Positions 1-64,000 of a DNA stretch of 64,000 nucleotides are shown here, piece by piece. Made by a program: the position numbers and the translations under genes. Origin of the DNA: Deltaproteobacteria bacterium (GTDB taxonomy: Bacteria > Myxococcota_A > UBA9160 > PR03); contig JANNKU010000149.1 of the NCBI GenBank assembly GCA_031396445.1, forward strand, positions 30,975-94,974, read 5' to 3'. The notes beneath the pieces are model-generated. The model worked only from the letters and a program-made list of their open reading frames with translations. It had not been told where the DNA came from and made no database searches. Position 1 is the stretch's first letter; every line of letters starts with the position of its first letter.

Positions 1-778
1 CGGTGGCGGTCGCAACGTCGAAGAGCACGCCGCTCTCGACGTTGCCCGAGATCAGATTGCCGAGGAGGAGGTTGTTCGCACCGTGCACGACGACGCCGTT
101 GAAGTTGTCGAGTCGCACGGCGCCGCTGACATCGGTGCCGATGTAGTTGCCCGAGACGCTGTTGGCCGATGCGTTCTCGTCGATCCACACGCCGGCGATC
201 GCATTGGCCGCAATCAGGTTGCGCTCCGAAACCATCGCCCCGCCGATCGTCGTGACTCTGGTGCCGACGAGTCGCACGCCGGCGCCGGCATTGCCGAAGT
301 CCTGCGTGCCGCTCGCATCGGTACCGATGAAATTGCATGAGATGTAGACGTTCCCCGAAGCGCCGTTCACCTCGATCGCGTCGCCCGTGAACGAGTTGAG
401 GATCAGACCGCGCACCACCACATCGTTGCCAGTGACCGACAGACCGTCGCTGCCCTGCGGACTGGCGTAGCCGGAGATCTCGATGCGCAGCGTCGGCGGC
501 CACGTCGCGCAGCTCGCGTCCGATTGCGTCGTGCCGTCGATCGTCACGCCGGCCGCGATCGGCGGCAGCGCGGTAACCGGCGTGATCGTCTGAACACCGC
601 CCTCTTCGATCGCGAAGTGGATCGCGTCGCCAGAGACGGCTGCGGCAATCGCTGCGCGCAGCGAGCCCGCGCCATCGTCGTCGGTATTGGCGACCGTGAT
701 GACGTCGGCGCCTGCCGCTGCGGCGAGCAGCGAGCCGACCAGCACGAACGCAGCGCGAGACACGGAATGGCGGAACAT
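1..778 (-). CDS. Secreted right-handed parallel beta-helix repeat protein (partial; 3' end lies outside the window)
   Basis: Not in the ORF track because it runs off the edge. My minus-strand translation from ATG (CAT at 776-778) gives MFRHSVSRAAFVLVGSLLAAAAGADVITVANTDDDGAGSLRAAIAAAVSGDAIHF..., a signal peptide. This is followed by repeated GNxI/GTD/SGN turns typical of pectate-lyase-like beta-helices. Confidence 0.7.
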   Translation of the reverse strand, partial: MFRHSVSRAAFVLVGSLLAAAAGADVITVANTDDDGAGSLRAAIAAAVSGDAIHFAIEEGGVQTITPVTALPPIAAGVTIDGTTQSDASCATWPPTLRIEISGYASPQGSDGLSVTGNDVVVRGLILNSFTGDAIEVNGASGNVYISCNFIGTDASGTQDFGNAGAGVRLVGTRVTTIGGAMVSERNLIAANAIAGVWIDENASANSVSGNYIGTDVSGAVRLDNFNGVVVHGANNLLLGNLISGNVESGVLFDVATAT

Positions 779-918
779 GGACTTCTCCCGGTGGATCCGG
801 CGCCAACGTAGCTGGATCCCTGCGTGAGTGACCCAAGCGGGTCCTTTCGGGGCGGTGCGACGCGTGGCGCTGTTGACGTGAGCAGCGCGCCGGCAACCCT
901 GCCCGGCCCGGAGGACGG

Positions 919-2247
919 ATGGAACACGCGCAAGCACTCCCGTGGTGGTCGGCGTTGCCGTTCGCGGGGCTGTTGCTGTCGATCGCGGTGGTGCCGCTCG
1001 CGGCCGGTCACTTCTGGGAGTCGAACCGCAACAAGGGAGTGGTCGCGGCGCTCTTCGCGATTCCGACGGCGCTCTACCTCGTGCTCGGACTCGGAGCGGC
1101 CGGCGTCCACGAACTCGTGCACAAGGCGCTCGAGTACGCATCGTTCATGGCGCTGCTCGGCTCGCTCTTCGTGATCAGCGGCGGCTTCGTCGTGCGCGGG
1201 TCGCTGGCGGGTACACCCATCGTCAACACGGGATTGCTGGCGCTCGGCGCGCTGCTCGCGAGCTGGATCGGCACGACTGGCGCGTCGGTGCTGCTGATCC
1301 GCCCGCTGCTGCGCGCGAACGCAGAGCGCAAGAACAAAGTCCACGTCGTGGTCTTCTTCATCTTCATCGTGTCGAACTGCGGCGGCCTGCTGACACCGCT
1401 CGGCGATCCGCCGCTCTTCCTCGGCTTCCTGAAGGGCGTGCCGTTTCTCTGGACGCTCGGACTGTGGAAGCAGTGGCTCTTCGTGAACGGCGCGCTGCTC
1501 GTCATCTTCAACGTCTGGGATCAGATCGCGCTGAATCGCGAGCAGGCCGCGACGACTGAACCGCTGCTCGAAGAGCTGATCGAGCACGAGCCGCTGCGCA
1601 TCGAAGGCGCACACAATTTCGCGTTCCTCGCCGGCATCATCGCGGTGATTTATGCGGCCGGCAGCGGCATCGGCACCGGCGGCGAACCGTGGCTCACCGG
1701 AATCCAGGAAGCGGCGATGATTGCGCTCGCGATCGCCGCCTATGCGACGACCGCCCAGCGCCTGCGCGAAGCGAACTCCTTCGGCTTCGCACCGATCGTC
1801 GAGGTCGCCGTGCTCTTCGCGGGCATCTTCGTGACGATGGCGCCTGCGCTGCTGCTGCTGAACCAGAACGCCGCGAGCTTGCCGATTCGCGAGCCGTGGC
1901 AGTTCTTCTGGGCGAGCGGGCTGCTGTCGAGCTTTCTCGACAACGCGCCGACCTATCTGACCTTCGCAGCCGCCGCCTGCGGACAGGCCGGCATCGCGCT
2001 CGAAGGTCGCTACCTCGCCGACTATCTCGCGATGGGCGACGAGGCGGCCGCGATCCTCGCGGCGATCTCGAGCGGCGCCGTCTTCATGGGCGCCAACACC
2101 TACATCGGCAACGGCCCCAACTTCATGGTGAAAGCGATCGCCGAAGAGAATGGCGTGCGGATGCCCGGCTTCTTCGGCTACATGGCCTACTCGAGCGCGG
2201 TCTTGATCCCGATCTTCGTGATCGTGACGTTTCTGTTCTTCGTCTAA
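919..2247 (+). CDS. ArsB/NhaD-superfamily (citrate-transporter-like) ion permease, putative Na+/H+ antiporter
   Basis: 442-aa polytopic membrane protein with about 10-12 hydrophobic segments and strong codon bias. Motifs such as SNCGGLLTPLGDPPLF and NGPNFMVKAIAEE are typical of this permease family. Confidence 0.85.
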   Translation: MEHAQALPWWSALPFAGLLLSIAVVPLAAGHFWESNRNKGVVAALFAIPTALYLVLGLGAAGVHELVHKALEYASFMALLGSLFVISGGFVVRGSLAGTPIVNTGLLALGALLASWIGTTGASVLLIRPLLRANAERKNKVHVVVFFIFIVSNCGGLLTPLGDPPLFLGFLKGVPFLWTLGLWKQWLFVNGALLVIFNVWDQIALNREQAATTEPLLEELIEHEPLRIEGAHNFAFLAGIIAVIYAAGSGIGTGGEPWLTGIQEAAMIALAIAAYATTAQRLREANSFGFAPIVEVAVLFAGIFVTMAPALLLLNQNAASLPIREPWQFFWASGLLSSFLDNAPTYLTFAAAACGQAGIALEGRYLADYLAMGDEAAAILAAISSGAVFMGANTYIGNGPNFMVKAIAEENGVRMPGFFGYMAYSSAVLIPIFVIVTFLFFV

Positions 2248-2265
2248 CTCGCAAGCGGAGGCCTC

Positions 2266-2568
2266 ATGCTCGTCATCGCCGGAGAAATCGAGATCGATCC
2301 CGCCAACCGAGATGCAGCCGTGGCCGCCGCCGTTCGCATGATGGAGGAGACGCGCAAGGAGGCGGGCTGCATCTCCTACTCGTTCTCGGGCGATCTCGTG
2401 CAGAGCGGCGTCTTCCGCATCTTCGAAGAGTGGGAGTCGCAGGCGGCGCTCACGGCGCATTTCGCAGCGCCGCACATGGCGAGCTTCCAGAAGGCGGTCG
2501 GCGGACTCGGCGTGAAGCGCATGTCGATCCAGCGCTACGAAGTGAGTTCCGTCGGCCCGCTGCGCTGA
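2266..2568 (+). CDS. Antibiotic-biosynthesis-monooxygenase (ABM) domain protein / putative quinol monooxygenase
   Basis: 100 aa. It has a ferredoxin-like ABM pattern (CISYSFSGD...FRIFEEWESQAALTAHFAAPHM) and sits 19 nt after the permease stop. Confidence 0.8.
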   Translation: MLVIAGEIEIDPANRDAAVAAAVRMMEETRKEAGCISYSFSGDLVQSGVFRIFEEWESQAALTAHFAAPHMASFQKAVGGLGVKRMSIQRYEVSSVGPLR

Positions 2569-2595
2569 AAGACGCCTCGGCTAAGCTGCGCCGCC

Positions 2596-3483
2596 GTGCG
2601 CAACCGCAACCTCCATCGCCTTCCCGTCGCATTGCTGATCGCAACGATCGCCACACTCGCGGTGGCCTGCGCGCAGCCCAAAGGTCCGCGCAACACCGCG
2701 ACTCTCACGGGCAGCATCACCTATCGCGAGCACATCGCACTGCCAGCGACCGCGCGTGTCGAAGTGCAGCTCGTGGACGTGAGCGACGAGAATGTGCCCG
2801 CACCGCTGATCGCCGAGCGCCTGGTCGATGCGCCCGGCCAGGTTCCGATCGCGTTCTCGCTCAGCTACGACCCCGCTTCGATCCGCTCGAGCCATACCTA
2901 CGCACTGCGCGTTCGAATCCGCGTCGATCAAGACATCTGGTTCGCGAGCAACGTCGATGTGCGCGTGCTCACCGCCGGCAATCCGACGCAGGTGGAGCTG
3001 CAACTCGAAAGGGTCAGCGCGAGCGGCGCGATCGTCCCGGCGGCGGCGACCCGCAACACCGATCCCGATCCGCCGAACCTCGATCCCAGAGCGAAAGCCG
3101 CGCGCGACGACACGCGCGCGATCGACGCCCGACTCGACCGCCTCGACATGCGCGAGGTCACCGACGGTCCGGAGCGGACCGGCTTCGAACCGCGCCGTCT
3201 GCGCCTCTGGGTTCGCGACGGCGAGCCCGTGAAGCTGACCGTGACGGAAGCCTCGCAAGCGGGGCGCACGACGACGACGTCGTCGTACTACTTCCGCGAT
3301 GGCGAGCTCTTCTGGGTTCGCACGCCGGCCGGCGGGTACCTCTTCGAAGGAAGCGCGCTCACGCTGTCGCTCGATGCGAGCTTGAAGCCGGTCGCCAGCG
3401 CGAAGGCGGCGGATCCGCAGACCCAACAAGCCCGCCTGCAAACCGAACTCCGCTCCGCGCTGGCCGAGTTCGGCGTCGAGTAG
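2596..3483 (+). CDS. YbaY-like lipoprotein
   Basis: GTG start. The signal peptide has a lipobox (TLAVAC). The pattern TGSITYREHIALPATARVEVQLVDVSD...PIAFSLSYDP resembles the YbaY/DUF (META-like) lipoprotein family. Confidence 0.72.
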   Translation: MRNRNLHRLPVALLIATIATLAVACAQPKGPRNTATLTGSITYREHIALPATARVEVQLVDVSDENVPAPLIAERLVDAPGQVPIAFSLSYDPASIRSSHTYALRVRIRVDQDIWFASNVDVRVLTAGNPTQVELQLERVSASGAIVPAAATRNTDPDPPNLDPRAKAARDDTRAIDARLDRLDMREVTDGPERTGFEPRRLRLWVRDGEPVKLTVTEASQAGRTTTTSSYYFRDGELFWVRTPAGGYLFEGSALTLSLDASLKPVASAKAADPQTQQARLQTELRSALAEFGVE

Positions 3484-3491
3484 GAAAAGTG

Positions 3492-3523
3492 GAGCCGGCG
3501 GCCGTTGCCACAGCCGCCGACTC
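3492..3523. terminator. Hairpin between convergent genes (possible bidirectional terminator)
   Basis: GAGCCGGCGGC (3492-3502) pairs with GCCGCCGACTC (3513-3523), 10 of 11 positions, with a 10-nt loop. There is no clear U-tract. Confidence 0.35.
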
Positions 3524-3549
3524 GCTCCCCTAGCGCGCCTCTCGCAAAC

Positions 3550-3909
<360 letters not shown>

Positions 3910-3993
3910 CTACGACTTCGCCGTGGCGGACACGAGGACCATCGCCATCGCGCGGACCGCTGCGAGCGACGAGAACTCGCGCGTTCTTGCTAG

Positions 3994-4009
3994 AGCAATG
4001 AGCGTGCCG
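3994..4009 (-). promoter_or_regulatory. Sigma-54 (-24/-12) type promoter upstream of glnB
   Basis: The minus strand reads CGGCACGCTCATTGCT, which fits TGGCACG-N4-TTGCW except at the first base. It lies about 100 nt upstream of the glnB ATG. Confidence 0.45.
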
Positions 4010-4148
4010 GCCCTCGCGTGTATGCAATCGAGCTGGACTGCGCTCGAAGCAGCCCGTCGCGGGAGCAATTGCGCCGATCGCTGCCCGCCCGCAGAGCAGA
4101 GTTGCTCAAGAAACGAGCGCGACGCGGATGCGGCCGCGCAGCGAAGGT

Positions 4149-4532
4149 TCAGGAAGCGGTTTTCGCGTCCCGCGCGTTCGGCCGTCGCAGCGCGCAGACG
4201 AGCGCAGCAATCGACACCGCAAAGAGAACGCCCTTCACGCACACCACGAAGAGGCCGGAATGCCCGGAGACATCCACCGCACGCCACTCCTCGAGCTGCC
4301 CGAAGAAACTTCCGTAGAGCCCGCCCGCGAGAACGCCCCACGCCGCGGCGAGCCACACGTCGGCATTCGGGCGCTGCCGTGACGCCGCGCGCGCCGCAAT
4401 CAACAACAGCGCACCCGCAATCAGGTCGTCCACATACGACGCGATCGGATGGAAGTTCGTCCTGCGGCGCAGGATCTCCAGCAGTGGCAACACGATGCCC
4501 ATCCCCCAGGCCGCGGCAACTTCGAAGCGCAT
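4149..4532 (-). CDS. Small integral membrane protein (4 predicted TM segments), function unknown
   Basis: This is the C-terminal 127 codons of the 4149..5342 ORF, starting at MRFEVAAAWGMGIVLPLLE (CAT at 4530-4532). Only this part is hydrophobic and non-Arg-rich. Its start lies 5 nt after the upstream gene's stop. Confidence 0.6.
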   Translation of the reverse strand: MRFEVAAAWGMGIVLPLLEILRRRTNFHPIASYVDDLIAGALLLIAARAASRQRPNADVWLAAAWGVLAGGLYGSFFGQLEEWRAVDVSGHSGLFVVCVKGVLFAVSIAALVCALRRPNARDAKTAS

Positions 4533-4537
4533 CCGCT

Positions 4538-5185
4538 TCACGCCTCGGCCGATGCGAGCGAGGTGGCGCTCGCCCGCCGTGATCGCCGCGTTCGTGAGGC
4601 CGCGATGCGCAGCCCCAGCGCGGCGAGCGCGAGGCCGAAGTACGGCGCGAATTCGGGCTTGTCGCCAAAACTCCGGCCGGCGTAGCTGAAGGTGAAGACG
4701 AACCAGATCCAGTAGACACCGAGCTTGTGCAGGCGAAGCCAGTTGCGACCGAGCCGTCGCACCGCGGCGTCGTTCGATGTCGCCACCATCGCGAACATCA
4801 TCAGATATGCACCGCCGCCCCCGATCAGCGAGACGGCGTTCGGGCGATTTCCTGCGACGACGTTGTTCGTGATGAGCGCAGCCAGGTGAATCGTGTGCGC
4901 GGTGGCGAACGCGAGACCGAGCGCGCGGCGGCGGCGGACGAGGAATCGCGAGACGCGACTCGGCGCGAGCCGATTCCACGAACTTGCGATGAACACGAGC
5001 AGGAAGAGCGGGAACGACAGTCGCGCCGTGTAGCGAGCCGCGAGCAGCCAACCCTCGCCCTGCGCAGCACCCATGCTGTAGCCGAGCAGCGCGACGAGCG
5101 TCGCGCCGCTCGCAGCCGCCGCGCAGAATGCCGGGATCGTGGAAGCGGTCGGTCGCGCGCCATCGCGTTGGGTGGTCGGGGTCAT
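4538..5185 (-). CDS. Integral membrane protein, ferric-reductase-like/YedZ-like transmembrane domain (tentative)
   Basis: Internal start MTPTTQRDG (CAT at 5183-5185). There are multiple TM segments with conserved His residues (AHTIHLAAL, LHKLGVYWIWF). It is divergent from a TetR gene. Confidence 0.6.
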   Translation of the reverse strand: MTPTTQRDGARPTASTIPAFCAAAASGATLVALLGYSMGAAQGEGWLLAARYTARLSFPLFLLVFIASSWNRLAPSRVSRFLVRRRRALGLAFATAHTIHLAALITNNVVAGNRPNAVSLIGGGGAYLMMFAMVATSNDAAVRRLGRNWLRLHKLGVYWIWFVFTFSYAGRSFGDKPEFAPYFGLALAALGLRIAASRTRRSRRASATSLASAEA

Positions 5186-5292
5186 TGGCGAACACTCCTC
5201 GACGAGAGCCGCTGCATCTCGCTGGATCGCGCTGGATCGAAGCGGGAGAATTACATACGCTCCGTATGCAGAAACATACGTGAGGTACGGAA

Positions 5293-5955
5293 GTGGCGTC
5301 AAGGCGATCGCGACCCGTCCCGCGCACCAACGAGGCGATCACCGCCGAAACGCGACGGCTCTTGCTGAAGGTCGGCCGGCGCCTTTTCGCCGCGAACGGC
5401 TACGCGGAGACCTCTGCCGACGCGATCGGCGCCAAGGCGGGACTCACGCGCGGCGCCCTCCACTACCACTTCGGCGACAAGCGCGGCCTCTTCGTCGCGG
5501 TGCTCGAAGAGCTGCTGCGCGAACTCGTCGCGAGCCTCGCGAAGGACACGATGAAGGGGATCGCCGAGGGCACGGCAGAACTCGAGCGCGGCGCGACGCT
5601 GCTGCTCGAGGCATACGGGCGCCCCGAGATGCAGCGCATCCTGCTGCGCGACGGGCCGCAGGTGCTGGGCTGGCAGCCATGGATCGAGATCCAGGAGGCG
5701 TCGGGCCTCGCGGCGCTCCTCGATCACGCACTCACGCATTGGGTCGAAGCGGGCTGGATCGAGCAGCGCGCCGTGGAGCCGACGCGCCGGCTGCTCTCGG
5801 GCGCGCTGATCCACGCGGGTGTTGCAATCGCCGAGGCGTCCGATCGCAAGGCTGCGCTCGCGCACTTCCGCGAACCGCTGCAGCGACTGGTGCGCGGCCT
5901 CGCGCCACACGGCGCCATCCAACCGGCCGCGCGGCGCCGCCCCTCAGCGAAGTAG
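5293..5955 (+). CDS. TetR/AcrR family transcriptional regulator
   Basis: N-terminal HTH region ETRRLLLKVGRRLFAANGYAETSADAIGAKAGLTRGALHYHFGDKRGLF. Confidence 0.9.
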   Translation: MASRRSRPVPRTNEAITAETRRLLLKVGRRLFAANGYAETSADAIGAKAGLTRGALHYHFGDKRGLFVAVLEELLRELVASLAKDTMKGIAEGTAELERGATLLLEAYGRPEMQRILLRDGPQVLGWQPWIEIQEASGLAALLDHALTHWVEAGWIEQRAVEPTRRLLSGALIHAGVAIAEASDRKAALAHFREPLQRLVRGLAPHGAIQPAARRRPSAK

Positions 5956-5987
5956 CGCTCGCGCTCCGCGGCGGCGCGTGCTCAGAG

Positions 5988-6139
5988 CCTGTGAAGAAAT
6001 CGCCGACCGAGCAGCGCGCCGCGCCGGCAGGCCAGATGCAAGGCGCGACGACGAGTCATATCGAGATATGGCGAGGAGGAGCAACGCAGCAGATGGCCTG
6101 TCGCCGCAAGCGATGCGACCGAGGCGATTTTTTCACAGG
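5988..6139. repeat. About 152-nt nested imperfect palindrome in a convergent intergenic region
   Basis: There are three concentric inverted repeats centred near 6063-6064. The outer pair is CCTGTGAAGAAATCGCC (5988-6004) with GGCGATTTTTTCACAGG (6123-6139), 16 of 17 positions. The middle pair is CAGGCCA (6028-6034) with TGGCCTG (6094-6100). The core is CATATCGAGATATG (6057-6070). The segment is locally AT-richer than its surroundings. Confidence 0.6.
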
Positions 6140-6223
6140 CGCTCAGCACTCGCAGCAGCGACACCGCGGCGCACGGGCGGGCAGTGATGAACTTCCGTCG
6201 CCCGAGGCTCCGCACGGATTTCG

Positions 6224-8131
6224 TCACTTCGATGATCTTCGCTCGCCTGCGTCCGGACTCCACCAGATCGGCGATGTCCACGCGCGCTCCTGGATCGTCT
6301 TCGGAACCTGCGCATCGCAGCACGCTTCGAGTCCGTCCGGAGCGCCCATGCTGCAATCGACCGAGCGCGCATTGCACGCCCACTGCGTCCAACGACACGA
6401 CGGATTCTCGACGACGCGCGCGTAGTAGAGCGCCGGTGCGTTGGGATCGAAGTCGGGATCGCGCCAGGTGGAGCAAAGCGTGTCGGCGCCCGCGCCCTTC
6501 GGTGTGCAGCTCGCGAGATCGACGTCGGCGCCATTCGCCGCGTTGCCCGCGATCTCGTAGACCTGCTCGCGCGAAGCTCCGTTCTCTACCCACAGCTTCA
6601 CAATCTGGATGCGCTGGAGCGGCGTGCCGGGCGCGTCGCCAACTCCAGCGTCGCGCGCGGCCCACACCGCGAAGCGTGGAGCCGCTTCGCTGCGCGTCGG
6701 CGCCGACAAGTCGCCGCCCATCGGAACGCCGTGCTCGTAGCCCTGCGCGGCGAAGTCGTGTGCGCTGCACAGATCCTCTGGCAAGTCGAAGCCACCGAAG
6801 AAGCGCACGACGATGCGCGGACCGCTGGTGCCCCACGCTTCGCGGCGTCGCATCGCTTCGAAGAGCGAATCGCGAGAATTCTCCTCCGCCCAGACACCGG
6901 CGAGCCCGCCCGGATTGAACCACCACTGGTCGGGAAGCGGCGGCACTTCGGTGCGGCTCGTCGAACGCCCGGCCGCATGGCCGATGAAGCGGTCTTCATC
7001 GACCAGGCCGGGCGCTGCGAGATGCGTGTCGGTCGCGGCGATGAGGCCCAGCTTGAACGGATTCACGCCGAGCTTCGATTGCAGAACGAGACCTGCGCCG
7101 AGCACCTCGCGGGCGAAGCTGTTCTCCGGCGGCGTGCTCCAGGTCCACGGCAACGCGGATTCGCGCATCGTCGAGAAGGGCAGCTTCTCGTAGCTGCAGA
7201 GCGGGTCGCTGACGCTCGCGCGGCATTCCGAATCGCCCTTGTGCTGGGTCACTTCGAGCAGCACCTCGAGTGAGGCACGCAATTCGGCGTCGGCGCGCGT
7301 CAGCGGGGCGCCGTCCTCGCGCTCGGTGCGGAAAAGCAGACCGCCAGACAGATTCGTGTTGTGCGGAATCACCAGCACGTCGCAACCGATGCCGGCGTCC
7401 AGGCACTCATCGCGCAAGCGCTGCCAGAGCCGCTCGCCGGTCCGGTCTTCGATGTAGTTGGCGGGACGCGCCGGCACCACGGCGTTCCGGAACAGCACGT
7501 TGCGATGAATCATTTTCGAGTCGGGGTTGCCCGACCATTCGTAGCCGACGAACGGTGTGAAGCGGCACGCAGCGCTGCGGTCGTAGAACTCCTCTGCCGC
7601 ACGCTGGATCTCCTGCCACGGTCCGGCGGCGGCTTCGACGCAGCGCTCGCCGTTCTTGCCGCAGAAGCTGTATCGCTGTGGATCCTTCACATCCAACATC
7701 GAGCCGTTCACCAGCATGTAGGCGAGCCACGGCCAGCGCCGCGCGATGCGGCAGACGACCGAGTCGTAGCCGGGCAGACCGGGCGCGGAACAGATGCGTG
7801 TCTCGCCGAGCAGCTCGGCATGATCGGTGACGGCGGCGAAGTCGAGCGGTCGGCGCAGCTGGATCGTGCGCAGCGGCTTGCCCGCCTCGTCGTAGGGCTG
7901 AACGCCGACTTCTTCTCCGCGCGCGAAACGATACGCGTCGCGCGGGCCGTTGCGCGTGCCCTGCCCCACCGCATCGAAGGAAAGCGCGGTGTGGACGTGC
8001 GTGTCGCCGAAGAACGGCTGCCTCACCTCGGTTCGGTGGTGGCACGGCTCGCGCGTCTCCGTGCGCGGCGCTTCGGCGCGCGCGGCGAGCGGAAGCAGCG
8101 ACGCGAGCGCGAGCCACGCGATCCTCGTCAC
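6224..8131 (-). CDS. DUF3604 domain-containing secreted protein
   Basis: GTG start at 8131 overlaps the upstream stop (GTGA). The signal peptide is VTRIAWLALASLLPLAARAEA. FFGDTHVHTALSFDA and AAVTDHAELLGE are characteristic DUF3604 (PHP-like metal site) motifs. Confidence 0.85.
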   Translation of the reverse strand: MTRIAWLALASLLPLAARAEAPRTETREPCHHRTEVRQPFFGDTHVHTALSFDAVGQGTRNGPRDAYRFARGEEVGVQPYDEAGKPLRTIQLRRPLDFAAVTDHAELLGETRICSAPGLPGYDSVVCRIARRWPWLAYMLVNGSMLDVKDPQRYSFCGKNGERCVEAAAGPWQEIQRAAEEFYDRSAACRFTPFVGYEWSGNPDSKMIHRNVLFRNAVVPARPANYIEDRTGERLWQRLRDECLDAGIGCDVLVIPHNTNLSGGLLFRTEREDGAPLTRADAELRASLEVLLEVTQHKGDSECRASVSDPLCSYEKLPFSTMRESALPWTWSTPPENSFAREVLGAGLVLQSKLGVNPFKLGLIAATDTHLAAPGLVDEDRFIGHAAGRSTSRTEVPPLPDQWWFNPGGLAGVWAEENSRDSLFEAMRRREAWGTSGPRIVVRFFGGFDLPEDLCSAHDFAAQGYEHGVPMGGDLSAPTRSEAAPRFAVWAARDAGVGDAPGTPLQRIQIVKLWVENGASREQVYEIAGNAANGADVDLASCTPKGAGADTLCSTWRDPDFDPNAPALYYARVVENPSCRWTQWACNARSVDCSMGAPDGLEACCDAQVPKTIQERAWTSPIWWSPDAGERRSSK

Positions 8132-8508
8132 GGGTACACCGAGAGCAGTGTCACCTGCGACGCATGGGCGTTGTAGGGCGAGTGATAGATCGGCAGCACG
8201 CTTGCGGTGACGATCAGCGCGGCCGCGGCGACGAACACGATCCACGGGTGGCGGCTGCATGCGCGCGCGATGACGGCGGCGATTCCGTAGAGCAACGCGA
8301 GGTAGACGACCGCTTGCCCCACGAACACCAACGCGGTGAGTCCGACGACGCCGCGAAGACCCTCCGCCAAGCCGAACACGGTCGCCACGCTGCCGAGCTC
8401 GAACAAGTAGAGCGCGGGAACCGAGCCCGGACCGAGCAACCAGATCGGAACCGGCAGCACGACCGCGAGGACGAGCCACAAAAAAAGTCGCAGGCCGCGT
8501 ACCGACAT
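8128..8508 (-). CDS. Small membrane protein, function unknown
   Basis: Starts at MSVRGLRLFLWLVLAVVLPVPIWLL. It has 4 hydrophobic segments and is translationally coupled to the DUF3604 gene. Confidence 0.6.
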   Translation of the reverse strand: MSVRGLRLFLWLVLAVVLPVPIWLLGPGSVPALYLFELGSVATVFGLAEGLRGVVGLTALVFVGQAVVYLALLYGIAAVIARACSRHPWIVFVAAAALIVTASVLPIYHSPYNAHASQVTLLSVYP

Positions 8509-8609
8509 CGCTGGCAATCCCTTCGCAGAGCGATCGCCGCTTGCGATGCGCGCGCGCATGGTGACCTTGCGACGTCGCTCGCGTCAACGACTTCGGCGCG
8601 ACAGCGCGT

Positions 8610-10793
8610 TCAGCTGCCGAGCACTTGCCGGATCGCGCCGACGAGCTCCTCGGGCTCCCATGGCTTGCGGAGGAATGCGTCGAGACCGCGCGCTGCGAAG
8701 CGTTCGGCAACGCGCGCCGCGTCATAGCCAGTGACCAGGATCACCGGCAGATCGCTGCGCGCTTCGCGCAGTCGCAGGAACAATTCTTCGCCGCTCATGT
8801 CGGGCATCGTGAGATCGAGTAGGACGGCATCGACCGCCGCGACGCCGATCTCGCGCACGTGATCGAGCGCTTCGCGACCGCCGCGCGCCGCAAGCACGCG
8901 GAAGCCCGCGCGCGTGAGCACTTCGCTCGCCACTTCGAGAATGCCCTCGTCATCATCGACGATCAGCACCGTGCCACCCACTGCGGGCGACACGTCGGTG
9001 CGCGATGTCGCGCTCGCTTCGGGATGTCGCGCGGCGCTCGGCGGAAACAACGCGCGCACGCGCGTGCCGCGTCCCAACTCGCTCTCGATGCAGATCGCGC
9101 CGCGATGCGCCTGCACGATGCCGAGTACAGCCGCCATGCCGAGACCGCGGCCCGAGAACTTCGTCGTGAAGAACGGCTCGAAGACGCGTGCGGCAGTGGC
9201 AGCGTCCATGCCGCAACCGTCATCGCTGACGCTGAGTTCGACGACGGCGCCCGGCGCGATCTCGTCGCTGCCGAACGCGTCGCGCACTTCCGCGTGCGAG
9301 ATTTCCACCATCGCGACGCGCACGACGATGCGCATGGCCTCCTCGCGCTGCGCCTCCGATGCGTTCAGCACGAGATTCATCAGCACCTGCCGCATGCCGC
9401 CCGCGTCGGCCTCGATGGTGGGCAGCGCGCCGCTCGGCTCGAACACGAGTTCGCAGCGCTCCGGCACCGACGCGCGCAGCAGCTCCGCCATCGACGCGAC
9501 CAGCGCGCCGAGATCGAGCGGAGTGCGCTTGGGCGACGACTTCCCTGCGTAGGCGAGCATCTGATCGGTGAGCGATGCGGCGTGTTGCGCGGCCTCGGCG
9601 ATACGCGCGACACGCGGCCGTGCCGGCGCATCGTCGCTCAGTTCGTCGAGCGCGAGCCGCGCGCTGCCGCGAATCACCGTCAGCAGATTGTTGAAATCGT
9701 GCGCGATGCCGCCCGCGAGGATGCCCAGGCTCTCGAGACGCTGCACCTGCTCGACGTGGCGACGCAGGCGCTCGCTCTCCTGCTCGGCGCGCTTCAGCTC
9801 GGTGACATCGCGCGCAGATCCCAGCACCTCGATGCTGCCCGTGACACCAAACAAGACACGCGCGAGCCGCAGCTGAATCCAGCGCGGTTCGCCATCGCGA
9901 CCGACCAGCTGGCGCTCGAGAGCAATCGGTTGGCCAGCCTGGATCTGCCGATACTCCCGATCCATCTGCTCGCGCGCGCCGGGCTCGAGCAGTCGCAACC
10001 AGCCGTGGCCATCGATGTCTTCGGCGCGCCAGCCGAGCGTGGCCTCGAAGGCGCCCGCCGTCCATACACGCGTGAGCCGCGCATCGCGATCGATGCGGAG
10101 CTTGAATGCAAAGTCGGACGCGAGTTCGGAAATGGTTCGGTAGCGCTCTTCGCTCGCCGCCAGTTCGAGCGTGCGCGCGGCGACGCGCTCCTCGAGCACG
10201 CGTCGCACCGCGCGGCGCAGTTGATCGCCCGCGGCCTGAATCTGGATGCAGAGCACGAGCGGTGCGACGGCGAGCCACAGCGGCACGAGTCGCAAAATCT
10301 GTCTTCCCGATGCGAGCGACAGCAGATGGATGGCGCCCGCCACCGCGAGCAACGCCATCGCCGGCGCGAGTAGCCGCCCCGAGATCGTGGCTTCCTGCTC
10401 TTGCGCGAGGCGCCACGCGACGAACGCCGCAGCGAACACCGCGAGCGGTTCGCACAGAAGTCCCAGCGCGTAGCCCGCTTGCGAGCCGAAGAGAGACGCG
10501 ACCGCCGCCCGCAGCAAACCGAAGGCCACTGTTGCCGGCCACCACCAACGGGGCACTGGGCGACCCGCGAGCCCGAGCGTGCCCGCGAGAAACAACGCGG
10601 CGCTGATCGTGCCGAGCGGCTGCGCGATCAGTTGCAGCTTCGCAAAAGTCGGAAGCGCTGCGGGAATCGCACCGGCGATGGCAGCCGCGCACCAACCAGC
10701 CATCCAATACCCGACCGGCCCCATCCGTTGCAGCAGTCGCGCTGCCAGCACGGTGAAGAGCGCGAGAATCAGGAGCAGTGCGATTTCGAGCAC
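8610..10793 (-). CDS. Hybrid sensor histidine kinase/response regulator (multi-TM sensor, PAS, HisKA, HATPase_c, REC)
   Basis: The N-terminal roughly 190 aa are hydrophobic. A PAS-like region follows. The H-box is GGIAHDFNNLLTVI, the G-boxes are DDGCGMD and GRGLGMA, and the receiver region is VLIVDDDEGILE...LLDLTMPDMSG...PVILVTGY. Confidence 0.93.
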   Translation of the reverse strand: MLEIALLLILALFTVLAARLLQRMGPVGYWMAGWCAAAIAGAIPAALPTFAKLQLIAQPLGTISAALFLAGTLGLAGRPVPRWWWPATVAFGLLRAAVASLFGSQAGYALGLLCEPLAVFAAAFVAWRLAQEQEATISGRLLAPAMALLAVAGAIHLLSLASGRQILRLVPLWLAVAPLVLCIQIQAAGDQLRRAVRRVLEERVAARTLELAASEERYRTISELASDFAFKLRIDRDARLTRVWTAGAFEATLGWRAEDIDGHGWLRLLEPGAREQMDREYRQIQAGQPIALERQLVGRDGEPRWIQLRLARVLFGVTGSIEVLGSARDVTELKRAEQESERLRRHVEQVQRLESLGILAGGIAHDFNNLLTVIRGSARLALDELSDDAPARPRVARIAEAAQHAASLTDQMLAYAGKSSPKRTPLDLGALVASMAELLRASVPERCELVFEPSGALPTIEADAGGMRQVLMNLVLNASEAQREEAMRIVVRVAMVEISHAEVRDAFGSDEIAPGAVVELSVSDDGCGMDAATAARVFEPFFTTKFSGRGLGMAAVLGIVQAHRGAICIESELGRGTRVRALFPPSAARHPEASATSRTDVSPAVGGTVLIVDDDEGILEVASEVLTRAGFRVLAARGGREALDHVREIGVAAVDAVLLDLTMPDMSGEELFLRLREARSDLPVILVTGYDAARVAERFAARGLDAFLRKPWEPEELVGAIRQVLGS

Positions 10794-10811
10794 GGCGCGG
10801 CCAGCATACCG

Positions 10812-11855
10812 CTAGCGCTGCAGGATCTCCGTCGGAATCGATCCCTTCGTCTCGTGCGGCATGACACCAGATGCAGAACGTGCCGCGCGCACCGATGGCG
10901 GTGGCATCCATTGCGGAACGCCATTCTGCGTGGGAGGGATTGCGGTCACGGGCACCACCACGGGTTCGTGTGGGGCAGCCCAGCCCGGCGCATTCGCGAC
11001 GTAGCGCGTCAGCACCGCGCGCAGTCCCTGCACCAGGAACGAGCTCTGCTCCGTGCGGATCCAGCCGTCGAGTCGAACCGGCACGCGCGCGGGGCCGCTC
11101 ACCCACACGATGCCTTCGCCGCTGGCGTGCTCTCTGCCATCGAGCCACGTCGATGGACGCACCGCGAGCGCGGGCAGCGCGCCGAACGCTTTGCTCGATA
11201 CGGTCTTCGCCGCGCCGACATCGATGCGGAACTCGTAGAGTTTGCGGTTCGCGTAGGTGGGAACACCGACCGTGTAGCCCTCGGCGAGCGGCAGTGCGCG
11301 CAGCAGGTAGACGAGGTCCGACGTGTCGTAGACGAAGGGACCGAAGTCGAGCACCAGTTCGCGACGCTGATTCTTGTGGCTCTTGTCGAGCCGGGCGTGC
11401 AGGAAATGGGTCGCGGCATCGAAGCGTACTGATTCGTCGTAATGCTTCTCGCCGTGCTTCTCGAGAGCGCGCGTGCGCACCGTGACGAAGCGATCGAGAT
11501 CGATCCATGCCTCGCTGCGATCGTCCACCGGGTAGATCGCGGAGAAGACCGCGTTGGTGCGCACGGTGCCGACGATATGCGCGTAACGCGCGCCCTCCGC
11601 CTCGACGTAGCGCGCGACTTCGATCCCTACTGTGCCGGCGGGCACCCCGAACCAGGACACCGCGTACTCGAGGCGCTCGCCCACCGGGAACGGGAAGCGC
11701 GGCGGGCGCAGCGCGAGATCAGCGGGTGTCAGCACGCGCAATCCCGGCGCGTCGAGCAGGAACGATTCGGGCGCAGGCTGCGCCGCGGCGCGCGCTGCGG
11801 CGACGGCGAGCGCGACGAAGATCAACGCAGCGATGCGTCGGCGTGGTCCGCGCAT
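10812..11855 (-). CDS. DUF3108 domain-containing protein (secreted)
   Basis: Starts at MRGPRRRIAALIFVALAVAAARAAAQ (CAT at 11853-11855). GERLEYAVSWFGVPAGTVGIEV is the typical DUF3108 opening strand pattern. Confidence 0.8.
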   Translation of the reverse strand: MRGPRRRIAALIFVALAVAAARAAAQPAPESFLLDAPGLRVLTPADLALRPPRFPFPVGERLEYAVSWFGVPAGTVGIEVARYVEAEGARYAHIVGTVRTNAVFSAIYPVDDRSEAWIDLDRFVTVRTRALEKHGEKHYDESVRFDAATHFLHARLDKSHKNQRRELVLDFGPFVYDTSDLVYLLRALPLAEGYTVGVPTYANRKLYEFRIDVGAAKTVSSKAFGALPALAVRPSTWLDGREHASGEGIVWVSGPARVPVRLDGWIRTEQSSFLVQGLRAVLTRYVANAPGWAAPHEPVVVPVTAIPPTQNGVPQWMPPPSVRAARSASGVMPHETKGSIPTEILQR

Positions 11856-11871
11856 CACAAGACTCTGCGCA

Positions 11872-12684
11872 TCAGAAGAGCTTGAAGTGCGTCGCGAGCG
11901 CGGCGCTGATCGCCGAGAGCGTCCACAGCGAGACGACGCCCCAGCCGATGCGCCCGAACTCGCCGGCACGCCAGCGGCGAAAGAGCACGTCGCCGGTCAT
12001 CACCAGCGCGATCGCGAGCGCACCGAGCGCGAACACGTTGTGCGCGCGCAGGCCGAGCGCCAGCACGACGGCGCCGAGCAGCACCGCGTGCGCGGCGAGC
12101 ACGAAGAGCACCGGCCACAGCATCGGTTCGTCGAAGAACGGCGCGAAGAAACGCTCCGCGCGGCCGGGCGCGTTGCCGGCGGCGGCGGGATCCAAGTTCG
12201 CCTCCGCCAACTCGCGCACCATCGAAACCAGGCGCCCGCTCGTCACGAACGCGTGTAGCGCGTGATCGTCTTCGACCTCGAAGAGCTGCACGTAGCCCCG
12301 CGTTCCGCTGCGCGCGAGGCGCTGGCTGTCGGCGAGCGGCACGATCTCGTCGCCGCGCGCGTGCACCATCCAGACCCGCTCGCCCGCCGGGATCTTCGCG
12401 CGCAATCCCTGACGCAACGCAGCCTGTGCCAGCAGCAGCGTCGGGCCGCTCCACTGTTCGCGCTGCAGCAACGCGACCGCAATGGCGCCGCCGAACGACG
12501 ATCCCACCACGACATCCGGCTCGAAACGCCGAATCGCCTCGGCGTGCAGCGCAACGCAAGCCTCGAAGTTGCTCGTGTCCATCGCGGGCGTTCGGGTCTC
12601 GAACTCCGCCGCGAGCGCGCGCGCCTTGTTGCCCTGCGGCGAGCCTTCGAGACCGTGGATGAATTGCACGCGGAGTCGCGCCAT
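11872..12684 (-). CDS. Alpha/beta hydrolase (YqiA/UPF0227-like esterase) with C-terminal transmembrane extension
   Basis: MARLRVQFIHGLEGSP, a nucleophile-elbow-like VVGSSFGGAIA, and HARGDEIVP...DDHALH. The last roughly 90 aa form 3 hydrophobic helices. Confidence 0.75.
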   Translation of the reverse strand: MARLRVQFIHGLEGSPQGNKARALAAEFETRTPAMDTSNFEACVALHAEAIRRFEPDVVVGSSFGGAIAVALLQREQWSGPTLLLAQAALRQGLRAKIPAGERVWMVHARGDEIVPLADSQRLARSGTRGYVQLFEVEDDHALHAFVTSGRLVSMVRELAEANLDPAAAGNAPGRAERFFAPFFDEPMLWPVLFVLAAHAVLLGAVVLALGLRAHNVFALGALAIALVMTGDVLFRRWRAGEFGRIGWGVVSLWTLSAISAALATHFKLF

Positions 12685-12693
12685 CGCGCCAAT

Positions 12694-14043
12694 CTAGCCG
12701 ACTCGAATCTCCACCTGCTGAAGGTCGCCCGCTTTCGCTCGCTTGCTGCGCACCGCCGGATTGAAGTACGCGAAGCCGAGTTGCGGGAAGCGCTGCGCCA
12801 ACGCGTCGCGCAGCCAGCGCATGCCGTGGCCCGGCCGGATCGTGCCGCGCGGCAGCGCCTTCCGGTACAGCTCGGGATCGAGGTTCAGATTGCGCAGCTG
12901 GATGCGATGCAGGCCGGTGCGCTCGATGAGGCCACAGAGCGCGTCGAGTTCCGCGTCGGTGTCGGTCACGCCCGGGAAGCAGAGCAGATTGATCGAAGCG
13001 TGGCCGCCCGCCTGCACGACGATCGAGATGCTCTCCTCGACCTCGGCGAAGGAGTAGCCGCGCGGGTTGTAGTACGACGCGTAGACCTTCGGGCGCGGCG
13101 AGTTCATGCTGGCGCGCATCGCGTCGAGGCCCGCGTCGCAGAGCGCGCGCACCACGTCGGGGCGACTCGCGTTGCTGTTCAGGTTGATCGTGCCGCGCGC
13201 GCCGGCCGCGCGAATCCGGCGCGTCGCCTCGACGAGGATCGGGCCAAACAAGGTCGGCTCGCCCTCGCAGCCTTGACCGAAGCTCACCACGCCCCGCGGC
13301 ACGCGCGCGAAATGCGCGAGCGCGGCGTCGGCGACCTCTCGCGGTGTCGGCGCGATGTTCAGGCGATCGTGGCTCGCGCGGAACGCGCCGTCCGGCTGCA
13401 GCGAGATGCAACCCACGCACTGCGCGTTGCACGCGATCGACACCGGAAGCGGTCCCTCGTGGCGGCCGATGAAGAAATTCTGCGCGGCGCGGCAGCCATA
13501 TTCGAGCGCGCAGCGCTCGAGCTGTCGCGCCACCCGATTGCGCGGCAGCAAGCGCTTCATCTCCGCCACGCCTTCCTCGATTCGCGGCAGCGAAAAACGC
13601 CAAGGGTCCTGGCGGCGATCTTCGTCGGAGCGAAACGCGCTCGTCCAGTACTGATCGTCGGCCCAACCGACCGCGGTGTAGGCGTAGAGCGGCAGCGTCG
13701 GCGCGTTGCGTCGCGTGCGCCACGCCGCGTGATGACCCGCCGTGTGCGCCGGCGCCACGAACGCCGCCACGGCGCGCGCCTCACCGCCCTCCCAGCGCGA
13801 AACAGAGAGCGGAGCACCCGTCGCGGGATCGAGACCCACCGGCGCGCGACCGGGCAGCGTGAAGAGATCCGAGCCGCGCGGCAGCGGGATCAATTCGCTC
13901 GCGGCGATCGCCTCGGCTCCCGCACCGCGCACACCGGCGAGCAGCAACTCCGGGTGATCGAAGATGCGTCCCTCGAGATCGCTGACGAGCAAGCGCACGG
14001 GCTCGATCGGAACGCGAGGCTGCGGGTGGGCCGTGTTGCGCAT
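12694..14043 (-). CDS. Radical SAM domain protein with long N-terminal extension
   Basis: Starts at MRNTAHPQ (CAT at 14041-14043). The CxxxCxxC cluster CNAQCVGC follows an N-terminal domain of about 190 aa. The C-terminal region contains SINLLCFPGVTD. Confidence 0.85.
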   Translation of the reverse strand: MRNTAHPQPRVPIEPVRLLVSDLEGRIFDHPELLLAGVRGAGAEAIAASELIPLPRGSDLFTLPGRAPVGLDPATGAPLSVSRWEGGEARAVAAFVAPAHTAGHHAAWRTRRNAPTLPLYAYTAVGWADDQYWTSAFRSDEDRRQDPWRFSLPRIEEGVAEMKRLLPRNRVARQLERCALEYGCRAAQNFFIGRHEGPLPVSIACNAQCVGCISLQPDGAFRASHDRLNIAPTPREVADAALAHFARVPRGVVSFGQGCEGEPTLFGPILVEATRRIRAAGARGTINLNSNASRPDVVRALCDAGLDAMRASMNSPRPKVYASYYNPRGYSFAEVEESISIVVQAGGHASINLLCFPGVTDTDAELDALCGLIERTGLHRIQLRNLNLDPELYRKALPRGTIRPGHGMRWLRDALAQRFPQLGFAYFNPAVRSKRAKAGDLQQVEIRVG

Positions 14044-14162
14044 ATGGAATTGGCGAGCATGACCGACGGTCGCGCCGCAGCGCAACCAAGTCGCGGCTGG
14101 GGCTGCCGCTCGCGCTCGATTCGGGGCATGCTGTACGCGCTCGAAATCTTGGGAGGTGCTTC

Positions 14163-14522
14163 ATGCGTGTGCGTGCGTTCGGCGCCACTTTGATTGCCAT
14201 CGTCGTCGCGAGTCTCGGGGTCGCGGCGGTCACTGCTGCGCAGACGACCGACGTCGTGGTCGGCGTGCCGATCCGCGATGGCAAGGCGGGCAAACCGCAG
14301 CCGGGTGTGATCGTCGATCTCGAGGGCAAGCAGCGCCGCGATCCGCTGCCCGCTCCGGTGATCATCCAGAACGCCGATGGCCCCGGGAAGACGACGGTGC
14401 GTCCGAGCTTCGGCGGTGGCTACACGGTCGAGAACGCGGACGGCTCGAAGACGGCGGTGAAGCCGCAATTCGGCGGCGGCTACACCATCGAGAAACAGGC
14501 TCCGGGCGCAAAGCCTCAGTAG
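14163..14522 (+). CDS. Small secreted protein with tandem FGGGYT(V/I)E repeats
   Basis: Signal peptide MRVRAFGATLIAIVVASLGVAAVTAAQ. The tandem units are TVRPSFGGGYTVENADGSK and TAVKPQFGGGYTIEKQ. It sits 33 nt upstream of the CsgG-like gene. Confidence 0.6.
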   Translation: MRVRAFGATLIAIVVASLGVAAVTAAQTTDVVVGVPIRDGKAGKPQPGVIVDLEGKQRRDPLPAPVIIQNADGPGKTTVRPSFGGGYTVENADGSKTAVKPQFGGGYTIEKQAPGAKPQ

Positions 14523-14555
14523 CGATCGCAGTGGTTCCAGGGGAGGATCGAATCG

Positions 14556-15542
14556 ATGCAGCGAGTTTTCACGGCAGTCTTGGTGACGCTCGTCGCTGTC
14601 GCGTGTCAAGGCACGCCGCAGTTGGGCAAGGGCGGATCGATGGTCTCGGGATCCGCCGGCTCTGCGGGCGCACAGGGAGCTTCGCTCCAACTCGTGCGCT
14701 GCACGCGTTCACTCGGCACGGCGGCGCTCGTCGAAGCGAGTCCCGAAGCGCTGACGGGGCTCCAGACGCTCGGCCTCTCCTCGCCGCTGCCGATCCTGCG
14801 CCTGTTGATGGCGCAATCGGGTTGCTTCCGCGTCGTCGATCGCGGCGCCGCGATGCGCAACATCGAGCAGGAGGAATACCTGCGGCAGAGCGGCATGCTG
14901 CGCGAGGGATCGCAGACCGCGAAGGGCAAGATGATCACGACGCAGTACCTGATCACGCCCAACGTGCTCTTCTCCAATCCGAATGCCGGCGGCGCGGCGA
15001 TCGGCTCGGCGGTCGGAGGCCTGCTCGGCGGCGGCGCCGGCGCGCTGATCGGCGGCGCGGTCGGGAGCATTCGCATCAAGGAAGCGCAGACGATGCTCTT
15101 CCTGACCGACGCGCAGAGTGGTGAGCAGATGGGTGTCGCCGAAGGCTCCGCCAAGGTGACCGATTTTGGTGGCGGCGGTGGCCTCGGCGGTTGGGGCGGC
15201 GGCGTCGCGGGCATGGTCGGAGTCAGTGGCTACGGCAACACGGCCGAGGGCAAGTTGATCGCGGCGGCGCTGATGGATGCGCACAACAAGCTCGTGGCGC
15301 AGGTGCAAGCCACGCAGCCGAACGAGCTCTACGCGCCGCGCAAGGGCAGCGCGATGACGAGCGCGATGATCGGTGACATCCAGGGCGAGCTGGTCCGCGC
15401 GGGCTATCTGCCGGCCGGTTCCCCCGACGGCTCGATGGGCCCGAAGACGGCCACCGCGATCCAGGAGTACCAACGCGCGAAGGGCCTGCTCGTCGATGGC
15501 ACGCCGAGCGCCGCGCTGCTCGAGTACATGCGGAGCCACTGA
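14556..15542 (+). CDS. CsgG/HfaB-like lipoprotein fused to glycine-zipper segment and C-terminal peptidoglycan-binding (PG_binding_1) domain
   Basis: Lipobox LVAVAC. The CsgG-like core is ILRLLMAQSGCFRVVDRGAAMRNIEQEEYLRQSGML...TTQYLITPNVLF. The Gly-rich stretch is GGAAIGSAVGGLLGGGAGALIGGAVG. The C-terminal GPKTATAIQEYQRAKGLLVDGTPSAALL fits a PG-binding domain. Confidence 0.72.
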   Translation: MQRVFTAVLVTLVAVACQGTPQLGKGGSMVSGSAGSAGAQGASLQLVRCTRSLGTAALVEASPEALTGLQTLGLSSPLPILRLLMAQSGCFRVVDRGAAMRNIEQEEYLRQSGMLREGSQTAKGKMITTQYLITPNVLFSNPNAGGAAIGSAVGGLLGGGAGALIGGAVGSIRIKEAQTMLFLTDAQSGEQMGVAEGSAKVTDFGGGGGLGGWGGGVAGMVGVSGYGNTAEGKLIAAALMDAHNKLVAQVQATQPNELYAPRKGSAMTSAMIGDIQGELVRAGYLPAGSPDGSMGPKTATAIQEYQRAKGLLVDGTPSAALLEYMRSH

Positions 15543-15572
15543 GCGCAGCATCCGCGGCGGAGAATCCCGCAG

Positions 15573-17276
15573 ATGGCCGACACCAACGCGCCCCGCCTGA
15601 AGCCCGAAGTGCGCGGCTTTCTCCGCCACATCTGGCGCAAGGCGATGACGCCCGACGATTGGTCGCGGGGCGGGAATCCACATCCGTGGTGGGACGACAA
15701 GAGCCTCGCGCCGATGTTGTCGTTCGCGCGCTTCGATCTCTCGGAGTCGTCCTACGCCTTTCTGTTGCTCGCGCGCAAGACGCCGGCCTGGCGCGAGGTC
15801 TACACGCAAATCCTCGACGAGCTGATCCGCCGCCACACCACCTACTGGGCGGCGGTCGATTGGCTGACGCAGATCGGGCCAGATCCCGATCGCGCGAACT
15901 ATCCAAAGGCGTATCGGAGGCTGATCCCGAAGGATCTCTGGGGCCATTACGACGTGCCCGGTTGGACCGCCAACGGCATCGAGCCCTGGGGATTGCAGCC
16001 CGACCCGATTGGCTCGCCGGGGAATCTCTTCTTTCGCGGCTTCTTCACGCTCTTGCTCGCGATCCACCGCGCGGTGTCGGGCGAGGCGACGTGGGACAAG
16101 CCTTTCGAGATGGCCGGTCTCGACGACCGCACCTTCGCGTGGACGCATCGCGGCATCGCGGACTATCTCAGCAACCAATGGGCGGAGGTTCCGCACGGCC
16201 CACATTGCGAGAACACCAAGAGCTGGCCCTTCTGTCTGTCGGCGGCGGGACTCGGCTTGCAGCTCACAGACACGACGCTCGGCTCGAACACGCATTGGGT
16301 GCATGACCGCTGGGTCGAAGACACCTTCAAGAAGAAGTTCATGGGCTTCGATACGCGCGGCCGGCTGCAATGGGTCGCGCTCTACTACGACCCGATCCTC
16401 GATCGCGTACACGGCGATCGCCGCATCCTCGGCCTCTTTCCGTCGATCTACGTCGTTCCGCAGAATCGCGCGCTCGGCGAGGTGCTGTACCGGAACGCGG
16501 TTGCATCGACCGGCTGGGACAAGCGCTACCTGCCGGTCCTATTTCCAGGCGGCGGCGATCCGCGCCCGCTGACGCTCGGCTTCCTGATGGCGCGCGAGTA
16601 CGGCGACGACACGACCGCGCGTCGCCTCGGCAAAAAACTGGCCGCGCTGGAGAACTCGCGCTTCTTCGATGCCGACGGCGGCAGCGACGAGGACGAGTTC
16701 GGCCACTTCTTCCGCTACGGCGAGCGCTACCCGCGCGGCCAGGAAAGCGCGCTCTACATGCTGAAGGATCTGCTGGATGGCGAAGGCGATTGGTGGCGCG
16801 CCTTCAACGAGCACGACACCGACAAGTTCTCCGCTCCCACCGTGACGGATGCGGAGTATCCGAAGCTCGGGTTCTCCGTCGCGTGGAACGACGTCGCGCG
16901 CGGCGTGCTCCAGCTCGAGAGCTACGCCGCGACTTCGAGCGCCCGCGGCGATGCGACGCGATTCAGCGTGCGCCAGCTCCCCGACGTCGATCGCGTGGAG
17001 GTGCGCCGCGATGGCGCGGTGCACGAAGCGTGGCGCGCGACGGGCGCGGGCTCGATCGAGATCGATACCAACGTCGGGGATCACCGCTTCGAGATCATCA
17101 CTGGCTACCGCGGGCTCGGCGCAACGAGGGCCGAAGCTGCAACGCGATCGGCGGACACGAATCGCGCACCTACCACCGACACGGTCGCTCGTGTCCGCAC
17201 CACGATGAGCGACATCGTGACTGCCGTCTCGACGGTCGGCGCTGGCTCCTGCCCCTGCTGTGCGGGGGTCGCGTGA
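15573..17276 (+). CDS. Conserved hypothetical protein (possibly linalool dehydratase/isomerase-like alpha/alpha-barrel; tentative)
   Basis: 567 aa, Trp- and aromatic-rich with good codon bias, and no signal peptide. The family assignment is from memory of similar annotations and is unverified. Confidence 0.6.
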   Translation: MADTNAPRLKPEVRGFLRHIWRKAMTPDDWSRGGNPHPWWDDKSLAPMLSFARFDLSESSYAFLLLARKTPAWREVYTQILDELIRRHTTYWAAVDWLTQIGPDPDRANYPKAYRRLIPKDLWGHYDVPGWTANGIEPWGLQPDPIGSPGNLFFRGFFTLLLAIHRAVSGEATWDKPFEMAGLDDRTFAWTHRGIADYLSNQWAEVPHGPHCENTKSWPFCLSAAGLGLQLTDTTLGSNTHWVHDRWVEDTFKKKFMGFDTRGRLQWVALYYDPILDRVHGDRRILGLFPSIYVVPQNRALGEVLYRNAVASTGWDKRYLPVLFPGGGDPRPLTLGFLMAREYGDDTTARRLGKKLAALENSRFFDADGGSDEDEFGHFFRYGERYPRGQESALYMLKDLLDGEGDWWRAFNEHDTDKFSAPTVTDAEYPKLGFSVAWNDVARGVLQLESYAATSSARGDATRFSVRQLPDVDRVEVRRDGAVHEAWRATGAGSIEIDTNVGDHRFEIITGYRGLGATRAEAATRSADTNRAPTTDTVARVRTTMSDIVTAVSTVGAGSCPCCAGVA

Positions 17277-17430
17277 GGACTTCGACGGCACGCGCGGATC
17301 TCGCGCAGCGCTTCGATTCGCGCTGACGGGTCGTCGGAACGCATCGTGCGTGCTCGAAGCACCGATCGAGCCGCAGAGCGCTGTGATCTACTTCACAGCA
17401 GGCAGCGATCCCGTTCGCGATGCTCCGGTG

Positions 17431-17787
17431 ATGCCGACGCGAAACCTCCTGCTGGACGACGACCTGAAACAGGAACTGCGCGCGGACCTGCGGCAGCTCC
17501 AACGCGACCTCACCGAAGCCGCGCTCGCCGAAGCGCTGCGGCTGCTCGAATCGCCCCGCTTCGAAGAGCTCACCGAGCAACAGGTCCGCGAAGTTGCGGA
17601 GTACCGGCCGATCGAGATCGCCGGCGAGCGCTTCTTCGAGCTGGCCTTCAGCCGCTCCAAAGAAGCCGGCGCGATGCTCGGCTTCGCGCGCATGCTCGGC
17701 GCCGATGATGTCCGCGACGACCTCGCGCGCCTGCGCGGATCGATTCGCCCCCCAACAAACGAGTGGCGCGATCCGCGCTCCGAGTAG
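17431..17787 (+). CDS. Hypothetical protein
   Basis: Internal start MPTRNLLLDDDLKQELRADL in ORF 17260..17787. It is acidic and helical with no recognisable motif. Confidence 0.45.
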   Translation: MPTRNLLLDDDLKQELRADLRQLQRDLTEAALAEALRLLESPRFEELTEQQVREVAEYRPIEIAGERFFELAFSRSKEAGAMLGFARMLGADDVRDDLARLRGSIRPPTNEWRDPRSE

Positions 17788-18720
17788 CTAGCCGAGGGCT
17801 GCTTGATGGGCCCAGGCCGCCAGGTCGGGAGCCGCGAGCTCGCGAACGCGTGCTTCGTAGCGCTGCTGGTCCCCTTCCTCGAAGAGGGCCTGCCACTGGC
17901 CGCTGGTGCCGCGATGGAAGAATCGCTGGTTGTCGTGCCAGATCGACTCGGTGACAGCGGGCGCCAGCCGGTCGGCGTTGCGGCGCATCTCCTCGAAGCT
18001 GGCAGCCCGGACGAGCTCGGGCCAGCGCGCTTCGGGCACCGAGATCGAGAGGCGCGCGGCCAGCGCACGCATCTGCCCTTCCAGGTCGGCCTTGAGATTC
18101 GCGTAGTGCAGCATCGCGATGTTCGGCCGGTCGCGGACGGCCCAGAAACTCGCGAGGTGATGCAGCACCGCGAGCACCGAGTTCGGCGTCTCGGTCGCCG
18201 GTGCCGGGTTCATCACGAAGGCCCAGAAGCGCTCGCGTTCGCTTTCGGGTTGCGGCGGCGGTCCGTTCGCGAGCATCTCGGCGATGTCGTCGTTGCCGAC
18301 GCTGGCAGCACGGGCGCTGAAGAGCGCAGCCGCGTCGGTGTTCGCCATGTGGTTGTCCCACGACAGCGCCACGTCGCGCGGGTCGCGTCCGACGCAGAGG
18401 TAGGTCACCCGCTCGTCGAAGGGAAGTCCGTCGAACGGCGTGTGAGTCTTGATGAAGCGCCGATGCGGCTGCGCCTCGAGCTCGGCGAGAATGTCCGCGT
18501 GCGGGCGTGTAAGCATGTCGATCCAGGGCGACACGCTCGTGAGTGGCTTGTCGAGGTCCGCACTCTGGAACACGAGCAGCGCGCAAATCCGCTGCATCCA
18601 CGTGGTGCCGCACTTGGGTGGCGTGCTGATCACGATGTCGCCGGGACGGAACTCGAAGCCTTCCCAACGCGAGCTGTCGTAGACGAAGGTCTTGTAGTGG
18701 ACCCGAGCAGTCTGCTTCAT
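17788..18720 (-). CDS. Sulfotransferase domain protein (PAPS-dependent)
   Basis: Starts at MKQTARVHYK (CAT at 18718-18720). The 5'-PSB loop is ISTPPKCGTTWMQ, and the 3'-PB region is FIKTHTP...YLCVGRDPRDVALS. Confidence 0.88.
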   Translation of the reverse strand: MKQTARVHYKTFVYDSSRWEGFEFRPGDIVISTPPKCGTTWMQRICALLVFQSADLDKPLTSVSPWIDMLTRPHADILAELEAQPHRRFIKTHTPFDGLPFDERVTYLCVGRDPRDVALSWDNHMANTDAAALFSARAASVGNDDIAEMLANGPPPQPESERERFWAFVMNPAPATETPNSVLAVLHHLASFWAVRDRPNIAMLHYANLKADLEGQMRALAARLSISVPEARWPELVRAASFEEMRRNADRLAPAVTESIWHDNQRFFHRGTSGQWQALFEEGDQQRYEARVRELAAPDLAAWAHQAALG

Positions 18721-18758
18721 GCGAGTCTCCCGGCGACGTTCACGGCGCGCGCATCCTA

Positions 18759-19340
18759 TCACGCACTCTTGCGGTGGCGGCGAAGACGCAGAGCGTGGAG
18801 GACCGACGGCACGTCGTGCCGACACTCCGCGGAGAGCACCGTGATGCCCAGCTCGTCGATCGCGCACACCACCTGGAAGAGCGCCGCGATGCGGAACGGC
18901 CACGCGATGTCGAAGAGCAGCAACAGCGGCGCGCTGATCCCCATCAACACCGAGCCCAACTTCACAGACCAGGTGTGGTAACCCGGCACCGCTCGATACT
19001 TGAGGTAGGCGATCGTCGTCGGCAGCAGCATGCAGGCGAGCGCGAGGATCACGTAGCGTGACTCGCGGCCGATGACCGCCGGCCACAGCCACCAGGCGGC
19101 GAGCGGCAGCGAAGTCCACAGCGCGAAGTCGCCCCACTGGTCGAGCCGCGCGCCAAATGCGGTCTCTCGACCGAGGCGCCGCGCGAGCACGCCGTCGAGG
19201 ACGTCGGACACGAGCCCGAGCGCGAACAGGATCAAGAACGGGGTCACGGCGCCGCGCCACGCGAACGCAAGCAGCACCGGCACACACACGATTCGGAACG
19301 CGCTGAGCAGGTTCGGAGCGCTGATGCGCGCTTCACCCAA
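18759..19340 (-). CDS. CDP-alcohol phosphatidyltransferase family protein
   Basis: The motif DVLDGVLARRLGRETAFGARLDQWGD fits D(x)2DG(x)2AR(x)8G(x)3D(x)3D. The protein is a polytopic membrane protein. Confidence 0.85.
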   Translation of the reverse strand: MGEARISAPNLLSAFRIVCVPVLLAFAWRGAVTPFLILFALGLVSDVLDGVLARRLGRETAFGARLDQWGDFALWTSLPLAAWWLWPAVIGRESRYVILALACMLLPTTIAYLKYRAVPGYHTWSVKLGSVLMGISAPLLLLFDIAWPFRIAALFQVVCAIDELGITVLSAECRHDVPSVLHALRLRRHRKSA

Positions 19341-19761
19341 CGGTGTCGCTCGGCGCGACGCGCTCGGTCCGGCGCCGCGCGCGCATCAGCAGCACGCCGG
19401 GGATCGACAACGCCGCAGCCTGCAGCAGACCGATGGCCCAGCCGTGCCCATTGGGACTGGCCTCACTCCAAACGAGATGAGAGAGCGCGATGTAGAACGA
19501 GTACGCGGCCGCTGCCGGAAGAATCCAGGAGCGTTGAAACCAGAAACCCCACGCGCCGACGAGGAACACAGCCCAGTGGAGCGGAGCCGTCACCAACGCG
19601 GCTGTGCCGCGCAACTCGAAGCCGAACCACACCTCGACGTCGCGCGTCTTGGCGACGAAGAGATCGCGCGGAACGAGAACGACCACGGTGACAAGACAGA
19701 AGATGGCGAGCGCCGTCATCCACCAGGGGCGTGCGTCGGACGGCGAAGCTGTGTCACGCAT
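19333..19761 (-). CDS. Membrane protein, function unknown
   Basis: Starts at MRDTASPSDARPWWMTALAIFCLV (CAT at 19759-19761). It has 4 TM segments, and its 3' end overlaps the phosphatidyltransferase start by 8 nt. Confidence 0.6.
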   Translation of the reverse strand: MRDTASPSDARPWWMTALAIFCLVTVVVLVPRDLFVAKTRDVEVWFGFELRGTAALVTAPLHWAVFLVGAWGFWFQRSWILPAAAAYSFYIALSHLVWSEASPNGHGWAIGLLQAAALSIPGVLLMRARRRTERVAPSDTVG

Positions 19762-19897
19762 GAATCTCGCTCCGCCTGACGACGCGGCGATCCGTTGCCG
19801 GCCGCCCTGGGTGTCAGCCCAGTCTCGTTTGCCAGTCGCAGCCGTGTCAACTCGCTCCGGAGGATCAGATCTTCGCCGGCGTACGAACTCCGAGCCT

Positions 19898-21685
19898 CTA
19901 TGCCTGGTAGCGGCGCGCCACTTCTTTGCGCATCCGCTCGGCGAGTTCGGGATTGCGGCGGACGACGCCAAGGAAGCGCTCGCGTGAAATCGCCCAGGTG
20001 AGCATGTGTGTGAGGGCGATCACGGTGGCGCTGCGCGGGCGATCTTCGAGCGGCCCGCGCTCGCCGATGACGTCGCCTTCGCCGACGTCGCGCACGGCGC
20101 CGCCGTCGATCGTGACGAGCGCTTCGCCCTCGGCGATCGCGTAACACTCGTTCGATTCGGCGCCTTCGAGACAGAGCGCATCGCCGGGCTCGAAGCTGAG
20201 CGGGTACGCGGTGGCCGCGAGTTCGTCGAGCTCGGCGGCGTCGCAGAGGCGCAGCACGGCAGTGCGCGCGAGCAGCGCCGCGGTTGCCACGCGATCGCCG
20301 CGCACCGCTTCGCCGCGTTCGGCGCGCGCGCGCAGCGCCTCGCGCCAGCTTCCGTCGTCGGCGGGGCGCAGACCGAGCACCACCGCGTCGAGATCGAGCG
20401 GCGTCGGTGACGCAGCCTTCGTTGCGGCAGCCGCGGGCCGCGCGACGTGCGTTCGTGTCGCGGGTGACGGCTGGGCGTGACACACGAGATCGAGCGACTC
20501 GAGGCCGCGCAACGTCAGCCGGTCCATGAAGCGCGGTTCGGCTGCGAGTTCGATCGTGCCGAAGCGCGCGAGCAGTGCGCGGAACACGACGTCCACCTCG
20601 AGGCGCGCGAGCGACGCGCCGAGGCAGAAGTGCACGCCGCCGCCGAGGCTCAACGGATCGACGTTCGCGCGCGCGAGGTCGAAGCGGTCGGGATCCGGGT
20701 TGCGCGCGGGGTCGTGATTGCCGGCGCCGAGCAGCACCAGCACCGGCTCGCCGGCGGGGATCGCAACGCCACACACTTCCACGGGCGCAGTCGTGACGCG
20801 CGCGGCCATCTGCACGGTGCCGTCGTAGCGGAGCAGCTCGTCAGGGAGATTCTCGAATAGCGCGGGATCCGCGCGCAGCGCCGCGAGTTGATCGGGATGG
20901 CGCAGCAGCGCCAGCACGCCATTGCCGATCAAGTTCGTCGTCGTCTCGAAGCCGGCGGCGAAGAGCAGCGTCGCGAGCGTCACGAGTTCGTCGTCATCGA
21001 GGCGATCGCCGGCTTCGGGCCGCGCGAGCAGCGAGATCAGATCGTCGGCGGGATTGCGCCGCTTGGCGGCGATCAGTTCGAGGAAGTAGGCGCGAATCTC
21101 GAGCTGCGCTGCGTCGGCGGCCGCGATCATCGCGGCGCTCGGCTGCTGCTCGAGCGTGCCGACGAGATCGCGCACCAGCTTGCGGAACGGGGGCCGGTCC
21201 GCGACGGGAATGCCGAGCATCTCGCCGATCACCGTGACCGGAAGCGGGAACGCGACGGCGTCGAGCAGATCACCGCCGCCCTGTTTCTCGTAGTCGTCGA
21301 TCAGCGACGAGACGCTGCGCTCCATCGTCTCGCGCAGCGCATCGACACGGCGACGTGTGAAGCCCTTAACCACGAGTTTGCGCAAACGCGTGTGCTCCGG
21401 GCCATCGACGTTCAGCATCGAGTGCTCGCCGCGCGTGAGCGACGGGTGCTCGCGCCACTTCGGCCCGAAGCGCGCCTCGGTCTGGCGCGCGTAGTCCTTG
21501 CCGAAGCGCGGATCGCGCAGCGCGGCGCGGACGTCGTCAAAGCGCGAGAGCATCCACGACCCAAACGCGCTTCGGTGTACCGGCGCCGCGGCGCGCAACT
21601 CGTGATAGAGCGGATACGGATTGCGGCGACCTTCCGGCGTCGCGAAGAGCTCGAAGGCGATCTCGGTGGCCGGGCGCATCGTCAT
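19898..21685 (-). CDS. Cytochrome P450 fused to a C-terminal cyclic-nucleotide-binding (CAP_ED) domain
   Basis: P450 hallmarks are the I-helix AAGFETTTN, ExxR (DELLRYD) and the heme loop GGGVHFCLGASLA. After an Ala/Pro linker of about 60 aa comes a cNMP-binding fold (FEPGDALCLEGAESNECYAIAEGEA...GERGPLEDRPRSATVIALTHMLTWAI), at about 19901-20280. Confidence 0.9.
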   Translation of the reverse strand: MTMRPATEIAFELFATPEGRRNPYPLYHELRAAAPVHRSAFGSWMLSRFDDVRAALRDPRFGKDYARQTEARFGPKWREHPSLTRGEHSMLNVDGPEHTRLRKLVVKGFTRRRVDALRETMERSVSSLIDDYEKQGGGDLLDAVAFPLPVTVIGEMLGIPVADRPPFRKLVRDLVGTLEQQPSAAMIAAADAAQLEIRAYFLELIAAKRRNPADDLISLLARPEAGDRLDDDELVTLATLLFAAGFETTTNLIGNGVLALLRHPDQLAALRADPALFENLPDELLRYDGTVQMAARVTTAPVEVCGVAIPAGEPVLVLLGAGNHDPARNPDPDRFDLARANVDPLSLGGGVHFCLGASLARLEVDVVFRALLARFGTIELAAEPRFMDRLTLRGLESLDLVCHAQPSPATRTHVARPAAAATKAASPTPLDLDAVVLGLRPADDGSWREALRARAERGEAVRGDRVATAALLARTAVLRLCDAAELDELAATAYPLSFEPGDALCLEGAESNECYAIAEGEALVTIDGGAVRDVGEGDVIGERGPLEDRPRSATVIALTHMLTWAISRERFLGVVRRNPELAERMRKEVARRYQA

Positions 21686-21837
21686 GGAATCCCCTCGACG
21701 TGGTCAGCCGTCGCGGGACGATGGCACGTCCGGCGCGGCTTCCCTGTGAGCCAGATCACAGTGCGAGATCCATTTTCTCAAGTTGCGCGGGGGTCTGCGC
21801 CTGTAGAATCGCGACTGCGCCTGCACCGGAGTCCTGG

Positions 21838-22662
21838 ATGGCTCAGACCGAGATCGCGATCGTCCTGATGCGCCAGCTCGCGAGCACCCTCGCGGTGCCG
21901 ATCCTGATCGTCGATCGCGCGCGCGATCTGCTTTTCTTCAACGAATCCGCCGAGCCGATCCTCGGGCGCCGCTTCGAGGAAACCGGGCAGATCCAGCGCG
22001 GCGAGTGGACCGGCCTGTTTCGGCCGGCCGACCTCGATGGCGTCGCGATTCCGCCCGAGGAGCAGCCGCTCACGCGCGCCACCGATCGCGCCGAGCCGTC
22101 GCATCGCCGGTTTCTGTTGACGGGGCTCGATGGCGTGGCGCGCGTCATCGAGGGCGTCGCCTTTCCGCTCGCGACGCGGGAGTCGGGCATGATGGGCGCC
22201 GCCGGCATTTTCTGGGACGTGCACGAACAGGATGCGGCTCCGCCGGCGCCGGAGGCGAATCCGCCTTCGCGCACCCGACACGCCGTCGAGGTGATCCTGC
22301 TCCGAAGGCTCGCGGACCGACTGCTGATGCCGATCTTCGTCACGGATTCCGACGGCCACCTGCTCTTCTACAACCCCGCAGCGGAACCCCTGCTCGGGCG
22401 ACCCTTCTCTGCGTTGGGTCCCGTGCCGCTGCGCGAGTGGTATGGCGCATTCCAGCCGACCGACGACGAAGGCTCGCCGATCCAGATCGAAGACCATCCA
22501 CTGAGTGTCGCGCGCCTCCAGCAGCGGCCGAGCTACCGGCGCCTCTCGTACCAGGGCCTCGACGGCGTGAAGCGTCGTGTCGAAGCCACCGCATTCCCGC
22601 TGCTGGGTCACAGCAACCGGCACCTCGGCGCCGTCGGGATCTTCTGGGAGAGCGCGCGATGA
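21838..22662 (+). CDS. Tandem PAS-domain protein (no output domain)
   Basis: Starts at MAQTEIAIVL. Two internally repeated halves of about 120 aa are visible: ...PILIVDRARDLLFFNESAEPILGRRF...GAAGIFWD and ...PIFVTDSDGHLLFYNPAAEPLLGRPF...GAVGIFWE. Confidence 0.75.
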   Translation: MAQTEIAIVLMRQLASTLAVPILIVDRARDLLFFNESAEPILGRRFEETGQIQRGEWTGLFRPADLDGVAIPPEEQPLTRATDRAEPSHRRFLLTGLDGVARVIEGVAFPLATRESGMMGAAGIFWDVHEQDAAPPAPEANPPSRTRHAVEVILLRRLADRLLMPIFVTDSDGHLLFYNPAAEPLLGRPFSALGPVPLREWYGAFQPTDDEGSPIQIEDHPLSVARLQQRPSYRRLSYQGLDGVKRRVEATAFPLLGHSNRHLGAVGIFWESAR

Positions 22663-23534
22663 AGGTCACGCTCTGGGGCACGCGCGGGTCGCTGCCGTCG
22701 CCGGGACCGGAGACGACGCAATACGGTGGCAACACGTCGTGCGTCGAAGTGCGCGCGGCGAACGGCAGCCTGCTCGTGCTCGATGCCGGAACGGGAATCC
22801 GCCGATTGGGCGACAGCATCGCCGACGAAGTCCAGCGCGTGGATCTGCTGCTGACGCACCTCCACATGGATCACATCCAGGGCTTGGGATTCTTCGAGCC
22901 GCTCTTTCGTCCCGAGACGGAGGTGCACATCTGGGGGCCGTCCTCGACCACGCTCGATCTGCGCACGCGCCTGTCGCGCTATCTGTCGCCGCCGCTCTTC
23001 CCGGTGCGCCTGCGCGATCTCCCGCGTCAGCCGACCTTTCACGATGTGGTGTCACTCGGCGCATTCCGCATCGGTCCCTTCGAGATCCATGCCGAGCTGG
23101 TCTGCCATCCAGGGCCGACGGTGGGCTATCGCATCGACGCCGATGGTGTGTCGATCGCCTACATCCCCGATCATGAACCGGCGCTGGGACTCGATGTATT
23201 CCCGGGCGACCTCGACTACGTGCCCGGCCTCGGGCTCGCGCAGGGCGTGGACCTGCTGATCCACGACGCGATGTACTCGGCAGCCGAGTACCCGCAGCAC
23301 GTCGGCTGGGGACATTCTTCGCTCGGTCAGGCGCTCGCCTTTGCTGGCGCTGCGGGCGCGAAGCGACTCGTGACCTTCCACCATGATCCGAGCCACGGCG
23401 ATGAAGAGTTGGAGCGACTCTTTGCCGAGGTGACCGCGTCACCGCTTCCCTGCGAGCTGGTGCGCGGGTGCGAAGGCGCCGTCTTCGAAGTGTCGGCCAT
23501 GCGGCGCGCCGCGGCGGATGGAGTGCGCGCGTGA
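22659..23534 (+). CDS. MBL-fold metallo-hydrolase
   Basis: The ATG overlaps the PAS gene stop (ATGA). The sequence begins MKVTLWGTRGS...NTSC and carries the HxHxDH motif LLLTHLHMDHIQG, followed by later His/Asp ligands (IHDAMY, FHHDP). Confidence 0.88.
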   Translation: MKVTLWGTRGSLPSPGPETTQYGGNTSCVEVRAANGSLLVLDAGTGIRRLGDSIADEVQRVDLLLTHLHMDHIQGLGFFEPLFRPETEVHIWGPSSTTLDLRTRLSRYLSPPLFPVRLRDLPRQPTFHDVVSLGAFRIGPFEIHAELVCHPGPTVGYRIDADGVSIAYIPDHEPALGLDVFPGDLDYVPGLGLAQGVDLLIHDAMYSAAEYPQHVGWGHSSLGQALAFAGAAGAKRLVTFHHDPSHGDEELERLFAEVTASPLPCELVRGCEGAVFEVSAMRRAAADGVRA

Positions 23535-23600
23535 TCTGCACTTTCTGCGGCGATTGCAGAGCGCGCCTGTCACGGGCGATCCGGAAATCGCGGGGCTAGG

Positions 23601-23840
23601 GTGGCATCCATGTCGGCCGAAGAGCGCGAACGCGATCACATGCGCCGCATCGGCGCGTACAAGGCGGCATCTCACGACGAGGCGGCGGCGCGCCATCTCT
23701 CTCTCTCTCTTTCCGAGCGACTCGAACGGAGTTGGCAGCTCTACCTCGAAGGGCGCTCGGCGGCGGCACTCGATCAGCGCGACGACGATCCCTCGCCGTT
23801 CTACGAAAAGGCCCGCGCCCTCGGCCTCTACCGACCGTGA
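23601..23840 (+). CDS. Small hypothetical protein (possible partner/antitoxin of the downstream nucleotidyltransferase)
   Basis: 79 aa. Its stop overlaps the downstream GTG start (GTGA). It contains an in-frame (TC)n tract. Confidence 0.45.
   Translation: MASMSAEERERDHMRRIGAYKAASHDEAAARHLSLSLSERLERSWQLYLEGRSAAALDQRDDDPSPFYEKARALGLYRP
23696..23711 (+). repeat. (TC)7 dinucleotide microsatellite inside a CDS
   Basis: tctctctctctctctt, read directly from the sequence. It encodes SLSLS in the 23601..23840 ORF. Confidence 0.9.
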
Positions 23841-24364
23841 GCAGCTCGGCGGTCGTGCGCATCGCCGAACTCTTCGCGCGCGCCGAGGTGGCGTACGCAG
23901 TGATCGGCGCGCACGGCGTCAATGCGTGGCTCGAGCCGCGCTTCACCGCAGACATCGATGTCACGGTAGACATCGATGCGCCCGCAATGCTGCGCCTGCG
24001 CCGCGTCTTCGCAGATTCTGGCTACGAAGCCACCCTCGAATACGGCGGCCATCTGCCTTCGGGACCGGACTTCGTTCGATTCGCGTCGGCGGATCGGATC
24101 ACGATCGTGGAGATCCAGACCGCGAAGACGGCGCTGCAACGCGAAGTGGTGCGTCGCGCGCGCGCCTCGTCGGAAGGAATCCGCGTCGCCACGCCCGAAG
24201 ATCTGATCGTGTTGAAGCTGATTGCAGATCGGCCGAAGGACCAGCTCGACCTGCTCGGTCTCGTTGCACTTCCGGATCTCGATTGGGCGCATGTGGAGCG
24301 CTGGGCGGCGGAGTGGGACGTCGCGGAGCGACTCGCCACGCTGCGCCGCGATGGGTCCCGATAG
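23837..24364 (+). CDS. Nucleotidyltransferase-fold protein (AbiEii/DUF6036-like, tentative)
   Basis: GTG start. YAVIGAHGVNAWLEPRFTADIDVTV fits the G-x-n-R-x-T-x-D-x-D pattern of the minimal NTase fold. The C-terminal LIVLKLIADRPKDQLDL is typical of these small NTases. Confidence 0.6.
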   Translation: MSSSAVVRIAELFARAEVAYAVIGAHGVNAWLEPRFTADIDVTVDIDAPAMLRLRRVFADSGYEATLEYGGHLPSGPDFVRFASADRITIVEIQTAKTALQREVVRRARASSEGIRVATPEDLIVLKLIADRPKDQLDLLGLVALPDLDWAHVERWAAEWDVAERLATLRRDGSR

Positions 24365-24402
24365 ATTGCGCTCCGTGGCGTCGCGATAGAGTGTCGGGCG
24401 CC

Positions 24403-27400
24403 ATGACTTGCACGGCCTGCGGCCACGCCAATCCCGTGCGGACGAAGTTCTGCTCCGCGTGCGGAGCGCCTGCCGCCGCACGTTGTGGGAGCTGCGGCAG
24501 CGAACTTCCGGCTGGCGTGAACTTCTGCGGCGAATGCGGCGCGAAGGTCGCGGGAGCGCCGAGAGCCTCGCCCGACCGCTCGCCGCGCGACTACACGCCG
24601 CGTCACCTCGCCGACAAGATCCTGCAATCGAAGTCGGCGCTCGAAGGCGAGCGCAAGCAGGTCACCGTGCTCTTCGCCGACGTGAAGGGCTCGATGGAAC
24701 TCGCCGAGCACCTCGACCCCGAAGAGTGGCACCGCATCCTCGAGCGCTTCTTCGAGATCCTCACCGAAGGCGTCCACCGCTTCGAAGGCACCGTCAACCA
24801 GTACACCGGCGACGGGATCATGGCGCTCTTCGGCGCGCCGATCGCGCACGAGGATCACGCACAGCGCGCCTGCTACGCGGCGCTGCACCTGCGCGACGCG
24901 TTGCGTGGCTACGCAGACGAGCTGCGACGCACGGCGGGGCTCAGCTTGTCGACGCGCATCGGCATCAACTCCGGCGAGGTGGTCGTCGGCAAGATCGGCG
25001 ACGACCTGCGCATGGACTACACCGCGCAAGGACAGACGGTCGGCCTCGCGCAGCGCATGGAGCAGTGCGCCGCTGCCGACAGCAGCTACTTGACGGCGCA
25101 CACCGCTCGACTCGTCGAAGGCTACTTCCAGGTTCGCGATCTCGGTGACTTCGAGCTGAAGGGAGTTTCCGCACCGCTGCGCGTCTACGAGCTGCAAGGC
25201 GTCGGCGCGCTGCGCACGCGGCTCGACTCCTCGCGTTCGCGCGGTTTCTCGAAGTTCGTCGGCCGCGATCGCGAGATGGCGAGTCTTGAGAGCGCGCTCG
25301 ACGCGGCGATCGCGGGACACGGGCAGGTGGTGGGCGTCGTGGCCGATGCGGGCACCGGCAAGAGCCGCCTCTGCCTCGAGTTCGTCGAGCGCTGCCGCGC
25401 GCGCGGCATCCGCGTGAACGAGGCCCACTGCCCGGCGCACGGCAAGACGGTTCCGTATCTGCCGCTGCTCGAGATGCTGCGCGACATCTTCGGTATCGAA
25501 GCACGCGACAGCGATCACGAGGCGCGCCGCAAGATCGCCGGCGAACTGATGCTGCTCGACGAGAGCTTCCAGACGCTGCTGCCGATCTTGTTCGAGTTCA
25601 TGGGCGTCGCAGACCCGGCGAAGCCCGCGCCGCCGATGAGCCCGGAAGGTCGCCAGCAAAAGCTCTTCGCATTTGTGCGTCACCTGGTGCAGGCGCGCAG
25701 CGAACGCGAGCCGGCGGTGCTGCTGCTCGACGACCTGCACTGGATCGACCCGGGCAGCGACGCGTTCCTCGCGCACTCGGTCGAAGCCGCGGCGCAGACG
25801 CGCACACTGTGGCTGGTGAACTTCCGGCCGGAGTATCACGCCGATTGGATGAGCAAGTCATTCTACCAGCAGCTTCCGCTGCGACCGCTCGGCGCCGAAG
25901 CGATCGCCGCGCTGCTCGCGGATCTGCTCGGCAACGATGTGTCGGTCGCGGCGCTACCCGCGCGGATCCACGAGCGCACCGGCGGCAATCCGTTCTTCAT
26001 CGAGGAGATCGTGCAGTCGCTGGTCGAGAACGGGAGTCTCGTCGGAACAAAGGGTGCCTACCGACTGGCGACCGCCGCCGACGCGCTCGAACTGCCGAGC
26101 ACCGTGCAGAGCGTGCTCGCCGCGCGCCTCGATCGACTGCCCGAGCGCGAGAAGCGACTGCTGCAAACGGCGTCGGTACTCGGCAAGGAGTTCTCCGGCG
26201 CGCTGCTCGAAAGTGTCGTCGCGACGTCCGGACGCCATGGGATCGGCGACGCCGAACTCGCCGATTCCCTCGCTGCGCTCGCGCGCGCCGAGTTCATTTT
26301 CGAGGCATCGCTCTATCCCGAGGTCGAGTACGCGTTCAAGCATCCGCTGACGCAGGAGGTCGCGTACAAGTCGCAGCTCGGGGCGCGACGCGCCGAGCTA
26401 CACGCAGCCGTCGCGCGCGCGATCGAGCAACTACACGCCGACAAACTCGACGAGCGCGCCGCGCTACTCGCGTATCACTGGGAGCAGGCGGGCGAGGCGC
26501 TGACGGCGGCGCAGTGGCACGCGCGCGCGGCCGGCGTCGCCGGCTTCGATTCTCCGGTGGAAGCCGTGCGACACTGGGAAAGCGTCTGGGAGATCCTTCA
26601 GGCCGCGCCAGCCTCGGACGAGGGCGTGGCGCTGCGACTGCGCGCGGCGGGCGAGCTGCTGAACTTCGGCTGGCGCGTGGGCATGACGCACGAGCGCGCC
26701 GCCCAGATCTTCGGCGAGGGAAAGGCGCTCGCCATCGAACGCGGCGACGTCCGCGAGCAGGTGCGCCTCCACAACGCACTCGCGTTGATCCATGCCTCGC
26801 GTGGGGATCCGCGGCGAGCCATCGCGCTCTTCGAAGAGTCCGTCGTGCTGGCGGATGCGACCGGCGATCCCGAGCTGCGGTGGTCGGCGCGAACCGCCTT
26901 CGACTTCACGCTCTGGCTGGTCGGGGATCTCGACCGCGCACAGCGGATGAACGACGAGCAGATCGCGCTCGGCGAAGTCGATCCCGCGCTCGGGATCGCG
27001 ACGGTCGGACTCAGCACCGCCGACTCCCTCTGGCACCGAGGGGTGATCCTGAGGGATCTCGGCCGCTTTCAAGAAGCGGCCGCAGCGTTCCAGCGTGCCG
27101 ACGAGCGAGCGCTGCGCTTCGGCGAGAACGAGATGGCGAGCTGGATCGAATTCATGCGGGCGGACACTCTCGAGCGTGCCGGCGACACATCGGGAGCGCT
27201 GTCGATCGCCCGGCGCGCGATCGAGTCCGCCGAGAAGATCGGCAGCGTGCTCGGCCGCGTTGGGGCCCACGCCAGCTACGGGATGGCTTGCGTCTTGGCC
27301 GAGCAGTGGCAGAGCGCCCGAGAGAGCCTCGACTTCGCGCTGGAACTGGGTCGCGCCAAGCACGTAGGCCTCTTTTTCGAGCCCTACTTCGTGGCAGCGC

Positions 27401-27786
27401 TCGCCGAGGCGCATCTCGGCCTCGGCGACGAGCCGCGCGCGCGACAGGTCGCCGAGGAAGCGCACGAGATCGCGTTGCGCGCGCAGATGCTGGTTGCCGA
27501 CGTGCGCGCGCTGCTCGCCGGCGTCCGCGTGCGGCTGACGCTCGATGGCGTAGATGCGCGCGAGCAGATCGAGTCCACGCTCGATCGCGCGCTCGCGCTC
27601 GTGCGCTCGACCGGCGCGCGTTCGTTCGAGCCGCAGATCCACGTCGAGCGCGCGCGACTCGCGGGCCTGCTCTCCGACGCGGTCGGCCGCGAGCAGTGGT
27701 TGCGCGAGGCGCATCGCCTCTTCACCGAGATGGGCGCGACGGGGCACGCCGAGCGCGTGGCTCTGCTGTTGGCGTCGCCGCGATGA
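24403..27786 (+). CDS. Double zinc-ribbon / class III adenylate-guanylate cyclase / STAND P-loop NTPase / TPR protein (paralog 1)
   Basis: Begins MTCTACGHANPVRTKFCSACG...CGSCGSELPAGVNFCGECGA. The cyclase core is ERKQVTVLFADVKGS...YTGDGIMALFGAP...GINSGEVVVGKIG. Walker A is ADAGTGKSRL, and LLLDDLHWID is also present. The C-terminal roughly 450 aa are helical repeats. Confidence 0.93.
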   Translation: MTCTACGHANPVRTKFCSACGAPAAARCGSCGSELPAGVNFCGECGAKVAGAPRASPDRSPRDYTPRHLADKILQSKSALEGERKQVTVLFADVKGSMELAEHLDPEEWHRILERFFEILTEGVHRFEGTVNQYTGDGIMALFGAPIAHEDHAQRACYAALHLRDALRGYADELRRTAGLSLSTRIGINSGEVVVGKIGDDLRMDYTAQGQTVGLAQRMEQCAAADSSYLTAHTARLVEGYFQVRDLGDFELKGVSAPLRVYELQGVGALRTRLDSSRSRGFSKFVGRDREMASLESALDAAIAGHGQVVGVVADAGTGKSRLCLEFVERCRARGIRVNEAHCPAHGKTVPYLPLLEMLRDIFGIEARDSDHEARRKIAGELMLLDESFQTLLPILFEFMGVADPAKPAPPMSPEGRQQKLFAFVRHLVQARSEREPAVLLLDDLHWIDPGSDAFLAHSVEAAAQTRTLWLVNFRPEYHADWMSKSFYQQLPLRPLGAEAIAALLADLLGNDVSVAALPARIHERTGGNPFFIEEIVQSLVENGSLVGTKGAYRLATAADALELPSTVQSVLAARLDRLPEREKRLLQTASVLGKEFSGALLESVVATSGRHGIGDAELADSLAALARAEFIFEASLYPEVEYAFKHPLTQEVAYKSQLGARRAELHAAVARAIEQLHADKLDERAALLAYHWEQAGEALTAAQWHARAAGVAGFDSPVEAVRHWESVWEILQAAPASDEGVALRLRAAGELLNFGWRVGMTHERAAQIFGEGKALAIERGDVREQVRLHNALALIHASRGDPRRAIALFEESVVLADATGDPELRWSARTAFDFTLWLVGDLDRAQRMNDEQIALGEVDPALGIATVGLSTADSLWHRGVILRDLGRFQEAAAAFQRADERALRFGENEMASWIEFMRADTLERAGDTSGALSIARRAIESAEKIGSVLGRVGAHASYGMACVLAEQWQSARESLDFALELGRAKHVGLFFEPYFVAALAEAHLGLGDEPRARQVAEEAHEIALRAQMLVADVRALLAGVRVRLTLDGVDAREQIESTLDRALALVRSTGARSFEPQIHVERARLAGLLSDAVGREQWLREAHRLFTEMGATGHAERVALLLASPR

Positions 27787-28112
27787 ATCTGCTCGACGTC
27801 GTCCGCGAGGTCCGGCGCCACCTCGAAGAGAACGGCCGCTTGTCGCTGCGCATGTTGCAACGGCAATTCGAGCTCGACGACGCTGCGCTGGAGGAAGTCG
27901 TCGAGGAGCTGGTCGACGTGCAGCGCGTCGCGCGCCGCGAAGAGAACGCGCTCGCCTGGGTCGCATCGACTCCGCCCGCGAACCTCGCGCCGCCCGAACG
28001 CGATCCGCGCTCCTACACCCCGAAGCACCTCGCCGAGAAGATCCTGCAATCCAAGTCCGCGCTGGAGGGCGAGCGGAAGCAGGCCAGTGCCGCGCTAGGT
28101 TGGCGCCGATAG
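27783..28112 (+). pseudogene. 5' fragment of a fourth cyclase-STAND paralog (wHTH-type N-terminus), truncated exactly at the start of the cyclase domain
   Basis: The ATG overlaps the paralog 1 stop (ATGA). MNLLDVVREVRRHLEENGRLSLRMLQRQF...DPRSYTPKHLAEKILQSKSALEGERKQ aligns colinearly with the N-terminus of paralog 2. Homology ends after nt 28083 and the frame then reads ASAALGWRR-stop. Confidence 0.75.
28002..28083 (+). repeat. 82-nt conserved linker repeat (copy A), shared with 30157-30238
   Basis: By eye alignment 76 of 82 nt are identical to copy B, and all differences fall at codon third positions. It encodes DPRSYTPKHLAEKILQSKSALEGERKQ. Confidence 0.85.
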
Positions 28113-28121
28113 GAGCCTGCA

Positions 28122-28541
28122 ATGCGATCCCTCGATGAATCGATCGAGCGCGCGGTGGCGATTCTCTCCGGAGAGCCGCGCGTGCGAGTCGTGTACCTCT
28201 TCGGCTCCGCAGCGCGCCCCGGCTCCATCCCGCCGCGCGACCTCGATCTCGCCGTCTGCGCCCGCCCGCCGCTATCGCTTCCCGAGCTGCTCCAGCTCCA
28301 GGGCCGCGCGCAAGAGGCGATCCACTTGCCGCTGGACCTGGTGAGCCTCGACGACGCTCCGATCGTCCTCGCACACGAGATCATCGAGGGTGGGCGCTGC
28401 CTCTACACCCGATCGCCCGACGACGAAACGGAGTTGGTGACGCGCACGCGGATGCGCTGGTGGGACTGGCTGCCCGTGCGCGAGCGCCAGTGGCAGGCGA
28501 GCGGCGAGCGTCTGGAGGATCGCGTTGGTTCTTCGGCCTGA
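28122..28541 (+). CDS. MNT-type nucleotidyltransferase (type VII TA antitoxin-like)
   Basis: The sequence YLFGSAARPGSIPPRDLDLAV carries the GSxxR...DxD NTase signature. The gene overlaps the downstream HEPN-like ORF. Confidence 0.85.
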   Translation: MRSLDESIERAVAILSGEPRVRVVYLFGSAARPGSIPPRDLDLAVCARPPLSLPELLQLQGRAQEAIHLPLDLVSLDDAPIVLAHEIIEGGRCLYTRSPDDETELVTRTRMRWWDWLPVRERQWQASGERLEDRVGSSA

Positions 28542-28854
28542 GTCCGTACGCGAGCGCCTGCTGCGGCTCGAGGAAGTTCTCTCGCGCCTCGAAGAGCTCC
28601 GGCGCGAAGGCGTTGATCCGCGCGGCGACTTCCGGCAGGCGTGGCTCGCTGAACGCGGCCTACAGCTGGCTGCCGAGATCGCGCTCGACATCGGGAACCA
28701 CATCCTGCCGCGACCGCGCAGGCATGGGCGGATCAATGCGTCGATCTCGCGTCACCATTCGGCTTCATCGACACCAATCCGGATCGGAGCGACGGGGTTC
28801 CCTGGTACGTCGGTGAGAACGCCTACGGTTCCAGTGGAGGCGCGACCGGCGTAG
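28525..28854 (+). pseudogene. HEPN/DUF86 (HepT-like) toxin gene, 3'-truncated
   Basis: TTG start. The first roughly 70 aa (ERLLRLEEVLSRLEELR...ERGLQLAAEIALDIGNHIL) look like DUF86. The sequence then degenerates near nt 28735, before the catalytic Rx4-6H motif would occur. Confidence 0.6.
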
Positions 28855-29162
28855 CGGCCGTCGCGCTCTGGGCCGCCGAGGTGCAGAGCTACGACTATGA
28901 CACCAATACCTGTTCGTCGGTCTGCAGCCACTACACGCAGATCGTGTGGGCCGCGAGCGAATTCGTCGGCTGCAGGATCTCCTCGTGTCCGGGTCTCAGC
29001 TTCGGGAACTCCGTGGTGTGCAACTACGGACCTGGCCGCAATACCGGCGGCAGACCCTACGCGGTGCCCGAGCCCTCGAGCGCAGCTTGCGCTGCCGGAG
29101 CAATCGCCGCGCTCGCGGCGCTCTGTCGGAGGCGGCGGGCGGTAACGCGTCAATTGACCTGA
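28791..29162 (+). pseudogene. 5'-truncated CAP/SCP/PR-1-like domain gene with PEP-CTERM tail
   Basis: My translation in the frame of ORF 28881 gives ...PWYVGENAYGSSGGATGVAAVALWAAEVQSYDYDTNTCSSVCSHYTQIVWAASEFVGC...VVCNYGPGRN, then VPEPSSAACAAGAIAALAALCRRRR. The N-terminal half of the CAP domain, the signal peptide and a start codon are all missing. Confidence 0.65.
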
Positions 29163-29190
29163 GTAGCTACACGAGGCTACTTTGGTTTCG

Positions 29191-29481
29191 ATGAAGGCGG
29201 TCGCCGTCAAAGAACTCAAGAACCGGCTCAGCGCCTATCTGCGCGAGGTGAAGAACGGCGAGGTCGTACTGGTGACCGATCGCGGCGTGGTCGTTGCCGA
29301 ACTCCGGCAGCCGAGCGCAGGCGCAGTGTTGGGCACGCACGACCAGATCCTGGAACGCCTCTGTGCGGAAGGCGTTCTTGCGCCGGGACTGCCCCAGGAT
29401 CCGCGCGCCTATCGGCCCTCGCCGCTGGGAGGCGCCGTCGCAAGCAGCGATCTCCTCGACGCCGAGCGCGGCGCGCGGTGA
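29191..29481 (+). CDS. Phd/YefM-family antitoxin
   Basis: MKAVAVKELKNRLSAYLREVKNGEVVLVTDRGVVVAEL is the classic Phd N-terminal fold. The stop overlaps the VapC start (GTGA). Confidence 0.8.
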   Translation: MKAVAVKELKNRLSAYLREVKNGEVVLVTDRGVVVAELRQPSAGAVLGTHDQILERLCAEGVLAPGLPQDPRAYRPSPLGGAVASSDLLDAERGAR

Positions 29482-29909
29482 CGCTTTACGCGGAGACGAG
29501 CGCTGTGTTGCGTTGGCTCTTTGCCGAGGACGGCGGCGAGGCGATCCGAGCGGCGCTCGCTGCGGCGGAGAAAGTCACTTCGTCGCGCCTGGCGTTGATC
29601 GAGACGCGCCGCGTAGTGCGACGCGCAGAGCGCGAGGGGCGCATCACCGCGGCGCAAAGCGCCGACCTGCGCGCCCTCTTCGCCCAAGCCGTCTCTACTT
29701 GGGCAATCGTCGAGATCTCGGAAGCGATCGCGCGACGCGCCGAAGAAGGGTTTCCGAACGAGCCCGTGCGCACGCTGGACGCCATCCACCTCGCGAGCGC
29801 CCTCTTCCTGCGCGAGTCGTTCCCCGCCCTCGTCATGCTGACCGCCGACGAACGCGTCCGCGCCAACGCCGTGCTCCTCGGTTTTTCGGCTGAGGTGCCT
29901 CGCGTATGA
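29478..29909 (+). CDS. vapC: PIN-domain ribonuclease toxin VapC
   Basis: The acidic quartet context is LYAETSAV (a variant first acidic position), SSRLALIETRRV, LDAIHLASAL and LTADERV. Confidence 0.82.
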   Translation: MTLYAETSAVLRWLFAEDGGEAIRAALAAAEKVTSSRLALIETRRVVRRAEREGRITAAQSADLRALFAQAVSTWAIVEISEAIARRAEEGFPNEPVRTLDAIHLASALFLRESFPALVMLTADERVRANAVLLGFSAEVPRV

Positions 29910-29931
29910 AAAATCTGCGCGTACCGGCGCT

Positions 29932-32900
29932 TTGAGCTTCGTCGCCAAACTCCAACGCGCCCGGGACGTCCTCGAACAACAGGGGCGTCTCTCCGTCCGC
30001 GCGCTGGCCCGCGAACTCGACCTCGCCGGCGACGAGCTCGAGGAGCTGATCAGCGAGCTGGTCGACGTGCAACGCGTGGCACTCCGCGAGGACGCCGTCC
30101 TCGTCTGGGCGAACCCTCGGGCCGCCGCAGATCCCGCGCCTCGGCGCCCGGCACCCGATCCGCGCTCGTACACCCCGAAGCACCTCGCCGAGAAGATCCT
30201 GCAATCGAAGTCCGCGCTCGAAGGAGAGCGCAAGCAGGTGACCGTCTTGTTCGCGGACGTGAAGGGTTCGCTGGAACTCGCCGAGCAACTCGACGCCGAA
30301 GTGTGGCACCGCATTCTCGAGCGCTTCTTCGAGATCCTCGCCGAAGGCGTCCACCGCTTCGAAGGCACCGTCAACCAATACACCGGCGACGGCATCATGG
30401 CGCTCTTCGGCGCACCCATATCTCATGAGGATCACGCGCAGCGCGCTTGCTACGCGGCGCTGCACCTGCGCGACACGCTGAAGACCTACGCCGATGCGCT
30501 GCGCATCGAGCATGGGCTCAACTTCTCGGTGCGCATGGGCATCAACTCGGGGGAGGTCGTGGTCGGCAAGATCGGCGACGACTTGCGCATGGACTACACC
30601 GCACAGGGCCACACGGTCGGGCTCGCGCAACGCATGGAGACGCTCGCCGAGTCGGGCAAAGCGCTGCTCGCGGCCAGCACGATCGACATCGTCCATGGCT
30701 ATTTTGCGCTGCGCGATCTCGGCGCGATGAATGTGAAAGGCCTCGATGCGCCCGTGCGAGTCGCCGAGCTCGAAGGCGTCGGGCGGATGCGCACGCGCCT
30801 CGATCGATCGCGGGCGCGTGGGCTCTCGAAGTTCGTCGGCCGTGACGAAGAGATGGGACGCCTCGAGACGGCGCTGCGCCGTGCACTCGACGGCGACGGG
30901 CAGGTGATCGGCGTGATGGCCGAAGCCGGCTCCGGGAAATCGCGGCTCTGCTTCGAGTTTCTCGAGCGCTGTCGATCGCAGGGCATCACCGTGCGCACCA
31001 CGACTGGTGTGCCTCACGGCCGCGCGGTGCCGCTGCAGCCGATCCTCGAGTTCTACCGCGAGATCTTCGGGATCGAGCAAAGCGACAGCGACGTGCAAGC
31101 GCGCCAGAAGATTGCCGGCAGCATCGCGCAGGCGGCGCCCGAAGAACTCGGCTGGCTCCCGCTGCTCTTCGACTTCATGCGCGTGCCCGACCCCGCGCAG
31201 CCGGCCCCCGATCTTTCGCCCGACGAGCGGATGCGCGCATTGATCGCGCTGCTGCGCCGCATCACCGCGGCGCGCAGTCGGCGCGAGCCCGCGGTGCTGG
31301 TCTTCGAAGATCTGCATTGGATCGACGCCGACACCGAAGTGATCATCGAAGGCTTCGTCGATGTCGCGGCGGGCACCCGCACGCTGATCCTGCTCAACTT
31401 CCGTCCCGAGTACCGCGCGAGCTGGGTCGGGCGCACGCACTACCAGCAGATCGCGCTGCGCCCGCTCGATGCCGCCGCCGCGGGCGAACTGCTCGGCGAT
31501 TGGCTCGGCGCGCACGCTTCCCTCGCCGGCTTCGTCGAACTCGTCTGCAAGCGCACCGGCGGAAATCCCTTCTTCATGGAGGAAGTGGTGCAAGCGCAGA
31601 TCGAGTCGGGCGCGCTCGTCGGCGCGCGCGGGCATTTCGAGCTGGCGCACCCGATCGACAGCATCGAGGTGCCGGCGAGTGTGCAGAGCCTGCTCGCGGC
31701 GCGCATCGATCGCCTCGACGAGGCGAGCAAGCGCCTGTTGCAGACCGTGGCGGTAGTCGGTGATGAGGTGGCCGAGACGCTGCTCGAACGCGTGGCCGAA
31801 CTCGATCGCGATGCGCTGCGCAGCACCGTACGCTCTTTGGTGCAGAGCGAGTTTCTCTACGAGGCGTCGCTCTACCCGGAGAGCGAGTACGCGTTCAAGC
31901 ATCCGCTCACGCGCGAGGTGGCGTATGCATCGCTGCTGCGCGAGCGGCGGCACGCGCTGCACGCAGCGGTGGCAACGACGCTCGAAGCGCTCGCCGGCGA
32001 TGCGGCCGATCAACGCGCGCCGCTGCTCGCGCACCACTGGGAACAGGCGGGGCGCCCGCTCGAATCCGCGCGCTGGCAAGCGCGCACCGCGGCGCGGCTC
32101 GGCCTGAACGCGGGGGAGTCGATCTTCCACTGGCGCAAGGTGACGGAGCTGCTCGCTGCGGAGAGCGGCACACCGGAGGCGCGCGCGCTGCTCGGTCAGG
32201 CGCGTTCCCGATTGGTGTACGCCGCGGGGCGCAGCGCGGCACCGGAGGCCGAGGTGGCGACACTTTTCGCGGAAGCGCGTCGCGAGCTCGGCGAAGCGGA
32301 CTCGCGCGAACTAGCCTGGACGCTCGCCACCTACGGCATCGTGCGCAACGCGGCTGGCAACGTCGAAGAGGCGCGGCGTCTGAATGCCGAGGCCCTGGCG
32401 ATGGCACGGCGCCTAGAGGATCTCCCTCTGCTCGCAGCGACGCTGGCAGCCGGCATCGCGATCACGCCCGCGTCCGAGTTTCCGGAGCAATGCGCGCAGC
32501 TGATCACCGAGGTCGGGAGCCTGAGCGCCAAAGATCCGTCGCTCGGCGAGGAACTGCTCGGGTTTCGTCCCTCGGCCGCAGCCAACACGGCTTCCCTCTT
32601 TGCGCACTTCCGCTTCGGCCGCGGTGGCGAGATGGAGCCGCTGCTGGCCGCATGGCGGAGCAGCGTCGGCGATAGCCGCAACGCGATTGATCAGGTCTGG
32701 CTTCACAACGGCTTCACCTCGGTGCGCGCGGCGCGGGGCGACGTGAACGGCGCACTCGAACACGGTCGCCAGACCCTCGAGTGGGCGATGCAGTCGCAGA
32801 ACCTCTTCATTCGGGTGGTTGGACATTCCGCGCGGGGCCGAGGGCTACTCGCTGCGGGTCGGTTCGACGAGGCGCTCGAGTACCTCGAACCGGCGTTGAT

Positions 32901-33330
32901 GCTCGCAGTGGACCGCGGCGTCGCCCGAGGCTTTGCAGTCGCCGTTTGCCTTCCGCTCCTCGTCGAGATCCAGCTGCGGCGTGGCGACATCGCCGCCGCA
33001 CGCGCCGCGGCCGAGCGCGGCATCGAGATTGCCCGCGCCATGGGATACCGACACGCAGAAGCGTCCAACGGGATTTCGCTGGCGCGAGCGCTGGTCGCTG
33101 GCGGCGACGCCGCGGGCGCAGAGGCGACGCTCGCATCCGCGGCGGAGTCCGCAAGCGCGTTGAACGCGCGCGATCTGCTGCCGCGCGTCGAGGAAGCGCG
33201 CGCCGAGATCTCGCGACACCGCAACGACGACGCCGGCTGCGAGCATGCTCTGCGCGCCGCGGCGCGGCTGCACCGCGAAAACGGCGAGGAATGGCTCGCG
33301 ACGCAGGCCGAGGCGAAGATCACCTCGTGA
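29932..33330 (+). CDS. wHTH-like N-domain / class III cyclase / STAND P-loop NTPase / TPR protein (paralog 2)
   Basis: The TTG start is supported by colinear alignment with the 27783 fragment. The cyclase core is ERKQVTVLFADVKGS...YTGDGIMALFGAP, Walker A is AEAGSGKSRL, LVFEDLHWID is present, and a long helical-repeat C-terminus follows. Confidence 0.92.
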   Translation: MSFVAKLQRARDVLEQQGRLSVRALARELDLAGDELEELISELVDVQRVALREDAVLVWANPRAAADPAPRRPAPDPRSYTPKHLAEKILQSKSALEGERKQVTVLFADVKGSLELAEQLDAEVWHRILERFFEILAEGVHRFEGTVNQYTGDGIMALFGAPISHEDHAQRACYAALHLRDTLKTYADALRIEHGLNFSVRMGINSGEVVVGKIGDDLRMDYTAQGHTVGLAQRMETLAESGKALLAASTIDIVHGYFALRDLGAMNVKGLDAPVRVAELEGVGRMRTRLDRSRARGLSKFVGRDEEMGRLETALRRALDGDGQVIGVMAEAGSGKSRLCFEFLERCRSQGITVRTTTGVPHGRAVPLQPILEFYREIFGIEQSDSDVQARQKIAGSIAQAAPEELGWLPLLFDFMRVPDPAQPAPDLSPDERMRALIALLRRITAARSRREPAVLVFEDLHWIDADTEVIIEGFVDVAAGTRTLILLNFRPEYRASWVGRTHYQQIALRPLDAAAAGELLGDWLGAHASLAGFVELVCKRTGGNPFFMEEVVQAQIESGALVGARGHFELAHPIDSIEVPASVQSLLAARIDRLDEASKRLLQTVAVVGDEVAETLLERVAELDRDALRSTVRSLVQSEFLYEASLYPESEYAFKHPLTREVAYASLLRERRHALHAAVATTLEALAGDAADQRAPLLAHHWEQAGRPLESARWQARTAARLGLNAGESIFHWRKVTELLAAESGTPEARALLGQARSRLVYAAGRSAAPEAEVATLFAEARRELGEADSRELAWTLATYGIVRNAAGNVEEARRLNAEALAMARRLEDLPLLAATLAAGIAITPASEFPEQCAQLITEVGSLSAKDPSLGEELLGFRPSAAANTASLFAHFRFGRGGEMEPLLAAWRSSVGDSRNAIDQVWLHNGFTSVRAARGDVNGALEHGRQTLEWAMQSQNLFIRVVGHSARGRGLLAAGRFDEALEYLEPALMLAVDRGVARGFAVAVCLPLLVEIQLRRGDIAAARAAAERGIEIARAMGYRHAEASNGISLARALVAGGDAAGAEATLASAAESASALNARDLLPRVEEARAEISRHRNDDAGCEHALRAAARLHRENGEEWLATQAEAKITS
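30157..30238 (+). repeat. 82-nt conserved linker repeat (copy B)
   Basis: See copy A at 28002-28083. Confidence 0.85.
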
Positions 33331-33404
33331 TCCGTGCCAGTCGCGAGCGCGCGATTCGCAGTCGCGGTGTGTACTGCGCCGATGCTCGAGTCATTGGAGG
33401 CTCC

Positions 33405-34586
33405 ATGACGATGCTGCGACGCTCGCGATTCTCGGTTCTGCTCAGCGCGATGTTCGCGGCGCTCGTCCTGCCGATCGCGTCGAGCGCGCAGGACTCACTC
33501 GACGCGACGCTCCAGCCCTACCTCGCGAAATACGACATGCCTGCGCTCGCAGCGGCAGTGTTCCGCGACGGCACGATCGTCGCGGTCGGCGCGGTCGGCA
33601 CGCGCCGCGCGGGCGCTGCGATTCCCATCACGCGCGACGATCGCTTCCACCTCGGCTCCGACACCAAGGCGATGACGTCGCTGCTGGCGGGCATGCTCGT
33701 CGAAGAAGGCAAGCTGCGCTGGGACACGACGATCGCCGAGGTGTTCCCCGAGCTCGCGCCGAAGATGGACAAGCGACTCGCGAAAGTGACGCTCGAGCAC
33801 TTGCTCTCGCACACCGGCGGCATTCCGGGCGACGACGACGTCATCGAGGCGCTGGTGGCGAAGTCACTCGTGCAGCCCGGCAACCTCGACTCGATGCGTC
33901 TCTGGCTGGTCGCCGAGTTGGTGAAGCGACCGCTCGCCTTCAAGCCGGGCACCGACTGGCTCTACTCGAACATGGGTTACGTGATCGCCGGCGCGATTCT
34001 CGAGCGCAAGACCGGTCGCACCTGGGAAGAGCTCGTGACCGAACGCGTCTTCGCGCCGCTCGACCTCGCGACCGCCGGCATCGGCCCGCAAGCGTCGATG
34101 GGTCGCATCGATGCGCCGCTCGCGCACGATCAGAAGGACGGCAAGCCCGTGCCGATGCTGGCGGGGCCGAACGGCGATGTTCCGCCGACGATGGCGCCGG
34201 CCGGCGCCGCACACATGTCGGTGCTCGACTTCGCGCGCTGGGCGGCGTGGAACGCGGGCGAAGGCAAGCGCGGCCCGGCGCTCGTCACGCCGGCAACGCT
34301 GAAGAAGCTGCACACGCCGGTGATCTCGATGACGCGCGAGAAGCCGGCGCCGGGTACACCGCCGAGCGGTCGCTACGCACTCGGCTGGGGCGAGGTGACG
34401 CTCGACTGGACGCCCGAACCCTTCGTCTTTCACGGCGGCTCGAACACGATGAACATCGCCTACGTGTTCTTCCAGTCCGCACGCGACTACGGAATGGTTC
34501 TCGTGACCAACGTGGGCGGTACCAAAGCCGACGATGGCTTGAAGGCGCTCGTGAAGGAACTCGACGACCGCTACGGCAAGCGCTGA
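33405..34586 (+). CDS. Serine hydrolase, beta-lactamase/transpeptidase-like (class C/esterase family), secreted
   Basis: Signal peptide MTMLRRSRFSVLLSAMFAALVLPIASSAQ. The SxxK motif appears in FHLGSDTKAM, followed by YSNMGY (the YxN motif) and a later HGGS. Confidence 0.9.
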   Translation: MTMLRRSRFSVLLSAMFAALVLPIASSAQDSLDATLQPYLAKYDMPALAAAVFRDGTIVAVGAVGTRRAGAAIPITRDDRFHLGSDTKAMTSLLAGMLVEEGKLRWDTTIAEVFPELAPKMDKRLAKVTLEHLLSHTGGIPGDDDVIEALVAKSLVQPGNLDSMRLWLVAELVKRPLAFKPGTDWLYSNMGYVIAGAILERKTGRTWEELVTERVFAPLDLATAGIGPQASMGRIDAPLAHDQKDGKPVPMLAGPNGDVPPTMAPAGAAHMSVLDFARWAAWNAGEGKRGPALVTPATLKKLHTPVISMTREKPAPGTPPSGRYALGWGEVTLDWTPEPFVFHGGSNTMNIAYVFFQSARDYGMVLVTNVGGTKADDGLKALVKELDDRYGKR

Positions 34587-34674
34587 CCGCAGCGGGAGAG
34601 CCGAGCGCTGCATGGGGCGTCCTTCGATGGCGCAGAGTGGATGCAGCGGAATCCAACGCGATCGACGCGGCGCT

Positions 34675-35868
34675 TCAGATGGCGACAGGCAGTCGCGACG
34701 GAGCGCGGCCGAGCACCTGCACCCATTCGATGGCATCGGGGTCGGCGTCGAGCGTGGGCGCCAGCGCGCTGACGCCGCGCACGACTTCTTCCAGCGTCAT
34801 GCGCGCGAGCGATGCGCCGAGGCAGTAGTGCGGGCCGCCGCCGAACGACAGCAGCCGCGGCGCACTCGCTTCGGTGAAGCGGCGCACGACGAACGCGTTC
34901 GGGTCCTGCCACACCTCGGCGTCGCGATTGGCGGTGAGGAAGGAGCACATCACGATGGAGCCTGCGGGACGCATCGCTCCGCAGATCTCCATCGGCGCGG
35001 CGACGGTGCGCGGTGCGCCCGCGATGCTCGGCTCGAAGCGGATCGTCTCGCTGACCAGCGCACCCAGCAGCGACGGTTCGGAGCGGAGCTCCTGCAGCGC
35101 GTTCGGCTGCGTGAGCAGCGTCAGCACGGTGCAGCCGATCTGACTCGCCGTGGTGTCGTGACCGCCGACGAGCAGGTTCGCCACCATCGTGACCGTCTCG
35201 TCGCGGGTGAGGCGATCGCCGTCGCTCTCGGCGCGGAGCAACGACGTCATCAGGTCGTCGGCCGGCGCGTGGCTGCGTTCCTCGACGAGCCGTCGGAGGT
35301 AGCCGAGCAGTTCTTCGATCGCGGCGGTGGCAGCCGCGATCTGCGCGGGCTCCATGAACAGGAAGACGGGACTCAACGCATCGACCCACGCGATGAACTC
35401 CGGAACGGCAGCCGCCGGGACGCCGACCAGCGAGCACATCACGTGCATCGGGAGACCCGCGAAGGCCGCGACGAGATCGCCCTTGCCAGCTTCGCGAACG
35501 ATCGCCAGTCGCTCGCTCACGCTCGCAGCAGCGATCGGCCGCAGCCGATCGACCGCGCGCGGCGTGAATGCCTTCGAGACGAGGCGCCGCAGCCGATCAT
35601 GCGCGGCGCCGTCGTTGGTGAACATCAGCGCGCCGTACCACGCGCGCAGCGGCCCGTCGCTGATGCCCATCCGGTCGAAGAGCGAGAGGCCGACACCGTG
35701 CAGCTTCGGCTCGTGCAAGATCCGCTCGATCTCGCGCTGGCGCAGCACGTAGATCATCCCGGTCACCTCTTCGATCACCGAAGGGCCGCGCTCCGCGGCG
35801 GCGAGCATCTGCTGCTTCCAGACGCGCGGGTCGAGCCCCATGGCGAGCGGAATCGTCTCTTCGGTCAC
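34675..35868 (-). CDS. Cytochrome P450
   Basis: The GTG start overlaps the PQQ-ADH stop (GTGA); an alternative ATG lies at 35841. Hallmarks are the I-helix VGGHDTTAS, ExxR (SETIRFE) and the heme loop FGGGPHYCLGASLA. Confidence 0.9.
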   Translation of the reverse strand: MTEETIPLAMGLDPRVWKQQMLAAAERGPSVIEEVTGMIYVLRQREIERILHEPKLHGVGLSLFDRMGISDGPLRAWYGALMFTNDGAAHDRLRRLVSKAFTPRAVDRLRPIAAASVSERLAIVREAGKGDLVAAFAGLPMHVMCSLVGVPAAAVPEFIAWVDALSPVFLFMEPAQIAAATAAIEELLGYLRRLVEERSHAPADDLMTSLLRAESDGDRLTRDETVTMVANLLVGGHDTTASQIGCTVLTLLTQPNALQELRSEPSLLGALVSETIRFEPSIAGAPRTVAAPMEICGAMRPAGSIVMCSFLTANRDAEVWQDPNAFVVRRFTEASAPRLLSFGGGPHYCLGASLARMTLEEVVRGVSALAPTLDADPDAIEWVQVLGRAPSRLPVAI

Positions 35869-38057
35869 GGTTGGATCTCCTTGCTCGCGTTGCTCTCCGC
35901 CTTCGTTTCGTGCGCGCGCTGGATCACGTAGGCATGAATCGAGGTGGCGTCGTCCGCACTCAGCAGATCCGCGAAGCTCGCCATGCCTTTGTGCGCACGC
36001 GTGCCGCCGAGCACGATGTCGTTGAAACGCGCATGCGTGTCGGGCGAGGCGTAGCGGAGATCCGGCGTGACGCCGGCGCCTACGGCAAGGACGCCGTGAC
36101 ACATCAAGCAGTAGCGGTGGAAGAGCGCGCTGCCGCGATCCGCCGCGCCAGGCGGAGCGCCGAGTTCGGGCAGTGGGTCGGCGATCTCGAGTTTGCGCAC
36201 GGGGACCTCCGGTAGCGTCCCCGTCGCGTCGAGTGCGAACGTAAAGAGATGGCCCTGGTTCAGGTAGCGACTCGCGGCCGAGATGCCGGCATCGTTGCCT
36301 TCGATCACGCCACCGCCACCCCAACCGGCCAGCACGCTCACGTACTGCTTGCCATCGACGCTGTACGAGATCGGCGGCGCGACGATGCCGATCTTCGTCG
36401 TGATGTCCCAGAGCTTCTCGCCGCTGTCGGCGGCGTACGCAGCGAAGTGTCCGTCGCTCGTACCCTGGAACACCAGTCCGCCCGCCGTCGAGAGCACGCC
36501 GCCGTTGAAGGAGCCGGGGTGTTTCACGCTCCAGGCCACCTTCTGTTTGACCGGATCCCATGCTTTCAACTCGCCCCATGCAGCCGGCATCTCCGCCGCG
36601 TGCTTCGCCAGCAGCGCTGGGAAGTTCCGAAGGTCGAGGCCGAGATTCCAGGCGCCCTTCACTGGCTTGAAGGCGGGATCGATCGCGTAGAGCATCCCGA
36701 GTTCGAGCACGGGGATGTAGACGAGCTTCGTGTCCGGGTCGTACGACATCGGGTGCCAGAGATGTCCACCATTCGGTGACGGCAGCACCCAACGCGGGCG
36801 CTCATCGTAATTGGCTTCCCCCGTCTCGACGGGACGTCCGGTCTTCTTGTCCACGCGGCTCGCCCAGTTCACGCGCACGAATTTCTCGGCCGAGAGCAAC
36901 TCGCCGGTCGCGCGATCGAGCACGTAGAAGAAGCCGTTCTTCGGCGCCTGCATCAGCACTTTGCGCGGCACGCCGTTCCATTCGAGGTCGGCGAGCACGA
37001 TCTGCTGCACGGCGGTGTAGTCCCAGTTGTCGCCGGGCGTCGTCTGGTAGTGCCATACGAGTCGACCGGTATCCGGCCGCAGCGCGAGGATCGACGAGAG
37101 ATAGAGATTGTCGCCGCCACCCGGAGAGCGCAGCTTGCGACTCCACGGCGAACCGTTGCCCGTGCCCACGTAGAGCAGATCGAGTTCGGCGTCGTACGCC
37201 ATCGAATCCCACGCGGTGCCGCCGCCGCCGCTCTCCCACCAGCGGCCGTTCCACGTCTTCGCAGCGGCTTCGAGTTCCAGATGCTCGAAGGGCTGCGAGG
37301 GATCACCGGGAACGGTGTAGAAGCGCCAGACCTGCGCGCCCGTCTCGGCATCGTACGCGGTCACGTAGCCGCGCACGCCGTACTCTGCGCCGCCATTGCC
37401 GATCAGGACTTTGCCCTTCACGACGCGCGGTGCGCCGGTGATCGTGTAGGGCTTGTCGCGATCGATCGTGTTCTGTTCCCAGACGACCGCGCCCGTGCCA
37501 GCGTCGAGCGCGACGAGGCGTCCGTCGAGCGTGCCGACGTACACCCTGCCCTTCCAGACTGCGACGCCGCGGTTCACCACGTCGCAGCACGCGTTGCGCG
37601 CCCATGCGGGCGGCACCTTGGGATCGTGCGTCCACAACACGGCGCCGCTGCGCGCATCGAGCGCCTTCACGACGCTCCACGGCAGCGACACGAAGATCGT
37701 GCCATCGACGACGATCGGCGTCGCCTCGTGACCGCGTCCCACTCCCGTGTCGAACGACCACGCGAGCCCGAGCTTCGCAACGTTGGAGCGATCGATCTCG
37801 CGGAGTGGCGAGAAGCGCTGCTCGTCGTAGCTGCGTCCGTGCGCGAGCCAGTTGCCCGGCTCGGTGTCGGCGGCGCCGATCCGCGCGCCATCGACCGTTG
37901 CGGTACGCGTGCGAATCGAATCGGCGCGCGCCGATCGCGCCGCACTCTGCGACGCGAGCGCATCGCCGGACGTCTCGCGCCCGCCGCAGCCGGTGGCGCC
38001 GAGCCAGACAGCCAGCGACAGGAGAGCCATCCACTCGCTGAGCCGAGGACATCGCAT
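35865..38057 (-). CDS. PQQ-dependent quinohemoprotein alcohol dehydrogenase (type II, C-terminal cytochrome c)
   Basis: Begins GNWLAHGRSYDEQRFSPL. It has the vicinal-Cys motif NACCDVVNRG and W-motif propeller repeats. The C-terminal CLMCHG (CxxCH) is a heme c site. There is a possible lipoprotein signal (LGATGC). Confidence 0.93.
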   Translation of the reverse strand: MRCPRLSEWMALLSLAVWLGATGCGGRETSGDALASQSAARSARADSIRTRTATVDGARIGAADTEPGNWLAHGRSYDEQRFSPLREIDRSNVAKLGLAWSFDTGVGRGHEATPIVVDGTIFVSLPWSVVKALDARSGAVLWTHDPKVPPAWARNACCDVVNRGVAVWKGRVYVGTLDGRLVALDAGTGAVVWEQNTIDRDKPYTITGAPRVVKGKVLIGNGGAEYGVRGYVTAYDAETGAQVWRFYTVPGDPSQPFEHLELEAAAKTWNGRWWESGGGGTAWDSMAYDAELDLLYVGTGNGSPWSRKLRSPGGGDNLYLSSILALRPDTGRLVWHYQTTPGDNWDYTAVQQIVLADLEWNGVPRKVLMQAPKNGFFYVLDRATGELLSAEKFVRVNWASRVDKKTGRPVETGEANYDERPRWVLPSPNGGHLWHPMSYDPDTKLVYIPVLELGMLYAIDPAFKPVKGAWNLGLDLRNFPALLAKHAAEMPAAWGELKAWDPVKQKVAWSVKHPGSFNGGVLSTAGGLVFQGTSDGHFAAYAADSGEKLWDITTKIGIVAPPISYSVDGKQYVSVLAGWGGGGVIEGNDAGISAASRYLNQGHLFTFALDATGTLPEVPVRKLEIADPLPELGAPPGAADRGSALFHRYCLMCHGVLAVGAGVTPDLRYASPDTHARFNDIVLGGTRAHKGMASFADLLSADDATSIHAYVIQRAHETKAESNASKEIQP

Positions 38058-38179
38058 GCCCGCCCCTCCCTTTGGCGAAGGGCCAAGCTACCCCATCCGC
38101 ATCGCGCACAGATCGCTCGTGAAGATCAACCGGCTCGCCGATGATGAGCGTTCGAACCCCAGCCAGGGATGGACACACG

Positions 38180-39829
38180 ATGCGCGATGGCCTGCTCTCC
38201 TTCACTCGTCGCCAGCTCGGATGGTCGGTGCTGCTCGGACTGCTCTTGCTCAGCCCGGCATCGAATGTACTGGCGCAGACCAACACGCGATTCGTCGTGA
38301 TCAACCAGACCGGTCACTCCGACGCGCAGGTCCACATGAAATTCCTCGGCCCCGAGATCGGTGCGTCCGCGACCGCGCAGACCTATGGCCCAGGTCATCC
38401 GCTCCACACCGGAAGTACGAGTTCGTCGTACTCCTACAGCCTGCAGGAAATGCGCGCGACGGTTCCGAACACGCCATATGCGAGCATTTCGGTTCCGACC
38501 TTCGCGATCAACGATTTCCTCGGTGGCAGGATCTACTTCAGCATCGGCTTTCAACTCGAGTCCGTGGATCCGCCCGCTGCCGGAACGATCGGCGCTGCCG
38601 ACTACAACGTCGTCTACCACTACGTCGAGACCTACACCGGGGGATCCGGCGCCAACAACATCGACGTCTCGTACGTGGACTTCGTCGGCATCCCGATCGA
38701 CATGGCCGCGCGCAACGGCAATGGGACGCTCTACTCGTATCCGAGCGGCAAGAACCCGCAGTCGTCCGCGGCGGGATCGACGATGTTCGACCACCTGATC
38801 ACGAGCGGCGTTCCGGCGTCGGCGATTGCTCCGGCAGTGACCGGTGGCACCGCGCGGATTTCGTCGCCGTCTCTTGGTGGTGTCACCGGCTATCACGATT
38901 GGACCGCGCTCTTCACCTACCTGAAGAACACGTGGACATCGCCCATCTCCGTTGCCAGCTACAAGGTTCCAGTGGGTGAGCCGCTGTCCACCGTACTCTT
39001 CGGTTACAGCGGCGGCGGCATCCCGGTCGATCCTTTTGATCCGCTCTTCCTGATCGAGCAGGACTACAGCTTCACCGCGACCGTCATGGACGACTTGAAT
39101 CCCGGCGGCGCCAACGCGCGGATCCCGGGTCTCGCAGGCATCGCGGGTGTCAAGCTGCATGGCGCGGGCGGAACCTATGGCGCAACGACGGGCACCGGCG
39201 CCTTCGACATCTACATCCAGCAATCCGACCTCGATGCACCGACGGGAATCTACGGAAACAACCCTGCCTACACGGTGGATTGGACCGGGCGTCCAGTGCT
39301 CGATGGCGGACCGATCGCGTTCCCCGCGAGCACCGGCATCGTCGATGATCTCACCGGCCGCATCGTCGGCGATCTGCTCGCCGGCATCACCTTCGGGTGG
39401 ACCGGCAACGCCACGAACATTGCGAATCACGCGACGGCGACCAGCTTCGACCTTCCGACCGATATCACGGAAGAGCGGATCGGCGACCTCGGCACCGGCA
39501 AATACTTCTACTTGCTCTCGCTGCAGGACTCGACCGCAAAGTTGGCGGAGTGGTTCGGCAGCGGCATCTCGGCGACGCCGGACTTCTACGACACCTATGG
39601 CAACGCCTTCGCCGCCGATACCACCGCCTACACCATGCCGTTTGGCGATCGCCTGCAGGGAAGCGTGACGCCGTCCATCTGGTGGGATGCCGCCGGCCTG
39701 GCCGGTCAGGATGGCTATCTCGAAATCACGCTGCTGCCGGGTGCGTACGCTGCGCCGGAACCCGCATCGGTGTCGCTCCTGCTGAGCGCGTGGCTGGCTC
39801 TCGCCGCGATTGCGAGACGCGCGCGCTAG
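38180..39829 (+). CDS. Secreted GH64/beta-1,3-glucanase-like protein with PEP-CTERM anchor
   Basis: Signal peptide MRDGLLSFTRRQLGWSVLLGLLLLSPASNVLAQ. RFVVINQTG, GGRIYFSIG and YHYVETY...IDVSYVDFVGIPID recall GH64/thaumatin-like glucanases, although this is unverified. The C-terminus APEPASVSLLLSAWLALAAIARRAR is a PEP-CTERM signal. Confidence 0.68.
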   Translation: MRDGLLSFTRRQLGWSVLLGLLLLSPASNVLAQTNTRFVVINQTGHSDAQVHMKFLGPEIGASATAQTYGPGHPLHTGSTSSSYSYSLQEMRATVPNTPYASISVPTFAINDFLGGRIYFSIGFQLESVDPPAAGTIGAADYNVVYHYVETYTGGSGANNIDVSYVDFVGIPIDMAARNGNGTLYSYPSGKNPQSSAAGSTMFDHLITSGVPASAIAPAVTGGTARISSPSLGGVTGYHDWTALFTYLKNTWTSPISVASYKVPVGEPLSTVLFGYSGGGIPVDPFDPLFLIEQDYSFTATVMDDLNPGGANARIPGLAGIAGVKLHGAGGTYGATTGTGAFDIYIQQSDLDAPTGIYGNNPAYTVDWTGRPVLDGGPIAFPASTGIVDDLTGRIVGDLLAGITFGWTGNATNIANHATATSFDLPTDITEERIGDLGTGKYFYLLSLQDSTAKLAEWFGSGISATPDFYDTYGNAFAADTTAYTMPFGDRLQGSVTPSIWWDAAGLAGQDGYLEITLLPGAYAAPEPASVSLLLSAWLALAAIARRAR

Positions 39830-40734
39830 TTGCCGAGTGCGCGGGCCGCTCTGCGCAGGCTCGCGACCGGCACACCGAGACGCCGACACGCGTCGGAGGG
39901 CGGACTCGTGCGCGGCACGACGCGCTCACCGAGTCGCCCGAGCGCGCGGATCACGCTGCCTTCGAATCGCCGCAAGCCGTAGCGTGCGTCGAGCCCGAGG
40001 ATCTCGCGCGTCCACGGCGGCGTGATCTCCACCGAAGCGCGAATCAGCATCGACTGGAGCCAGCGCAACGGGCCAGGGAAGATCGGCGTGCGGTGCAGGA
40101 TCTCGAGAAACTCGAAGACGATCGCCGAACGCTCGAGCTTGGGTCGCATCGCCGCGAACTGTGCTTCGAGCTCGGCGACCGACGCGGGCGCGCCGACGGC
40201 GCCGTAGAGACGCGCTGCCGGAGCGCCTTCTGCGTAGAAGCGATCGCGCGCCGCGTTCGAGAGCGGCCGAACGAATGCGCAGTACGCCTCGAGGAAGCCG
40301 AAGCTGGCGGTGGCCTGCACCCAATCGAGCAGCTCCGGATCGTCGGCGCGATACGAGACGCCATCCGGTGTCGTTCCCGACACGCGCGCATGCATGCGCG
40401 AGACGCCTGCAATCATCTTCTCAGCGACGCTGCGCGCGCCGTAGACCGTCACCATCGCGGCGAGCCCCGTGCGTTCCATGCGCGTCAGCGGATCGGTGCG
40501 AAAGCTGGTGTGATCCCAGACGCCGGAGCGCACGCGCGGCTCGGCGAGTTCGAGAATCACCGCCGTCACGCCGCCGACGAAGAGCGAGACGGGGTTGCGG
40601 AACACCTGCCACGCTACGCCGTCGTGCGGAGCCAGCGACGCCTCGCCGGCGGGCTGCGTGAAATCGACCGCGACGCCCGTCTCGGGCCGCATCGATGCGC
40701 GCGCTAGCGCCTGGCGGAATGTCGATGCGCTCAT
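39826..40734 (-). CDS. DUF2236 / MpaB-family oxygenase-like protein
   Basis: Starts at MSASTFRQAL (CAT at 40732-40734). Motifs include AVILELAEPRVRSGVWDHTSFRTDPLTRMERT and MHARVSGTTPDGVSYRADDPELLDWV. Its stop overlaps the convergent GH64-like stop in a CTAG. Confidence 0.8.
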   Translation of the reverse strand: MSASTFRQALARASMRPETGVAVDFTQPAGEASLAPHDGVAWQVFRNPVSLFVGGVTAVILELAEPRVRSGVWDHTSFRTDPLTRMERTGLAAMVTVYGARSVAEKMIAGVSRMHARVSGTTPDGVSYRADDPELLDWVQATASFGFLEAYCAFVRPLSNAARDRFYAEGAPAARLYGAVGAPASVAELEAQFAAMRPKLERSAIVFEFLEILHRTPIFPGPLRWLQSMLIRASVEITPPWTREILGLDARYGLRRFEGSVIRALGRLGERVVPRTSPPSDACRRLGVPVASLRRAARALGN

Positions 40735-40824
40735 CGTGCGCAGAGTATCAGCGAAGAGCCGAGCCGCACCCTTCGATTGTTTTGCGCAGCCGCCTCGCGA
40801 ATCGACGGTAGAGTGCCGGGCGCC

Positions 40825-43800
40825 ATGAACTGCAACGCCTGCGGCCACGCGAATCCCGAGCGAACGAAGTTCTGTCTCGAATGCGGAACGCCCGTCGCCA
40901 TGCGGTGTAAAAGCTGCGGCAGCGCGTTGCCGCCGGCTGCGAAGTTCTGCGGAGAGTGCGGAGCGAAGACCATCGCGGCGGACGCCACCGCGCCACTGGT
41001 GTCCGCCGCCGCACGCTCGCCCCTCGACTACACGCCGCGCCATCTCGCCGAGCGGATCTTGCAATCGCGCTCCGCCGTCGAAGGCGAGCGCAAGCAGGTG
41101 ACCGTACTGTTCGCGGACGTGAAGGGATCGCTGTCACTCGCCGAGCAGATCGGCGCCGAAGCCTGGCACGCGATTCTCGAACGCTTCTTCGAGATTCTCG
41201 CCGACGGCGTGCACCGCTTCGAAGGCACCGTCAACCAATACACGGGCGACGGCGTCATGGCGCTGTTCGGCGCGCCGATCGCGCATGAGGATCACGCACA
41301 GCGCGCCTGTTACGCGGCGTTGCACCTGCTCGAACGCCTGCGCGAATTCGCGCGCGCGGTGCGGCGCGAGCACGGCCTCGATTTCGCGACGCGCATCGGC
41401 ATGAACTCCGGCGAAGTCGTGGTGGGCAAGATCGGCGACGACCTGCGCATGGACTACACCGCACAGGGCCACACGGTGGGCCTCGCCCAGCGCGTCGAAT
41501 CGCTGGCGGAAGCGGATGCGTGTTTTTTGTCGCAGGCCACGGCCGATCTCGTGACGGGATTCTTCGCGCTCGAAGATCTCGGCGACTTCCGCGTCAAGGG
41601 CAGCGCGGAGCCATTGCATGTATTCCGACTCGCGGGCGTTGGCAGCGCGCGCAATCGCTTCGATGTGTCGCGCTCCCGCGGACTGTCGCGCTTCGTCGGT
41701 CGCGCGTCCGAGGTGCGCACGCTCGAAGCCGCGCTCGCGGCGGCGCGCGCCGGCCACGGCGCCGTGGTCGGCGTCGTCGCGCAGGCCGGCACCGGCAAGA
41801 GCAGGCTCTGCTACGAGTTCCTCGAGTCGTGTCGCGCGGCGGGCTTCAATGTTCACGAAGGTCGCGCCGTGGCGCACGGCAAGAGCATCCCGCTGATCCC
41901 GATCCTCGAGATCTTCCGCTCCTACTTCGCGATCGGCGATCGCGACGATGATCGCTTGGCGCGCGAGAAGATCGCCGGCCGGCTGTTGCTGCTCGACGAA
42001 GCCTTCCGCGACGTGCTGCCGGTGCTCTTCGATTTCCTCGGCGTGGCCGACCCCACCGTGCCGCTGCCGCGCATGGAGGCGGAGGCGCGCCAGCGCCAAC
42101 TGCAAAGTGTGTCGCGGCGGCTGCTGCAGCAATCGACCGCCGAGCGACCCGGCCTGATGATGATCGAAGACCTGCACTGGCTCGACGGCGCGAGCGAAGC
42201 GTGGCTGCGCGATTGGGTCGATGCCGTCTCCGGTACGCACGGCCTGCTGCTCGTGAACTACCGCCCCGAATATCGAGCTGAGTGGATGCAGCGCTCGCAC
42301 GTGCAGCAGATCGCGCTCGCGCCGCTCGGCGCCGAGGCGATCCGCGAGTTGCTCGGCGATCTGCTCGGCGCCGATCCGAGCACCGCGGGGCTGGCGGACG
42401 CCATCTACACACGCAGCGGTGGCAACCCGTTCTTTGCAGAAGAAATCGTGCGCTCGCTGATCGAGTCCGCCCATCTCGAGGGCAAGCGCGGTGGCTACCG
42501 GCTCGTGACGCCAATCGACAAGCTGGCCGTACCGAACTCCGTGCAGGCGCTGCTCGCGGCGCGCATCGACCGGCTGCCCGAGCGCGAGAAGCGCGTGCTG
42601 CAAACCGCAGCGGTGATCGGCAAGGATTTCCGCGGGCCGATCCTCGAGCAGGTGATCGATCTCACGTCGAACGAGTTGGCCGAGAGTCTCGCGGCGCTGC
42701 GCAATGCGGAGTTCGTCTACGAGGAGTCGCTCTACCCGATCGCCGCGTATTCGTTCAAGCACCCGCTGACGCAGGAGGTGGCGCTCGCGTCGTTGCTCCG
42801 CGAGCGGCGACGCGCGGCGCATCTGGCGGTTGCAGGCGCGACCGAGAGCTTCGACGCGGACAGCCTCGACGAGCAGGCTGCGCTGCTCGCGCATCACTAC
42901 GGCGAGGCGGGGCGTCCGCTCGACGCCGCACGGTGGCACGCGCGCGCGGCTGGCTTCATCGCTCCGAGCGACTCCGCCGAAGCAGCGCGGCATTGGAATT
43001 GCGCTCGCGAGCTGTTGCGCGAGGCGCCGGACGAGCCGGCGGCCGCGAGCCTTGGCGCTTCGGTGTGTCGTGCGCTCCTCGCGGTGAGCGTTCGCTTCGG
43101 ACTCACATCGGAAGACGCCCGCCAGATCTTCGAGGAGGGTCTCCGCTGGGCCGAGGCCACCGGCGAGCCGCTCGACACAGCACTGATGCACCAGGGGCTG
43201 TCGGTCCACGAAGTTGCGAATCTGCAGATCGACTCCGCGCTCGAGCACGCCGCCGCGTTCGAACGGGTGGTGCGCGTCGCGCCGGACGCGGAGCTACGCG
43301 CGATGGCGCACTGGCCTTCGCTCGCGCCACTGCTGGTGCGCGGAGATCTCGCCGCGTTGCATGCGCGTGCTGCCGAGCAGATCGAGTGGACACGCGAGCA
43401 TCTCGAATGGGGCTTGCGCGACTGGGGCTTCACCATCCACGTCGGCGCGCTGCTCGAGCTGAGTCGCGCCGAGAGCTTCGACGGCTCGCTGGTCCGCGCG
43501 CGCGTAATTCTCGAAAGTGGCGCCGAGATCTCGCGCAGCGTCGGCGACCGCGTATTCGAGGGAATGTGCCTCGGTTGGATCGCCACCATCGCCTGTCGCG
43601 CCGGCGAGCCCGAGCAAGGCCTGGTTGTGGCGCAGCGCTACGTCGAACACACCGAGCGATTCTTCTCCGGGTTCCGCGCCGCCGCCTACGCGCAGCTCGC
43701 CGAAAACCTGCTGCTGACCGGACAGACCGCGACGGCGATCGCGACGATCGAGCATGCCGAGTCGCTCGGCGATTCGAGCAAGCTGTCGCAGTTGACTCTG

Positions 43801-44190
43801 TTGCGGACGGCGGCACAGGTGCGACTCGCCAACGGGGAGATCGCGCGCGCACGCGCCGCGGCCGAGCTCGCCTTCGCTCGCTCGCTCGATGCCGGCGCGC
43901 GCCTTCTCGCGGTGGAAGCCGCACTCGCGCTGTCGTCCATCATTCGCGCGCAAGGCGACACGAGTGAAGTCGCGCGCATCGAAGCCATCCTCGCGACCGC
44001 CGATCGGCTGATCGCGGAGACCGGCGCGCGCAACCTCGCACCTCTGCTGCTGCTCGAACGCGTGGCGCTGCTCGCGCGTCCCGAGGACGCTTCTCTGCGT
44101 CGCGCACTGCTACAGCACGCGCACGACGACTTCGTTCGCATGGGCGCAACGGGCCATGTGCGGGAGATCGGGCGTATGCTGAACGCGTGA
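40825..44190 (+). CDS. Double zinc-ribbon / class III cyclase / STAND P-loop NTPase / TPR protein (paralog 3)
   Basis: Begins MNCNACGHANPERTKFCLECG...CKSCGSALPPAAKFCGECGA. It carries ERKQVTVLFADVKGS, YTGDGVMALFGAP, Walker A AQAGTGKSRL and MMIEDLHWLD, followed by a helical-repeat C-terminus. Confidence 0.92.
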   Translation: MNCNACGHANPERTKFCLECGTPVAMRCKSCGSALPPAAKFCGECGAKTIAADATAPLVSAAARSPLDYTPRHLAERILQSRSAVEGERKQVTVLFADVKGSLSLAEQIGAEAWHAILERFFEILADGVHRFEGTVNQYTGDGVMALFGAPIAHEDHAQRACYAALHLLERLREFARAVRREHGLDFATRIGMNSGEVVVGKIGDDLRMDYTAQGHTVGLAQRVESLAEADACFLSQATADLVTGFFALEDLGDFRVKGSAEPLHVFRLAGVGSARNRFDVSRSRGLSRFVGRASEVRTLEAALAAARAGHGAVVGVVAQAGTGKSRLCYEFLESCRAAGFNVHEGRAVAHGKSIPLIPILEIFRSYFAIGDRDDDRLAREKIAGRLLLLDEAFRDVLPVLFDFLGVADPTVPLPRMEAEARQRQLQSVSRRLLQQSTAERPGLMMIEDLHWLDGASEAWLRDWVDAVSGTHGLLLVNYRPEYRAEWMQRSHVQQIALAPLGAEAIRELLGDLLGADPSTAGLADAIYTRSGGNPFFAEEIVRSLIESAHLEGKRGGYRLVTPIDKLAVPNSVQALLAARIDRLPEREKRVLQTAAVIGKDFRGPILEQVIDLTSNELAESLAALRNAEFVYEESLYPIAAYSFKHPLTQEVALASLLRERRRAAHLAVAGATESFDADSLDEQAALLAHHYGEAGRPLDAARWHARAAGFIAPSDSAEAARHWNCARELLREAPDEPAAASLGASVCRALLAVSVRFGLTSEDARQIFEEGLRWAEATGEPLDTALMHQGLSVHEVANLQIDSALEHAAAFERVVRVAPDAELRAMAHWPSLAPLLVRGDLAALHARAAEQIEWTREHLEWGLRDWGFTIHVGALLELSRAESFDGSLVRARVILESGAEISRSVGDRVFEGMCLGWIATIACRAGEPEQGLVVAQRYVEHTERFFSGFRAAAYAQLAENLLLTGQTATAIATIEHAESLGDSSKLSQLTLLRTAAQVRLANGEIARARAAAELAFARSLDAGARLLAVEAALALSSIIRAQGDTSEVARIEAILATADRLIAETGARNLAPLLLLERVALLARPEDASLRRALLQHAHDDFVRMGATGHVREIGRMLNA

Positions 44191-44279
44191 CGGTCGCCTC
44201 GGCCCGACGCGTGCGAGAGTCACGTCGGATGAACATTGTTCGATCGCCTGCCACGCCTATAGGGTTGGAGGACTCCATC

Positions 44280-47200
44280 ATGCGCGCGACCCATTCCCCG
44301 CTCTGCCACTCCGCTCGCCTCTCCTGCGCGTTTGCAGTGCTGGCTGTGCTCGCGGCCGCGACTCCCGCCGCCGGCTACGTCGAGCCGCAGGCCACCGCGC
44401 TCGGCCGGCTGCGCGCCGCCTCGGCAACGCCCGTCGATGCGCGCTTCGCGGGCGGCTTCCCGCGTTCGCTGCGGCTCGATGTCGCCGCGCCGGTCGGCGC
44501 CACGCCCACCGTGCGAGCCCGACGCTTCCTCACGGAGTGGCAGGACGTCTTCTCGCAGAACCATCCCGATCTCGCGCTGCATCCGATCGGGGCCGCAAGC
44601 GCCGAGCAGGAAGTCGTCGCGTTTTCCCAGAGCTTCCGCGGCATCCCGGTCTTCGGCGCGCAGATCGCGGTCGGAATGCAACCGAGCGCCGTCGCTACGA
44701 CGCGCATCACCTTCACCGCCGGCTGGCTGTTGCCTGCGTTCCCCAACATCGAAGAGGTCGAGATCGTCCCGTGTATCACGCCGCAATCGGCGGAGGACGC
44801 CGCGCGTCTGGCGCTCGGACGGCTCGACGCGCCGGTCGTCAGCGAGACCGCGCTGATGCTCTTCACGCGCGCCGCGCTCGGCGAAGCCAACTCGCCTGCA
44901 CCCCGCCTCGTCTATCGCGTGACGCTCGGCGGTGGCGCGTCGATGCAGTTCCTGGTCGATGCGGAGACGCTGGAGATCGCATTCCAGCATTCGCTCGTCT
45001 ACGACGGCGCCGGTCTCGACGACTACGACGCCGACTTCGAGGACGCCAACGGCGGCACGCTCTTCTCCAACAACTGCTTCGAAGGCACCACGATCGACGA
45101 CGACATCGGCAGCGAGAGCGGGCTCGACGACGCCTACGAAAGCGATCCCGAGGCCGTCGCACTCTGGTGGCACACACGCGACACCTATCTCGCCTATCAC
45201 AACCAACTCGGCCGCCACTCCTGGGACGACGACGACGCCGAGATCCGGGTCTACACGCACATCGGAACCGACCCGCCGGGCAACGACCCGAACGCCACCT
45301 ACAACCCCACCTGTGACGCAATCGAGTTTCACGACGACTACGTCGGGCTCGACGTCGTGGCGCACGAGTTCACGCACGCGGTGATCGAGCACTCGATCTC
45401 GAACCTGACCTACCAGAATCAATCGGGCGCGCTGAACGAAGCCTTCGCCGACTCGATGGCGGCGCTCATCGTCGATACCGGCGACTGGCTGATGGCCGAG
45501 GGACTGCTGAACGGCCAGGGTCCGATCCGCTCGATGGCAGATCCGCTGACGGGGCAATGCGACAGCCCGAACGGTCCGGTGGGCCTCGGCGATTGCAACG
45601 ACGCGGATCGCATGTCTCTCTTCGTCGTCACCAGCTCGGACAACGGCGGCGTACACAGCAACAGCGGCATCCAGAACAAGGCGACCTTCCTGATGGCGGA
45701 CGGCGGCGCGTTCAACGGCCGCAACGTCGTCGGCATGGGTCGCACCAAGACGGCGCGCCTCGTCTACTTCCTGACGCGCTTCTTGCAACCCACCAACGCG
45801 AACTTCCTCGACGCGCGCAATCTCGCGGTCTCGACGGCGCAGAACTTCGTGAACCTCGGGTACCACGGCTTCAATGCGGCGAACCTCTGCACCGTGCGCA
45901 ACGCGTATGCCGCGGTCGAGATCGGCGAGGGCGATGTCGATTGCGATGGCGTCGAGGACTTTTCCGACGACGGCGACGCCGACGGCGTCTTCGATGATGA
46001 AGACAACTGCCCGAACGCGTCGAACCCGTCGCAGACCGATTTCGACAACGACGACATCGGCGACGCCTGCGACAGCGATGCCGACAACGACGGCATTCCG
46101 ACGGGCAGCGACAACTGCCCGCTGGTCCCGAGCAACTGGTACGAGAACGGCGATCCGGACGGCGACGGTCTCGGTCGCCGCTGCGATCCCGACGACGACA
46201 ACGACGGCATCCCCGACAACGGCGGCCCGCTTCCGTGCACGACGGGCCAGGCCATCGGCTGCGACGACAACTGCATCGAGGACCCGAACCCGACACAATT
46301 CGACGGCAACAACAACGGCGAAGGCGACGCCTGCGATCCCGATCAGGACGGCGACGGCCTCTACGTCGAGGAAGACAACTGCACCTTCGTCTCGAATGCC
46401 GATCAGGCCAACGCCGACGGCGACGAGTACGGTGACGCCTGCGACGACTGCCCGAACGACGACGATGTGATCTACGCCTACACACCCGGCATCCCGGAGC
46501 TCGGCATCGATCCGCAGCCGTATCAGCCCGACAGCGACGGCGACGGCATCCCCGACACCTGTGACAGCTTCGGCTTCCGCGAGGTCGGCATCGCGGTCGA
46601 CGGTGCGTTCTCGAGCATCGGTGTGTCGCCGAAGCCCGATGGCCGCCGCCGCGCCGTCGAGATCGCCGGACCGCCCGGCGGCTCGGGGCGCATCCCGATC
46701 GACGTGTGTGATCCCGACGCGGATCCCGACGGCTACGCAGCGGGCGAGTACGTCGAGCTCGGCTTCGAAGGCCTCTTGCCCGCCGTGCAAGCGTCGATCG
46801 TCGATGACGAGGGCAATCGCTTCGGGCTCTCGACACGATCGCGTGTCGTCACGGGCGGGCCCGATCGCGGCTTCCGCTGGAAGCCGCGCTGCGACCGCGA
46901 TTGGTTCCTGCAACTCGATCTCGGCCCCGACTTCCCCGGCAACGACACCTTCACACTGGTGCCGCGCGTCGTTGCGGGCGGCGGCGGAACCGACAACCCG
47001 TGGACGTCGATCACCGAATTGATCGCGTTGCCGCCGCCCGATCCGCCGGCCGACGGCGATCGCGATGGCGCCGCCGACAGCACCGACAACTGCCCGCTGC
47101 GCGCGAACCCCGAGCAATACGACGCGGACGGCGACGACGTCGGCGACGTCTGCGACAACTGCTCGCGGCGCGCCAATGCGAACCAGCAGAACACCAATCG

Positions 47201-47426
47201 CGACAACTTCGGCAACGTCTGCGATCCCGATTACAACGACGACGGCCGCGTCGGCATCCCCGACTTCAACGTGCTGCGCGCGCAATTCGGCAAGCGCAGC
47301 GGCGTGCACGCCGACTTCAATCCGAACGTCGACCACAACGGCGACGGCGTGATCGGGCTGCCCGACTTCAACGTGCTGCGCAGCTACTTCGGCCGCGCGC
47401 CGGGACCGGCGGGCGCGTTGCCGTAG
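44280..47426 (+). CDS. Secreted M4 (thermolysin-like) zinc metallopeptidase with TSP3 calcium-binding repeats and C-terminal dockerin-like domain
   Basis: It has a signal peptide and an FTP/PepSY-like propeptide. HEFTH lies at 45363-45377, with GALNEAFADS and GGVHSNSGIQNKATF. Asp-rich DxDxDGxxDxxDNC repeats run from 45933 to 46565, and the shared C-terminal module runs from 47052 to 47426. Confidence 0.9.
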   Translation: MRATHSPLCHSARLSCAFAVLAVLAAATPAAGYVEPQATALGRLRAASATPVDARFAGGFPRSLRLDVAAPVGATPTVRARRFLTEWQDVFSQNHPDLALHPIGAASAEQEVVAFSQSFRGIPVFGAQIAVGMQPSAVATTRITFTAGWLLPAFPNIEEVEIVPCITPQSAEDAARLALGRLDAPVVSETALMLFTRAALGEANSPAPRLVYRVTLGGGASMQFLVDAETLEIAFQHSLVYDGAGLDDYDADFEDANGGTLFSNNCFEGTTIDDDIGSESGLDDAYESDPEAVALWWHTRDTYLAYHNQLGRHSWDDDDAEIRVYTHIGTDPPGNDPNATYNPTCDAIEFHDDYVGLDVVAHEFTHAVIEHSISNLTYQNQSGALNEAFADSMAALIVDTGDWLMAEGLLNGQGPIRSMADPLTGQCDSPNGPVGLGDCNDADRMSLFVVTSSDNGGVHSNSGIQNKATFLMADGGAFNGRNVVGMGRTKTARLVYFLTRFLQPTNANFLDARNLAVSTAQNFVNLGYHGFNAANLCTVRNAYAAVEIGEGDVDCDGVEDFSDDGDADGVFDDEDNCPNASNPSQTDFDNDDIGDACDSDADNDGIPTGSDNCPLVPSNWYENGDPDGDGLGRRCDPDDDNDGIPDNGGPLPCTTGQAIGCDDNCIEDPNPTQFDGNNNGEGDACDPDQDGDGLYVEEDNCTFVSNADQANADGDEYGDACDDCPNDDDVIYAYTPGIPELGIDPQPYQPDSDGDGIPDTCDSFGFREVGIAVDGAFSSIGVSPKPDGRRRAVEIAGPPGGSGRIPIDVCDPDADPDGYAAGEYVELGFEGLLPAVQASIVDDEGNRFGLSTRSRVVTGGPDRGFRWKPRCDRDWFLQLDLGPDFPGNDTFTLVPRVVAGGGGTDNPWTSITELIALPPPDPPADGDRDGAADSTDNCPLRANPEQYDADGDDVGDVCDNCSRRANANQQNTNRDNFGNVCDPDYNDDGRVGIPDFNVLRAQFGKRSGVHADFNPNVDHNGDGVIGLPDFNVLRSYFGRAPGPAGALP
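45933..46565 (+). other. Thrombospondin type-3-like Asp-rich calcium-binding repeat array (coding)
   Basis: The repeats read DCDGVEDFSDDGDADGVFDDEDNCPNASNPSQTDFDNDDIGDACDSDADNDGIPTGSDNCP...DQDGDGLYVEEDNCTFVSNADQANADGDEYGDACDDCPND...DSDGDGIPDTCD. Confidence 0.8.
47211..47426 (+). repeat. Shared 216-nt 3' coding module (dockerin-like + GPAGALP tail), copy 1
   Basis: It aligns without gaps to 49226-49441 and 53407-53622 at visibly high nucleotide identity, with mostly third-position changes. It encodes GNVCDPDYNDDGRVGIPDFNVLRAQFGKRSGVHADFNPNVDHNGDGVIGLPDFNVLRSYFGRAPGPAGALP. Confidence 0.88.
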
Positions 47427-47575
47427 TCGGATGCTTCGCAGGCCGCTCGAACTCTCGCGGTCGCCGCGGCGCGGACTCTGCTGGAGTCTGGGGTATCTAT
47501 CCCCCGCACGCTGACGGCTGGCTTCACGCTGTTGCGGGGCTGTGCGGGTAACCCTGGATTGCAGCGGGAGCAATC

Positions 47576-49441
47576 ATGAGCCGAGTGCATCGACGCGAGC
47601 CTGGAAGCAATACGAGACTGGGCGCCCTCGCGTGGGCCGTCGCGCTGCTTTGCGTTTCGACGGCCGCGCAGGGCCAGACCGTCGAGCTGAGCTTCGAAGG
47701 CGTGAGCCAATACGACAGCGCCTCGGTCGGACGCAACTCCATTCCGCCGGACCCGAGCGGTGCGGCGAGCCTGACGCAGTACATGGAAGTCGCAGCTGGC
47801 GCCTACGCCGTCTTCGACAAGGGCACGGGCACGCAGCTGTCGCTCTTCTCTGACTTGTCGTTCTGGTCGGCCGCGGGCCAGACCGGCGCCAACGGCGACG
47901 CGCGCGTCCGGTACAACGCAGCGGTCGATCGCTGGGTGGTGACGTCGTTCGGCGAAAATTTGAAGGACGTGCAGATCGCGGTGTCGGATACCGACGACGC
48001 GCTCGGCGGCTGGAAGTCGATCAAGTTCGAGGGATTTGCAGGTGTTGGCGCTGTCGCCGACTACCCGACGCTCGCGCTCGACCGAAACGCGGTCTACATC
48101 GGCACCAACAACTTCGCGCCAGGTCTTCTCAGCACCACGCTGAACGTGATCCCGATCGACAGCCTCTTCGGCGCTGGCGCTCCGACGCTGACCAACATGA
48201 AGCGGTTCGTGACGCCCGCCGCGGAGGATCGCGGCTTCACGCTCCAGGGCGTCAACTCTTCGGCGGCGGGATCGACGGGCAAAGTGGTCGCAACATCGCT
48301 GGTCGAGTTCGACAACTTGGCGTTCCAGGTCACCGGTCTCAGTTCGTCGTCGGCGACCGACGCGTCCGTGTCGGACCCAGTTTATCTGCAGCTCTCCACG
48401 ATCAGGTCCCCAGACCCAGGGCGCCAGCCATCGGCGGCCATCCCCGCGAACCGACGCATCATCGGGACGGTGGGCGAGCGCATCGGCAGCAGCGTCTACG
48501 AGGCCCAGGGCAAGATCTTCATGGTCCAGACCGTCGATCCGGATGCCGACGGCCTCGACGAGTCGCGGGTGCGATACACCGTGATCGATGCAACGAGCTT
48601 TGCCCTCCTCGACGAGGGAGAGATCGGCGAGGCGGGCTTCGACTACTACCAGGGCTCGATCGCGGTCAACAGCCTCGGCCAGGTGGTGATCGGCTACAAC
48701 CGCTCGGGTCTCACGCAGACAGACGCGAACGGCGATGGGCTCTCCGACGGCAACATCACGCTGATGGCGCGGACCTTCGCGGCGGATGCCAGCGGCGCAC
48801 TCCAACCGACCAGCGGCGAGTTGCTTCTCAAGGTCAGTCTGACCGACGACTACCACAACGGCAGCAATTTCGGGCAGCCCGCTACTGGGGTCCAGCGTTG
48901 GGGCGACTCGAGCCAGGTCACGATCGATCCGTCTGACGAGCGCCAGTTCTGGGTGATCGGCCAGTTCGCGCGGGAGTACAACCTGCCCGCTTTCGGGCAT
49001 CCCGGCGGAACCGGCGGCTCGCGGTGGGGTACCTGGATCGCGCGGATCGCGATGCCGTCCGACCCGGACGAAGACAGCGACGGGATACCCGACGCCACCG
49101 ACAACTGCCCGGTCGCGTCGAACCCCGCGCAGCTCGACGCCGACGCCGACGCGGTCGGCGACGCCTGCGACAACTGCTCGCAGCGCGCGAACGCGGAACA
49201 GCGCAACACCAACGGGGATCAGTACGGGAACGTCTGCGATCCCGACTACAACGACGACGGCGCCGTCGGCATCCCGGACTTCAATCTGCTGCGCACGCAA
49301 TTCGGCAAGCGCAGCGACATCAACCGCGACTTCAATCCCAACGTGGACCACAACGGCGACGGCGTGATCGGGCTGCCGGACTTCAACGTGTTGCGTTCGT
49401 ACTTCGGCGGTGCACCGGGACCGGCGGGCGCGCTGCCGTAG
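47576..49441 (+). CDS. Secreted protein of unknown function with C-terminal TSP3 + dockerin-like module
   Basis: Signal peptide ...LGALAWAVALLCVSTAAQGQ. The unassigned N-terminal domain of about 490 aa is beta-rich. The shared C-terminal module runs from 49061 to 49441. Confidence 0.8.
   Translation: MSRVHRREPGSNTRLGALAWAVALLCVSTAAQGQTVELSFEGVSQYDSASVGRNSIPPDPSGAASLTQYMEVAAGAYAVFDKGTGTQLSLFSDLSFWSAAGQTGANGDARVRYNAAVDRWVVTSFGENLKDVQIAVSDTDDALGGWKSIKFEGFAGVGAVADYPTLALDRNAVYIGTNNFAPGLLSTTLNVIPIDSLFGAGAPTLTNMKRFVTPAAEDRGFTLQGVNSSAAGSTGKVVATSLVEFDNLAFQVTGLSSSSATDASVSDPVYLQLSTIRSPDPGRQPSAAIPANRRIIGTVGERIGSSVYEAQGKIFMVQTVDPDADGLDESRVRYTVIDATSFALLDEGEIGEAGFDYYQGSIAVNSLGQVVIGYNRSGLTQTDANGDGLSDGNITLMARTFAADASGALQPTSGELLLKVSLTDDYHNGSNFGQPATGVQRWGDSSQVTIDPSDERQFWVIGQFAREYNLPAFGHPGGTGGSRWGTWIARIAMPSDPDEDSDGIPDATDNCPVASNPAQLDADADAVGDACDNCSQRANAEQRNTNGDQYGNVCDPDYNDDGAVGIPDFNLLRTQFGKRSDINRDFNPNVDHNGDGVIGLPDFNVLRSYFGGAPGPAGALP
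49226..49441 (+). repeat. Shared 216-nt 3' coding module, copy 2
   Basis: See copy 1. It encodes GNVCDPDYNDDGAVGIPDFNLLRTQFGKRSDINRDFNPNVDHNGDGVIGLPDFNVLRSYFGGAPGPAGALP. Confidence 0.88.
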
Positions 49442-49572
49442 TCGGAGGCGGTCTCGACGACGCGGTGCTGGCTGTCGAAGATTCCGTCGATGCGACTGTT
49501 GTAGAGGCCGGCCATGATGCCCGGACCTTCGTTGCGCGGCGCGACGACGATCTTCACCGCAATTGATTCCAT
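49442..49572 (-). pseudogene. Remnant of a cohesin-like PEP-CTERM gene (paralog of 53635..54243)
   Basis: Region 49472-49560 aligns at the nucleotide level with 53759-53860. The minus-strand translation IVVAPRNEGPGIMAGLYNSRIDGIFDSQ matches FRVVAPLNNGPDITTGLYNAGIDGIFDSE. The N-terminal roughly 130 codons and the PEP-CTERM tail are both absent. Confidence 0.6.
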
Positions 49573-49623
49573 ACACCGGACGAAAAGACGTAGGGTGTCC
49601 CCTGCACCAGCGGAGGGGGAACC

Positions 49624-52600
49624 ATGCGGAGCGGTTGCGGCGTTTTGTTCGGGCTGATCGGAAGTCTCGCGCTTGGCGTTCTCGCCGGCGGGAGAGCGGA
49701 GGCACAGGCTCCCACGATCTTGGTGGCGGCTGGCGCGAACCAGGTGGCGTACGCGGGGATCCCGAACGTTCTCTCCGATGATCCGGGCGTATTCTGGTAC
49801 ACCCCGCCGACCTGCAGCGGAGTGGGCGCAGCCTCAGACGGGACGTCCCCCGCCCGCATCTTTCGCGGCACCACCTACGCCGCGCCGCCGCGCACGCTCC
49901 TGAGCGTCAATCCGCCGCGGCCGGCGACGACCTGCAACCCGTATCGCCTGCTCTCCAACATCGCGGTGGACGAGAGCTTCCTCTACTTCGTGGACAACCA
50001 GGGGCCGAGCGGCCACTTCGCCCTCCAGAAGCGCTCGCGCGACGCCAACGAGAGCGACCCCTCGACGATGCTCGTCGACATGGGCACGACCCTCACCAGC
50101 GCCGAGGTGAACGCGCAGTACCCGACCGTGCTCTTCGTCGTCGTGCGCCAGCCGGGCGGCCAGGACCTGCTTCGGGAGTTCTGGAAGAGCGATGGCGGTT
50201 TCCTGGCGAACCTCGAAGCGGGACCGGCGGGCGCGATTCGCGACCTCCAGTACGACGGCCGGTACCTCTACTGGCTGAACGGCACCGCGCTGCGTGCGGA
50301 CGACACCACCAACGGCGCGATGAAGACCGTCGTGGCGAGCGGCGTCTCGGCCTACTTTGCAGAGGGCTTCTACGAGGGAGGCTGCTACCCCAACGGCTGC
50401 GAAGACAACGTCGCCTTCGTCCTCTACGGCAGGGGCAATCAGGTTCTAATAACCGATGCGGTGTTCCCCGGCGGCGGCTACCCGCCGTACTACACCGCAA
50501 CGGATCCGAACGCGACGATCCATGCCATCACGCGCGACAACCTGGACAACGTGTACCACCTGGAGCGCCGCGCCGCGGTGCCGGGCGGCGTCTTCGACCG
50601 CGAAGAGCGCCTGTACCGGAACAGCACGCTGATCTTCGGGCCCGTGAACAACGGCGGCCCCGGCTTCGACGCACTCACCACGGACCTCACCCATCTCTAT
50701 TTCCACAACCGCGCAACCAACGCGCTGCTGAAGCTGCGCAACGGAGCGACGGCGATCGCGATCTACGATGTTCGCGGCACCGGGATCGAGGTGACGCAGG
50801 GCATCCAGAACCCCGCGAACGACGTGACGCTCATCGAGAACAAGCGCACGATGGTGCGCTTCTACGTCAGGTCGAATGATGCCCGGAGCGTCTGGGGCGT
50901 CACGGCATTCTTGGACGTCTTCAACACCCAGGGGTACCTCGGCCGGCTGCAGCCGGTGAACCGCATCGGGAAGCTGCTGCTGGTGAGGCCGGATCCGCTC
51001 CGGATGAACGTCAACGATTCGTTCCTCTTCGAGGTTCCGCTCGACTGGACGCTCTCCACCGCGCTGACCTTCCAGGGCACCGTGAATCCGCTGGCCGGCG
51101 TCGTCGAGGACAACTTCACGAACAACACCGCGACCTCCCCGCTCCTCATCTTCACGCAATCGCCTCGGATGCTGCTCGACCTCGTCGAGTTCCGGTACAG
51201 CAACGCCGGAGGCATCGCGGCGGGTGGCTTCTTCGACGACGTGAACAGCGTGCGCTTGATGCGCGAGTTCTACCCTGTCGCTTCCAGCCAATCGGGCGGG
51301 ATCGACGATCCGGGGCCCGGACTCCGCGTGAACTTCCGCAGCGTGACGGACAACGCGCTCGAGAATCGCGTCAACCAGACCAACGACGTCTGCAACGCGC
51401 GGATCTGCAAAGGCGGCCTCTGCTGCAGCGCAGGACAATCGGATGTGGCCTGCATGAACCTGCTCGCGGCCGTGCCGGGGACGATCAAGGACGATCGCAA
51501 CCAGTGCGCCGGGGATTACGTGGTGCAGCAGCTCCAGGCCATGCGCACGGCGGGGACGATTCCGAAGGACCGCTACATCTACGGCTCGATCGCCTACGGC
51601 ACGGCCCCTGCGACGCTGTTCACGCGGGGGTTCAACCCGGGCGGCGAGACGATCGCCGTGGGCCCCATGAAGGACCCATCGAATGAGCAGAACTACATGG
51701 CCCACGAGATCGGCCATGCACTCGGTCGCGGGCACCCGACCCCGGGCGCGGCCCCGACCTGTCCGGACCAAAGCGCCGGCGACAACGGCTACCCGTACGT
51801 GGCGGCACGCATCGGCGGGCGCCTGGTAGCGGGCGGGCCCTTCGGCGGACCCAACGTGCCCGACGAGGTCGCCCACGCGCGGCTCGACTTCGGCGACCCC
51901 AACAACCCGCTCAACCCGGTCGTGCGGATCGTGGGCGCATCGACCGCCGGCGACACCATGAGCTACTGCGCTCCCTACGGCATCAGCTCGTGGAACTTCG
52001 AGGCGATCTACAACAGGCTGGCGTTCCAGCCCCTGGCCGCCGCGCCCGTCGCGGCGGGGCGCCTGGCGGGCGCAAGCGCTCCGGCTGTTGCGGGCGATTG
52101 GCTCCTCGCCTACGGAAGCTTCCCGCGCGTGTCGGGAGCTGGCGCCTTCGGCATCGTACGGCGCTTCGACAGCGTGGCCGACGTGCCGCCCCTGGTCGAC
52201 GGCGGCTATGTGCTCCAGCTCCGAGCTGGCGATGGCGCAATCCTGGCGAGCCACGCCTTCACTCCCCGCGAGAGTTCCGAGGGAGATGCGCAGAGCCTGG
52301 GCTTCGAAGTCGTGGTCCCGTTCGAGCCTGACACTCGTTCGCTTCGGGTGGTCGAGAGCGCCACATCCCGGGTCGTTGCTACCCACGCCGTGAGCGCAGG
52401 TCGGCCCGCGCTATCCGACGTTCTGCTGGTGAACGCGCCCGACCCCGTGACGGGCGTGGTCACGCTCGAGTGGACGGCGAGCGACCCCGATGGCGACCCG
52501 CTGACCTTCGACGTCCTCTACTCCCACGATGCGGGCGCCACGTGGCAGCCCATCGAGCTCTCCCTTTCCGGGGCGAGCGTTTCCGTCGACAGCGATGCGC

Positions 52601-53622
52601 TCGGCGGCGGCACGGGCCAGTTCCGCGTCGAGGCGAGCGATGGCGCTCAGAGCGCACGGGCCGAGAGCGATCCGTTCGAGGTCGCACCCAAACCGCCCGT
52701 CGTACGCATCGCGAACCCGGGCGATGGTCTCCAGATCGAATGGAATCAGCTCGTGAACTTCGTGGGCGAGGTTCAGGATCCCCAGCAGCAGCCCATCCCC
52801 GACGCGAACCTCGAGTGGTCCAACGCCTATCGCAGCCTGGGCACGGGGCCCGCCGTGGCCGTTGCCGATCTCGAAGTCGGCACGAACCTCATCACCCTCG
52901 CAGCCACCAACGCGGCAGGACTCACGGCCACCGCCAATGTGACCGTGGTGGTAGGAGACCGGATCCGTCTCCCCGGATCGATCCTCACGTCGACTCCGTC
53001 GACACTTTCCTGGAGCGTCGCAGGCAATGAGACGGCTCTGCAGACGGGCAGCCTTCTCGTCACGAACGTCGGCGGTGGCGGCTCGGTCGGTCTCGTGGCC
53101 GTGAGCAGCCAGCCCTGGCTCACGGTCAACGGCGAAGCCTCGGTCTCGCTCACGGCGCCGACGACGCTCGCCATCGCAGCCGACCCCGCCGGCCTGTCGG
53201 ACCTGTCGACCTCCACGGCGGAGATCCAGATCACGAACGCCAGCGATCCCTCGAACGTCGTGGTGGTACCCGTCACGGTGCTGAAGGGCAGCCTCGTCGC
53301 CGGTCAACCCTTTGCCGACGCGGACGGGGACGACATCGCCGACGGCGAGGACAACTGCACGCTCGTCGCGAATACCGACCAGCGCGACAGCAACGACGAC
53401 GGCTACGGAAACGTCTGCGATCCCGATTACAACGGTGACGGCCGCGTCGGGATTCCCGACTTCAACCTGCTGCGCTCGCAGTTCGGCAAGCGCAGCGGCG
53501 TCCACACCGACTTCAATCCCGACGCCGACCACAACGGCGACGGCGTCATCGGGCTGCCCGACTTCAACGTGTTGCGGTCGTACTTCGGCAGCGCACCCGG
53601 TCCGTCGGGCGCGCTGCCGTAG
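49624..53622 (+). CDS. Large secreted multidomain protein: YWTD-like beta-propeller, metzincin-type zinc peptidase motif, Ig/FN3-like domains, C-terminal TSP3 + dockerin-like module
   Basis: It has a signal peptide. FLYFVDN, YLYWLNG and HLYFHN are propeller-blade motifs. HEIGHALGRGH at 51703-51735 matches HExxHxxGxxH. LEWTASDPDGDPLTFDVLYSHDAGATWQ indicates Ig-like repeats. The shared module runs from 53317 to 53622. Confidence 0.85.
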   Translation: MRSGCGVLFGLIGSLALGVLAGGRAEAQAPTILVAAGANQVAYAGIPNVLSDDPGVFWYTPPTCSGVGAASDGTSPARIFRGTTYAAPPRTLLSVNPPRPATTCNPYRLLSNIAVDESFLYFVDNQGPSGHFALQKRSRDANESDPSTMLVDMGTTLTSAEVNAQYPTVLFVVVRQPGGQDLLREFWKSDGGFLANLEAGPAGAIRDLQYDGRYLYWLNGTALRADDTTNGAMKTVVASGVSAYFAEGFYEGGCYPNGCEDNVAFVLYGRGNQVLITDAVFPGGGYPPYYTATDPNATIHAITRDNLDNVYHLERRAAVPGGVFDREERLYRNSTLIFGPVNNGGPGFDALTTDLTHLYFHNRATNALLKLRNGATAIAIYDVRGTGIEVTQGIQNPANDVTLIENKRTMVRFYVRSNDARSVWGVTAFLDVFNTQGYLGRLQPVNRIGKLLLVRPDPLRMNVNDSFLFEVPLDWTLSTALTFQGTVNPLAGVVEDNFTNNTATSPLLIFTQSPRMLLDLVEFRYSNAGGIAAGGFFDDVNSVRLMREFYPVASSQSGGIDDPGPGLRVNFRSVTDNALENRVNQTNDVCNARICKGGLCCSAGQSDVACMNLLAAVPGTIKDDRNQCAGDYVVQQLQAMRTAGTIPKDRYIYGSIAYGTAPATLFTRGFNPGGETIAVGPMKDPSNEQNYMAHEIGHALGRGHPTPGAAPTCPDQSAGDNGYPYVAARIGGRLVAGGPFGGPNVPDEVAHARLDFGDPNNPLNPVVRIVGASTAGDTMSYCAPYGISSWNFEAIYNRLAFQPLAAAPVAAGRLAGASAPAVAGDWLLAYGSFPRVSGAGAFGIVRRFDSVADVPPLVDGGYVLQLRAGDGAILASHAFTPRESSEGDAQSLGFEVVVPFEPDTRSLRVVESATSRVVATHAVSAGRPALSDVLLVNAPDPVTGVVTLEWTASDPDGDPLTFDVLYSHDAGATWQPIELSLSGASVSVDSDALGGGTGQFRVEASDGAQSARAESDPFEVAPKPPVVRIANPGDGLQIEWNQLVNFVGEVQDPQQQPIPDANLEWSNAYRSLGTGPAVAVADLEVGTNLITLAATNAAGLTATANVTVVVGDRIRLPGSILTSTPSTLSWSVAGNETALQTGSLLVTNVGGGGSVGLVAVSSQPWLTVNGEASVSLTAPTTLAIAADPAGLSDLSTSTAEIQITNASDPSNVVVVPVTVLKGSLVAGQPFADADGDDIADGEDNCTLVANTDQRDSNDDGYGNVCDPDYNGDGRVGIPDFNLLRSQFGKRSGVHTDFNPDADHNGDGVIGLPDFNVLRSYFGSAPGPSGALP
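53407..53622 (+). repeat. Shared 216-nt 3' coding module, copy 3
   Basis: See copy 1. It encodes GNVCDPDYNGDGRVGIPDFNLLRSQFGKRSGVHTDFNPDADHNGDGVIGLPDFNVLRSYFGSAPGPSGALP. Confidence 0.88.
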
Positions 53623-53634
53623 TCGAAGCCGAGC

Positions 53635-54243
53635 TCAGCTACGCCGGTTTCGTCGCCCGCCCGTGAGGGCGGCGATGCCGGCGCCGAGGAGCAGCACCGT
53701 TCCCGGTTCCGGTGTCACGGCGGCCGACCGAAACTCGGTCTCCAGCTCGAGGCCCTCGCTATCGAAGATGCCGTCGATGCCGGCGTTGTAGAGGCCCGTC
53801 GTGATGTCCGGACCGTTGTTCAGCGGCGCGACGACGCGGAAGCTGATCGTGCCGGCGAGGAACGACACGTTGACCGCGCCGACGCCGAAGGTGGCCGCCT
53901 CGAAGGTGAGCACGCGACCGGGCGTCGCGACGCTGCTCTCCGAGCTGCCATCGACACCCGCGCTCAGGTTGAACGAGAAGGCCGCCGGCAACAGTTCCGT
54001 CGCCGAGAGGAAGTCGAGGTCGCCGTTGAACTCGACGGAGACGCCGTAGGAGCTGATCCCGTTGGCGTCCGCCGTGATGCGGATCTCGGCCGTGATCGTC
54101 TGTCCCGGCGCCGCGACGATCGCGTCGGTGCCCGACTCCGTGAAGACGATCTCGACGATGCCGAGTGCTCGCGCGTCGAGCGGCATCGCTCCCATACAAA
54201 GAACCGCCGCAGCAGCCCCAATCCACCAGTGCTTCCGTCGCAT
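53635..54243 (-). CDS. PEP-CTERM-anchored secreted protein with cohesin-like beta-sandwich domain (tentative)
   Basis: Starts at MRRKHWWIGAAAAVLCMGAMPLDARA (CAT at 54241-54243). The domain IVEIVFTESGTDAIVAAPGQTITAEIRITADANGISSYGVSVEFNGDLDFLSATEL...ISFRVVAP follows the cohesin strand pattern. The C-terminus is TPEPGTVLLLGAGIAALTGGRRNRRS. Its stop lies 12 nt from the convergent stop of 49624..53622. Confidence 0.78.
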   Translation of the reverse strand: MRRKHWWIGAAAAVLCMGAMPLDARALGIVEIVFTESGTDAIVAAPGQTITAEIRITADANGISSYGVSVEFNGDLDFLSATELLPAAFSFNLSAGVDGSSESSVATPGRVLTFEAATFGVGAVNVSFLAGTISFRVVAPLNNGPDITTGLYNAGIDGIFDSEGLELETEFRSAAVTPEPGTVLLLGAGIAALTGGRRNRRS

Positions 54244-54335
54244 AGTCCTACTCCTCGTCGGTGTTGTTACCCACGAGTAGGTGGACATTGCAGCCTCGAT
54301 GTGGCGAATCGATTCGCCTGCGGAGGCGAATCCGC

Positions 54336-55292
54336 TCAGGCCGCGGCGGTCGCAGCTCCTCGCGTGCTCACTCCCGTCGCGCGCGCGATCGCCATCCGCG
54401 TGCAGGGCAGCTCCGGGCACGCCCAGCGGACGGTGCTCGCCTTCAGTTGGTCGGAAGGATGGAGCCAGAGGCGTTGCAGCACGCCCGGCATGTGCGTGCC
54501 GGTGAGGCGCTGCGCCCAATCGGGCATCAGCGCCATCGAGGCGCGAATGCCGACCCAGCGATCGAAGCGCTCCCAGCGGCCGACTGCGAAGTCGTCGGTG
54601 GTGCCGGCGATGAAGCCGAGGAAGTTCCGCGTCTGCTCATTCATGCTCATCAGCGGCCGCATCCGCTCGACGTAGTCGTCGAGTTCGGCCACCGACTCGG
54701 GCACCCAATCGGCGCCGCCCATGCGACCGATCACGGCCTGCTCTTTGAGGTAGCGATCTTTCTCTTCGAGACTCAGCGGGCGCCGGTAGCGGTCGTAGGC
54801 GTTCATCACCGCCCACGGAATGCAGGTGTGCACCCAAGCGATCAGCTCGGGATCGAGCGCGCGATACGCGACACCGTCGGGGCGGTGGCCGTTGATGCGC
54901 GCGTGAACCTTCTTGACCGACTCGATCACGCGCTTCGCCGCGGGCGTGCTGCCGAAGGTCGAGCGCAGTACGTAACCAAGTGTATTGCGCGCGCGCCGCA
55001 GCGGATCAGTGCGGTACGACGACTGCGTGAAGACGCCCGCCATCACCGACGGGTGCAACACCTCCATCAAAATTGCGCCGGTGCCGCCGACCACGAGACT
55101 CGCGAGGTCGCCGTTGATCTCCCACGAGATGCTGCCCGCTCCGCCCGAGATGCCCGGGTCGCCCGGCTCGCCGTCATAGATCTGCGGCTCGTCGTGGCGT
55201 CCGCCCGCGGCTTCGATCTGATCGACGAGGCGCTGCCGGAAGGCCGCGAGCCAGCGCGCGGGGAACATCGAGTTCGCGGTGAGATCGGCCAT
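54336..55292 (-). CDS. DUF2236 / MpaB-family oxygenase-like protein (second copy)
   Basis: Starts at MADLTANSMF (CAT at 55290-55292). Motifs include ILMEVLHPSVMAGVFTQSSYRTDPLRRARNT and VHARINGHRPDGVAYRALDPELIAWV. It is divergent from a TetR gene. Confidence 0.8.
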   Translation of the reverse strand: MADLTANSMFPARWLAAFRQRLVDQIEAAGGRHDEPQIYDGEPGDPGISGGAGSISWEINGDLASLVVGGTGAILMEVLHPSVMAGVFTQSSYRTDPLRRARNTLGYVLRSTFGSTPAAKRVIESVKKVHARINGHRPDGVAYRALDPELIAWVHTCIPWAVMNAYDRYRRPLSLEEKDRYLKEQAVIGRMGGADWVPESVAELDDYVERMRPLMSMNEQTRNFLGFIAGTTDDFAVGRWERFDRWVGIRASMALMPDWAQRLTGTHMPGVLQRLWLHPSDQLKASTVRWACPELPCTRMAIARATGVSTRGAATAAA

Positions 55293-55395
55293 GCGGGTGA
55301 CTCCTTCCTGCGGGGTGGCTCGTGGCTCGGCGCGCGATAGGCTAATCCAAGTCAATGCTCAGATTACTCGGATATCGCCCGCGGCGAGCCTGCGC

Positions 55396-56022
55396 ATGAG
55401 TGCGCGCGCCCAACGCCCCGAACTCGCGCCGAAAAAGCGGCCTGTGCAGCGCCGCTCGCGGGAGACCTACGAAGCGGTGGTCGAGGCATGTACTGGGCTT
55501 CTGGCCGAGCGCGGTTACGCGCGCACCACCACCAACCACATCGCGGAGCGGGCCGGCGTGAACATCGCCTCGCTCTACGAATACTTTCCCGGCAAGGACG
55601 CGATCGTCGCCGCCGTGGCCGAGCGAATGGTCGATCGGGTGCTGGTGCGGATCGGTCGCGGCGCGGCGCGCGTGATGGAGGGCGGCGAGAGCCGCGCCGT
55701 GCGCGCGTGGATCGAGTTGATCCACGACACGGTGACGCGTGAGAAGAAACTCGTCGCCGTCTTCCTCTACCAGGTGCCGTACACCAACGAGCTCGAGTCG
55801 ATCCAGAACGTCGGCACGCGACTCGTCGCGTTCTCGCAGCAGATCCGCAACCACAGCGGCGGCTTCGTGCGCCGGGATTTCTCGGACGCCACGCTGCACC
55901 TGCTGATCAACCTGGTGACGTCGACGATCATGCAGCTCGTCTTCGATCCGCCGAAGGGGATCTCGCGGCGCGCGCTGCTCGACGAGCTGATCCTGCGCGC
56001 GGAGGAGTGGATCCGCGGCTGA
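55396..56022 (+). CDS. TetR/AcrR family transcriptional regulator
   Basis: Starts at MSARAQRPE. The HTH region is SRETYEAVVEACTGLLAERGYARTTTNHIAERAGVNIASLYEYFPGKDAI. Confidence 0.9.
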   Translation: MSARAQRPELAPKKRPVQRRSRETYEAVVEACTGLLAERGYARTTTNHIAERAGVNIASLYEYFPGKDAIVAAVAERMVDRVLVRIGRGAARVMEGGESRAVRAWIELIHDTVTREKKLVAVFLYQVPYTNELESIQNVGTRLVAFSQQIRNHSGGFVRRDFSDATLHLLINLVTSTIMQLVFDPPKGISRRALLDELILRAEEWIRG

Positions 56023-56070
56023 CGCTTTGCGGCGCTCGACGACTTCGCCGCGACCCGGCAGCATGCGGAG

Positions 56071-56505
56071 ATGAACGAAGCCGGATCCGCCCAGATCCTA
56101 TACCCCGTCTTCGCGATGTTCCTGCTCGTATCGATCGTGCTGATGCACATGCGCGGGCAGCGTTTCGCAGCGATGCGATCGAAGGAAGTCGACGTCGCGT
56201 TCTACAAGGCATACCCGGACGGCGGCGAACCCGAGAGGCTGCGCGTGATCGGCCGCCACTTCTCGAATCTCTTCGAGATGCCGGTGCTCTTCTACACCGT
56301 CGTGCTGATGATCTATGTGACGCATCACGTCAGCACCTTCCTCGTCGCGTGCGCGTGGCTCTACGTCGCACTGCGCTATGTGCACACCGCCATCCATCTC
56401 GGCTCGAACAACGTGATGACGCGCTTCAGCGTCTACTTCGCGTCGGTGTTCGTGCTCGCGATCCTCTGGGTGACGCTGCTGGTGCAATTGCTGCGCGCCG
56501 GATGA
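56071..56505 (+). CDS. MAPEG family membrane protein
   Basis: 144 aa with 4 TM helices. HFSNLFEMPVLFY and RYVHTAIHLGSNNV are typical of bacterial MAPEG proteins. Confidence 0.8.
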   Translation: MNEAGSAQILYPVFAMFLLVSIVLMHMRGQRFAAMRSKEVDVAFYKAYPDGGEPERLRVIGRHFSNLFEMPVLFYTVVLMIYVTHHVSTFLVACAWLYVALRYVHTAIHLGSNNVMTRFSVYFASVFVLAILWVTLLVQLLRAG

Positions 56506-56975
56506 ATCCCGCCGTCGCGCTCTGCGCGCATTTGCGTGCGGACGACCTCGCGCACCTTTCGATCGACGCCGACGACGTGCTCGAGTGGTTCGATGGGCCC
56601 ATCACCGCGATCGCGCGCTGCCCGCTCTGCGACGGCCTCGGCCTGCTCGAGTTGCTCGATTGGAGTCACAGCCATCGCGTGCGCGTTTGCGCGTTCGCAG
56701 CGCTCGAGCGCGCAGCCGTCGCGCTCTTCCAGCGCAATCGCGAGCGCGGATCCTGCGACCTCACGCGCGCCGATCGCGAAGTCGAGGCGCTCTTCGCTTC
56801 CGCCGGTGCCGTCGAGCGGGTGATCGCGCTCGATGTCGAAGGCAACGCGGTGCGCGCGACGGCGCCGCGTCCTGCCGGGCTCTTCCTCCCGTCTGCACCG
56901 TGGCGCGAGCGCTTGCCGCGAGAAGCGGACGCAGCGTGGTTCCTGGAAGTCGGACTCGAGAAGTCTGCGCTCTAG
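56502..56975 (+). CDS. Hypothetical protein
   Basis: The ATG overlaps the MAPEG stop (ATGA). The protein begins MNPAVALCAHLRADDL... and contains a CPLCDG motif. No family was recognised. Confidence 0.5.
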   Translation: MNPAVALCAHLRADDLAHLSIDADDVLEWFDGPITAIARCPLCDGLGLLELLDWSHSHRVRVCAFAALERAAVALFQRNRERGSCDLTRADREVEALFASAGAVERVIALDVEGNAVRATAPRPAGLFLPSAPWRERLPREADAAWFLEVGLEKSAL

Positions 56976-57137
56976 ATCGCGCCACGTTTCGACGCTTGCC
57001 GCCGTACGCTCGATGGCGTAGCGGACGACTGCCCTGTTTCGGGGCAGCGCGTGCCTCGCTCCGCGTCACTCGTCGAGCGGCCGATGCGCGCCGAGCTCCG
57101 CGCGGTGGCACTGCTCTTGCGTATGGGCCCACTCGGA

Positions 57138-58991
57138 ATGAAGTCGCTGGCCTCGCTGCGCTCGTCGCCCGTCTCGCGCTACCTGCATGGGCTGCACGAG
57201 CGCTTCCGCGACCTCGAGGACGGGGAGGTCGCGAGCTACATCCCCGAACTCGCGAAGGCAGATCCACGCTGGTTCGGGATCTGCATCGCGACCGTCGACG
57301 GCCACGTCTACGAAGTTGGCGACTCCCGGCAGCCGTTCACGATCCAGTCGATCTCAAAGCCCTTCGTGTACGGCCTCGCGCTCGAAGATCGCGGCAAGGA
57401 GGCGGTGCTGGAGCGGGTCGGTGTCGAACCCACCGGCGACGCGTTCAATGAGATCAGCCTCGAGGCCGGAACCGGTCGCCCGCGCAATCCGATGATCAAT
57501 GCCGGCGCGATCACCGCTTCGTCGCTGGTCGCGGGCCACTCCGCAGAGGATCAATGGCAACGCATCCTCGCGCTCTTCGCGTTGCACATCGGGCGCCCCG
57601 TCGAACTCGACGAGAGCGTCTACCGCTCCGAACGCGACACGGGGCACCGCAATCGCGCGATCTCTCACATGCTGCGGAACTTCGGGATCCTGCAGGACGA
57701 TCCGGAGCGCGCCGTCGATCTCTATTTTCGCCAGTGCTCGATCGAAGTGACCTGTCGCGATCTCGCAGTGATGGCGGCCACGCTCGCGAGCGGAGGGACG
57801 AACCCGCTGACGCGAGAGCGCGCGATCGATCCGTACAACGTCGACGAAGTGCTGAGCGTCATGACGACGTGCGGCATGTACGACTACGCGGGAGAGTGGC
57901 TCTACCGCGTCGGACTTCCCGCCAAGAGCGGCGTGTCCGGAGGCATCCTCGCGGTGCTGCCGGGGCAATTCGGGATCGGCGTCTACTCGCCGCCACTCGA
58001 CGCGCGGGGCAACAGCGTGCGTGGCGTCGCCGTGTGCAACGCGCTCTCGGAAGAACTGGAGCTCCACTCGCTGCGTGCGCCGCGCGTGTCGCAGTCGGCG
58101 ATCCGGTCGCGTTTCACCGTGAAGGATGTCGGCTCGAAGCGCATCCGAACCGATCGCGAGCGGACGATCCTGATGGCGACCGGTGAGCGAGCCGTCGTGT
58201 ACCAGCTTCAGGGCGATCTCGCCTTTTGCGCCATCGAACTCGTGACGCGCCGGCTCTGCGACGAGTCGGAAGACGTGAAGACGCTGGTGCTCGACCTCGA
58301 TCGCGCGCAGGACATCGATACGCCCGCCTCGCGGTTGGTGCTGGAGCTCGCGCTGTCGTTCAGCGCCGAAGGGCGGAGCCTCGCGTTCGTCGCATTGCAT
58401 CGGCATCCGCGCCTGGCGCGCTTCCTCGACGAATCGCGCTCTCGAGAGGGCGCGCTGCATCTCGCCCACTTCGAGGAGCTCGATCTCGCGCTCGAGTGGT
58501 GCGAGGAGCGCCTGCTCGGAATGCACTCCGCAAAAATGAGCGACGCGGTGGAAGTGCCGCTCTCCGAGCACGCATTCCTCGAAGGTCTCAGTGCGCTCGA
58601 GATCGAGGAGCTCGCGAGCCTGATGGAACGCCGCGAGTTCGCGCCGCGAAAGTTCGTGGTCCGCAAGGGAGATCCCGCCGACGCGTTGTTCCTGCTGGTG
58701 CGCGGGCGGCTGAGCGTACTCTCGGAGGACGCGCGCGGACTGCTGCGCCGACTCTCGACGCTCTCGCCCGGCATGGGCTTCGGCGAGCCCGCGATCGTGG
58801 AGCGCGCGACGCGAACGGCCTTCGTCCGCGCCGACGATGAGTCCGTGTGCTGGGTGCTCCCGTGCGCCGCCGTGCAATCGCTCGAGACCTCCAGCCCGCG
58901 GCTGAAGATGAAGCTGCTCGAGAACCTGCTGCGCTCGGCCTCGCGAATCGTCGCACGTCTGAGCCGCGAGACCGTCGCCGACCGTCTCTGA
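57138..58991 (+). CDS. glsA: Glutaminase A fused to STAS and cyclic-nucleotide-binding domains
   Basis: The glutaminase core is FTIQSISKPFVYGLAL, NPMINAGAI and LPAKSGVSGGILAV. A STAS-like region (VYQLQGDLAFCAIELV...LVLDLDRAQDID) follows, then a cNMP-binding domain (FVVRKGDPADALFLLVRGRLSV...GFGEPAIVERATRTAFVRA). The start is uncertain; upstream alternatives lie at 57051 and 57123. Confidence 0.9.
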   Translation: MKSLASLRSSPVSRYLHGLHERFRDLEDGEVASYIPELAKADPRWFGICIATVDGHVYEVGDSRQPFTIQSISKPFVYGLALEDRGKEAVLERVGVEPTGDAFNEISLEAGTGRPRNPMINAGAITASSLVAGHSAEDQWQRILALFALHIGRPVELDESVYRSERDTGHRNRAISHMLRNFGILQDDPERAVDLYFRQCSIEVTCRDLAVMAATLASGGTNPLTRERAIDPYNVDEVLSVMTTCGMYDYAGEWLYRVGLPAKSGVSGGILAVLPGQFGIGVYSPPLDARGNSVRGVAVCNALSEELELHSLRAPRVSQSAIRSRFTVKDVGSKRIRTDRERTILMATGERAVVYQLQGDLAFCAIELVTRRLCDESEDVKTLVLDLDRAQDIDTPASRLVLELALSFSAEGRSLAFVALHRHPRLARFLDESRSREGALHLAHFEELDLALEWCEERLLGMHSAKMSDAVEVPLSEHAFLEGLSALEIEELASLMERREFAPRKFVVRKGDPADALFLLVRGRLSVLSEDARGLLRRLSTLSPGMGFGEPAIVERATRTAFVRADDESVCWVLPCAAVQSLETSSPRLKMKLLENLLRSASRIVARLSRETVADRL

Positions 58992-59033
58992 ATCGCACCG
59001 CATCACAGTCGAAGGCCGTGACGGGATCGCCGG

Positions 59034-60104
59034 CTAGAGCATCTCGGCAATCAGCCACAACAGGGCGGCGAGGCCGACGATGAACCCGATCACGCGCTTG
59101 TCGCGCTTGCCACTCAGGGCCTGCCAGAGACCGTAGAGCATGGCCATGACGCCGAAGGCGGCCACGATGCCCATGATTCCGAGAAAGAGCAGTCCTTGTG
59201 CGGCCGAGCCCGAGAACTCCGCTCCATCGATGCTCTGGCCTGGATGCAGAAACAGCGGTGCGGTGTTCACGATGACCGCGCCGATGGCAGCGGAGATGAA
59301 GAGGCCGCACGCAAACAACCCGATGCCGAACCTGCGCGACCATCGCACCGATTGCATGCTCGCGCCGCACTCGGAGCAATGCGACATGAACTTGTGTGTG
59401 GAGAAGCCGCAGCGGGCGCAGGTGCTCAGGTCTTCCGGATCGGTGCCGTCTCCTTGGCCATGGAAGGAATCCTTCGTGCCGGGCTGGGCGCCACCGTAGT
59501 GCGCCACCACCGCTTCGGCGTCGCGCAGCGCGCCGGCCGTCACCGGGAACCGAAGCACCGTGCGCGTGGCCGATCGCGGGACACCGGACGCGCCCTGCCC
59601 TCCGCCGGGGTAGTAGAGCCGTAGCTCGACGAACGATGGCCGCACCCGGCTGGTGTTCAGCTCCACATGCGTGATCTCCGGCGTGCCGCGCAGCGGCAGT
59701 GCATGGATGCTGCCGTCGATCTGGACGGCGGACTTGCCGACGATCACTTCGATGCCATCGGCGGGCACGATGTCTCGAATCGAAAGCTCGTTGACGGGGC
59801 CGCCGGATTCTTGATCGAGCGTGCGGTCGTGCGCGATGAACGCACGCCACGTTTCCGCATCGACGCGCCAGCGGGTGATGACGTCTCCGCCCCGCACCAG
59901 CGCATCCTGCTCGCGCGCGTCGAAAAGCCGAGAGAGCGCGGTGCCGCCACCGAAGACCAGCGCCGTCAGCCCGAAGATCATCAGGAGCGCACGCGCGCTG
60001 TTTCCCACGGCTGCATCGGGCAGCAGGAACGCGGCGCTCGACGCAGCGATGCCGCTCGCAAGAAACGCCAGCCCGATGTTTCGCCAGAGGCGCGGACTGC
60101 GCAT
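59034..60104 (-). CDS. Membrane protein with internal zinc-ribbon (CxxC...CxxC), function unknown
   Basis: It has 2 N-terminal and 4 C-terminal TM segments flanking a soluble domain. CARCGFSTHKFMSHCSECG forms the zinc ribbon. Its start lies 3 nt after the upstream PEP-CTERM gene's stop. Confidence 0.65.
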   Translation of the reverse strand: MRSPRLWRNIGLAFLASGIAASSAAFLLPDAAVGNSARALLMIFGLTALVFGGGTALSRLFDAREQDALVRGGDVITRWRVDAETWRAFIAHDRTLDQESGGPVNELSIRDIVPADGIEVIVGKSAVQIDGSIHALPLRGTPEITHVELNTSRVRPSFVELRLYYPGGGQGASGVPRSATRTVLRFPVTAGALRDAEAVVAHYGGAQPGTKDSFHGQGDGTDPEDLSTCARCGFSTHKFMSHCSECGASMQSVRWSRRFGIGLFACGLFISAAIGAVIVNTAPLFLHPGQSIDGAEFSGSAAQGLLFLGIMGIVAAFGVMAMLYGLWQALSGKRDKRVIGFIVGLAALLWLIAEML

Positions 60105-60107
60105 GGT

Positions 60108-60839
60108 CTATCGGCGTCGTCGCGCCAACGCCCCGAGCGCGCCTACGCCGACGAGTGTCCCGAGCGTCGTCTCGGGTTCGGGCAAGCCATTCACCGTGAC
60201 TTCCCAGGCGAGCGTGTTGGAGTTGGCCTGCCCTCCGGACGACGCCGCGGAGCATTCGATGACGGCGGTCTCTTCGGGAAAGAGTCCGCGCTCCACGTCG
60301 AAGGTGAAGGTGCCGGCGGCAAGCGGCGTGGCGCGCGAATCGCCGGCGAGCACCTGCCCGTTGAATTGACAGACCACGACCTCGGGGTTGCTGAGCTCGC
60401 GCCCCGTCGAAACGAAGCCCGTCAGCGACAACGTGGTCTGCGTCTCCACCTCGAAAGAGATCGACATCACGGCATCGAAGCCGGCGAGCGCCGACGCTGG
60501 CGACGCGGCCGCCGCCCTCATCGTGAAGTCGCCGCGCGCGAAGATCTGGGACGTCGTCGTGGCGAGGTACTCGATTTGCCCCTCCGTCTCCGCTTCGCCG
60601 CCTCCGGACTCGACCTGCAGGTCCCACGGGATGTTGCCGCTGGCGAGAAAGACATCGAAGGTGCGAGGTCCGTCGCTGAAGCTGTCGCTGACGAGCGGGG
60701 AGTTCATGTCCGAAGCGGACACACCCGCGTCGATGTTCACGAAGAGTTCGGCGCTCGAGAGCTGCGCGGAGGCAGGCATCGCGCCGAGGGCCACGACCGC
60801 GACGGAGCACAGAGCAAAACGCGCCATTTTCAAGTTCAT
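60108..60839 (-). CDS. PEP-CTERM sorting-domain protein, function unknown
   Basis: Signal peptide MNLKMARFALCSVAVVALGAMPASAQ. The C-terminus is LPEPETTLGTLVGVGALGALARRRR. Confidence 0.8.
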   Translation of the reverse strand: MNLKMARFALCSVAVVALGAMPASAQLSSAELFVNIDAGVSASDMNSPLVSDSFSDGPRTFDVFLASGNIPWDLQVESGGGEAETEGQIEYLATTTSQIFARGDFTMRAAAASPASALAGFDAVMSISFEVETQTTLSLTGFVSTGRELSNPEVVVCQFNGQVLAGDSRATPLAAGTFTFDVERGLFPEETAVIECSAASSGGQANSNTLAWEVTVNGLPEPETTLGTLVGVGALGALARRRR

Positions 60840-60962
60840 CGCCCGACGATAGACGCGGGCGCGCCCGCGCGTCGAGTGGCGGACGAATCGGCGAGCGCGG
60901 CAGCGATCCTGGCTCTAGCGTCGCGCGGCGCCGGCGTGCGCTCTGCGCTTCAGGAGAGTGAG

Positions 60963-61865
60963 ATGATCAGCACACGATGGGCTCTTCCGATCTCCGCTCT
61001 CGCCTGGCCCGCTTGCTTCGCGCTGCTGCTCGGAACGGGCGCGGCGCGCGCGGTCCTGCTCAGCGATGCGACGAGCATCACGTCACTGATGTGTGTGAGC
61101 GTCATGGAGCCGATCGACCCGATCGCGGCGCCCGTCGACTACAGCTGCGACCGCCTGTGGTTCTACCCGATCGGCAACCTCTCCGGAGCGAGTCGAGCCG
61201 ACGCATCGACTGGCTTCGGCGATCCACTCACGGTGTCGGTGCACGCCGAGAACTCCGACTCTCCACAACCGATCAGCACGAACGCGGCGAGTCGCATCAA
61301 GTTCCAGCTCGCGGTGGCGCAGCTCGCGACGCCCCCGGTGAACGTGAATGCCGTGCCGGTGTCGATCTCGACGGCGGGAACCGTGACCGTTGCGCCATTG
61401 GCGGGATTGGTGGCTGGGGGCGGCACGTTCGTCAGCTCGACCGAAAACAACCCATTCTCGAACGCCGACGTGTTCGCGCACACGATGCGCACCAACTCGC
61501 CCTTCGCGCTGACCGACGGCTACGACATCGTGCAGACGATCGACCTGACACCAGACCACGTCTACTTCGGGAACGTCCATGCCGGCTGCAACTTCACCTT
61601 GAAGGGCCTCTGGGCTTGCAACGGTGACGCGACCGTGAGCTTTCATCTCGACCAGGCCGCGTTCGATGATCGGATGGGCGGGAACAGCTTCGACCTGTCG
61701 CAATACTTCGCGGTGCAGGAGAGTCCGAATCTCGTGCCCGAGCCCGCCGCGGCGCTGCTCGGCCTGAGTGCGCTCGTAGCGCTGGCCGGATGCGTCCGAG
61801 CGCGGCCGCGAGCGATCGAGGTCACATCAACGGGGCGAAGCGCTGCTCGCGCCGAGTCCGCCTGA
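60963..61865 (+). CDS. PEP-CTERM sorting-domain protein, function unknown
   Basis: Starts at MISTRWALPISALAWPACFALLLGTGAARA. VPEPAAALLGLSALVALAGCVRARPR lies near the C-terminus and is followed by an unusual 17-aa extension. Confidence 0.78.
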   Translation: MISTRWALPISALAWPACFALLLGTGAARAVLLSDATSITSLMCVSVMEPIDPIAAPVDYSCDRLWFYPIGNLSGASRADASTGFGDPLTVSVHAENSDSPQPISTNAASRIKFQLAVAQLATPPVNVNAVPVSISTAGTVTVAPLAGLVAGGGTFVSSTENNPFSNADVFAHTMRTNSPFALTDGYDIVQTIDLTPDHVYFGNVHAGCNFTLKGLWACNGDATVSFHLDQAAFDDRMGGNSFDLSQYFAVQESPNLVPEPAAALLGLSALVALAGCVRARPRAIEVTSTGRSAARAESA

Positions 61866-61884
61866 TCGATCGCCTGCGCGAGAC

Positions 61885-63312
61885 CTACGCTGCATAGCGT
61901 AGCCAGCTCCAACCGAGGCTGCGCGCCAGGTACAAGCGCGCATACGTCGGCAACAGCGTGTAGCTAGGAAGATCTCGCAGGATTCGGTAGACGCGATTCG
62001 GGTCGAGGTAGAACGCGCGGTGCGCGCGACGCCAGACGTGGTTGAGCTCGGCCACGGACACCGCGGCCATGCTCTGACGTGCCTCGTGATAGTTGTTGAG
62101 TTCGGGGTCCGCGAAGTCGTAGCCATTCGTCTCCGTACCCATCGATTCGACCATCGGCGTTCCCTCGAACGGGTTCAAGACGAAGAAGTTGGCGAAGTGG
62201 AGGTTCGTCGCGGCCGCGTATTCGATCGTCGCTTCGAGTTCGGCACGCGTCTCCCCCGGAAAGCCGAGCATGAAGAAGCCCTGGGTCAGGATTCCCGCGT
62301 CGGCAGTCTCGTCGATGACGCGTCGGATCCGCTCGAGATCCACGTTCTTGCGCGTGAGCTTCTGGATTCGCGGCGACGCGGACTCCACCGCGTACGAGAT
62401 CTTGTAGACGCCGGCAGCGGCCATCAGCTGGATCAGCTCGGAGTCCATCCGATCGCCGCGCAGTCCGTTCGGAAACGCGATCGACAACTCCATTCCGCTC
62501 TGTGCGATGCGGCGCATGATCTCCTTCGCGCGCTCCCGATTGGCGTTGAAGATGTCGTCGAGGATGTGAAATTCGCGGATGCCGTAGCGGTCGTGCAGGA
62601 GCTTGATCTCCTCGAGCACGTTGTCCGGAGATCGTTCCTGAAAGCGTTTGCCGAAGACGTTGTGGCAATACGTGCAACGGTAAGGGCAACCGCGCGACGT
62701 GAAGATCGACATGTGACGCGGGTGCCGGAACATTCCGTTCATGTTCTGTTCGCGCCAATACGCCGGGATGTCGACGAGATCCCAGGCGGGGTGCGGCACT
62801 GTGTCGGGATCGGGGATCGGCGGACGCGGGGGACCGGTGAAGATGCCCCCGTTGCGATCGTCGCGGAAGGCGACGCCCGCGATCTCCGGCTTGCGCTCGC
62901 CCGCTTCGACGCGACGCACGAGTTCGCAGAAGGTCTCCTCACCTTCGCCGATGACGAGCATGTCGATGTTGGGATCTTGGAGGATGCGCGCCGGGGACGT
63001 GGTGCTGTGGGGACCGCCGAGTACGGTGATCGAGTCCGGAAGCGCCGCCTTCACGCCCGCGAAGAACTGAGTCGCCTGCGCAGCTTCACCGGTCATCGCA
63101 CCGACACCGACGATCGCAGGTCGCTGCCGGACGGTCTCAGCGACCGCTTCGTCGACCGTCATCCGCTTGGGAAAGAGATCGAGGATGCTGATCTCGTGGT
63201 GCGGCTGATCAGCGCGCAGCGCAGCGGCCAGGTACATCAGACCCAGCGGCTGGGTCGTCATGTCCTTCGTGAACGACCACCGCTTCCACATCCGCGTGAG
63301 TGCAATTCGCAT
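61885..63312 (-). CDS. B12-binding domain-containing radical SAM protein
   Basis: The N-terminal cobalamin-binding Rossmann region is PLGLMYLAAAL...IVGVGAMTGE...VLGGPH. The radical SAM cluster is SRGCPYRCTYC. Confidence 0.9.
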   Translation of the reverse strand: MRIALTRMWKRWSFTKDMTTQPLGLMYLAAALRADQPHHEISILDLFPKRMTVDEAVAETVRQRPAIVGVGAMTGEAAQATQFFAGVKAALPDSITVLGGPHSTTSPARILQDPNIDMLVIGEGEETFCELVRRVEAGERKPEIAGVAFRDDRNGGIFTGPPRPPIPDPDTVPHPAWDLVDIPAYWREQNMNGMFRHPRHMSIFTSRGCPYRCTYCHNVFGKRFQERSPDNVLEEIKLLHDRYGIREFHILDDIFNANRERAKEIMRRIAQSGMELSIAFPNGLRGDRMDSELIQLMAAAGVYKISYAVESASPRIQKLTRKNVDLERIRRVIDETADAGILTQGFFMLGFPGETRAELEATIEYAAATNLHFANFFVLNPFEGTPMVESMGTETNGYDFADPELNNYHEARQSMAAVSVAELNHVWRRAHRAFYLDPNRVYRILRDLPSYTLLPTYARLYLARSLGWSWLRYAA

Positions 63313-63512
63313 CTGCGTCTCCGCCCCGCGCCGACGCTAGCGTGGCAAGAGACTTCCGGCCTTTCTGGAGCGACCGGGATCATCACCGCCTGCGGACGCT
63401 CCTCAGCGGCGCGCGACGTTTCGATACACAAACCAGTGAATGCCCGAGGGCCGCGACGAGACTCCCACCGCAATGTCGAGTGTCTAGATCTCGTGGAGTC
63501 GGCGACTTCCGC

Positions 63513-64000
63513 TCAGCGTCGGACGGTCACACGCAGGAAGGTCGCAGGAATCGAGGTCTTCGACTCGTCTGGGCTGAGGTTCTGCTCGTTGAACAGAACC
63601 TCGAGTTCCCCGAGCAGCGAATCCGCGCGACCGCTCGCCTCGGCCGCTTCGAACGCATTCATCGTGGGGCCGTAGTAGGTCCGGAATGAAGCGAGGAACT
63701 CCGACGGGGGCACGGGGGCGTTGAAGACAAATGTGTCGCGCGCGCACGAAATCTCGCCGGTGGGAACGCCAGCAGCGACAAAGCGTTCGACCACGTCGTC
63801 CACGATCCCCCAGGTCATCGGGCTGACGAATCCTGCGGGCGGCGGCGCTGCGTAGGCCGAGCTGATCCGCAGGATCTGCGCCACCAACGTCGGGTCGCCG
63901 GGAATCCAGTTGCCCATCACGATCCGGCCTCCGGGCCGCGTCACGCGCACCATCTCCTTGGCGACGTCGAACGGGCGCGGAGCAAACATCGCGCCAAAAA
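63513..64000 (-). CDS. Class I SAM-dependent methyltransferase (partial; 5' end outside the window)
   Basis: The post-motif region VTRPGGRIVMGNW (motif III/IV-like) is present, and the reading frame stays open to the window edge. Confidence 0.65.
   Translation of the reverse strand, partial: FGAMFAPRPFDVAKEMVRVTRPGGRIVMGNWIPGDPTLVAQILRISSAYAAPPPAGFVSPMTWGIVDDVVERFVAAGVPTGEISCARDTFVFNAPVPPSEFLASFRTYYGPTMNAFEAAEASGRADSLLGELEVLFNEQNLSPDESKTSIPATFLRVTVRR

Follow-up and report, generated by a model that had tools for sequence, protein, structure and literature searches.

Here, we report a protein, P450-CNB, in which a cytochrome P450 and a cyclic-nucleotide-binding (CNB) domain are joined in one polypeptide, encoded in a 64,000-nt stretch of bacterial DNA (the window, i.e., the whole stretch that was analysed). 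The N-terminal part is a CYP107-like P450 and the C-terminal part is, judged from its sequence, a PKA/PKG-type CNB domain with an intact phosphate-binding cassette (PBC); a second messenger may control this P450 directly. P450-CNB is a widespread, unstudied family in uncultured soil bacteria. Control of bacterial P450s generally lies in transcription and in substrate and redox-partner availability. We know of no P450 that has been described as regulated directly by a second messenger, and a full-text literature search, in which the coverage of subscription journals was thin, found none. The features of the fusion gene are, by window position and strand:

19898–21685, minus strand: P450-CNB fusion CDS, 595 aa, ATG at 21683–21685 and stop at 19898–19900.
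20477–21670, minus strand: P450 catalytic domain, CYP107-like class I type, aa 6–403 (PDB 8yhn match).
20933–20959, minus strand: I-helix oxygen-activation motif AAGFETTTN with the acid-alcohol pair E247/T248 (translation).
20828–20839, minus strand: K-helix ExxR, E283-L-L-R286 (ELLR; translation).
20606–20644, minus strand: heme-binding loop GGGVHFCLGASLA, thiolate ligand Cys354 (translation).
20369–20476, minus strand: variable Ala/Pro-rich inter-domain linker, aa 404–439 (AF2 pLDDT about 30).
20318–20368, minus strand: conserved pre-CNB helix RPADDGSWREALRARAE, aa 440–456, RPxxDDxWRxxLRxRxE.
19910–20293, minus strand: CNB domain, aa 465–592, comprising N-terminal helices, a beta-barrel and the B/C helices.
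20021–20065, minus strand: PBC GERGPLEDRPRSATV with G541, E542, R551, S552 and A553 (translation).

P450-CNB is one real gene and not an assembly artefact. The ORF opens with ATG and runs without an internal stop (ORF list; start and stop checked by translation), a Shine-Dalgarno-like motif, GAGGGGA, lies 6–7 nt 5' of the start, GC3 stays at 0.73–1.00 in a single frame along the entire gene, linker included, and a database protein (P0001) is 100% identical. On the translation, Pfam returned only p450 (PF00067, E 5.8e-24, 85.1 bits against a cutoff of 22.8) and cNMP_binding (PF00027, E 3.3e-15, 56.3 bits against a cutoff of 27.5, aa 496–578, profile positions 2–89 of 89) at E values up to 0.1; no flavin, Fe-S, reductase or ferredoxin domain was found in P450-CNB with the same Pfam search or with NCBIfam. 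The original prediction of a single gene encoding a complete P450, an Ala/Pro-rich linker and a cNMP-binding domain is borne out in these respects, as is its expectation that the partner domain differs from the usual reductase or ferredoxin: there is one ORF, both Pfam models score above their cutoffs, the PBC that would have been missing from a false CNB assignment is intact, and the four motifs it quoted (AAGFETTTN, ExxR, seen as ELLR, GGGVHFCLGASLA and GERGPLEDRPRSATV) were all verified by translation, the three P450 motifs being conserved as well.

The best PDB sequence match of the P450 domain is 8yhn (E 2.5e-87, aa 6–403), and Foldseek retrieved CYP107P2 (41% identity, TMt 0.88), DmlH (45%) and PikC (41%). 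Over about 400 aligned columns, the identities to CYP107P2 (41%), PikC (CYP107L1, 41%), CYP107X1 (42%) and DmlH (45%) are borderline against the CYP107 family rule of >40% identity to named members, and the family to which the domain is assigned is for the P450 nomenclature committee to decide. In an alignment of 34 fusions (58–83% identity), A244–N251 of the I helix are invariant or near-invariant, and E283 and R286 of the K helix as well as G348–G350, H352, C354, L355 and G356 of the heme loop are invariant. The FxxGxxxCxG signature is present as LGGGVHFCLG, its first position, which is Phe in most homologues, being Leu in the window protein. We consider the window enzyme, with a moderate confidence that applies jointly to this assignment and to the whole explanation given below, a predicted soluble CYP107-like heme-thiolate monooxygenase that would need separate ferredoxin and reductase partners.

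The CNB domain finds its PDB matches in PKG, PKA-R, PycTIR, Pat and MloK1, with E values of 1.1e-7 to 4onu (Pat) and 1.9e-8 to 8jsk (PycTIR); the NCBIfam model of Pat, NF058543, also matches (E 4e-10), and the PADLOC PycTIR CNB profile matches aa 456–593. The window PBC aligns with the PKG cassette FGERALLYDEPRSATIIA and with PKA cassettes. Among the 34 fusions, G541, E542, R543, R551, A553, T554 and V555 are invariant, and position 552 is S, A or T, so the PBC does not fix the nucleotide specificity. P450-CNB is predicted from these residues to bind a cNMP. A "CAP-type" cNMP-binding domain had been proposed, of which the cNMP-binding part stands and the CAP-type part does not: the best matches are PKA/PKG-like, HTH_Crp has no match in P450-CNB, the protein ends 3 residues past the C-helix at aa 595, and CRP and FnrL models match the CNB part only, with 17–19 bits against cutoffs of 266–300. 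We therefore rejected a CAP/CRP-type regulator identity in favor of the closest matches PKG, PKA-R, Pat and PycTIR.

Both Pfam domains occur in all 120 of the best homologues listed (57–84% identity), which answers the architecture survey called for originally. The fusion is much too consistent to be due to chance. Full-length fusions were found in Binatia-type and Actinomycetota MAGs. The actinobacterial fusions (41–51% identity) keep the catalytic P450 residues and the PBC residues, including Gly-Glu and Arg-[S/T/A]-Ala; since these P450 and PBC residues are invariant across the 34 fusions and kept in the actinobacterial ones, both halves appear to be selected as functional domains. The fused P450 domains form essentially one clade in an NJ tree, and its only "non-fused" members are a protein on a truncated contig, one on a short contig that is undecidable and a frameshifted copy. 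Two apparent stand-alone cassette proteins (P0287 and P0138) were rejected after tblastn traced them to frameshift-broken P450-CNB genes on error-prone long-read contigs.

Between the two domains, the linker of about 36 residues is poorly conserved and varies in length in the 34-fusion alignment, and it is followed by the pre-CNB helix, in which W447 is conserved in at least 90% of the 34 fusions and R440, P441, R448, L451, R452 and E456 do not vary. The AF2 model places the helix at 444–456. Because the linker is variable with a pLDDT of about 30 and the pTM of the whole model, in which the linker is disordered, is only 0.61, no confident packing of the domains can be taken from it; Foldseek found no PDB chain that spans both a P450 and a CNB domain. 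About 22 P450 positions are enriched in fusions, of which only G289/T290 are sharply diagnostic (RYDGT in the fused clade vs RYDSP in the stand-alone P450 relatives), and a search for a fusion-specific surface patch on the P450 domain gave no clear cluster of enriched positions.

The helix motif is shared by the actinobacterial fusions and by two other kinds of protein, in which the same helix and CNB are fused to a short-chain dehydrogenase (SDR) and to a cupredoxin-like membrane protein; identity among the cassettes on these three unrelated N-terminal domains is 47–48% over helix plus CNB, and the SDR-CNB and cupredoxin-CNB fusions are known only from short contigs. The helix+CNB cassette has the look of a regulatory module that is portable. 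Because it is joined to three unrelated N-terminal domains, an allosteric surface specific to the P450 is unlikely, and its occurrence on the SDR and the cupredoxin-like protein argues for a generic mechanism, such as an autoinhibitory helix, oligomerization or recruitment. The window holds a second enzyme-CNB fusion, glutaminase-STAS-CNB, which shows that CNB domains are placed on metabolic enzymes in this organism.

A candidate source of the ligand is encoded nearby, with two divergent genes in between:

24478–27786, plus strand: nearest cyclase gene with a zinc ribbon, a class III cyclase domain, AAA_16 (STAND) and TPR (Pfam), the candidate ligand source.
21847–22662, plus strand: PAS-PAS gene (Pfam PAS_4/PAS), between P450-CNB and the cyclase.
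22659–23534, plus strand: MBL-fold phosphodiesterase-like gene (Pfam Lactamase_B_2), between P450-CNB and the cyclase.

Three class III cyclase catalytic domains were found in the window (24643–25197, 30220–30774 and 41080–41631), and about 2.8 kb separate the P450-CNB start codon from the beginning of the first cyclase gene, in line with the roughly 3 kb to the first of three cyclase genes given by the original prediction. That the cyclase link recurs in other genomes is an observation beyond what that prediction, made on this window, could see. Of 25 fusion loci, 13 have a class III cyclase within 5 kb, vs 0 of 57 stand-alone P450 loci; the cyclase is the immediately adjacent gene in 10–12 of the 25, frequently on the same strand and separated by 50–340 bp. 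One cyclase-linked fusion locus is from an Actinomycetes MAG, and its cyclase is distant (29% identity). No cyclase lies within 5–10 kb in 12 of the 25 fusion loci, including L005, the closest genome-contig relative (86% identity). When all ORFs from 84 loci were clustered, only the cyclase family recurred with the fusions, and no redox-partner or substrate-pathway neighbours were conserved with them. The conserved neighbours of the stand-alone P450 relatives (MFS transporter, TetR, thioesterase, AMP-ligase and peptide deformylase) were considered as a clue to the substrate and set aside as ordinary local synteny, which is uninformative.

The neighbouring cyclases are about 1100 aa long, with cyclase, STAND ATPase and helical repeats in this order (TIGR03903, 286 bits, below the cutoff), and they form paralogous arrays with toxin-antitoxin-like genes interspersed. 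Their active sites are atypical, with Gln or Lys and Thr at the base-specifying positions and Gly for the transition-state Asn, which makes both product and activity of these cyclases uncertain. As for the other genes of the window, none of its PAS, MBL, CDP-alcohol transferase or membrane-protein neighbours is conserved at any other locus; the PAS-PAS and MBL genes were found near no homologue, their link is specific to the window, and their membership in the P450-CNB system is therefore uncertain. The MBL protein was not accepted as a cNMP phosphodiesterase, its sole support being a weak full-length match to the cyclic nucleotide-degrading phosphodiesterase model NF041851 (42 bits against a cutoff of 400).

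Taken together, the explanation we favor, and hold to be somewhat probable, is that a CYP107-like P450 is switched via its C-terminal helix+CNB cassette by a cyclic nucleotide from the neighbouring STAND-type cyclase. The class III cyclase (zinc ribbon, cyclase, AAA_16, TPR) would sense its own input and make the nucleotide, which would bind the PBC (Gly541-Glu542 ... Arg551-Ser552-Ala553) and let the C-terminal lid helix, which ends in a conserved RRY, close over it; lid closure may then move the N-terminal helices of the cassette, the amphipathic WRxxLRxRxE helix included, and P450 turnover would be switched as an autoinhibitory contact is released or the oligomeric state changes. That a cNMP controls P450 activity, in which direction (on or off), by which coupling route and through which nucleotide is what we infer here. 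The resemblance of the CNB to the domains of the proven cNMP-switched proteins PKA-R, PKG, Pat and PycTIR would support this explanation, and a modular regulator fits because the same cassette sits on the SDR and the cupredoxin-like membrane protein; the 12 of 25 loci without a nearby cyclase, the atypical active sites of the cyclases, the variation at PBC position 552, the few fusion-specific P450 residues, the three unrelated N-terminal domains that carry the cassette and the flexible linker speak against it.

Several of these observations could be read differently. The cassette may be a cNMP-dependent docking or dimerization module for recruitment or assembly, with the active site not directly modulated, and the fused redox protein (P450, SDR or cupredoxin) would be brought to a common partner, for which an oligomer of the STAND cyclase and an electron-transfer protein are candidates, or into an oligomer. 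A cassette common to three unrelated N-terminal domains, a long, flexible and poorly conserved tether, a P450 surface with no clear fusion-specific patch and the frequent presence of oligomerizing STAND-type proteins next door are all consistent with such a role; however, no partner is conserved at all loci and half of the loci are without a nearby cyclase, the SDR and cupredoxin fusions were seen only on short contigs that give no genomic context, and characterized CNB-enzyme fusions such as Pat act intramolecularly. We consider recruitment unlikely on balance. Also unlikely in our view is a stronger form of direct switching, in which STAND cyclase and P450-CNB would be a dedicated two-gene unit, the AAA_16-TPR cyclase, sensing a pattern or ligand and perhaps making a non-canonical cyclic nucleotide at its atypical Gln/Thr/Gly active site, would switch on the monooxygenase, and the cassette would serve as a general redox-enzyme plug-in.

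It may also be asked whether the ligand is a cyclic nucleotide at all. CNB-fold proteins with other ligands exist (CooA, NtcA and CprK), half of the fusion loci have no nearby cyclase, and the window PBC has an unusual Gly-Pro after Gly-Glu-Arg, with GNE in place of GE in one cassette relative; the CNB could thus bind something else or be purely structural, next to cyclases by coincidence. Such a reading has to face Gly-Glu and Arg-[S/T/A]-Ala residues that are invariant across two phyla, best CNB matches that are genuine cNMP binders and a cyclase that is the sole recurrent neighbour, and for adjacency at the observed rate to arise by chance, each genome would have to carry implausibly many cyclases. 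It is, in our estimate, quite improbable.

A cyclase gene next to a CNB-fused effector gene is also the layout of Pycsar, and P450-CNB could accordingly belong to a Pycsar-like or STAND-triggered defence or stress module, in which the AAA_16-TPR cyclase would be a pattern-recognition STAND making a possibly non-canonical cNMP when triggered, and P450-CNB would be the effector, e.g., by producing ROS in uncoupled turnover or by destroying a metabolite that the cell needs. The PADLOC matches (PycTIR models to the CNB, E 6e-17 and 4e-16; PycC models to the cyclases, E 3e-22), the unusual Gln/Thr at the base-specifying residues and the tripartite cyclases (effector, STAND NTPase, TPR) in paralogous arrays among toxin-antitoxin-like genes would agree with this. 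The PADLOC models, however, score no better than the Pfam models of the same domains (59.5 vs 56.3 bits for the CNB; 77 bits for PycC vs 80 bits for the generic Guanylate_cyc model), so these matches reflect superfamily homology only. The fusion is well conserved (57–86% identity, many MAGs) and often without a cyclase, whereas typical defence genes are patchy; phage or mobile-element hallmarks were not found beside P450-CNB in the window, and to our knowledge no P450 is an abortive-infection effector. We regard defence as highly improbable. That the fusion arises from a frameshift, mis-assembly or read-through of two neighbouring genes has practically no probability left and was rejected, given the single frame, the uniform GC3 through the presumed join and the same architecture with a conserved junction motif in all 120 of the best independent homologues listed (NCBI, ENA, JGI and Logan), even though some long-read assemblies err, and do so in the opposite way, by breaking the gene into fragments (L092, L093 and L025).

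Returning to direct switching by a cyclic nucleotide, if the CNB gates activity, P450 chemistry would join the short list of bacterial enzymes switched by cAMP or cGMP, of which Pat is the paradigm; biocatalysis and synthetic biology would gain a P450 scaffold that nature has made switchable by a ligand, and a function would be found for some of the STAND-type cyclases, whose large expansion in genomes of Binatia-like bacteria and actinobacteria is unexplained. The cassette on P450, SDR and cupredoxin-like protein suggests a general, reusable design principle. If cyclase and fusion are a two-gene unit, this would be an unrecognized second-messenger control of oxidative chemistry, or its use as a defence effector. 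A full-text search, with most subscription journals beyond its reach, found no description of the architecture in the literature.

Among known systems, Pat/KATmt (Rv0998, MSMEG_5458; PDB 4AVA-C, 4ONU and 4ORF) is like P450-CNB in that a PKA-type CNB is fused to an enzyme. In Pat, the CNB directly controls catalysis, whereas for P450-CNB regulation is what we infer; the CNB of Pat is N-terminal with a GNAT acetyltransferase as output, that of P450-CNB is C-terminal with a heme monooxygenase, and in P450-CNB, unlike in Pat, the CNB follows a linker that is long and flexible and a helix specific to the family. Pycsar (PycC with PycTIR or PycTM; PDB 8JSK) shares with the cyclase-linked P450-CNB loci a class III-type cyclase adjoining a gene in which a CNB is fused to another domain. 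Its PycC is compact, in contrast to the zinc ribbon/STAND/TPR cyclases of about 1100 aa that match it at the generic superfamily level, and its effector is a TIR or TM, whereas the window effector is a P450 and no TIR or TM domain was found in it. The domain order of the neighbouring cyclases is like that of Rv0386-type cyclases (class III cyclase, AAA ATPase, HTH) and of the TOMM kinase/cyclase family TIGR03903, and, like Rv0386, they carry Gln where Lys would normally specify the base; they differ from the Rv0386 type in the zinc-ribbon N-terminus, the TPR C-terminus, the lack of a LuxR HTH and the change of the transition-state Asn to Gly. On the P450 side, CYP107 P450s (CYP107P2 8YHN, PikC CYP107L1, DmlH, EryF and P450 BioI; 41–45% identity, target-normalized TM-scores of 0.82–0.91) share the class I architecture and the motifs of the window P450 domain, but they are stand-alone proteins of about 400 aa with no regulatory domain. 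P450 BM3/CYP102, the CYP116B PFOR fusions, the flavodoxin-P450 XplA and CYP51-ferredoxin resemble P450-CNB as P450s with a second domain, which in them is an electron-transfer or second catalytic partner and in P450-CNB only a ligand-sensing CNB.

Here, we report that a cytochrome P450 and a cyclic-nucleotide-binding (CNB) domain are encoded in one uninterrupted open reading frame of 595 amino acids (window 19898-21685, minus strand), which begins with ATG and carries a Shine-Dalgarno-like GAGGGGA motif 6-7 nt upstream of the start. Both Pfam domains are well over their curated thresholds, PF00067 (p450) with 85 bits (E 5.8e-24) and PF00027 (cNMP_binding) with 56 bits (E 3.3e-15) over the whole profile, which bears out the original prediction of a complete P450 and a cNMP-binding domain in a single gene. 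Third-position GC stays at 0.73-1.00 in a single frame over the entire gene, including the linker, where a frameshift or join had been the concern; that the fusion is an artefact has a negligible probability. Neither Pfam nor NCBIfam places a reductase or ferredoxin domain in the protein. In some long-read or low-coverage assemblies, the gene is split by frameshifts into several small called genes (contigs L092 4898-6618, L093 5565-6543, and L025 10001-11724), so that spurious "stand-alone CNB" proteins appear in protein databases; two such database proteins, P0287 and P0138, were considered as free-standing CNB proteins and rejected as fragments of frameshifted P450-CNB genes from noisy long-read assemblies. 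The predicted motifs all sit in the translation as quoted, as does the Ala/Pro-rich linker:

aa 6-403, P450 domain, class I bacterial P450
20933-20959, I-helix AAGFETTTN
20828-20839, K-helix ELLR (ExxR)
20606-20644, heme loop GGGVHFCLGASLA with heme Cys354
aa 404-439, Ala/Pro-rich linker of varying length and sequence, AlphaFold pLDDT about 30
aa 440-456, conserved helix RPADDGSWREALRARAE, modelled as helix over 444-456
aa ~465-592, CNB domain with N-terminal helices, beta-barrel, and B/C helices
20021-20065, phosphate-binding cassette (PBC) GERGPLEDRPRSATV

Among solved structures, the P450 domain is nearest to CYP107P2 (PDB ID: 8YHN; E 2.5e-87, 41% identity, TM 0.88), DmlH (45%), PikC/CYP107L1 (41%), CYP107X1, EryF, and P450 BioI. 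Across 34 aligned fusions, the I-helix A-G-F-E-T-T-T-N, the ExxR pair, and the loop with heme Cys354 show no variation or nearly none, and the domain looks catalytically competent. We found no clear fusion-specific patch on the P450; only G289 and T290 (window 20816-20821) are sharply diagnostic, Gly289 being present in 100% of fused versus 7% of stand-alone P450 sequences and Thr290 in 97% versus 5%. The stretch just after ExxR reads RYDGT in all fused P450s and RYDSP in stand-alone relatives, the sharpest fusion-specific signature of the catalytic domain.

The CNB domain had been labelled CAP-type, and this part of the prediction is to be revised: no HTH was found in the protein, which is therefore not a CAP/CRP regulator, and the best matches are the CNB domains of PKG and PKA regulatory subunits, followed by PycTIR, mycobacterial Pat, and MloK1 (in NCBIfam, the CNB portions of the Pat and family 2B encapsulin models match as well). 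Within the PBC, G541-E542 and R551-x-A553-T554-V555 are invariant among the 34 fusions. At PBC position 552, Ser or Thr is the PKG-type residue linked to cGMP, and the PKA type has Ala; the window protein has Ser and other fusions have Ser, Ala, or Thr, a mixture that points to no single nucleotide. A conserved RRY at the C-terminus, three residues before the stop, is a candidate lid or capping residue. The conserved helix has R440, P441, R448, L451, R452, and E456 in all 34 fusions and W447 in nearly all of them; four of the five actinobacterial fusions examined carry the motif as RPxGDDxxWRxxYR, and it is absent in the fifth, L027.

Searching aa 435-595 against 1.84 billion cluster representatives returned the full-length fusions and many fragments of these that lack the N-terminus. 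Two further architectures, both on short contigs, share 47-48% identity with the query across helix plus CNB:

L089 342-1709, plus, and L090 1378-2745, plus (two JGI contigs), P0139, short-chain dehydrogenase (SDR) plus the helix-CNB cassette
L091 486-1706, plus, P0156, cupredoxin-like domain and transmembrane helix, then the same cassette

P0139 retains the helix D-x-D-W-R-x-x-F-R-R-R-L-E, the LAATAYP motif, the VGERGPIEERPRSATV cassette, and a C-terminal RY. Since the helix is shared by the SDR- and cupredoxin-type fusions, it is part of the CNB cassette and not of the P450, and this cassette is, as judged by sequence, joined to no fewer than three redox proteins that are unrelated to one another. 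The window also encodes a 671-aa glutaminase-STAS-CNB fusion (56976-58991, plus; PF04960, E 5.7e-125; C-terminal cNMP_binding, E 1.1e-13); its CNB is only 24% identical to that of the P450 and thus not a recent paralogue, and its PBC (FGEPAIVERATRTAFV) looks intact.

In a homologue search over 5.8 billion proteins, one entry was 100% identical to the window protein, and the best 120 listed homologues (57-84% identity; nearly all full length, ~593-685 aa; from NCBI, ENA, JGI, and Logan assemblies) every one contain PF00067 plus PF00027. The few source names given are "Deltaproteobacteria bacterium", "Candidatus Binatia bacterium", and "Candidatus Acidoferrales bacterium". When one genome per species was scanned, full-length fusions turned up in Binatia-type MAGs (L005-L017, L023; 57-86% identity) and in Actinomycetota MAGs (L020-L022, L024, L025, L027; 41-51%); the nearest stand-alone P450s, matching aa 1-400 only at 45-52% identity, are from Acidimicrobiia, Actinoplanes, Streptomyces, and Micromonospora. 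MAG labels of four close homologues (L005, L006, L015, L017) are inconsistent, i.e., "Spirochaetales", "Margulisiibacteriota", "Gemmatimonadaceae", and "Polyangiaceae" versus mostly "Candidatus Binatia". A neighbour-joining tree of the P450 domain groups all 39 fused sequences into a single clade, whose only other members are L019 (a truncated 1.5-kb contig), L028 (a 2.4-kb contig that stops at the P450), and the frameshifted fusion L025, indicating that the fusion most likely had a single origin and now occurs in two phyla. The fused examples are all from MAGs or metagenomes, with no cultured isolate among the matches listed.

The genes around the fusion, and others of the window, are as follows:

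8610-10811, minus, PAS hybrid histidine kinase-response regulator
12694-14160, minus, radical SAM protein
17788-18700, minus, putative sulfotransferase, downstream of P450-CNB
18759-19340, minus, CDP-alcohol phosphatidyltransferase, downstream of P450-CNB
19333-19761 (maybe to 19971), minus, small membrane-protein ORF directly downstream of P450-CNB, no Pfam match
21847-22662, plus, PAS-PAS protein, divergent from P450-CNB
22659-23534, plus, MBL-fold hydrolase, overlapping the PAS-PAS gene and preceding the first cyclase
24478-27786, plus, first cyclase (zinc ribbon, Guanylate_cyc, AAA_16, TPR)
24643-25197, plus, class III cyclase catalytic domain
30220-30774, plus, class III cyclase catalytic domain
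41080-41631, plus, class III cyclase catalytic domain
35865-38087, minus, PQQ-dependent dehydrogenase with cytochrome c domain
43968-47426, plus, thermolysin-like M4 peptidase with thrombospondin type 3 repeats

In its longest form, the membrane-protein ORF overlaps the P450-CNB 3' end by 74 nt; its true start probably lies within this form, near 19761. Full-length but weak matches link the MBL protein to the NCBIfam "cyclic nucleotide-degrading phosphodiesterase" (42 bits versus a cutoff of 400) and to RNase Z; with the PAS-PAS protein it may form a local sensor and phosphodiesterase pair. A sulfotransferase-like copy (L085 6941-7878, plus; 49-65% identity, in two pieces) lies directly upstream of an 84%-identical P450-CNB homologue and was not seen in more distant loci; this pairing may be only local synteny. 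The PAS, MBL, CDP-alcohol transferase, and membrane-protein neighbours were not found beside any of the homologues.

The window contains exactly the three cyclases predicted, the first beginning ~2.8 kb from the P450 start codon (about 3 kb had been claimed). Clustering of all plausible ORFs from 84 loci yielded a single family, the cyclase-AAA_16-TPR proteins, recurring with fusions and never with stand-alone relatives. Among distinct fusion loci flanked on one side by 5 kb or more, 13/25 have a cyclase catalytic domain within 5 kb (window, L001, L002/8, L003/4, L006, L009, L011, L015, L017, L027, L085, L086, L088), as does the short contig L010, and the cyclase is the adjacent gene in 10-12 loci:

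L003, L006, L009, L011, L015, L017, L027, cyclase directly downstream, same strand, spaced by some tens up to a few hundred bases
L001, L006, L086, cyclase directly upstream, same strand
L009, L010, L017, cyclase divergent

No cyclase was found at any of the 57 stand-alone P450 loci. Even at 50 cyclase genes per genome, the expected immediate-neighbour chance is ~2% against ~40% observed, a rate that cannot be chance, although related loci are only partly independent. L027, from an Actinomycetes MAG, has a downstream cyclase with only 29% identity to that of the window and adds an independent case from a second phylum. The other 12/25 loci have no cyclase within 5-10 kb, including L005, the closest genome-contig relative (86% identity), which speaks against a strict operon rule.

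Aligned to CyaB (3R5G), Cya2 (2W01), and CyaC (1WC0), all three window cyclases and most P450-CNB-adjacent ones retain the catalytic Arg and the two Asp residues that bind metal. Unlike canonical adenylyl cyclases, the window cyclases and those of L001, L003, L006, L015, and L017 have Gln in place of the adenine-specifying Lys (NQYTGDG), Thr at the second specificity position, and Gly for the transition-state Asn (TVGLAQR versus VNLAxR); the L009 and L002 neighbour cyclases have Lys, not Gln. The product, which matters for which nucleotide the CNB senses, is not predictable from sequence.

The best-supported reading is a cNMP-regulated P450: one polypeptide carries both halves, each is under purifying selection on functional residues, cyclase linkage recurs, and the CNB is homologous to domains that switch enzymes (Pat) or effectors (PycTIR). 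We infer ligand binding, the nucleotide, the sign of regulation, and the coupling. The neighbouring STAND-type cyclase would make the nucleotide, the CNB would bind it through the intact PBC, and rearranged cassette helices would change P450 activity. A co-evolved P450-specific allosteric surface is disfavoured by the flexible linker, by the portable cassette, and by the P450 showing no clear fusion-specific patch. A generic mode of coupling is more likely, i.e., an autoinhibitory helix that the bound ligand frees, or ligand-dependent dimerisation or recruitment. The latter, taken as an explanation of its own, is the main rival and is unlikely. A non-cNMP ligand or a purely structural role for the CNB is quite improbable. 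A Pycsar-like or STAND-triggered defence module, very improbable in our view, would fit the layout of cyclase plus CNB effector, as in Pycsar, the tripartite STAND architecture of the cyclases, and their paralogous arrays with interspersed toxin-antitoxin-like genes; however, matches to the PADLOC models are no stronger than generic Pfam matches, and P450s are not known as effectors. Such toxin-antitoxin-like genes (Polbeta nucleotidyltransferase, DUF433/DUF5615, PIN with PhdYeFM, FitA-like with PIN) lie among cyclase arrays or beside P450-CNB at window 28113-28541 (plus), L086 10218-10812 and 16872-17590, and L087 9932-10584, which suggests variable genomic regions.

A full-text literature search, with subscription journals mostly outside its scope, found no paper on the P450-CNB architecture; public databases already contain the proteins, under no other annotation than "cytochrome P450". 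The nearest known system is the CYP107 family as regards the catalytic domain, and by layout it is Pycsar, with a cyclase gene and a CNB protein. The nearest functional paradigm is mycobacterial Pat, whose CNB is fused to an enzyme and regulates it directly. In the P450 fusions known so far, the added domain is a redox or a second catalytic one; here the partner is a CNB, a putative second-messenger receiver, an architecture that would surprise P450 enzymologists and is directly testable.

Follow-up and report, generated by a model that had tools for sequence, protein, structure and literature searches.

Three giant proteins encoded in the 64 kb window (i.e., the whole stretch of DNA analysed here) share a common body: a class III cyclase, a STAND NTPase and a TPR arm. 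These proteins, named P1, P2 and P3, are old paralogs with synonymous sites near saturation, not the result of a recent expansion, and all their domains are under purifying selection. We consider it reasonably probable that they are independently maintained cytoplasmic STAND switches, each gated by a ligand and activating a putative cyclase via induced dimerisation. The observation made in the initial annotation (a cluster of paralogous cyclase-STAND-TPR proteins with alternative heads) is confirmed, while its interpretation is partly supported.

Domain architecture and key residues

Pfam searches, alignments and an open reading frame check found the three giants where they had been annotated, all on the + strand and with a coding-type GC3 (0.80-0.83):

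24403-27786, + strand: P1, 1127 aa
aa 3-46, + strand: P1 double zinc-ribbon head, followed by a disordered tether
aa 64-86 (24592-24660), + strand: P1 YTPRHLADKIL...GERKQ helix
aa 84-264 (24652-25194), + strand: P1 class III cyclase (Pfam; PDB alignment to CyaB and Cya2)
aa 284-466 (25252-25800), + strand: P1 STAND NTPase (Pfam AAA_16)
aa ~471-700, + strand: P1 helical and winged-helix subdomains
aa 701-1127 (26503-27783), + strand: P1 TPR arm
29932-33330, + strand: P2, 1132 aa, TTG start
aa 1-59 (29932-30108), + strand: P2 winged-helix head, followed by a disordered tether (aa ~60-79)
aa 80-102, + strand: P2 YTPKHLAEKIL helix
aa 100-270, aa 300-480 and aa ~713-1132, + strand: P2 cyclase, STAND NTPase and TPR arm (Pfam)
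40825-44190, + strand: P3, 1121 aa
aa 89-262 and aa 289-470, + strand: P3 cyclase and STAND NTPase, between a double zinc-ribbon head and a divergent alpha-helical arm (Pfam, alignment)

The domain profiles suggested by the initial annotation were matched as follows: (i) Guanylate_cyc in P1 (E = 2.6e-22), P2 (3.3e-22) and P3 (7.2e-21); (ii) AAA_16 in P1 (8.3e-26), P2 (6.3e-21) and P3 (5.1e-20); and (iii) TPR_12 in P1, with TPR_MalT and TPR_12 under their cut-offs in P2. Pfam gave no TPR match in P3, whose arm can nonetheless be aligned with those of P1 and P2. The motifs VTVLFADVKGS, YTGDG[IV]MALFGAP, AGxGKSRL and DDLHW[IL]D are all found in the alignment, the linker YTP[RK]HLAE/DKILQSKSALEGERKQ is near-invariant, as had been claimed, and the two alternative heads hold as well: a zinc ribbon on P1 and P3 (Pfam DZR, E = 1.9e-9 and 5.5e-11) and a winged helix on P2. 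Pairwise comparisons of the giants (47-54% aa identity) gave E = 0, which excludes similarity by chance; tblastn detected no further giant copies in the window. The AlphaFold2 model of P2 (pLDDT 87.1, pTM 0.79), a monomer that carries no information on oligomers, has the STAND-TPR structure 6MFV as its best Foldseek match (E = 1e-12), followed by MalT, Apaf-1 and CED-4, and its cyclase domain resembles CyaB (TM 0.86, rmsd 2.4 A).

The STAND switch motifs are intact, with little or no variation over 101 sequences at Walker A GxGKS(R) (G333/G335/K336/S337), Walker B ED (D460), the candidate sensor-1 Arg (R491), the GxP motif GGNPFF (G544/P546) and the winged-helix His of FKHPL (H657). The cyclase retains without exception the metal-binding Asp pair (D109, D153) and the catalytic Arg (R234), but PDB alignment places Gln, Thr and Gly at the substrate and transition-state positions, versus the canonical Lys, Asp and Asn. 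The loss of catalytic residues, regarded in the initial annotation as fatal to its idea, is partial, affecting across the family one catalytic residue (Asn, replaced by Gly) and the substrate-specifying Lys (replaced by Gln). In canonical cyclases, loss of the Asn strongly lowers kcat. The Gln/Thr pair does not predict any known specificity. Conservation along the protein is highest in the cyclase, with 72-76% identity between old paralogs and an orthologue dN/dS of 0.06-0.11.

Genes between and around the giants

The following features lie upstream of P1 and between P1 and P2:

19898-21685, - strand: cytochrome P450 with a C-terminal cyclic-nucleotide-binding domain, 595 aa (Pfam p450 E = 5.8e-24, cNMP_binding E = 3.3e-15)
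21721-22662, + strand: tandem-PAS protein (Pfam PAS_4, PAS, PAS_8)
22659-23534, + strand: MBL-fold hydrolase (Lactamase_B_2 E = 1.3e-21), 4 bp overlap with the PAS ORF
23610-23840 and 23837-24364, + strand: small ORF and nucleotidyltransferase-like ORF, 4 bp overlap (weak Pfam matches to DUF6036, E = 2.5e-4, and AbiEii, E = 2.3e-3)
27783-28112, + strand: truncated fourth paralog, 109 aa (winged-helix head, tether, YTPKHLAEKIL...GERKQ, 9 unrelated codons, stop)
28122-28541, + strand: MNT-type nucleotidyltransferase, antitoxin-like, apparently complete (Pfam Polbeta E = 6.2e-16)
28525-28854, + strand: HepT-like remnant (Pfam HepT-like E = 0.0043, profile positions 2-50 of 120)
28881-29162, + strand: 3' remnant of a CAP/SCP-domain secreted protein with a PEP-CTERM tail, 5' part missing (Pfam, translation; CAP E = 3.1e-6, profile positions 82-117 of 117; PEP-CTERM E = 0.0015)
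29182-29481 and 29478-29909, + strand: Phd/YefM antitoxin and PIN/VapC toxin, 4 bp overlap (Pfam)

The truncated paralog of the initial annotation is real, although its coordinates had to be corrected to those listed. Its ATG overlaps the P1 stop TGA (ATGA), its head is 63% identical to that of P2 (tblastn) and matches a FeoC-like winged helix (E = 1.9e-4), and the copy breaks directly 3' of GERKQ. At the DNA level it is ~93% identical to the related locus L052 until ~28083, from where L052 reads on into an intact cyclase domain. Local turnover therefore exists at this locus, the state of the fourth copy differing among relatives: intact in L052 (91% relative), truncated in the window and absent from L003 (88% relative).

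Toxin-antitoxin (TA) modules are interleaved with the giants, as had been noticed; besides the Phd/PIN pair, there is the MNT gene with its decayed HepT remnant, in which the N-terminal half of the profile alone is matched and the frame decays past GNHILP (three-frame translation). The ORF pair immediately 5' of P1 is possibly a third TA-like pair. In L003/L004 and L005, the P1 orthologue has an orthologous Phd/PIN pair (75-89% aa identity) on its 3' side, and the L001 array contains another Phd/PIN pair.

The P450 fusion, located outside the 24403-44190 region covered by the initial annotation, is a new lead as a candidate receiver of the putative cyclase product. It has both the heme-Cys motif FCLGASLAR and the binding cassette GERG...RSAT, the latter (GE...R[STA]AT) being kept in 119 of 120 P450-fusion homologues. 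Giants lie within 10 kb of the fusion in seven of 10 loci and are missing from the other three, which is an association only; these genomes carry many giant copies. In four loci (L001/L002, L085, L088 and L089) giants are directly downstream of the fusion on the same strand, with a gap of 67-68 bp in L001 and L089, and all remaining flanking genes differ. In the window, the orientation of the P450 gene is inverted, and five other ORFs, the tandem-PAS and MBL-fold genes among them, lie in the 2.7 kb between it and P1.

Age, selection and head exchange

Local expansion of the giants is not borne out: differences at fourfold sites amount to 0.27-0.60, versus ~0.64 at saturation. In a tree of 188 cores, P1, P2 and P3 fall in different deep clades, and each has nearer relatives in other Binatia-type genomes (P1 orthologues P0002, 86%, and P0004, 75%; the nearest cores to P3, 67-68% identity). 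The paralogs are ancient and largely syntenic, an outcome that the initial annotation had named as contrary to its own reading. Related Binatia-type genomes also contain tandem arrays of this kind, of which some include Phd/PIN pairs. Nor is the idea of a diversifying STAND sensor locus supported: orthologue dN/dS stays under 1 for all homologous domains (0.06-0.33 over the cyclase, NTPase, helical/winged-helix and TPR segments, the TPR arm being at about 0.3, and about 0.4 for the zinc-ribbon head).

Head swapping, on the other hand, goes beyond what had been claimed, with at least 14 head changes as the parsimony minimum on the same tree, where most members bear the zinc ribbon. The P2 orthologue in GCA_016178705 has a zinc-ribbon head despite 85% core identity, and core identity between head-swapped pairs reaches 96%. 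The breakpoint is located at DPRxYTPKHLA, in the conserved YTPKHLA helix, and its DNA is the best-conserved segment between copies (92% over 53 nt). Regarding the winged-helix head, the fold proposed initially stands, but its length is ~59 aa instead of 50 aa. FeoC matches are weak in all 10 such heads (best E = 6.4e-5); the head-only AlphaFold model of P2 (pLDDT 85, topology H1-b1-H2-H3-b2-b3) resembles many winged-helix domains (Foldseek TM 0.65-0.80), none at E <= 1e-3. HMMER alignments to Rv1625c-type cyclases and GC-A begin at the Pro of YTP; these alignment starts, together with motif likeness, suggest that the linker helix may be in register with the helix preceding the receptor-cyclase catalytic domain and may correspond to the cyclase-transducer element.

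Related systems, alternative readings and proposed mechanism

The family has at least 8,000 homologues, already named 'class 3 adenylate cyclase/TPR repeat protein', and is present in cultured Cupriavidus, Burkholderia, Rhizobium and Sinorhizobium. The earlier comparison with mycobacterial Rv0386 is well founded. Mclx proteins (Rv0386/Rv1358/Rv2488c, cyclase-ATPase-LuxR) also begin with a class III cyclase-homology domain, to which a STAND/AAA (NB-ARC-like) NTPase is directly joined, and come as several paralogs in one genome; however, their C-terminus is a LuxR HTH, whereas that of the window proteins is a ~420 aa TPR arm without HTH. The window proteins additionally have a head, the YTPKHLA helix, and Thr and Gly in place of Asp and Asn. 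Over profile positions 280-1135 of 1267, the 'TOMM system kinase/cyclase fusion protein' TIGR03903 (NCBIfam) aligns with the entire cyclase-NTPase-TPR body, which therefore has the same body plan with another N-terminal head: a Ser/Thr kinase in TIGR03903, no kinase in the window proteins, which score 233-286 bits, far under the cut-off of 705.75. No TOMM biosynthesis genes were found near the giants. PH0952 (PDB 6MFV) and MalT (8BOB, E = 1.1e-7) are the best structural matches to the NTPase plus arm and have the same P-loop, Walker B, GxP and winged-helix His motifs, but lack a cyclase effector, the output of MalT being a LuxR DNA-binding domain. The closest solved catalytic domains (E = 1e-28, TM 0.86) are class IIIb CyaB (P. 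aeruginosa, 3R5G) and CyaC (Spirulina, 1WC0), which share the Asp pair, the Arg and the Thr at the second substrate position, but have Lys and Asn instead of Gln and Gly, and other regulatory domains.

It is unlikely that the cyclase-homology domain makes no cyclic nucleotide and serves the STAND scaffold as a nucleotide-binding or dimerisation module. Such a pseudo-cyclase would agree with the family-wide replacement of two of six canonical catalytic/specificity positions (Lys to Gln, Asn to Gly) and with the variation at the Asn-equivalent position, which is occupied by Gly in about 90% of subfamily members, by His in one Cupriavidus homologue and by G, H, W, A or N across the wider family. 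Low AlphaFold confidence at the GDG loop and dimer-arm segment of P2 points the same way, but would be expected at interface loops when an obligate dimer is modelled as a monomer. Furthermore, the Asp pair, the Arg and the class IIIb-type Thr vary little or not at all, constraint is strongest in the cyclase domain, and the conserved P450-fusion neighbour has an intact predicted cNMP-binding pocket. Rv0386 shares the Gln in place of the substrate Lys. It is reported as an active adenylyl cyclase (Castro et al., 2005, as cited in PMC4452763). Very improbable is a MalT/AfsR-like transcription regulator, with a DNA-binding head, transcription activated by STAND oligomerisation and an accessory cyclase. 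The best-studied bacterial STAND proteins (MalT, GutR, AfsR and the Rv0386-type Mclx) do have DNA-binding domains (PMC4452763; PMC13581612), and the P2 head resembles IclR, archaeal DNA-binding and Zalpha domains; but protein-binding winged helices (PCI, cullin WHB) match equally well, the tethered head sits at the opposite end from the HTH of MalT and Rv0386, and Pfam finds no LuxR or SARP domain in the three giants. The free exchange of the prevailing zinc ribbon with the winged helix also speaks against binding to a specific operator.

A defence role is not supported, and it is quite unlikely that the giants are Avs-like receptors whose TPR arms bind invader proteins and whose PycC-related cyclase makes a messenger triggering a toxic effector. 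Under that reading the array, variable arms, swapped heads and TA modules would be arms-race marks: STAND plus TPR is the Avs/NLR design, arms diverge within tandem arrays, heads and genes turn over, TA modules recurrently adjoin arrays, and phrog_25255 matches the giants over their full length. PycC models in PADLOC match the cyclase (E = 2.8e-22), but at 73-77 bits, the same as the generic Pfam cyclase score, and PADLOC gives no Avs, NLR or other match to the NTPase-TPR body. Pycsar (PycC plus a cNMP-binding effector) does have a homologous cyclase, and a neighbour with a cNMP-binding domain is conserved at the giants; here, however, the cyclase is inside a 1,100 aa STAND-TPR protein, there is no two-gene operon or adjacent cNMP-binding effector with TM or TIR domains, and the nearest cNMP-binding protein is the P450 with intact heme motifs. 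Besides, inheritance appears vertical, domain-wide positive selection was not found in the arms, neighbour genes are metabolic (Pfam), two of 2.9 million viral contigs have a relative (one being another array in which no phage hallmark genes were detected), and cyclase effectors go unmentioned in a recent systematic survey of STAND defence clades (PMC13581612).

In the favoured reading, a MalT/Apaf-1-type STAND switch with a C-terminal TPR sensor arm would control the N-terminal cyclase. At rest, the protein would be an ADP-bound closed monomer with the arm packed against the NTPase. A ligand would then bind the arm, probably a different one for each paralog because the arms are merely 22-31% identical; ADP would be exchanged for ATP, and the NTPase modules would oligomerise and bring the cyclase domains together. 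Since class III cyclases work solely as dimers and have their active sites at the dimer interface, synthesis would be switched on by induced proximity, and the YTPKHLAEKIL...GERKQ helix would set the dimer geometry. The product would be a 3',5'-cyclic nucleotide, most likely cAMP, albeit with uncertainty because of the Gln, Thr and Gly in the pocket. The head, on its 20-30 aa disordered tether, may be an exchangeable address or partner-binding tag and not a rigid allosteric input. While these steps draw on sequence, models and knowledge of related families, neighbourhood evidence points to the adjoining P450/cNMP-binding fusion as the likely local receiver.

The giants, their family and their catalytic pocket

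With a G+C content of 64-70%, the window yields many spurious frames in raw ORF lists, and genuine genes were chosen by third-position GC. The giants and the one piece related to them are:

24403-27786, + strand: P1, 1127 aa
27783-28112, + strand: fourth copy, 109 aa, its ATG overlapping the P1 stop
29932-33330, + strand: P2, 1132 aa, TTG start
40825-44190, + strand: P3, 1121 aa

The three giants match one another at E = 0 (47-54% amino acid identity), and tblastn of the 64 kb window returns a single additional piece, at ~27.8-28.1 kb. According to Pfam, P1, P2 and P3 have two domains in common: (i) a class III cyclase (Guanylate_cyc, E ~1e-21; PF00211 score 75-79.7 bits, cut-off 21.9); and (ii) a STAND NTPase (AAA_16, E 1e-20 to 1e-25, 73-92 bits). 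The double zinc ribbon (DZR) is found in P1 and P3, and TPR matches are above cut-off in P1 (TPR_12/TPR_2) and sub-threshold in P2 (TPR_MalT/TPR_12). The initial annotation had described three giants and a fragment with this core, and its description is correct as regards the ORFs, the domains and the mutual similarity; every motif that it quoted was recovered from the giants by alignment.

Within the NTPase, GxGKS(R), ED-LHW-D, GGNPFF and FKHPL are all preserved, with little or no variation among 101 sequences, and R491 of NFRPEY is also invariant. Since the NTPase-TPR part found no PDB match at E <= 0.01 by sequence, a fold search was needed: with the P2 model (pLDDT 87.1, pTM 0.79), Foldseek matches the STAND-TPR protein 6MFV, MalT, Apaf-1 and CED-4. 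The model has an alpha-solenoid of ~24 helices (aa 670-1131), that is, a C-terminal repeat sensor.

The giants are members of a very large family, related to Rv0386 and TIGR03903, that is annotated already but has no experimental characterisation. The homologue search returned at least 8,000 matches, with hundreds of copies in replicons of Rhizobium, Sinorhizobium, Cupriavidus and Burkholderia, and cyclase-STAND-TPR proteins rank among the most numerous multi-domain cyclases of soil bacteria. Our literature search found no paper on the DZR/wH-cyclase-AAA_16-TPR architecture and no report on the ligand, product or downstream target of any cyclase-STAND-TPR protein. Two described relatives are built differently: Mclx (Rv0386-type cyclase-ATPase-LuxR) ends in a LuxR HTH, whereas the giants have no HTH/GerE match and their TPR arm extends to the C-terminus; the TIGR03903 TOMM kinase/cyclase fusion has an N-terminal kinase, whereas the giants align from profile position 280, after the kinase, and score 233-286 bits, below the cut-off of 705.75. 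A homologue from a cultured organism, encoded by plasmid pRK1-1 of Cupriavidus basilensis (WP_081050230.1; locus L093, 8815-12234), shares the zinc-ribbon head, has a linker of the YTP type and is a tractable model; an IS66 element lies close by.

The cyclase domain superposes on CyaB with a TM of 0.86 and an rmsd of 2.4 A (fold search with the P2 model). Catalytic and substrate-specifying residues, of which the initial annotation had recommended inspecting the latter, were read from an alignment to CyaB (3R5G), Cya2 (2W01) and CyaC (1WC0), and the outcome is mixed: (i) the metal-binding Asp pair (FADVKGS, YTGDG; D109 and D153 in P2 numbering) is kept and invariant in 101 sequences, R234 of the transition-state pair is likewise invariant, and the class IIIb-type Thr is retained (DYTAQG); (ii) the substrate Lys has become Gln in the window giants (NQYTGDG), and the Asn...Arg transition-state pair is incomplete, its Asn being replaced by Gly (TVGLAQR versus EVNLASR in CyaB). 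The substrate pair Gln/Thr is neither Lys/Asp or Lys/Thr (ATP) nor Glu/Cys (GTP). The Gln/Thr/Gly set is a subfamily signature, present in 108 of 120 close homologues and in 83 of 112 copies in the fetched loci. The Cupriavidus homologue has Lys/Asp/His at the three variant positions; as its His occupies the Asn position, the loss of Asn reaches beyond the subfamily, at least to that cultured homologue. The locus adds a subfamily-wide altered catalytic pocket under strong constraint.

Judging from start coordinates only, HMMER alignments to Rv1625c-type cyclases and GC-A begin at the Pro of YTP. At a distance of 27 residues ahead of the first metal-binding Asp, the linker has the pattern P-x-x-[ILV]-A-x-[KR]-[IL], as in the C-terminal half of the class IIIa/b cyclase-transducer element. 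These start coordinates, together with the pattern and spacing, suggest that the YTP linker helix is probably the equivalent of that element.

Age of the array and exchange of heads

Amino acid identity among the paralogs is 72-76% in the cyclase, 43-60% in the NTPase and its helical/winged-helix subdomains, and 22-31% in the TPR arm. Fourfold-degenerate sites differ by 0.27-0.60 in every segment, cyclase included (saturation is ~0.64 at this GC3), which rules out that the cyclase core was recently duplicated in place or homogenised by gene conversion; hence, the conservation of the cyclase comes from selection. In a neighbour-joining tree (p-distances, 188 non-identical 640-aa cores, no bootstraps), P1, P2 and P3 fall into different deep clades, each nearer to genes of other genomes. 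Their cores share 57-61% identity with one another, compared with 92% for P1 and the core of P0002, 85% for P2 and a gene in GCA_016178705, and 67-68% for P3 and several cores. The nearest genomes are uncultured Candidatus Binatia, with older MAG labels such as 'Deltaproteobacteria' and 'Myxococcales'.

Tandem same-strand arrays are common in relatives too: 31 of the fetched loci span at least 18 kb, several MAGs contributing many separate contigs, and of these 31, 12 have at least two copies and eight at least three. GCA_016178705 packs at least four copies into 23 kb, orthologues of P1 and P2 among them, along with a Phd/PIN pair; its neighbouring giants overlap by 4 bp. The arrays being shared with relatives, the cluster was therefore inherited, while individual copies were gained and lost. 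Overlaps of 4 bp between adjacent giants are seen in the window (27783-27786, ATGA), in L001 (10001-10004) and in L003 (6248-6251). Such overlaps imply co-transcription and translational coupling of different paralogs, for which mixed oligomers or cyclase heterodimers are a possibility.

The dN/dS values of the window genes against their orthologues are 0.06-0.11 for the cyclase, 0.06-0.20 for the nucleotide-binding domain, 0.11-0.31 for the helical/winged-helix subdomains, 0.27-0.33 for the TPR arm and ~0.4 for the zinc-ribbon head; taken over all domains, they mean that P1, P2 and P3 are all functional. The TPR arm evolves 3-5 times faster than the cyclase, and its dN/dS rules out domain-wide positive selection on it.

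Among the N-terminal heads, the P2-type gives only weak Pfam winged-helix matches (FeoC in 10 of 10 heads, best E 6.4e-5) and reaches the cut-off of no Pfam family. Modelled alone (pLDDT 85), it adopts an H1-b1-H2-H3-b2-b3 topology and superposes at TM 0.65-0.80 on many winged-helix domains, DNA-binding and protein-binding alike; its tether (residues ~47-81) is of low confidence in the full-length P2 model and probably disordered. A profile search with the head against a library of 1.84 billion proteins retrieved 3,266 cluster representatives, 542 of them at E <= 1e-10. In most of the best 150 of these 3,266, the matched region begins with residue 1 or close to it, and all 150 are class III cyclase-STAND proteins, or fragments or frameshifted derivatives of them. 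Two subfamilies are involved: (i) the giants' own, with the YTP linker; and (ii) a second one (AERRQLTVMFCDLVGST...AQYLGDG...GDTxNxAARL; P0149, P0163, P0165, P0180, P0198, P0209 and others), without the YTP linker and with the transition-state Asn kept. This winged-helix head family has no Pfam model above cut-off and is confined, in the best 150 of 3,266 matches, to cyclase-STAND proteins.

Head type mapped on the core tree (n=188) requires at least 14 changes between zinc ribbon and winged helix. Head-swapped pairs reach 96% core identity (the homologous protein P0020 versus the copy in locus L005), the orthologue of P2 bears a zinc ribbon, and in three recent swaps homology starts exactly at DPRxYTPKHLA. 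Between copies, conservation at the DNA level peaks in the YTPKHLA helix (fragment versus P2, 92% over 53 nt), and this stretch offers neighbouring paralogs an obvious place to recombine. There is a third head type: TIGR03903, the closest NCBIfam model, has the same body behind a kinase head. The heads, on this evidence, are interchangeable cassettes recombined at a single conserved helix. Three metagenomic derivatives carry (i) two winged-helix heads in tandem (P0121); (ii) a head and linker joined directly to the post-NTPase region (P0190); and (iii) a head joined to the start of the TPR arm (P0193), which suggests frequent internal deletions or recombination.

The initial annotation had interpreted the cluster as a local expansion with head swapping, reminiscent of diversifying STAND sensor loci. 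Half of this interpretation holds, namely the head swapping and some gene turnover. Local expansion, instead, is contradicted by the near-saturated fourfold sites, the separate deep clades and the closer relatives in other genomes, and a diversifying locus by the old syntenic array and the purifying selection. The cluster is an ordinary inherited array of old paralogs; it is neither a rapidly diversifying nor a defence locus.

Neighbouring genes and the truncated fourth copy

The following genes flank the giants:

19898-21685, - strand: fusion of a cytochrome P450 and a C-terminal cyclic-nucleotide-binding domain, beyond the PAS/MBL/TA-like genes upstream of P1
21721-23534, + strand: tandem-PAS protein and MBL-fold hydrolase (Lactamase_B_2, THLHMDH motif), 4-bp overlap, between the P450 fusion and P1
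23610-24364, + strand: small ORF and nucleotidyltransferase-like ORF (weak DUF6036 and AbiEii matches), 4-bp overlap, directly upstream of P1
44187-47426, + strand: open frame for a large secreted protein
47576-49441, + strand: open frame for a large secreted protein
49594-53622, + strand: open frame for a large secreted protein

The genes between the paralogs are ordinary ones: a beta-lactamase-family hydrolase, a P450, a PQQ quinohaemoprotein dehydrogenase, a GH64-like PEP-CTERM protein and an MpaB-like oxygenase. The MBL-fold enzyme near P1 could be a phosphodiesterase. The frame at 44187-47426 encodes an M4 thermolysin-like peptidase with thrombospondin type-3 (TSP3) repeats, that at 47576-49441 a further TSP3-repeat protein, and that at 49594-53622 is open for 1343 codons. 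The products of the first and the last share a near-identical C-terminal module of ~85 aa (...DPDYNxDGRVGIPDFNxLRxQFG...DHNGDGVIGLPDFNVLRSYFG...GALP) that looks like a dockerin-like or sorting domain.

Regarding toxin-antitoxin (TA) modules, the window contains a Phd/YefM-VapC pair (PIN, 46 bits; PhdYeFM_antitox, 29.6 bits, borderline against a cut-off of 29.8) with a 4-bp overlap at 29478-29481, and the ORF pair at 23610-24364 is a possible third TA-like pair. PIN- or MNT-type modules of different families recur at array ends or beside the P450 fusion in several genomes (L001, 21405-22028; L086, 11932-12584; L088, 20203-20616; L003, 17225-17679). Their recurrence could be a coincidence in TA-rich genomes or could reflect a stabilising role.

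The fourth copy comprises a winged-helix head, a Pro/Ala-rich tether and a YTPKHLAEKILQSKSALEGERKQ segment, followed by nine unrelated codons and a stop. L052, a short contig of a 91%-identical relative, is collinear with the window from the P1 3' end across head and linker as far as ~28083. Past this point an intact cyclase domain follows in L052 but an MNT gene in the window, and the fourth copy is therefore a truncation. In L003/L004, from a genome with 88.5% nucleotide identity over P1, the fourth copy is absent altogether, and the counterpart of the Phd/PIN pair at window 29182-29909 lies no more than 74 bp after the P1 orthologue. The intervening window segment (28113-29161) is a patchwork of an MNT gene, the 5' half of HepT and a CAP-domain/PEP-CTERM gene reduced to its 3' end. 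Two of its junctions look like deletions: (i) between the truncated cyclase copy and MNT; and (ii) between the HepT 5' half and the CAP/PEP-CTERM 3' end. Around 27.8-29.2 kb, no tRNA, Rfam family or IS-like terminal repeats were found as signatures of a mobile element.

The P450 fusion and the possible roles of the giants

The P450 fusion (595 aa) belongs to a populous family annotated only as 'cytochrome P450': both domains are present in 120 of 120 top matches (~600 aa). Of 120 members, 110 have the heme motif and 119 the phosphate-binding cassette GE...R[S/A/T]AT. In a raw count of ten independent fusion loci, seven have cyclase-STAND giants within 10 kb of the fusion and three have none; besides the window, the former are L001 (fusion at 4646-6508), L042 (fusion at 4732-6555), L084, L085, L088 and L089. 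The giants lie immediately downstream on the same strand in L001/L002, L085, L088 and L089 (gaps of 67-68 bp in L001 and L089), and the other flanking genes differ in every locus. Most fusion-linked giants have the Gln/Thr/Gly set (all of L001, L084 and L088, two of three in L089, one of two in L042), the divergent giants of L085 being without it. As far as gene order goes, a linkage kept with all other flanks differing is a classical signature of functional coupling, to be read together with the three loci without giants. No paper on a bacterial P450/cNMP-binding fusion was found in the literature search. In L085, the P450/cNMP-binding gene is followed by a gene (16409-21842) for a 1965-aa product with cyclase, AAA_16 and SnoaL-like domains; separate DZR-only and TPR-only ORFs in between may be split or decayed giant copies.

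A role in defence is disfavoured. In Pycsar, the cyclase is adjacent to a cNMP-binding effector with TM or TIR domains, whereas the window encodes a single cNMP-binding protein, the P450 fusion, on the opposite strand and at a distance of 2.7 kb, and no effector is present. PADLOC gives only generic PycC matches on the cyclase domain and, unlike for an Avs/AVAST system, nothing on the NTPase-TPR body. The old, syntenic paralogs, the purifying selection and the metabolic neighbours also argue against defence, as does the near-absence from viral contigs (two matches in the viral-contig scan). One of the two, L092 (IMG/VR UViG_3300047160_034655), is classed as viral but is in fact a tandem array of three giants (3-8378), with no phage hallmark genes detected; a full-length match to the giants comes from PHROG phrog_25255 (unknown function).

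The Gly and Gln substitutions make a pseudo-cyclase possible, but the metal ligands are invariant, no other part of the protein is as strongly constrained as the cyclase, and the conserved neighbour has an intact cNMP-binding pocket. That the giants act as transcription factors is disfavoured, as the heads are tethered and freely exchangeable, and LuxR or SARP domains are absent from the giants.

Tentatively, and with more doubt than confidence, the giants and the neighbouring P450 fusion may be proposed to form one circuit, in which an array of STAND sensors, with differing TPR arms and exchangeable address heads, would produce a cyclic nucleotide that allosterically gates the P450 monooxygenase. 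Owing to the family-specific Gln/Thr/Gly pocket, this nucleotide may be non-canonical. The catalytic pocket specific to the subfamily, the family of winged-helix heads as yet unmodelled, the recombination boundary now defined and the conserved link to a cNMP-binding P450 go beyond the known picture. Since the genomic partner is conserved and its cNMP-binding pocket intact, the output of the family is directly testable. If the proposed circuit is true, a second messenger would control an oxidative enzyme at the level of the protein, and cyclase-STAND-TPR proteins, a very large and uncharacterised family, would gain their first physiological output.
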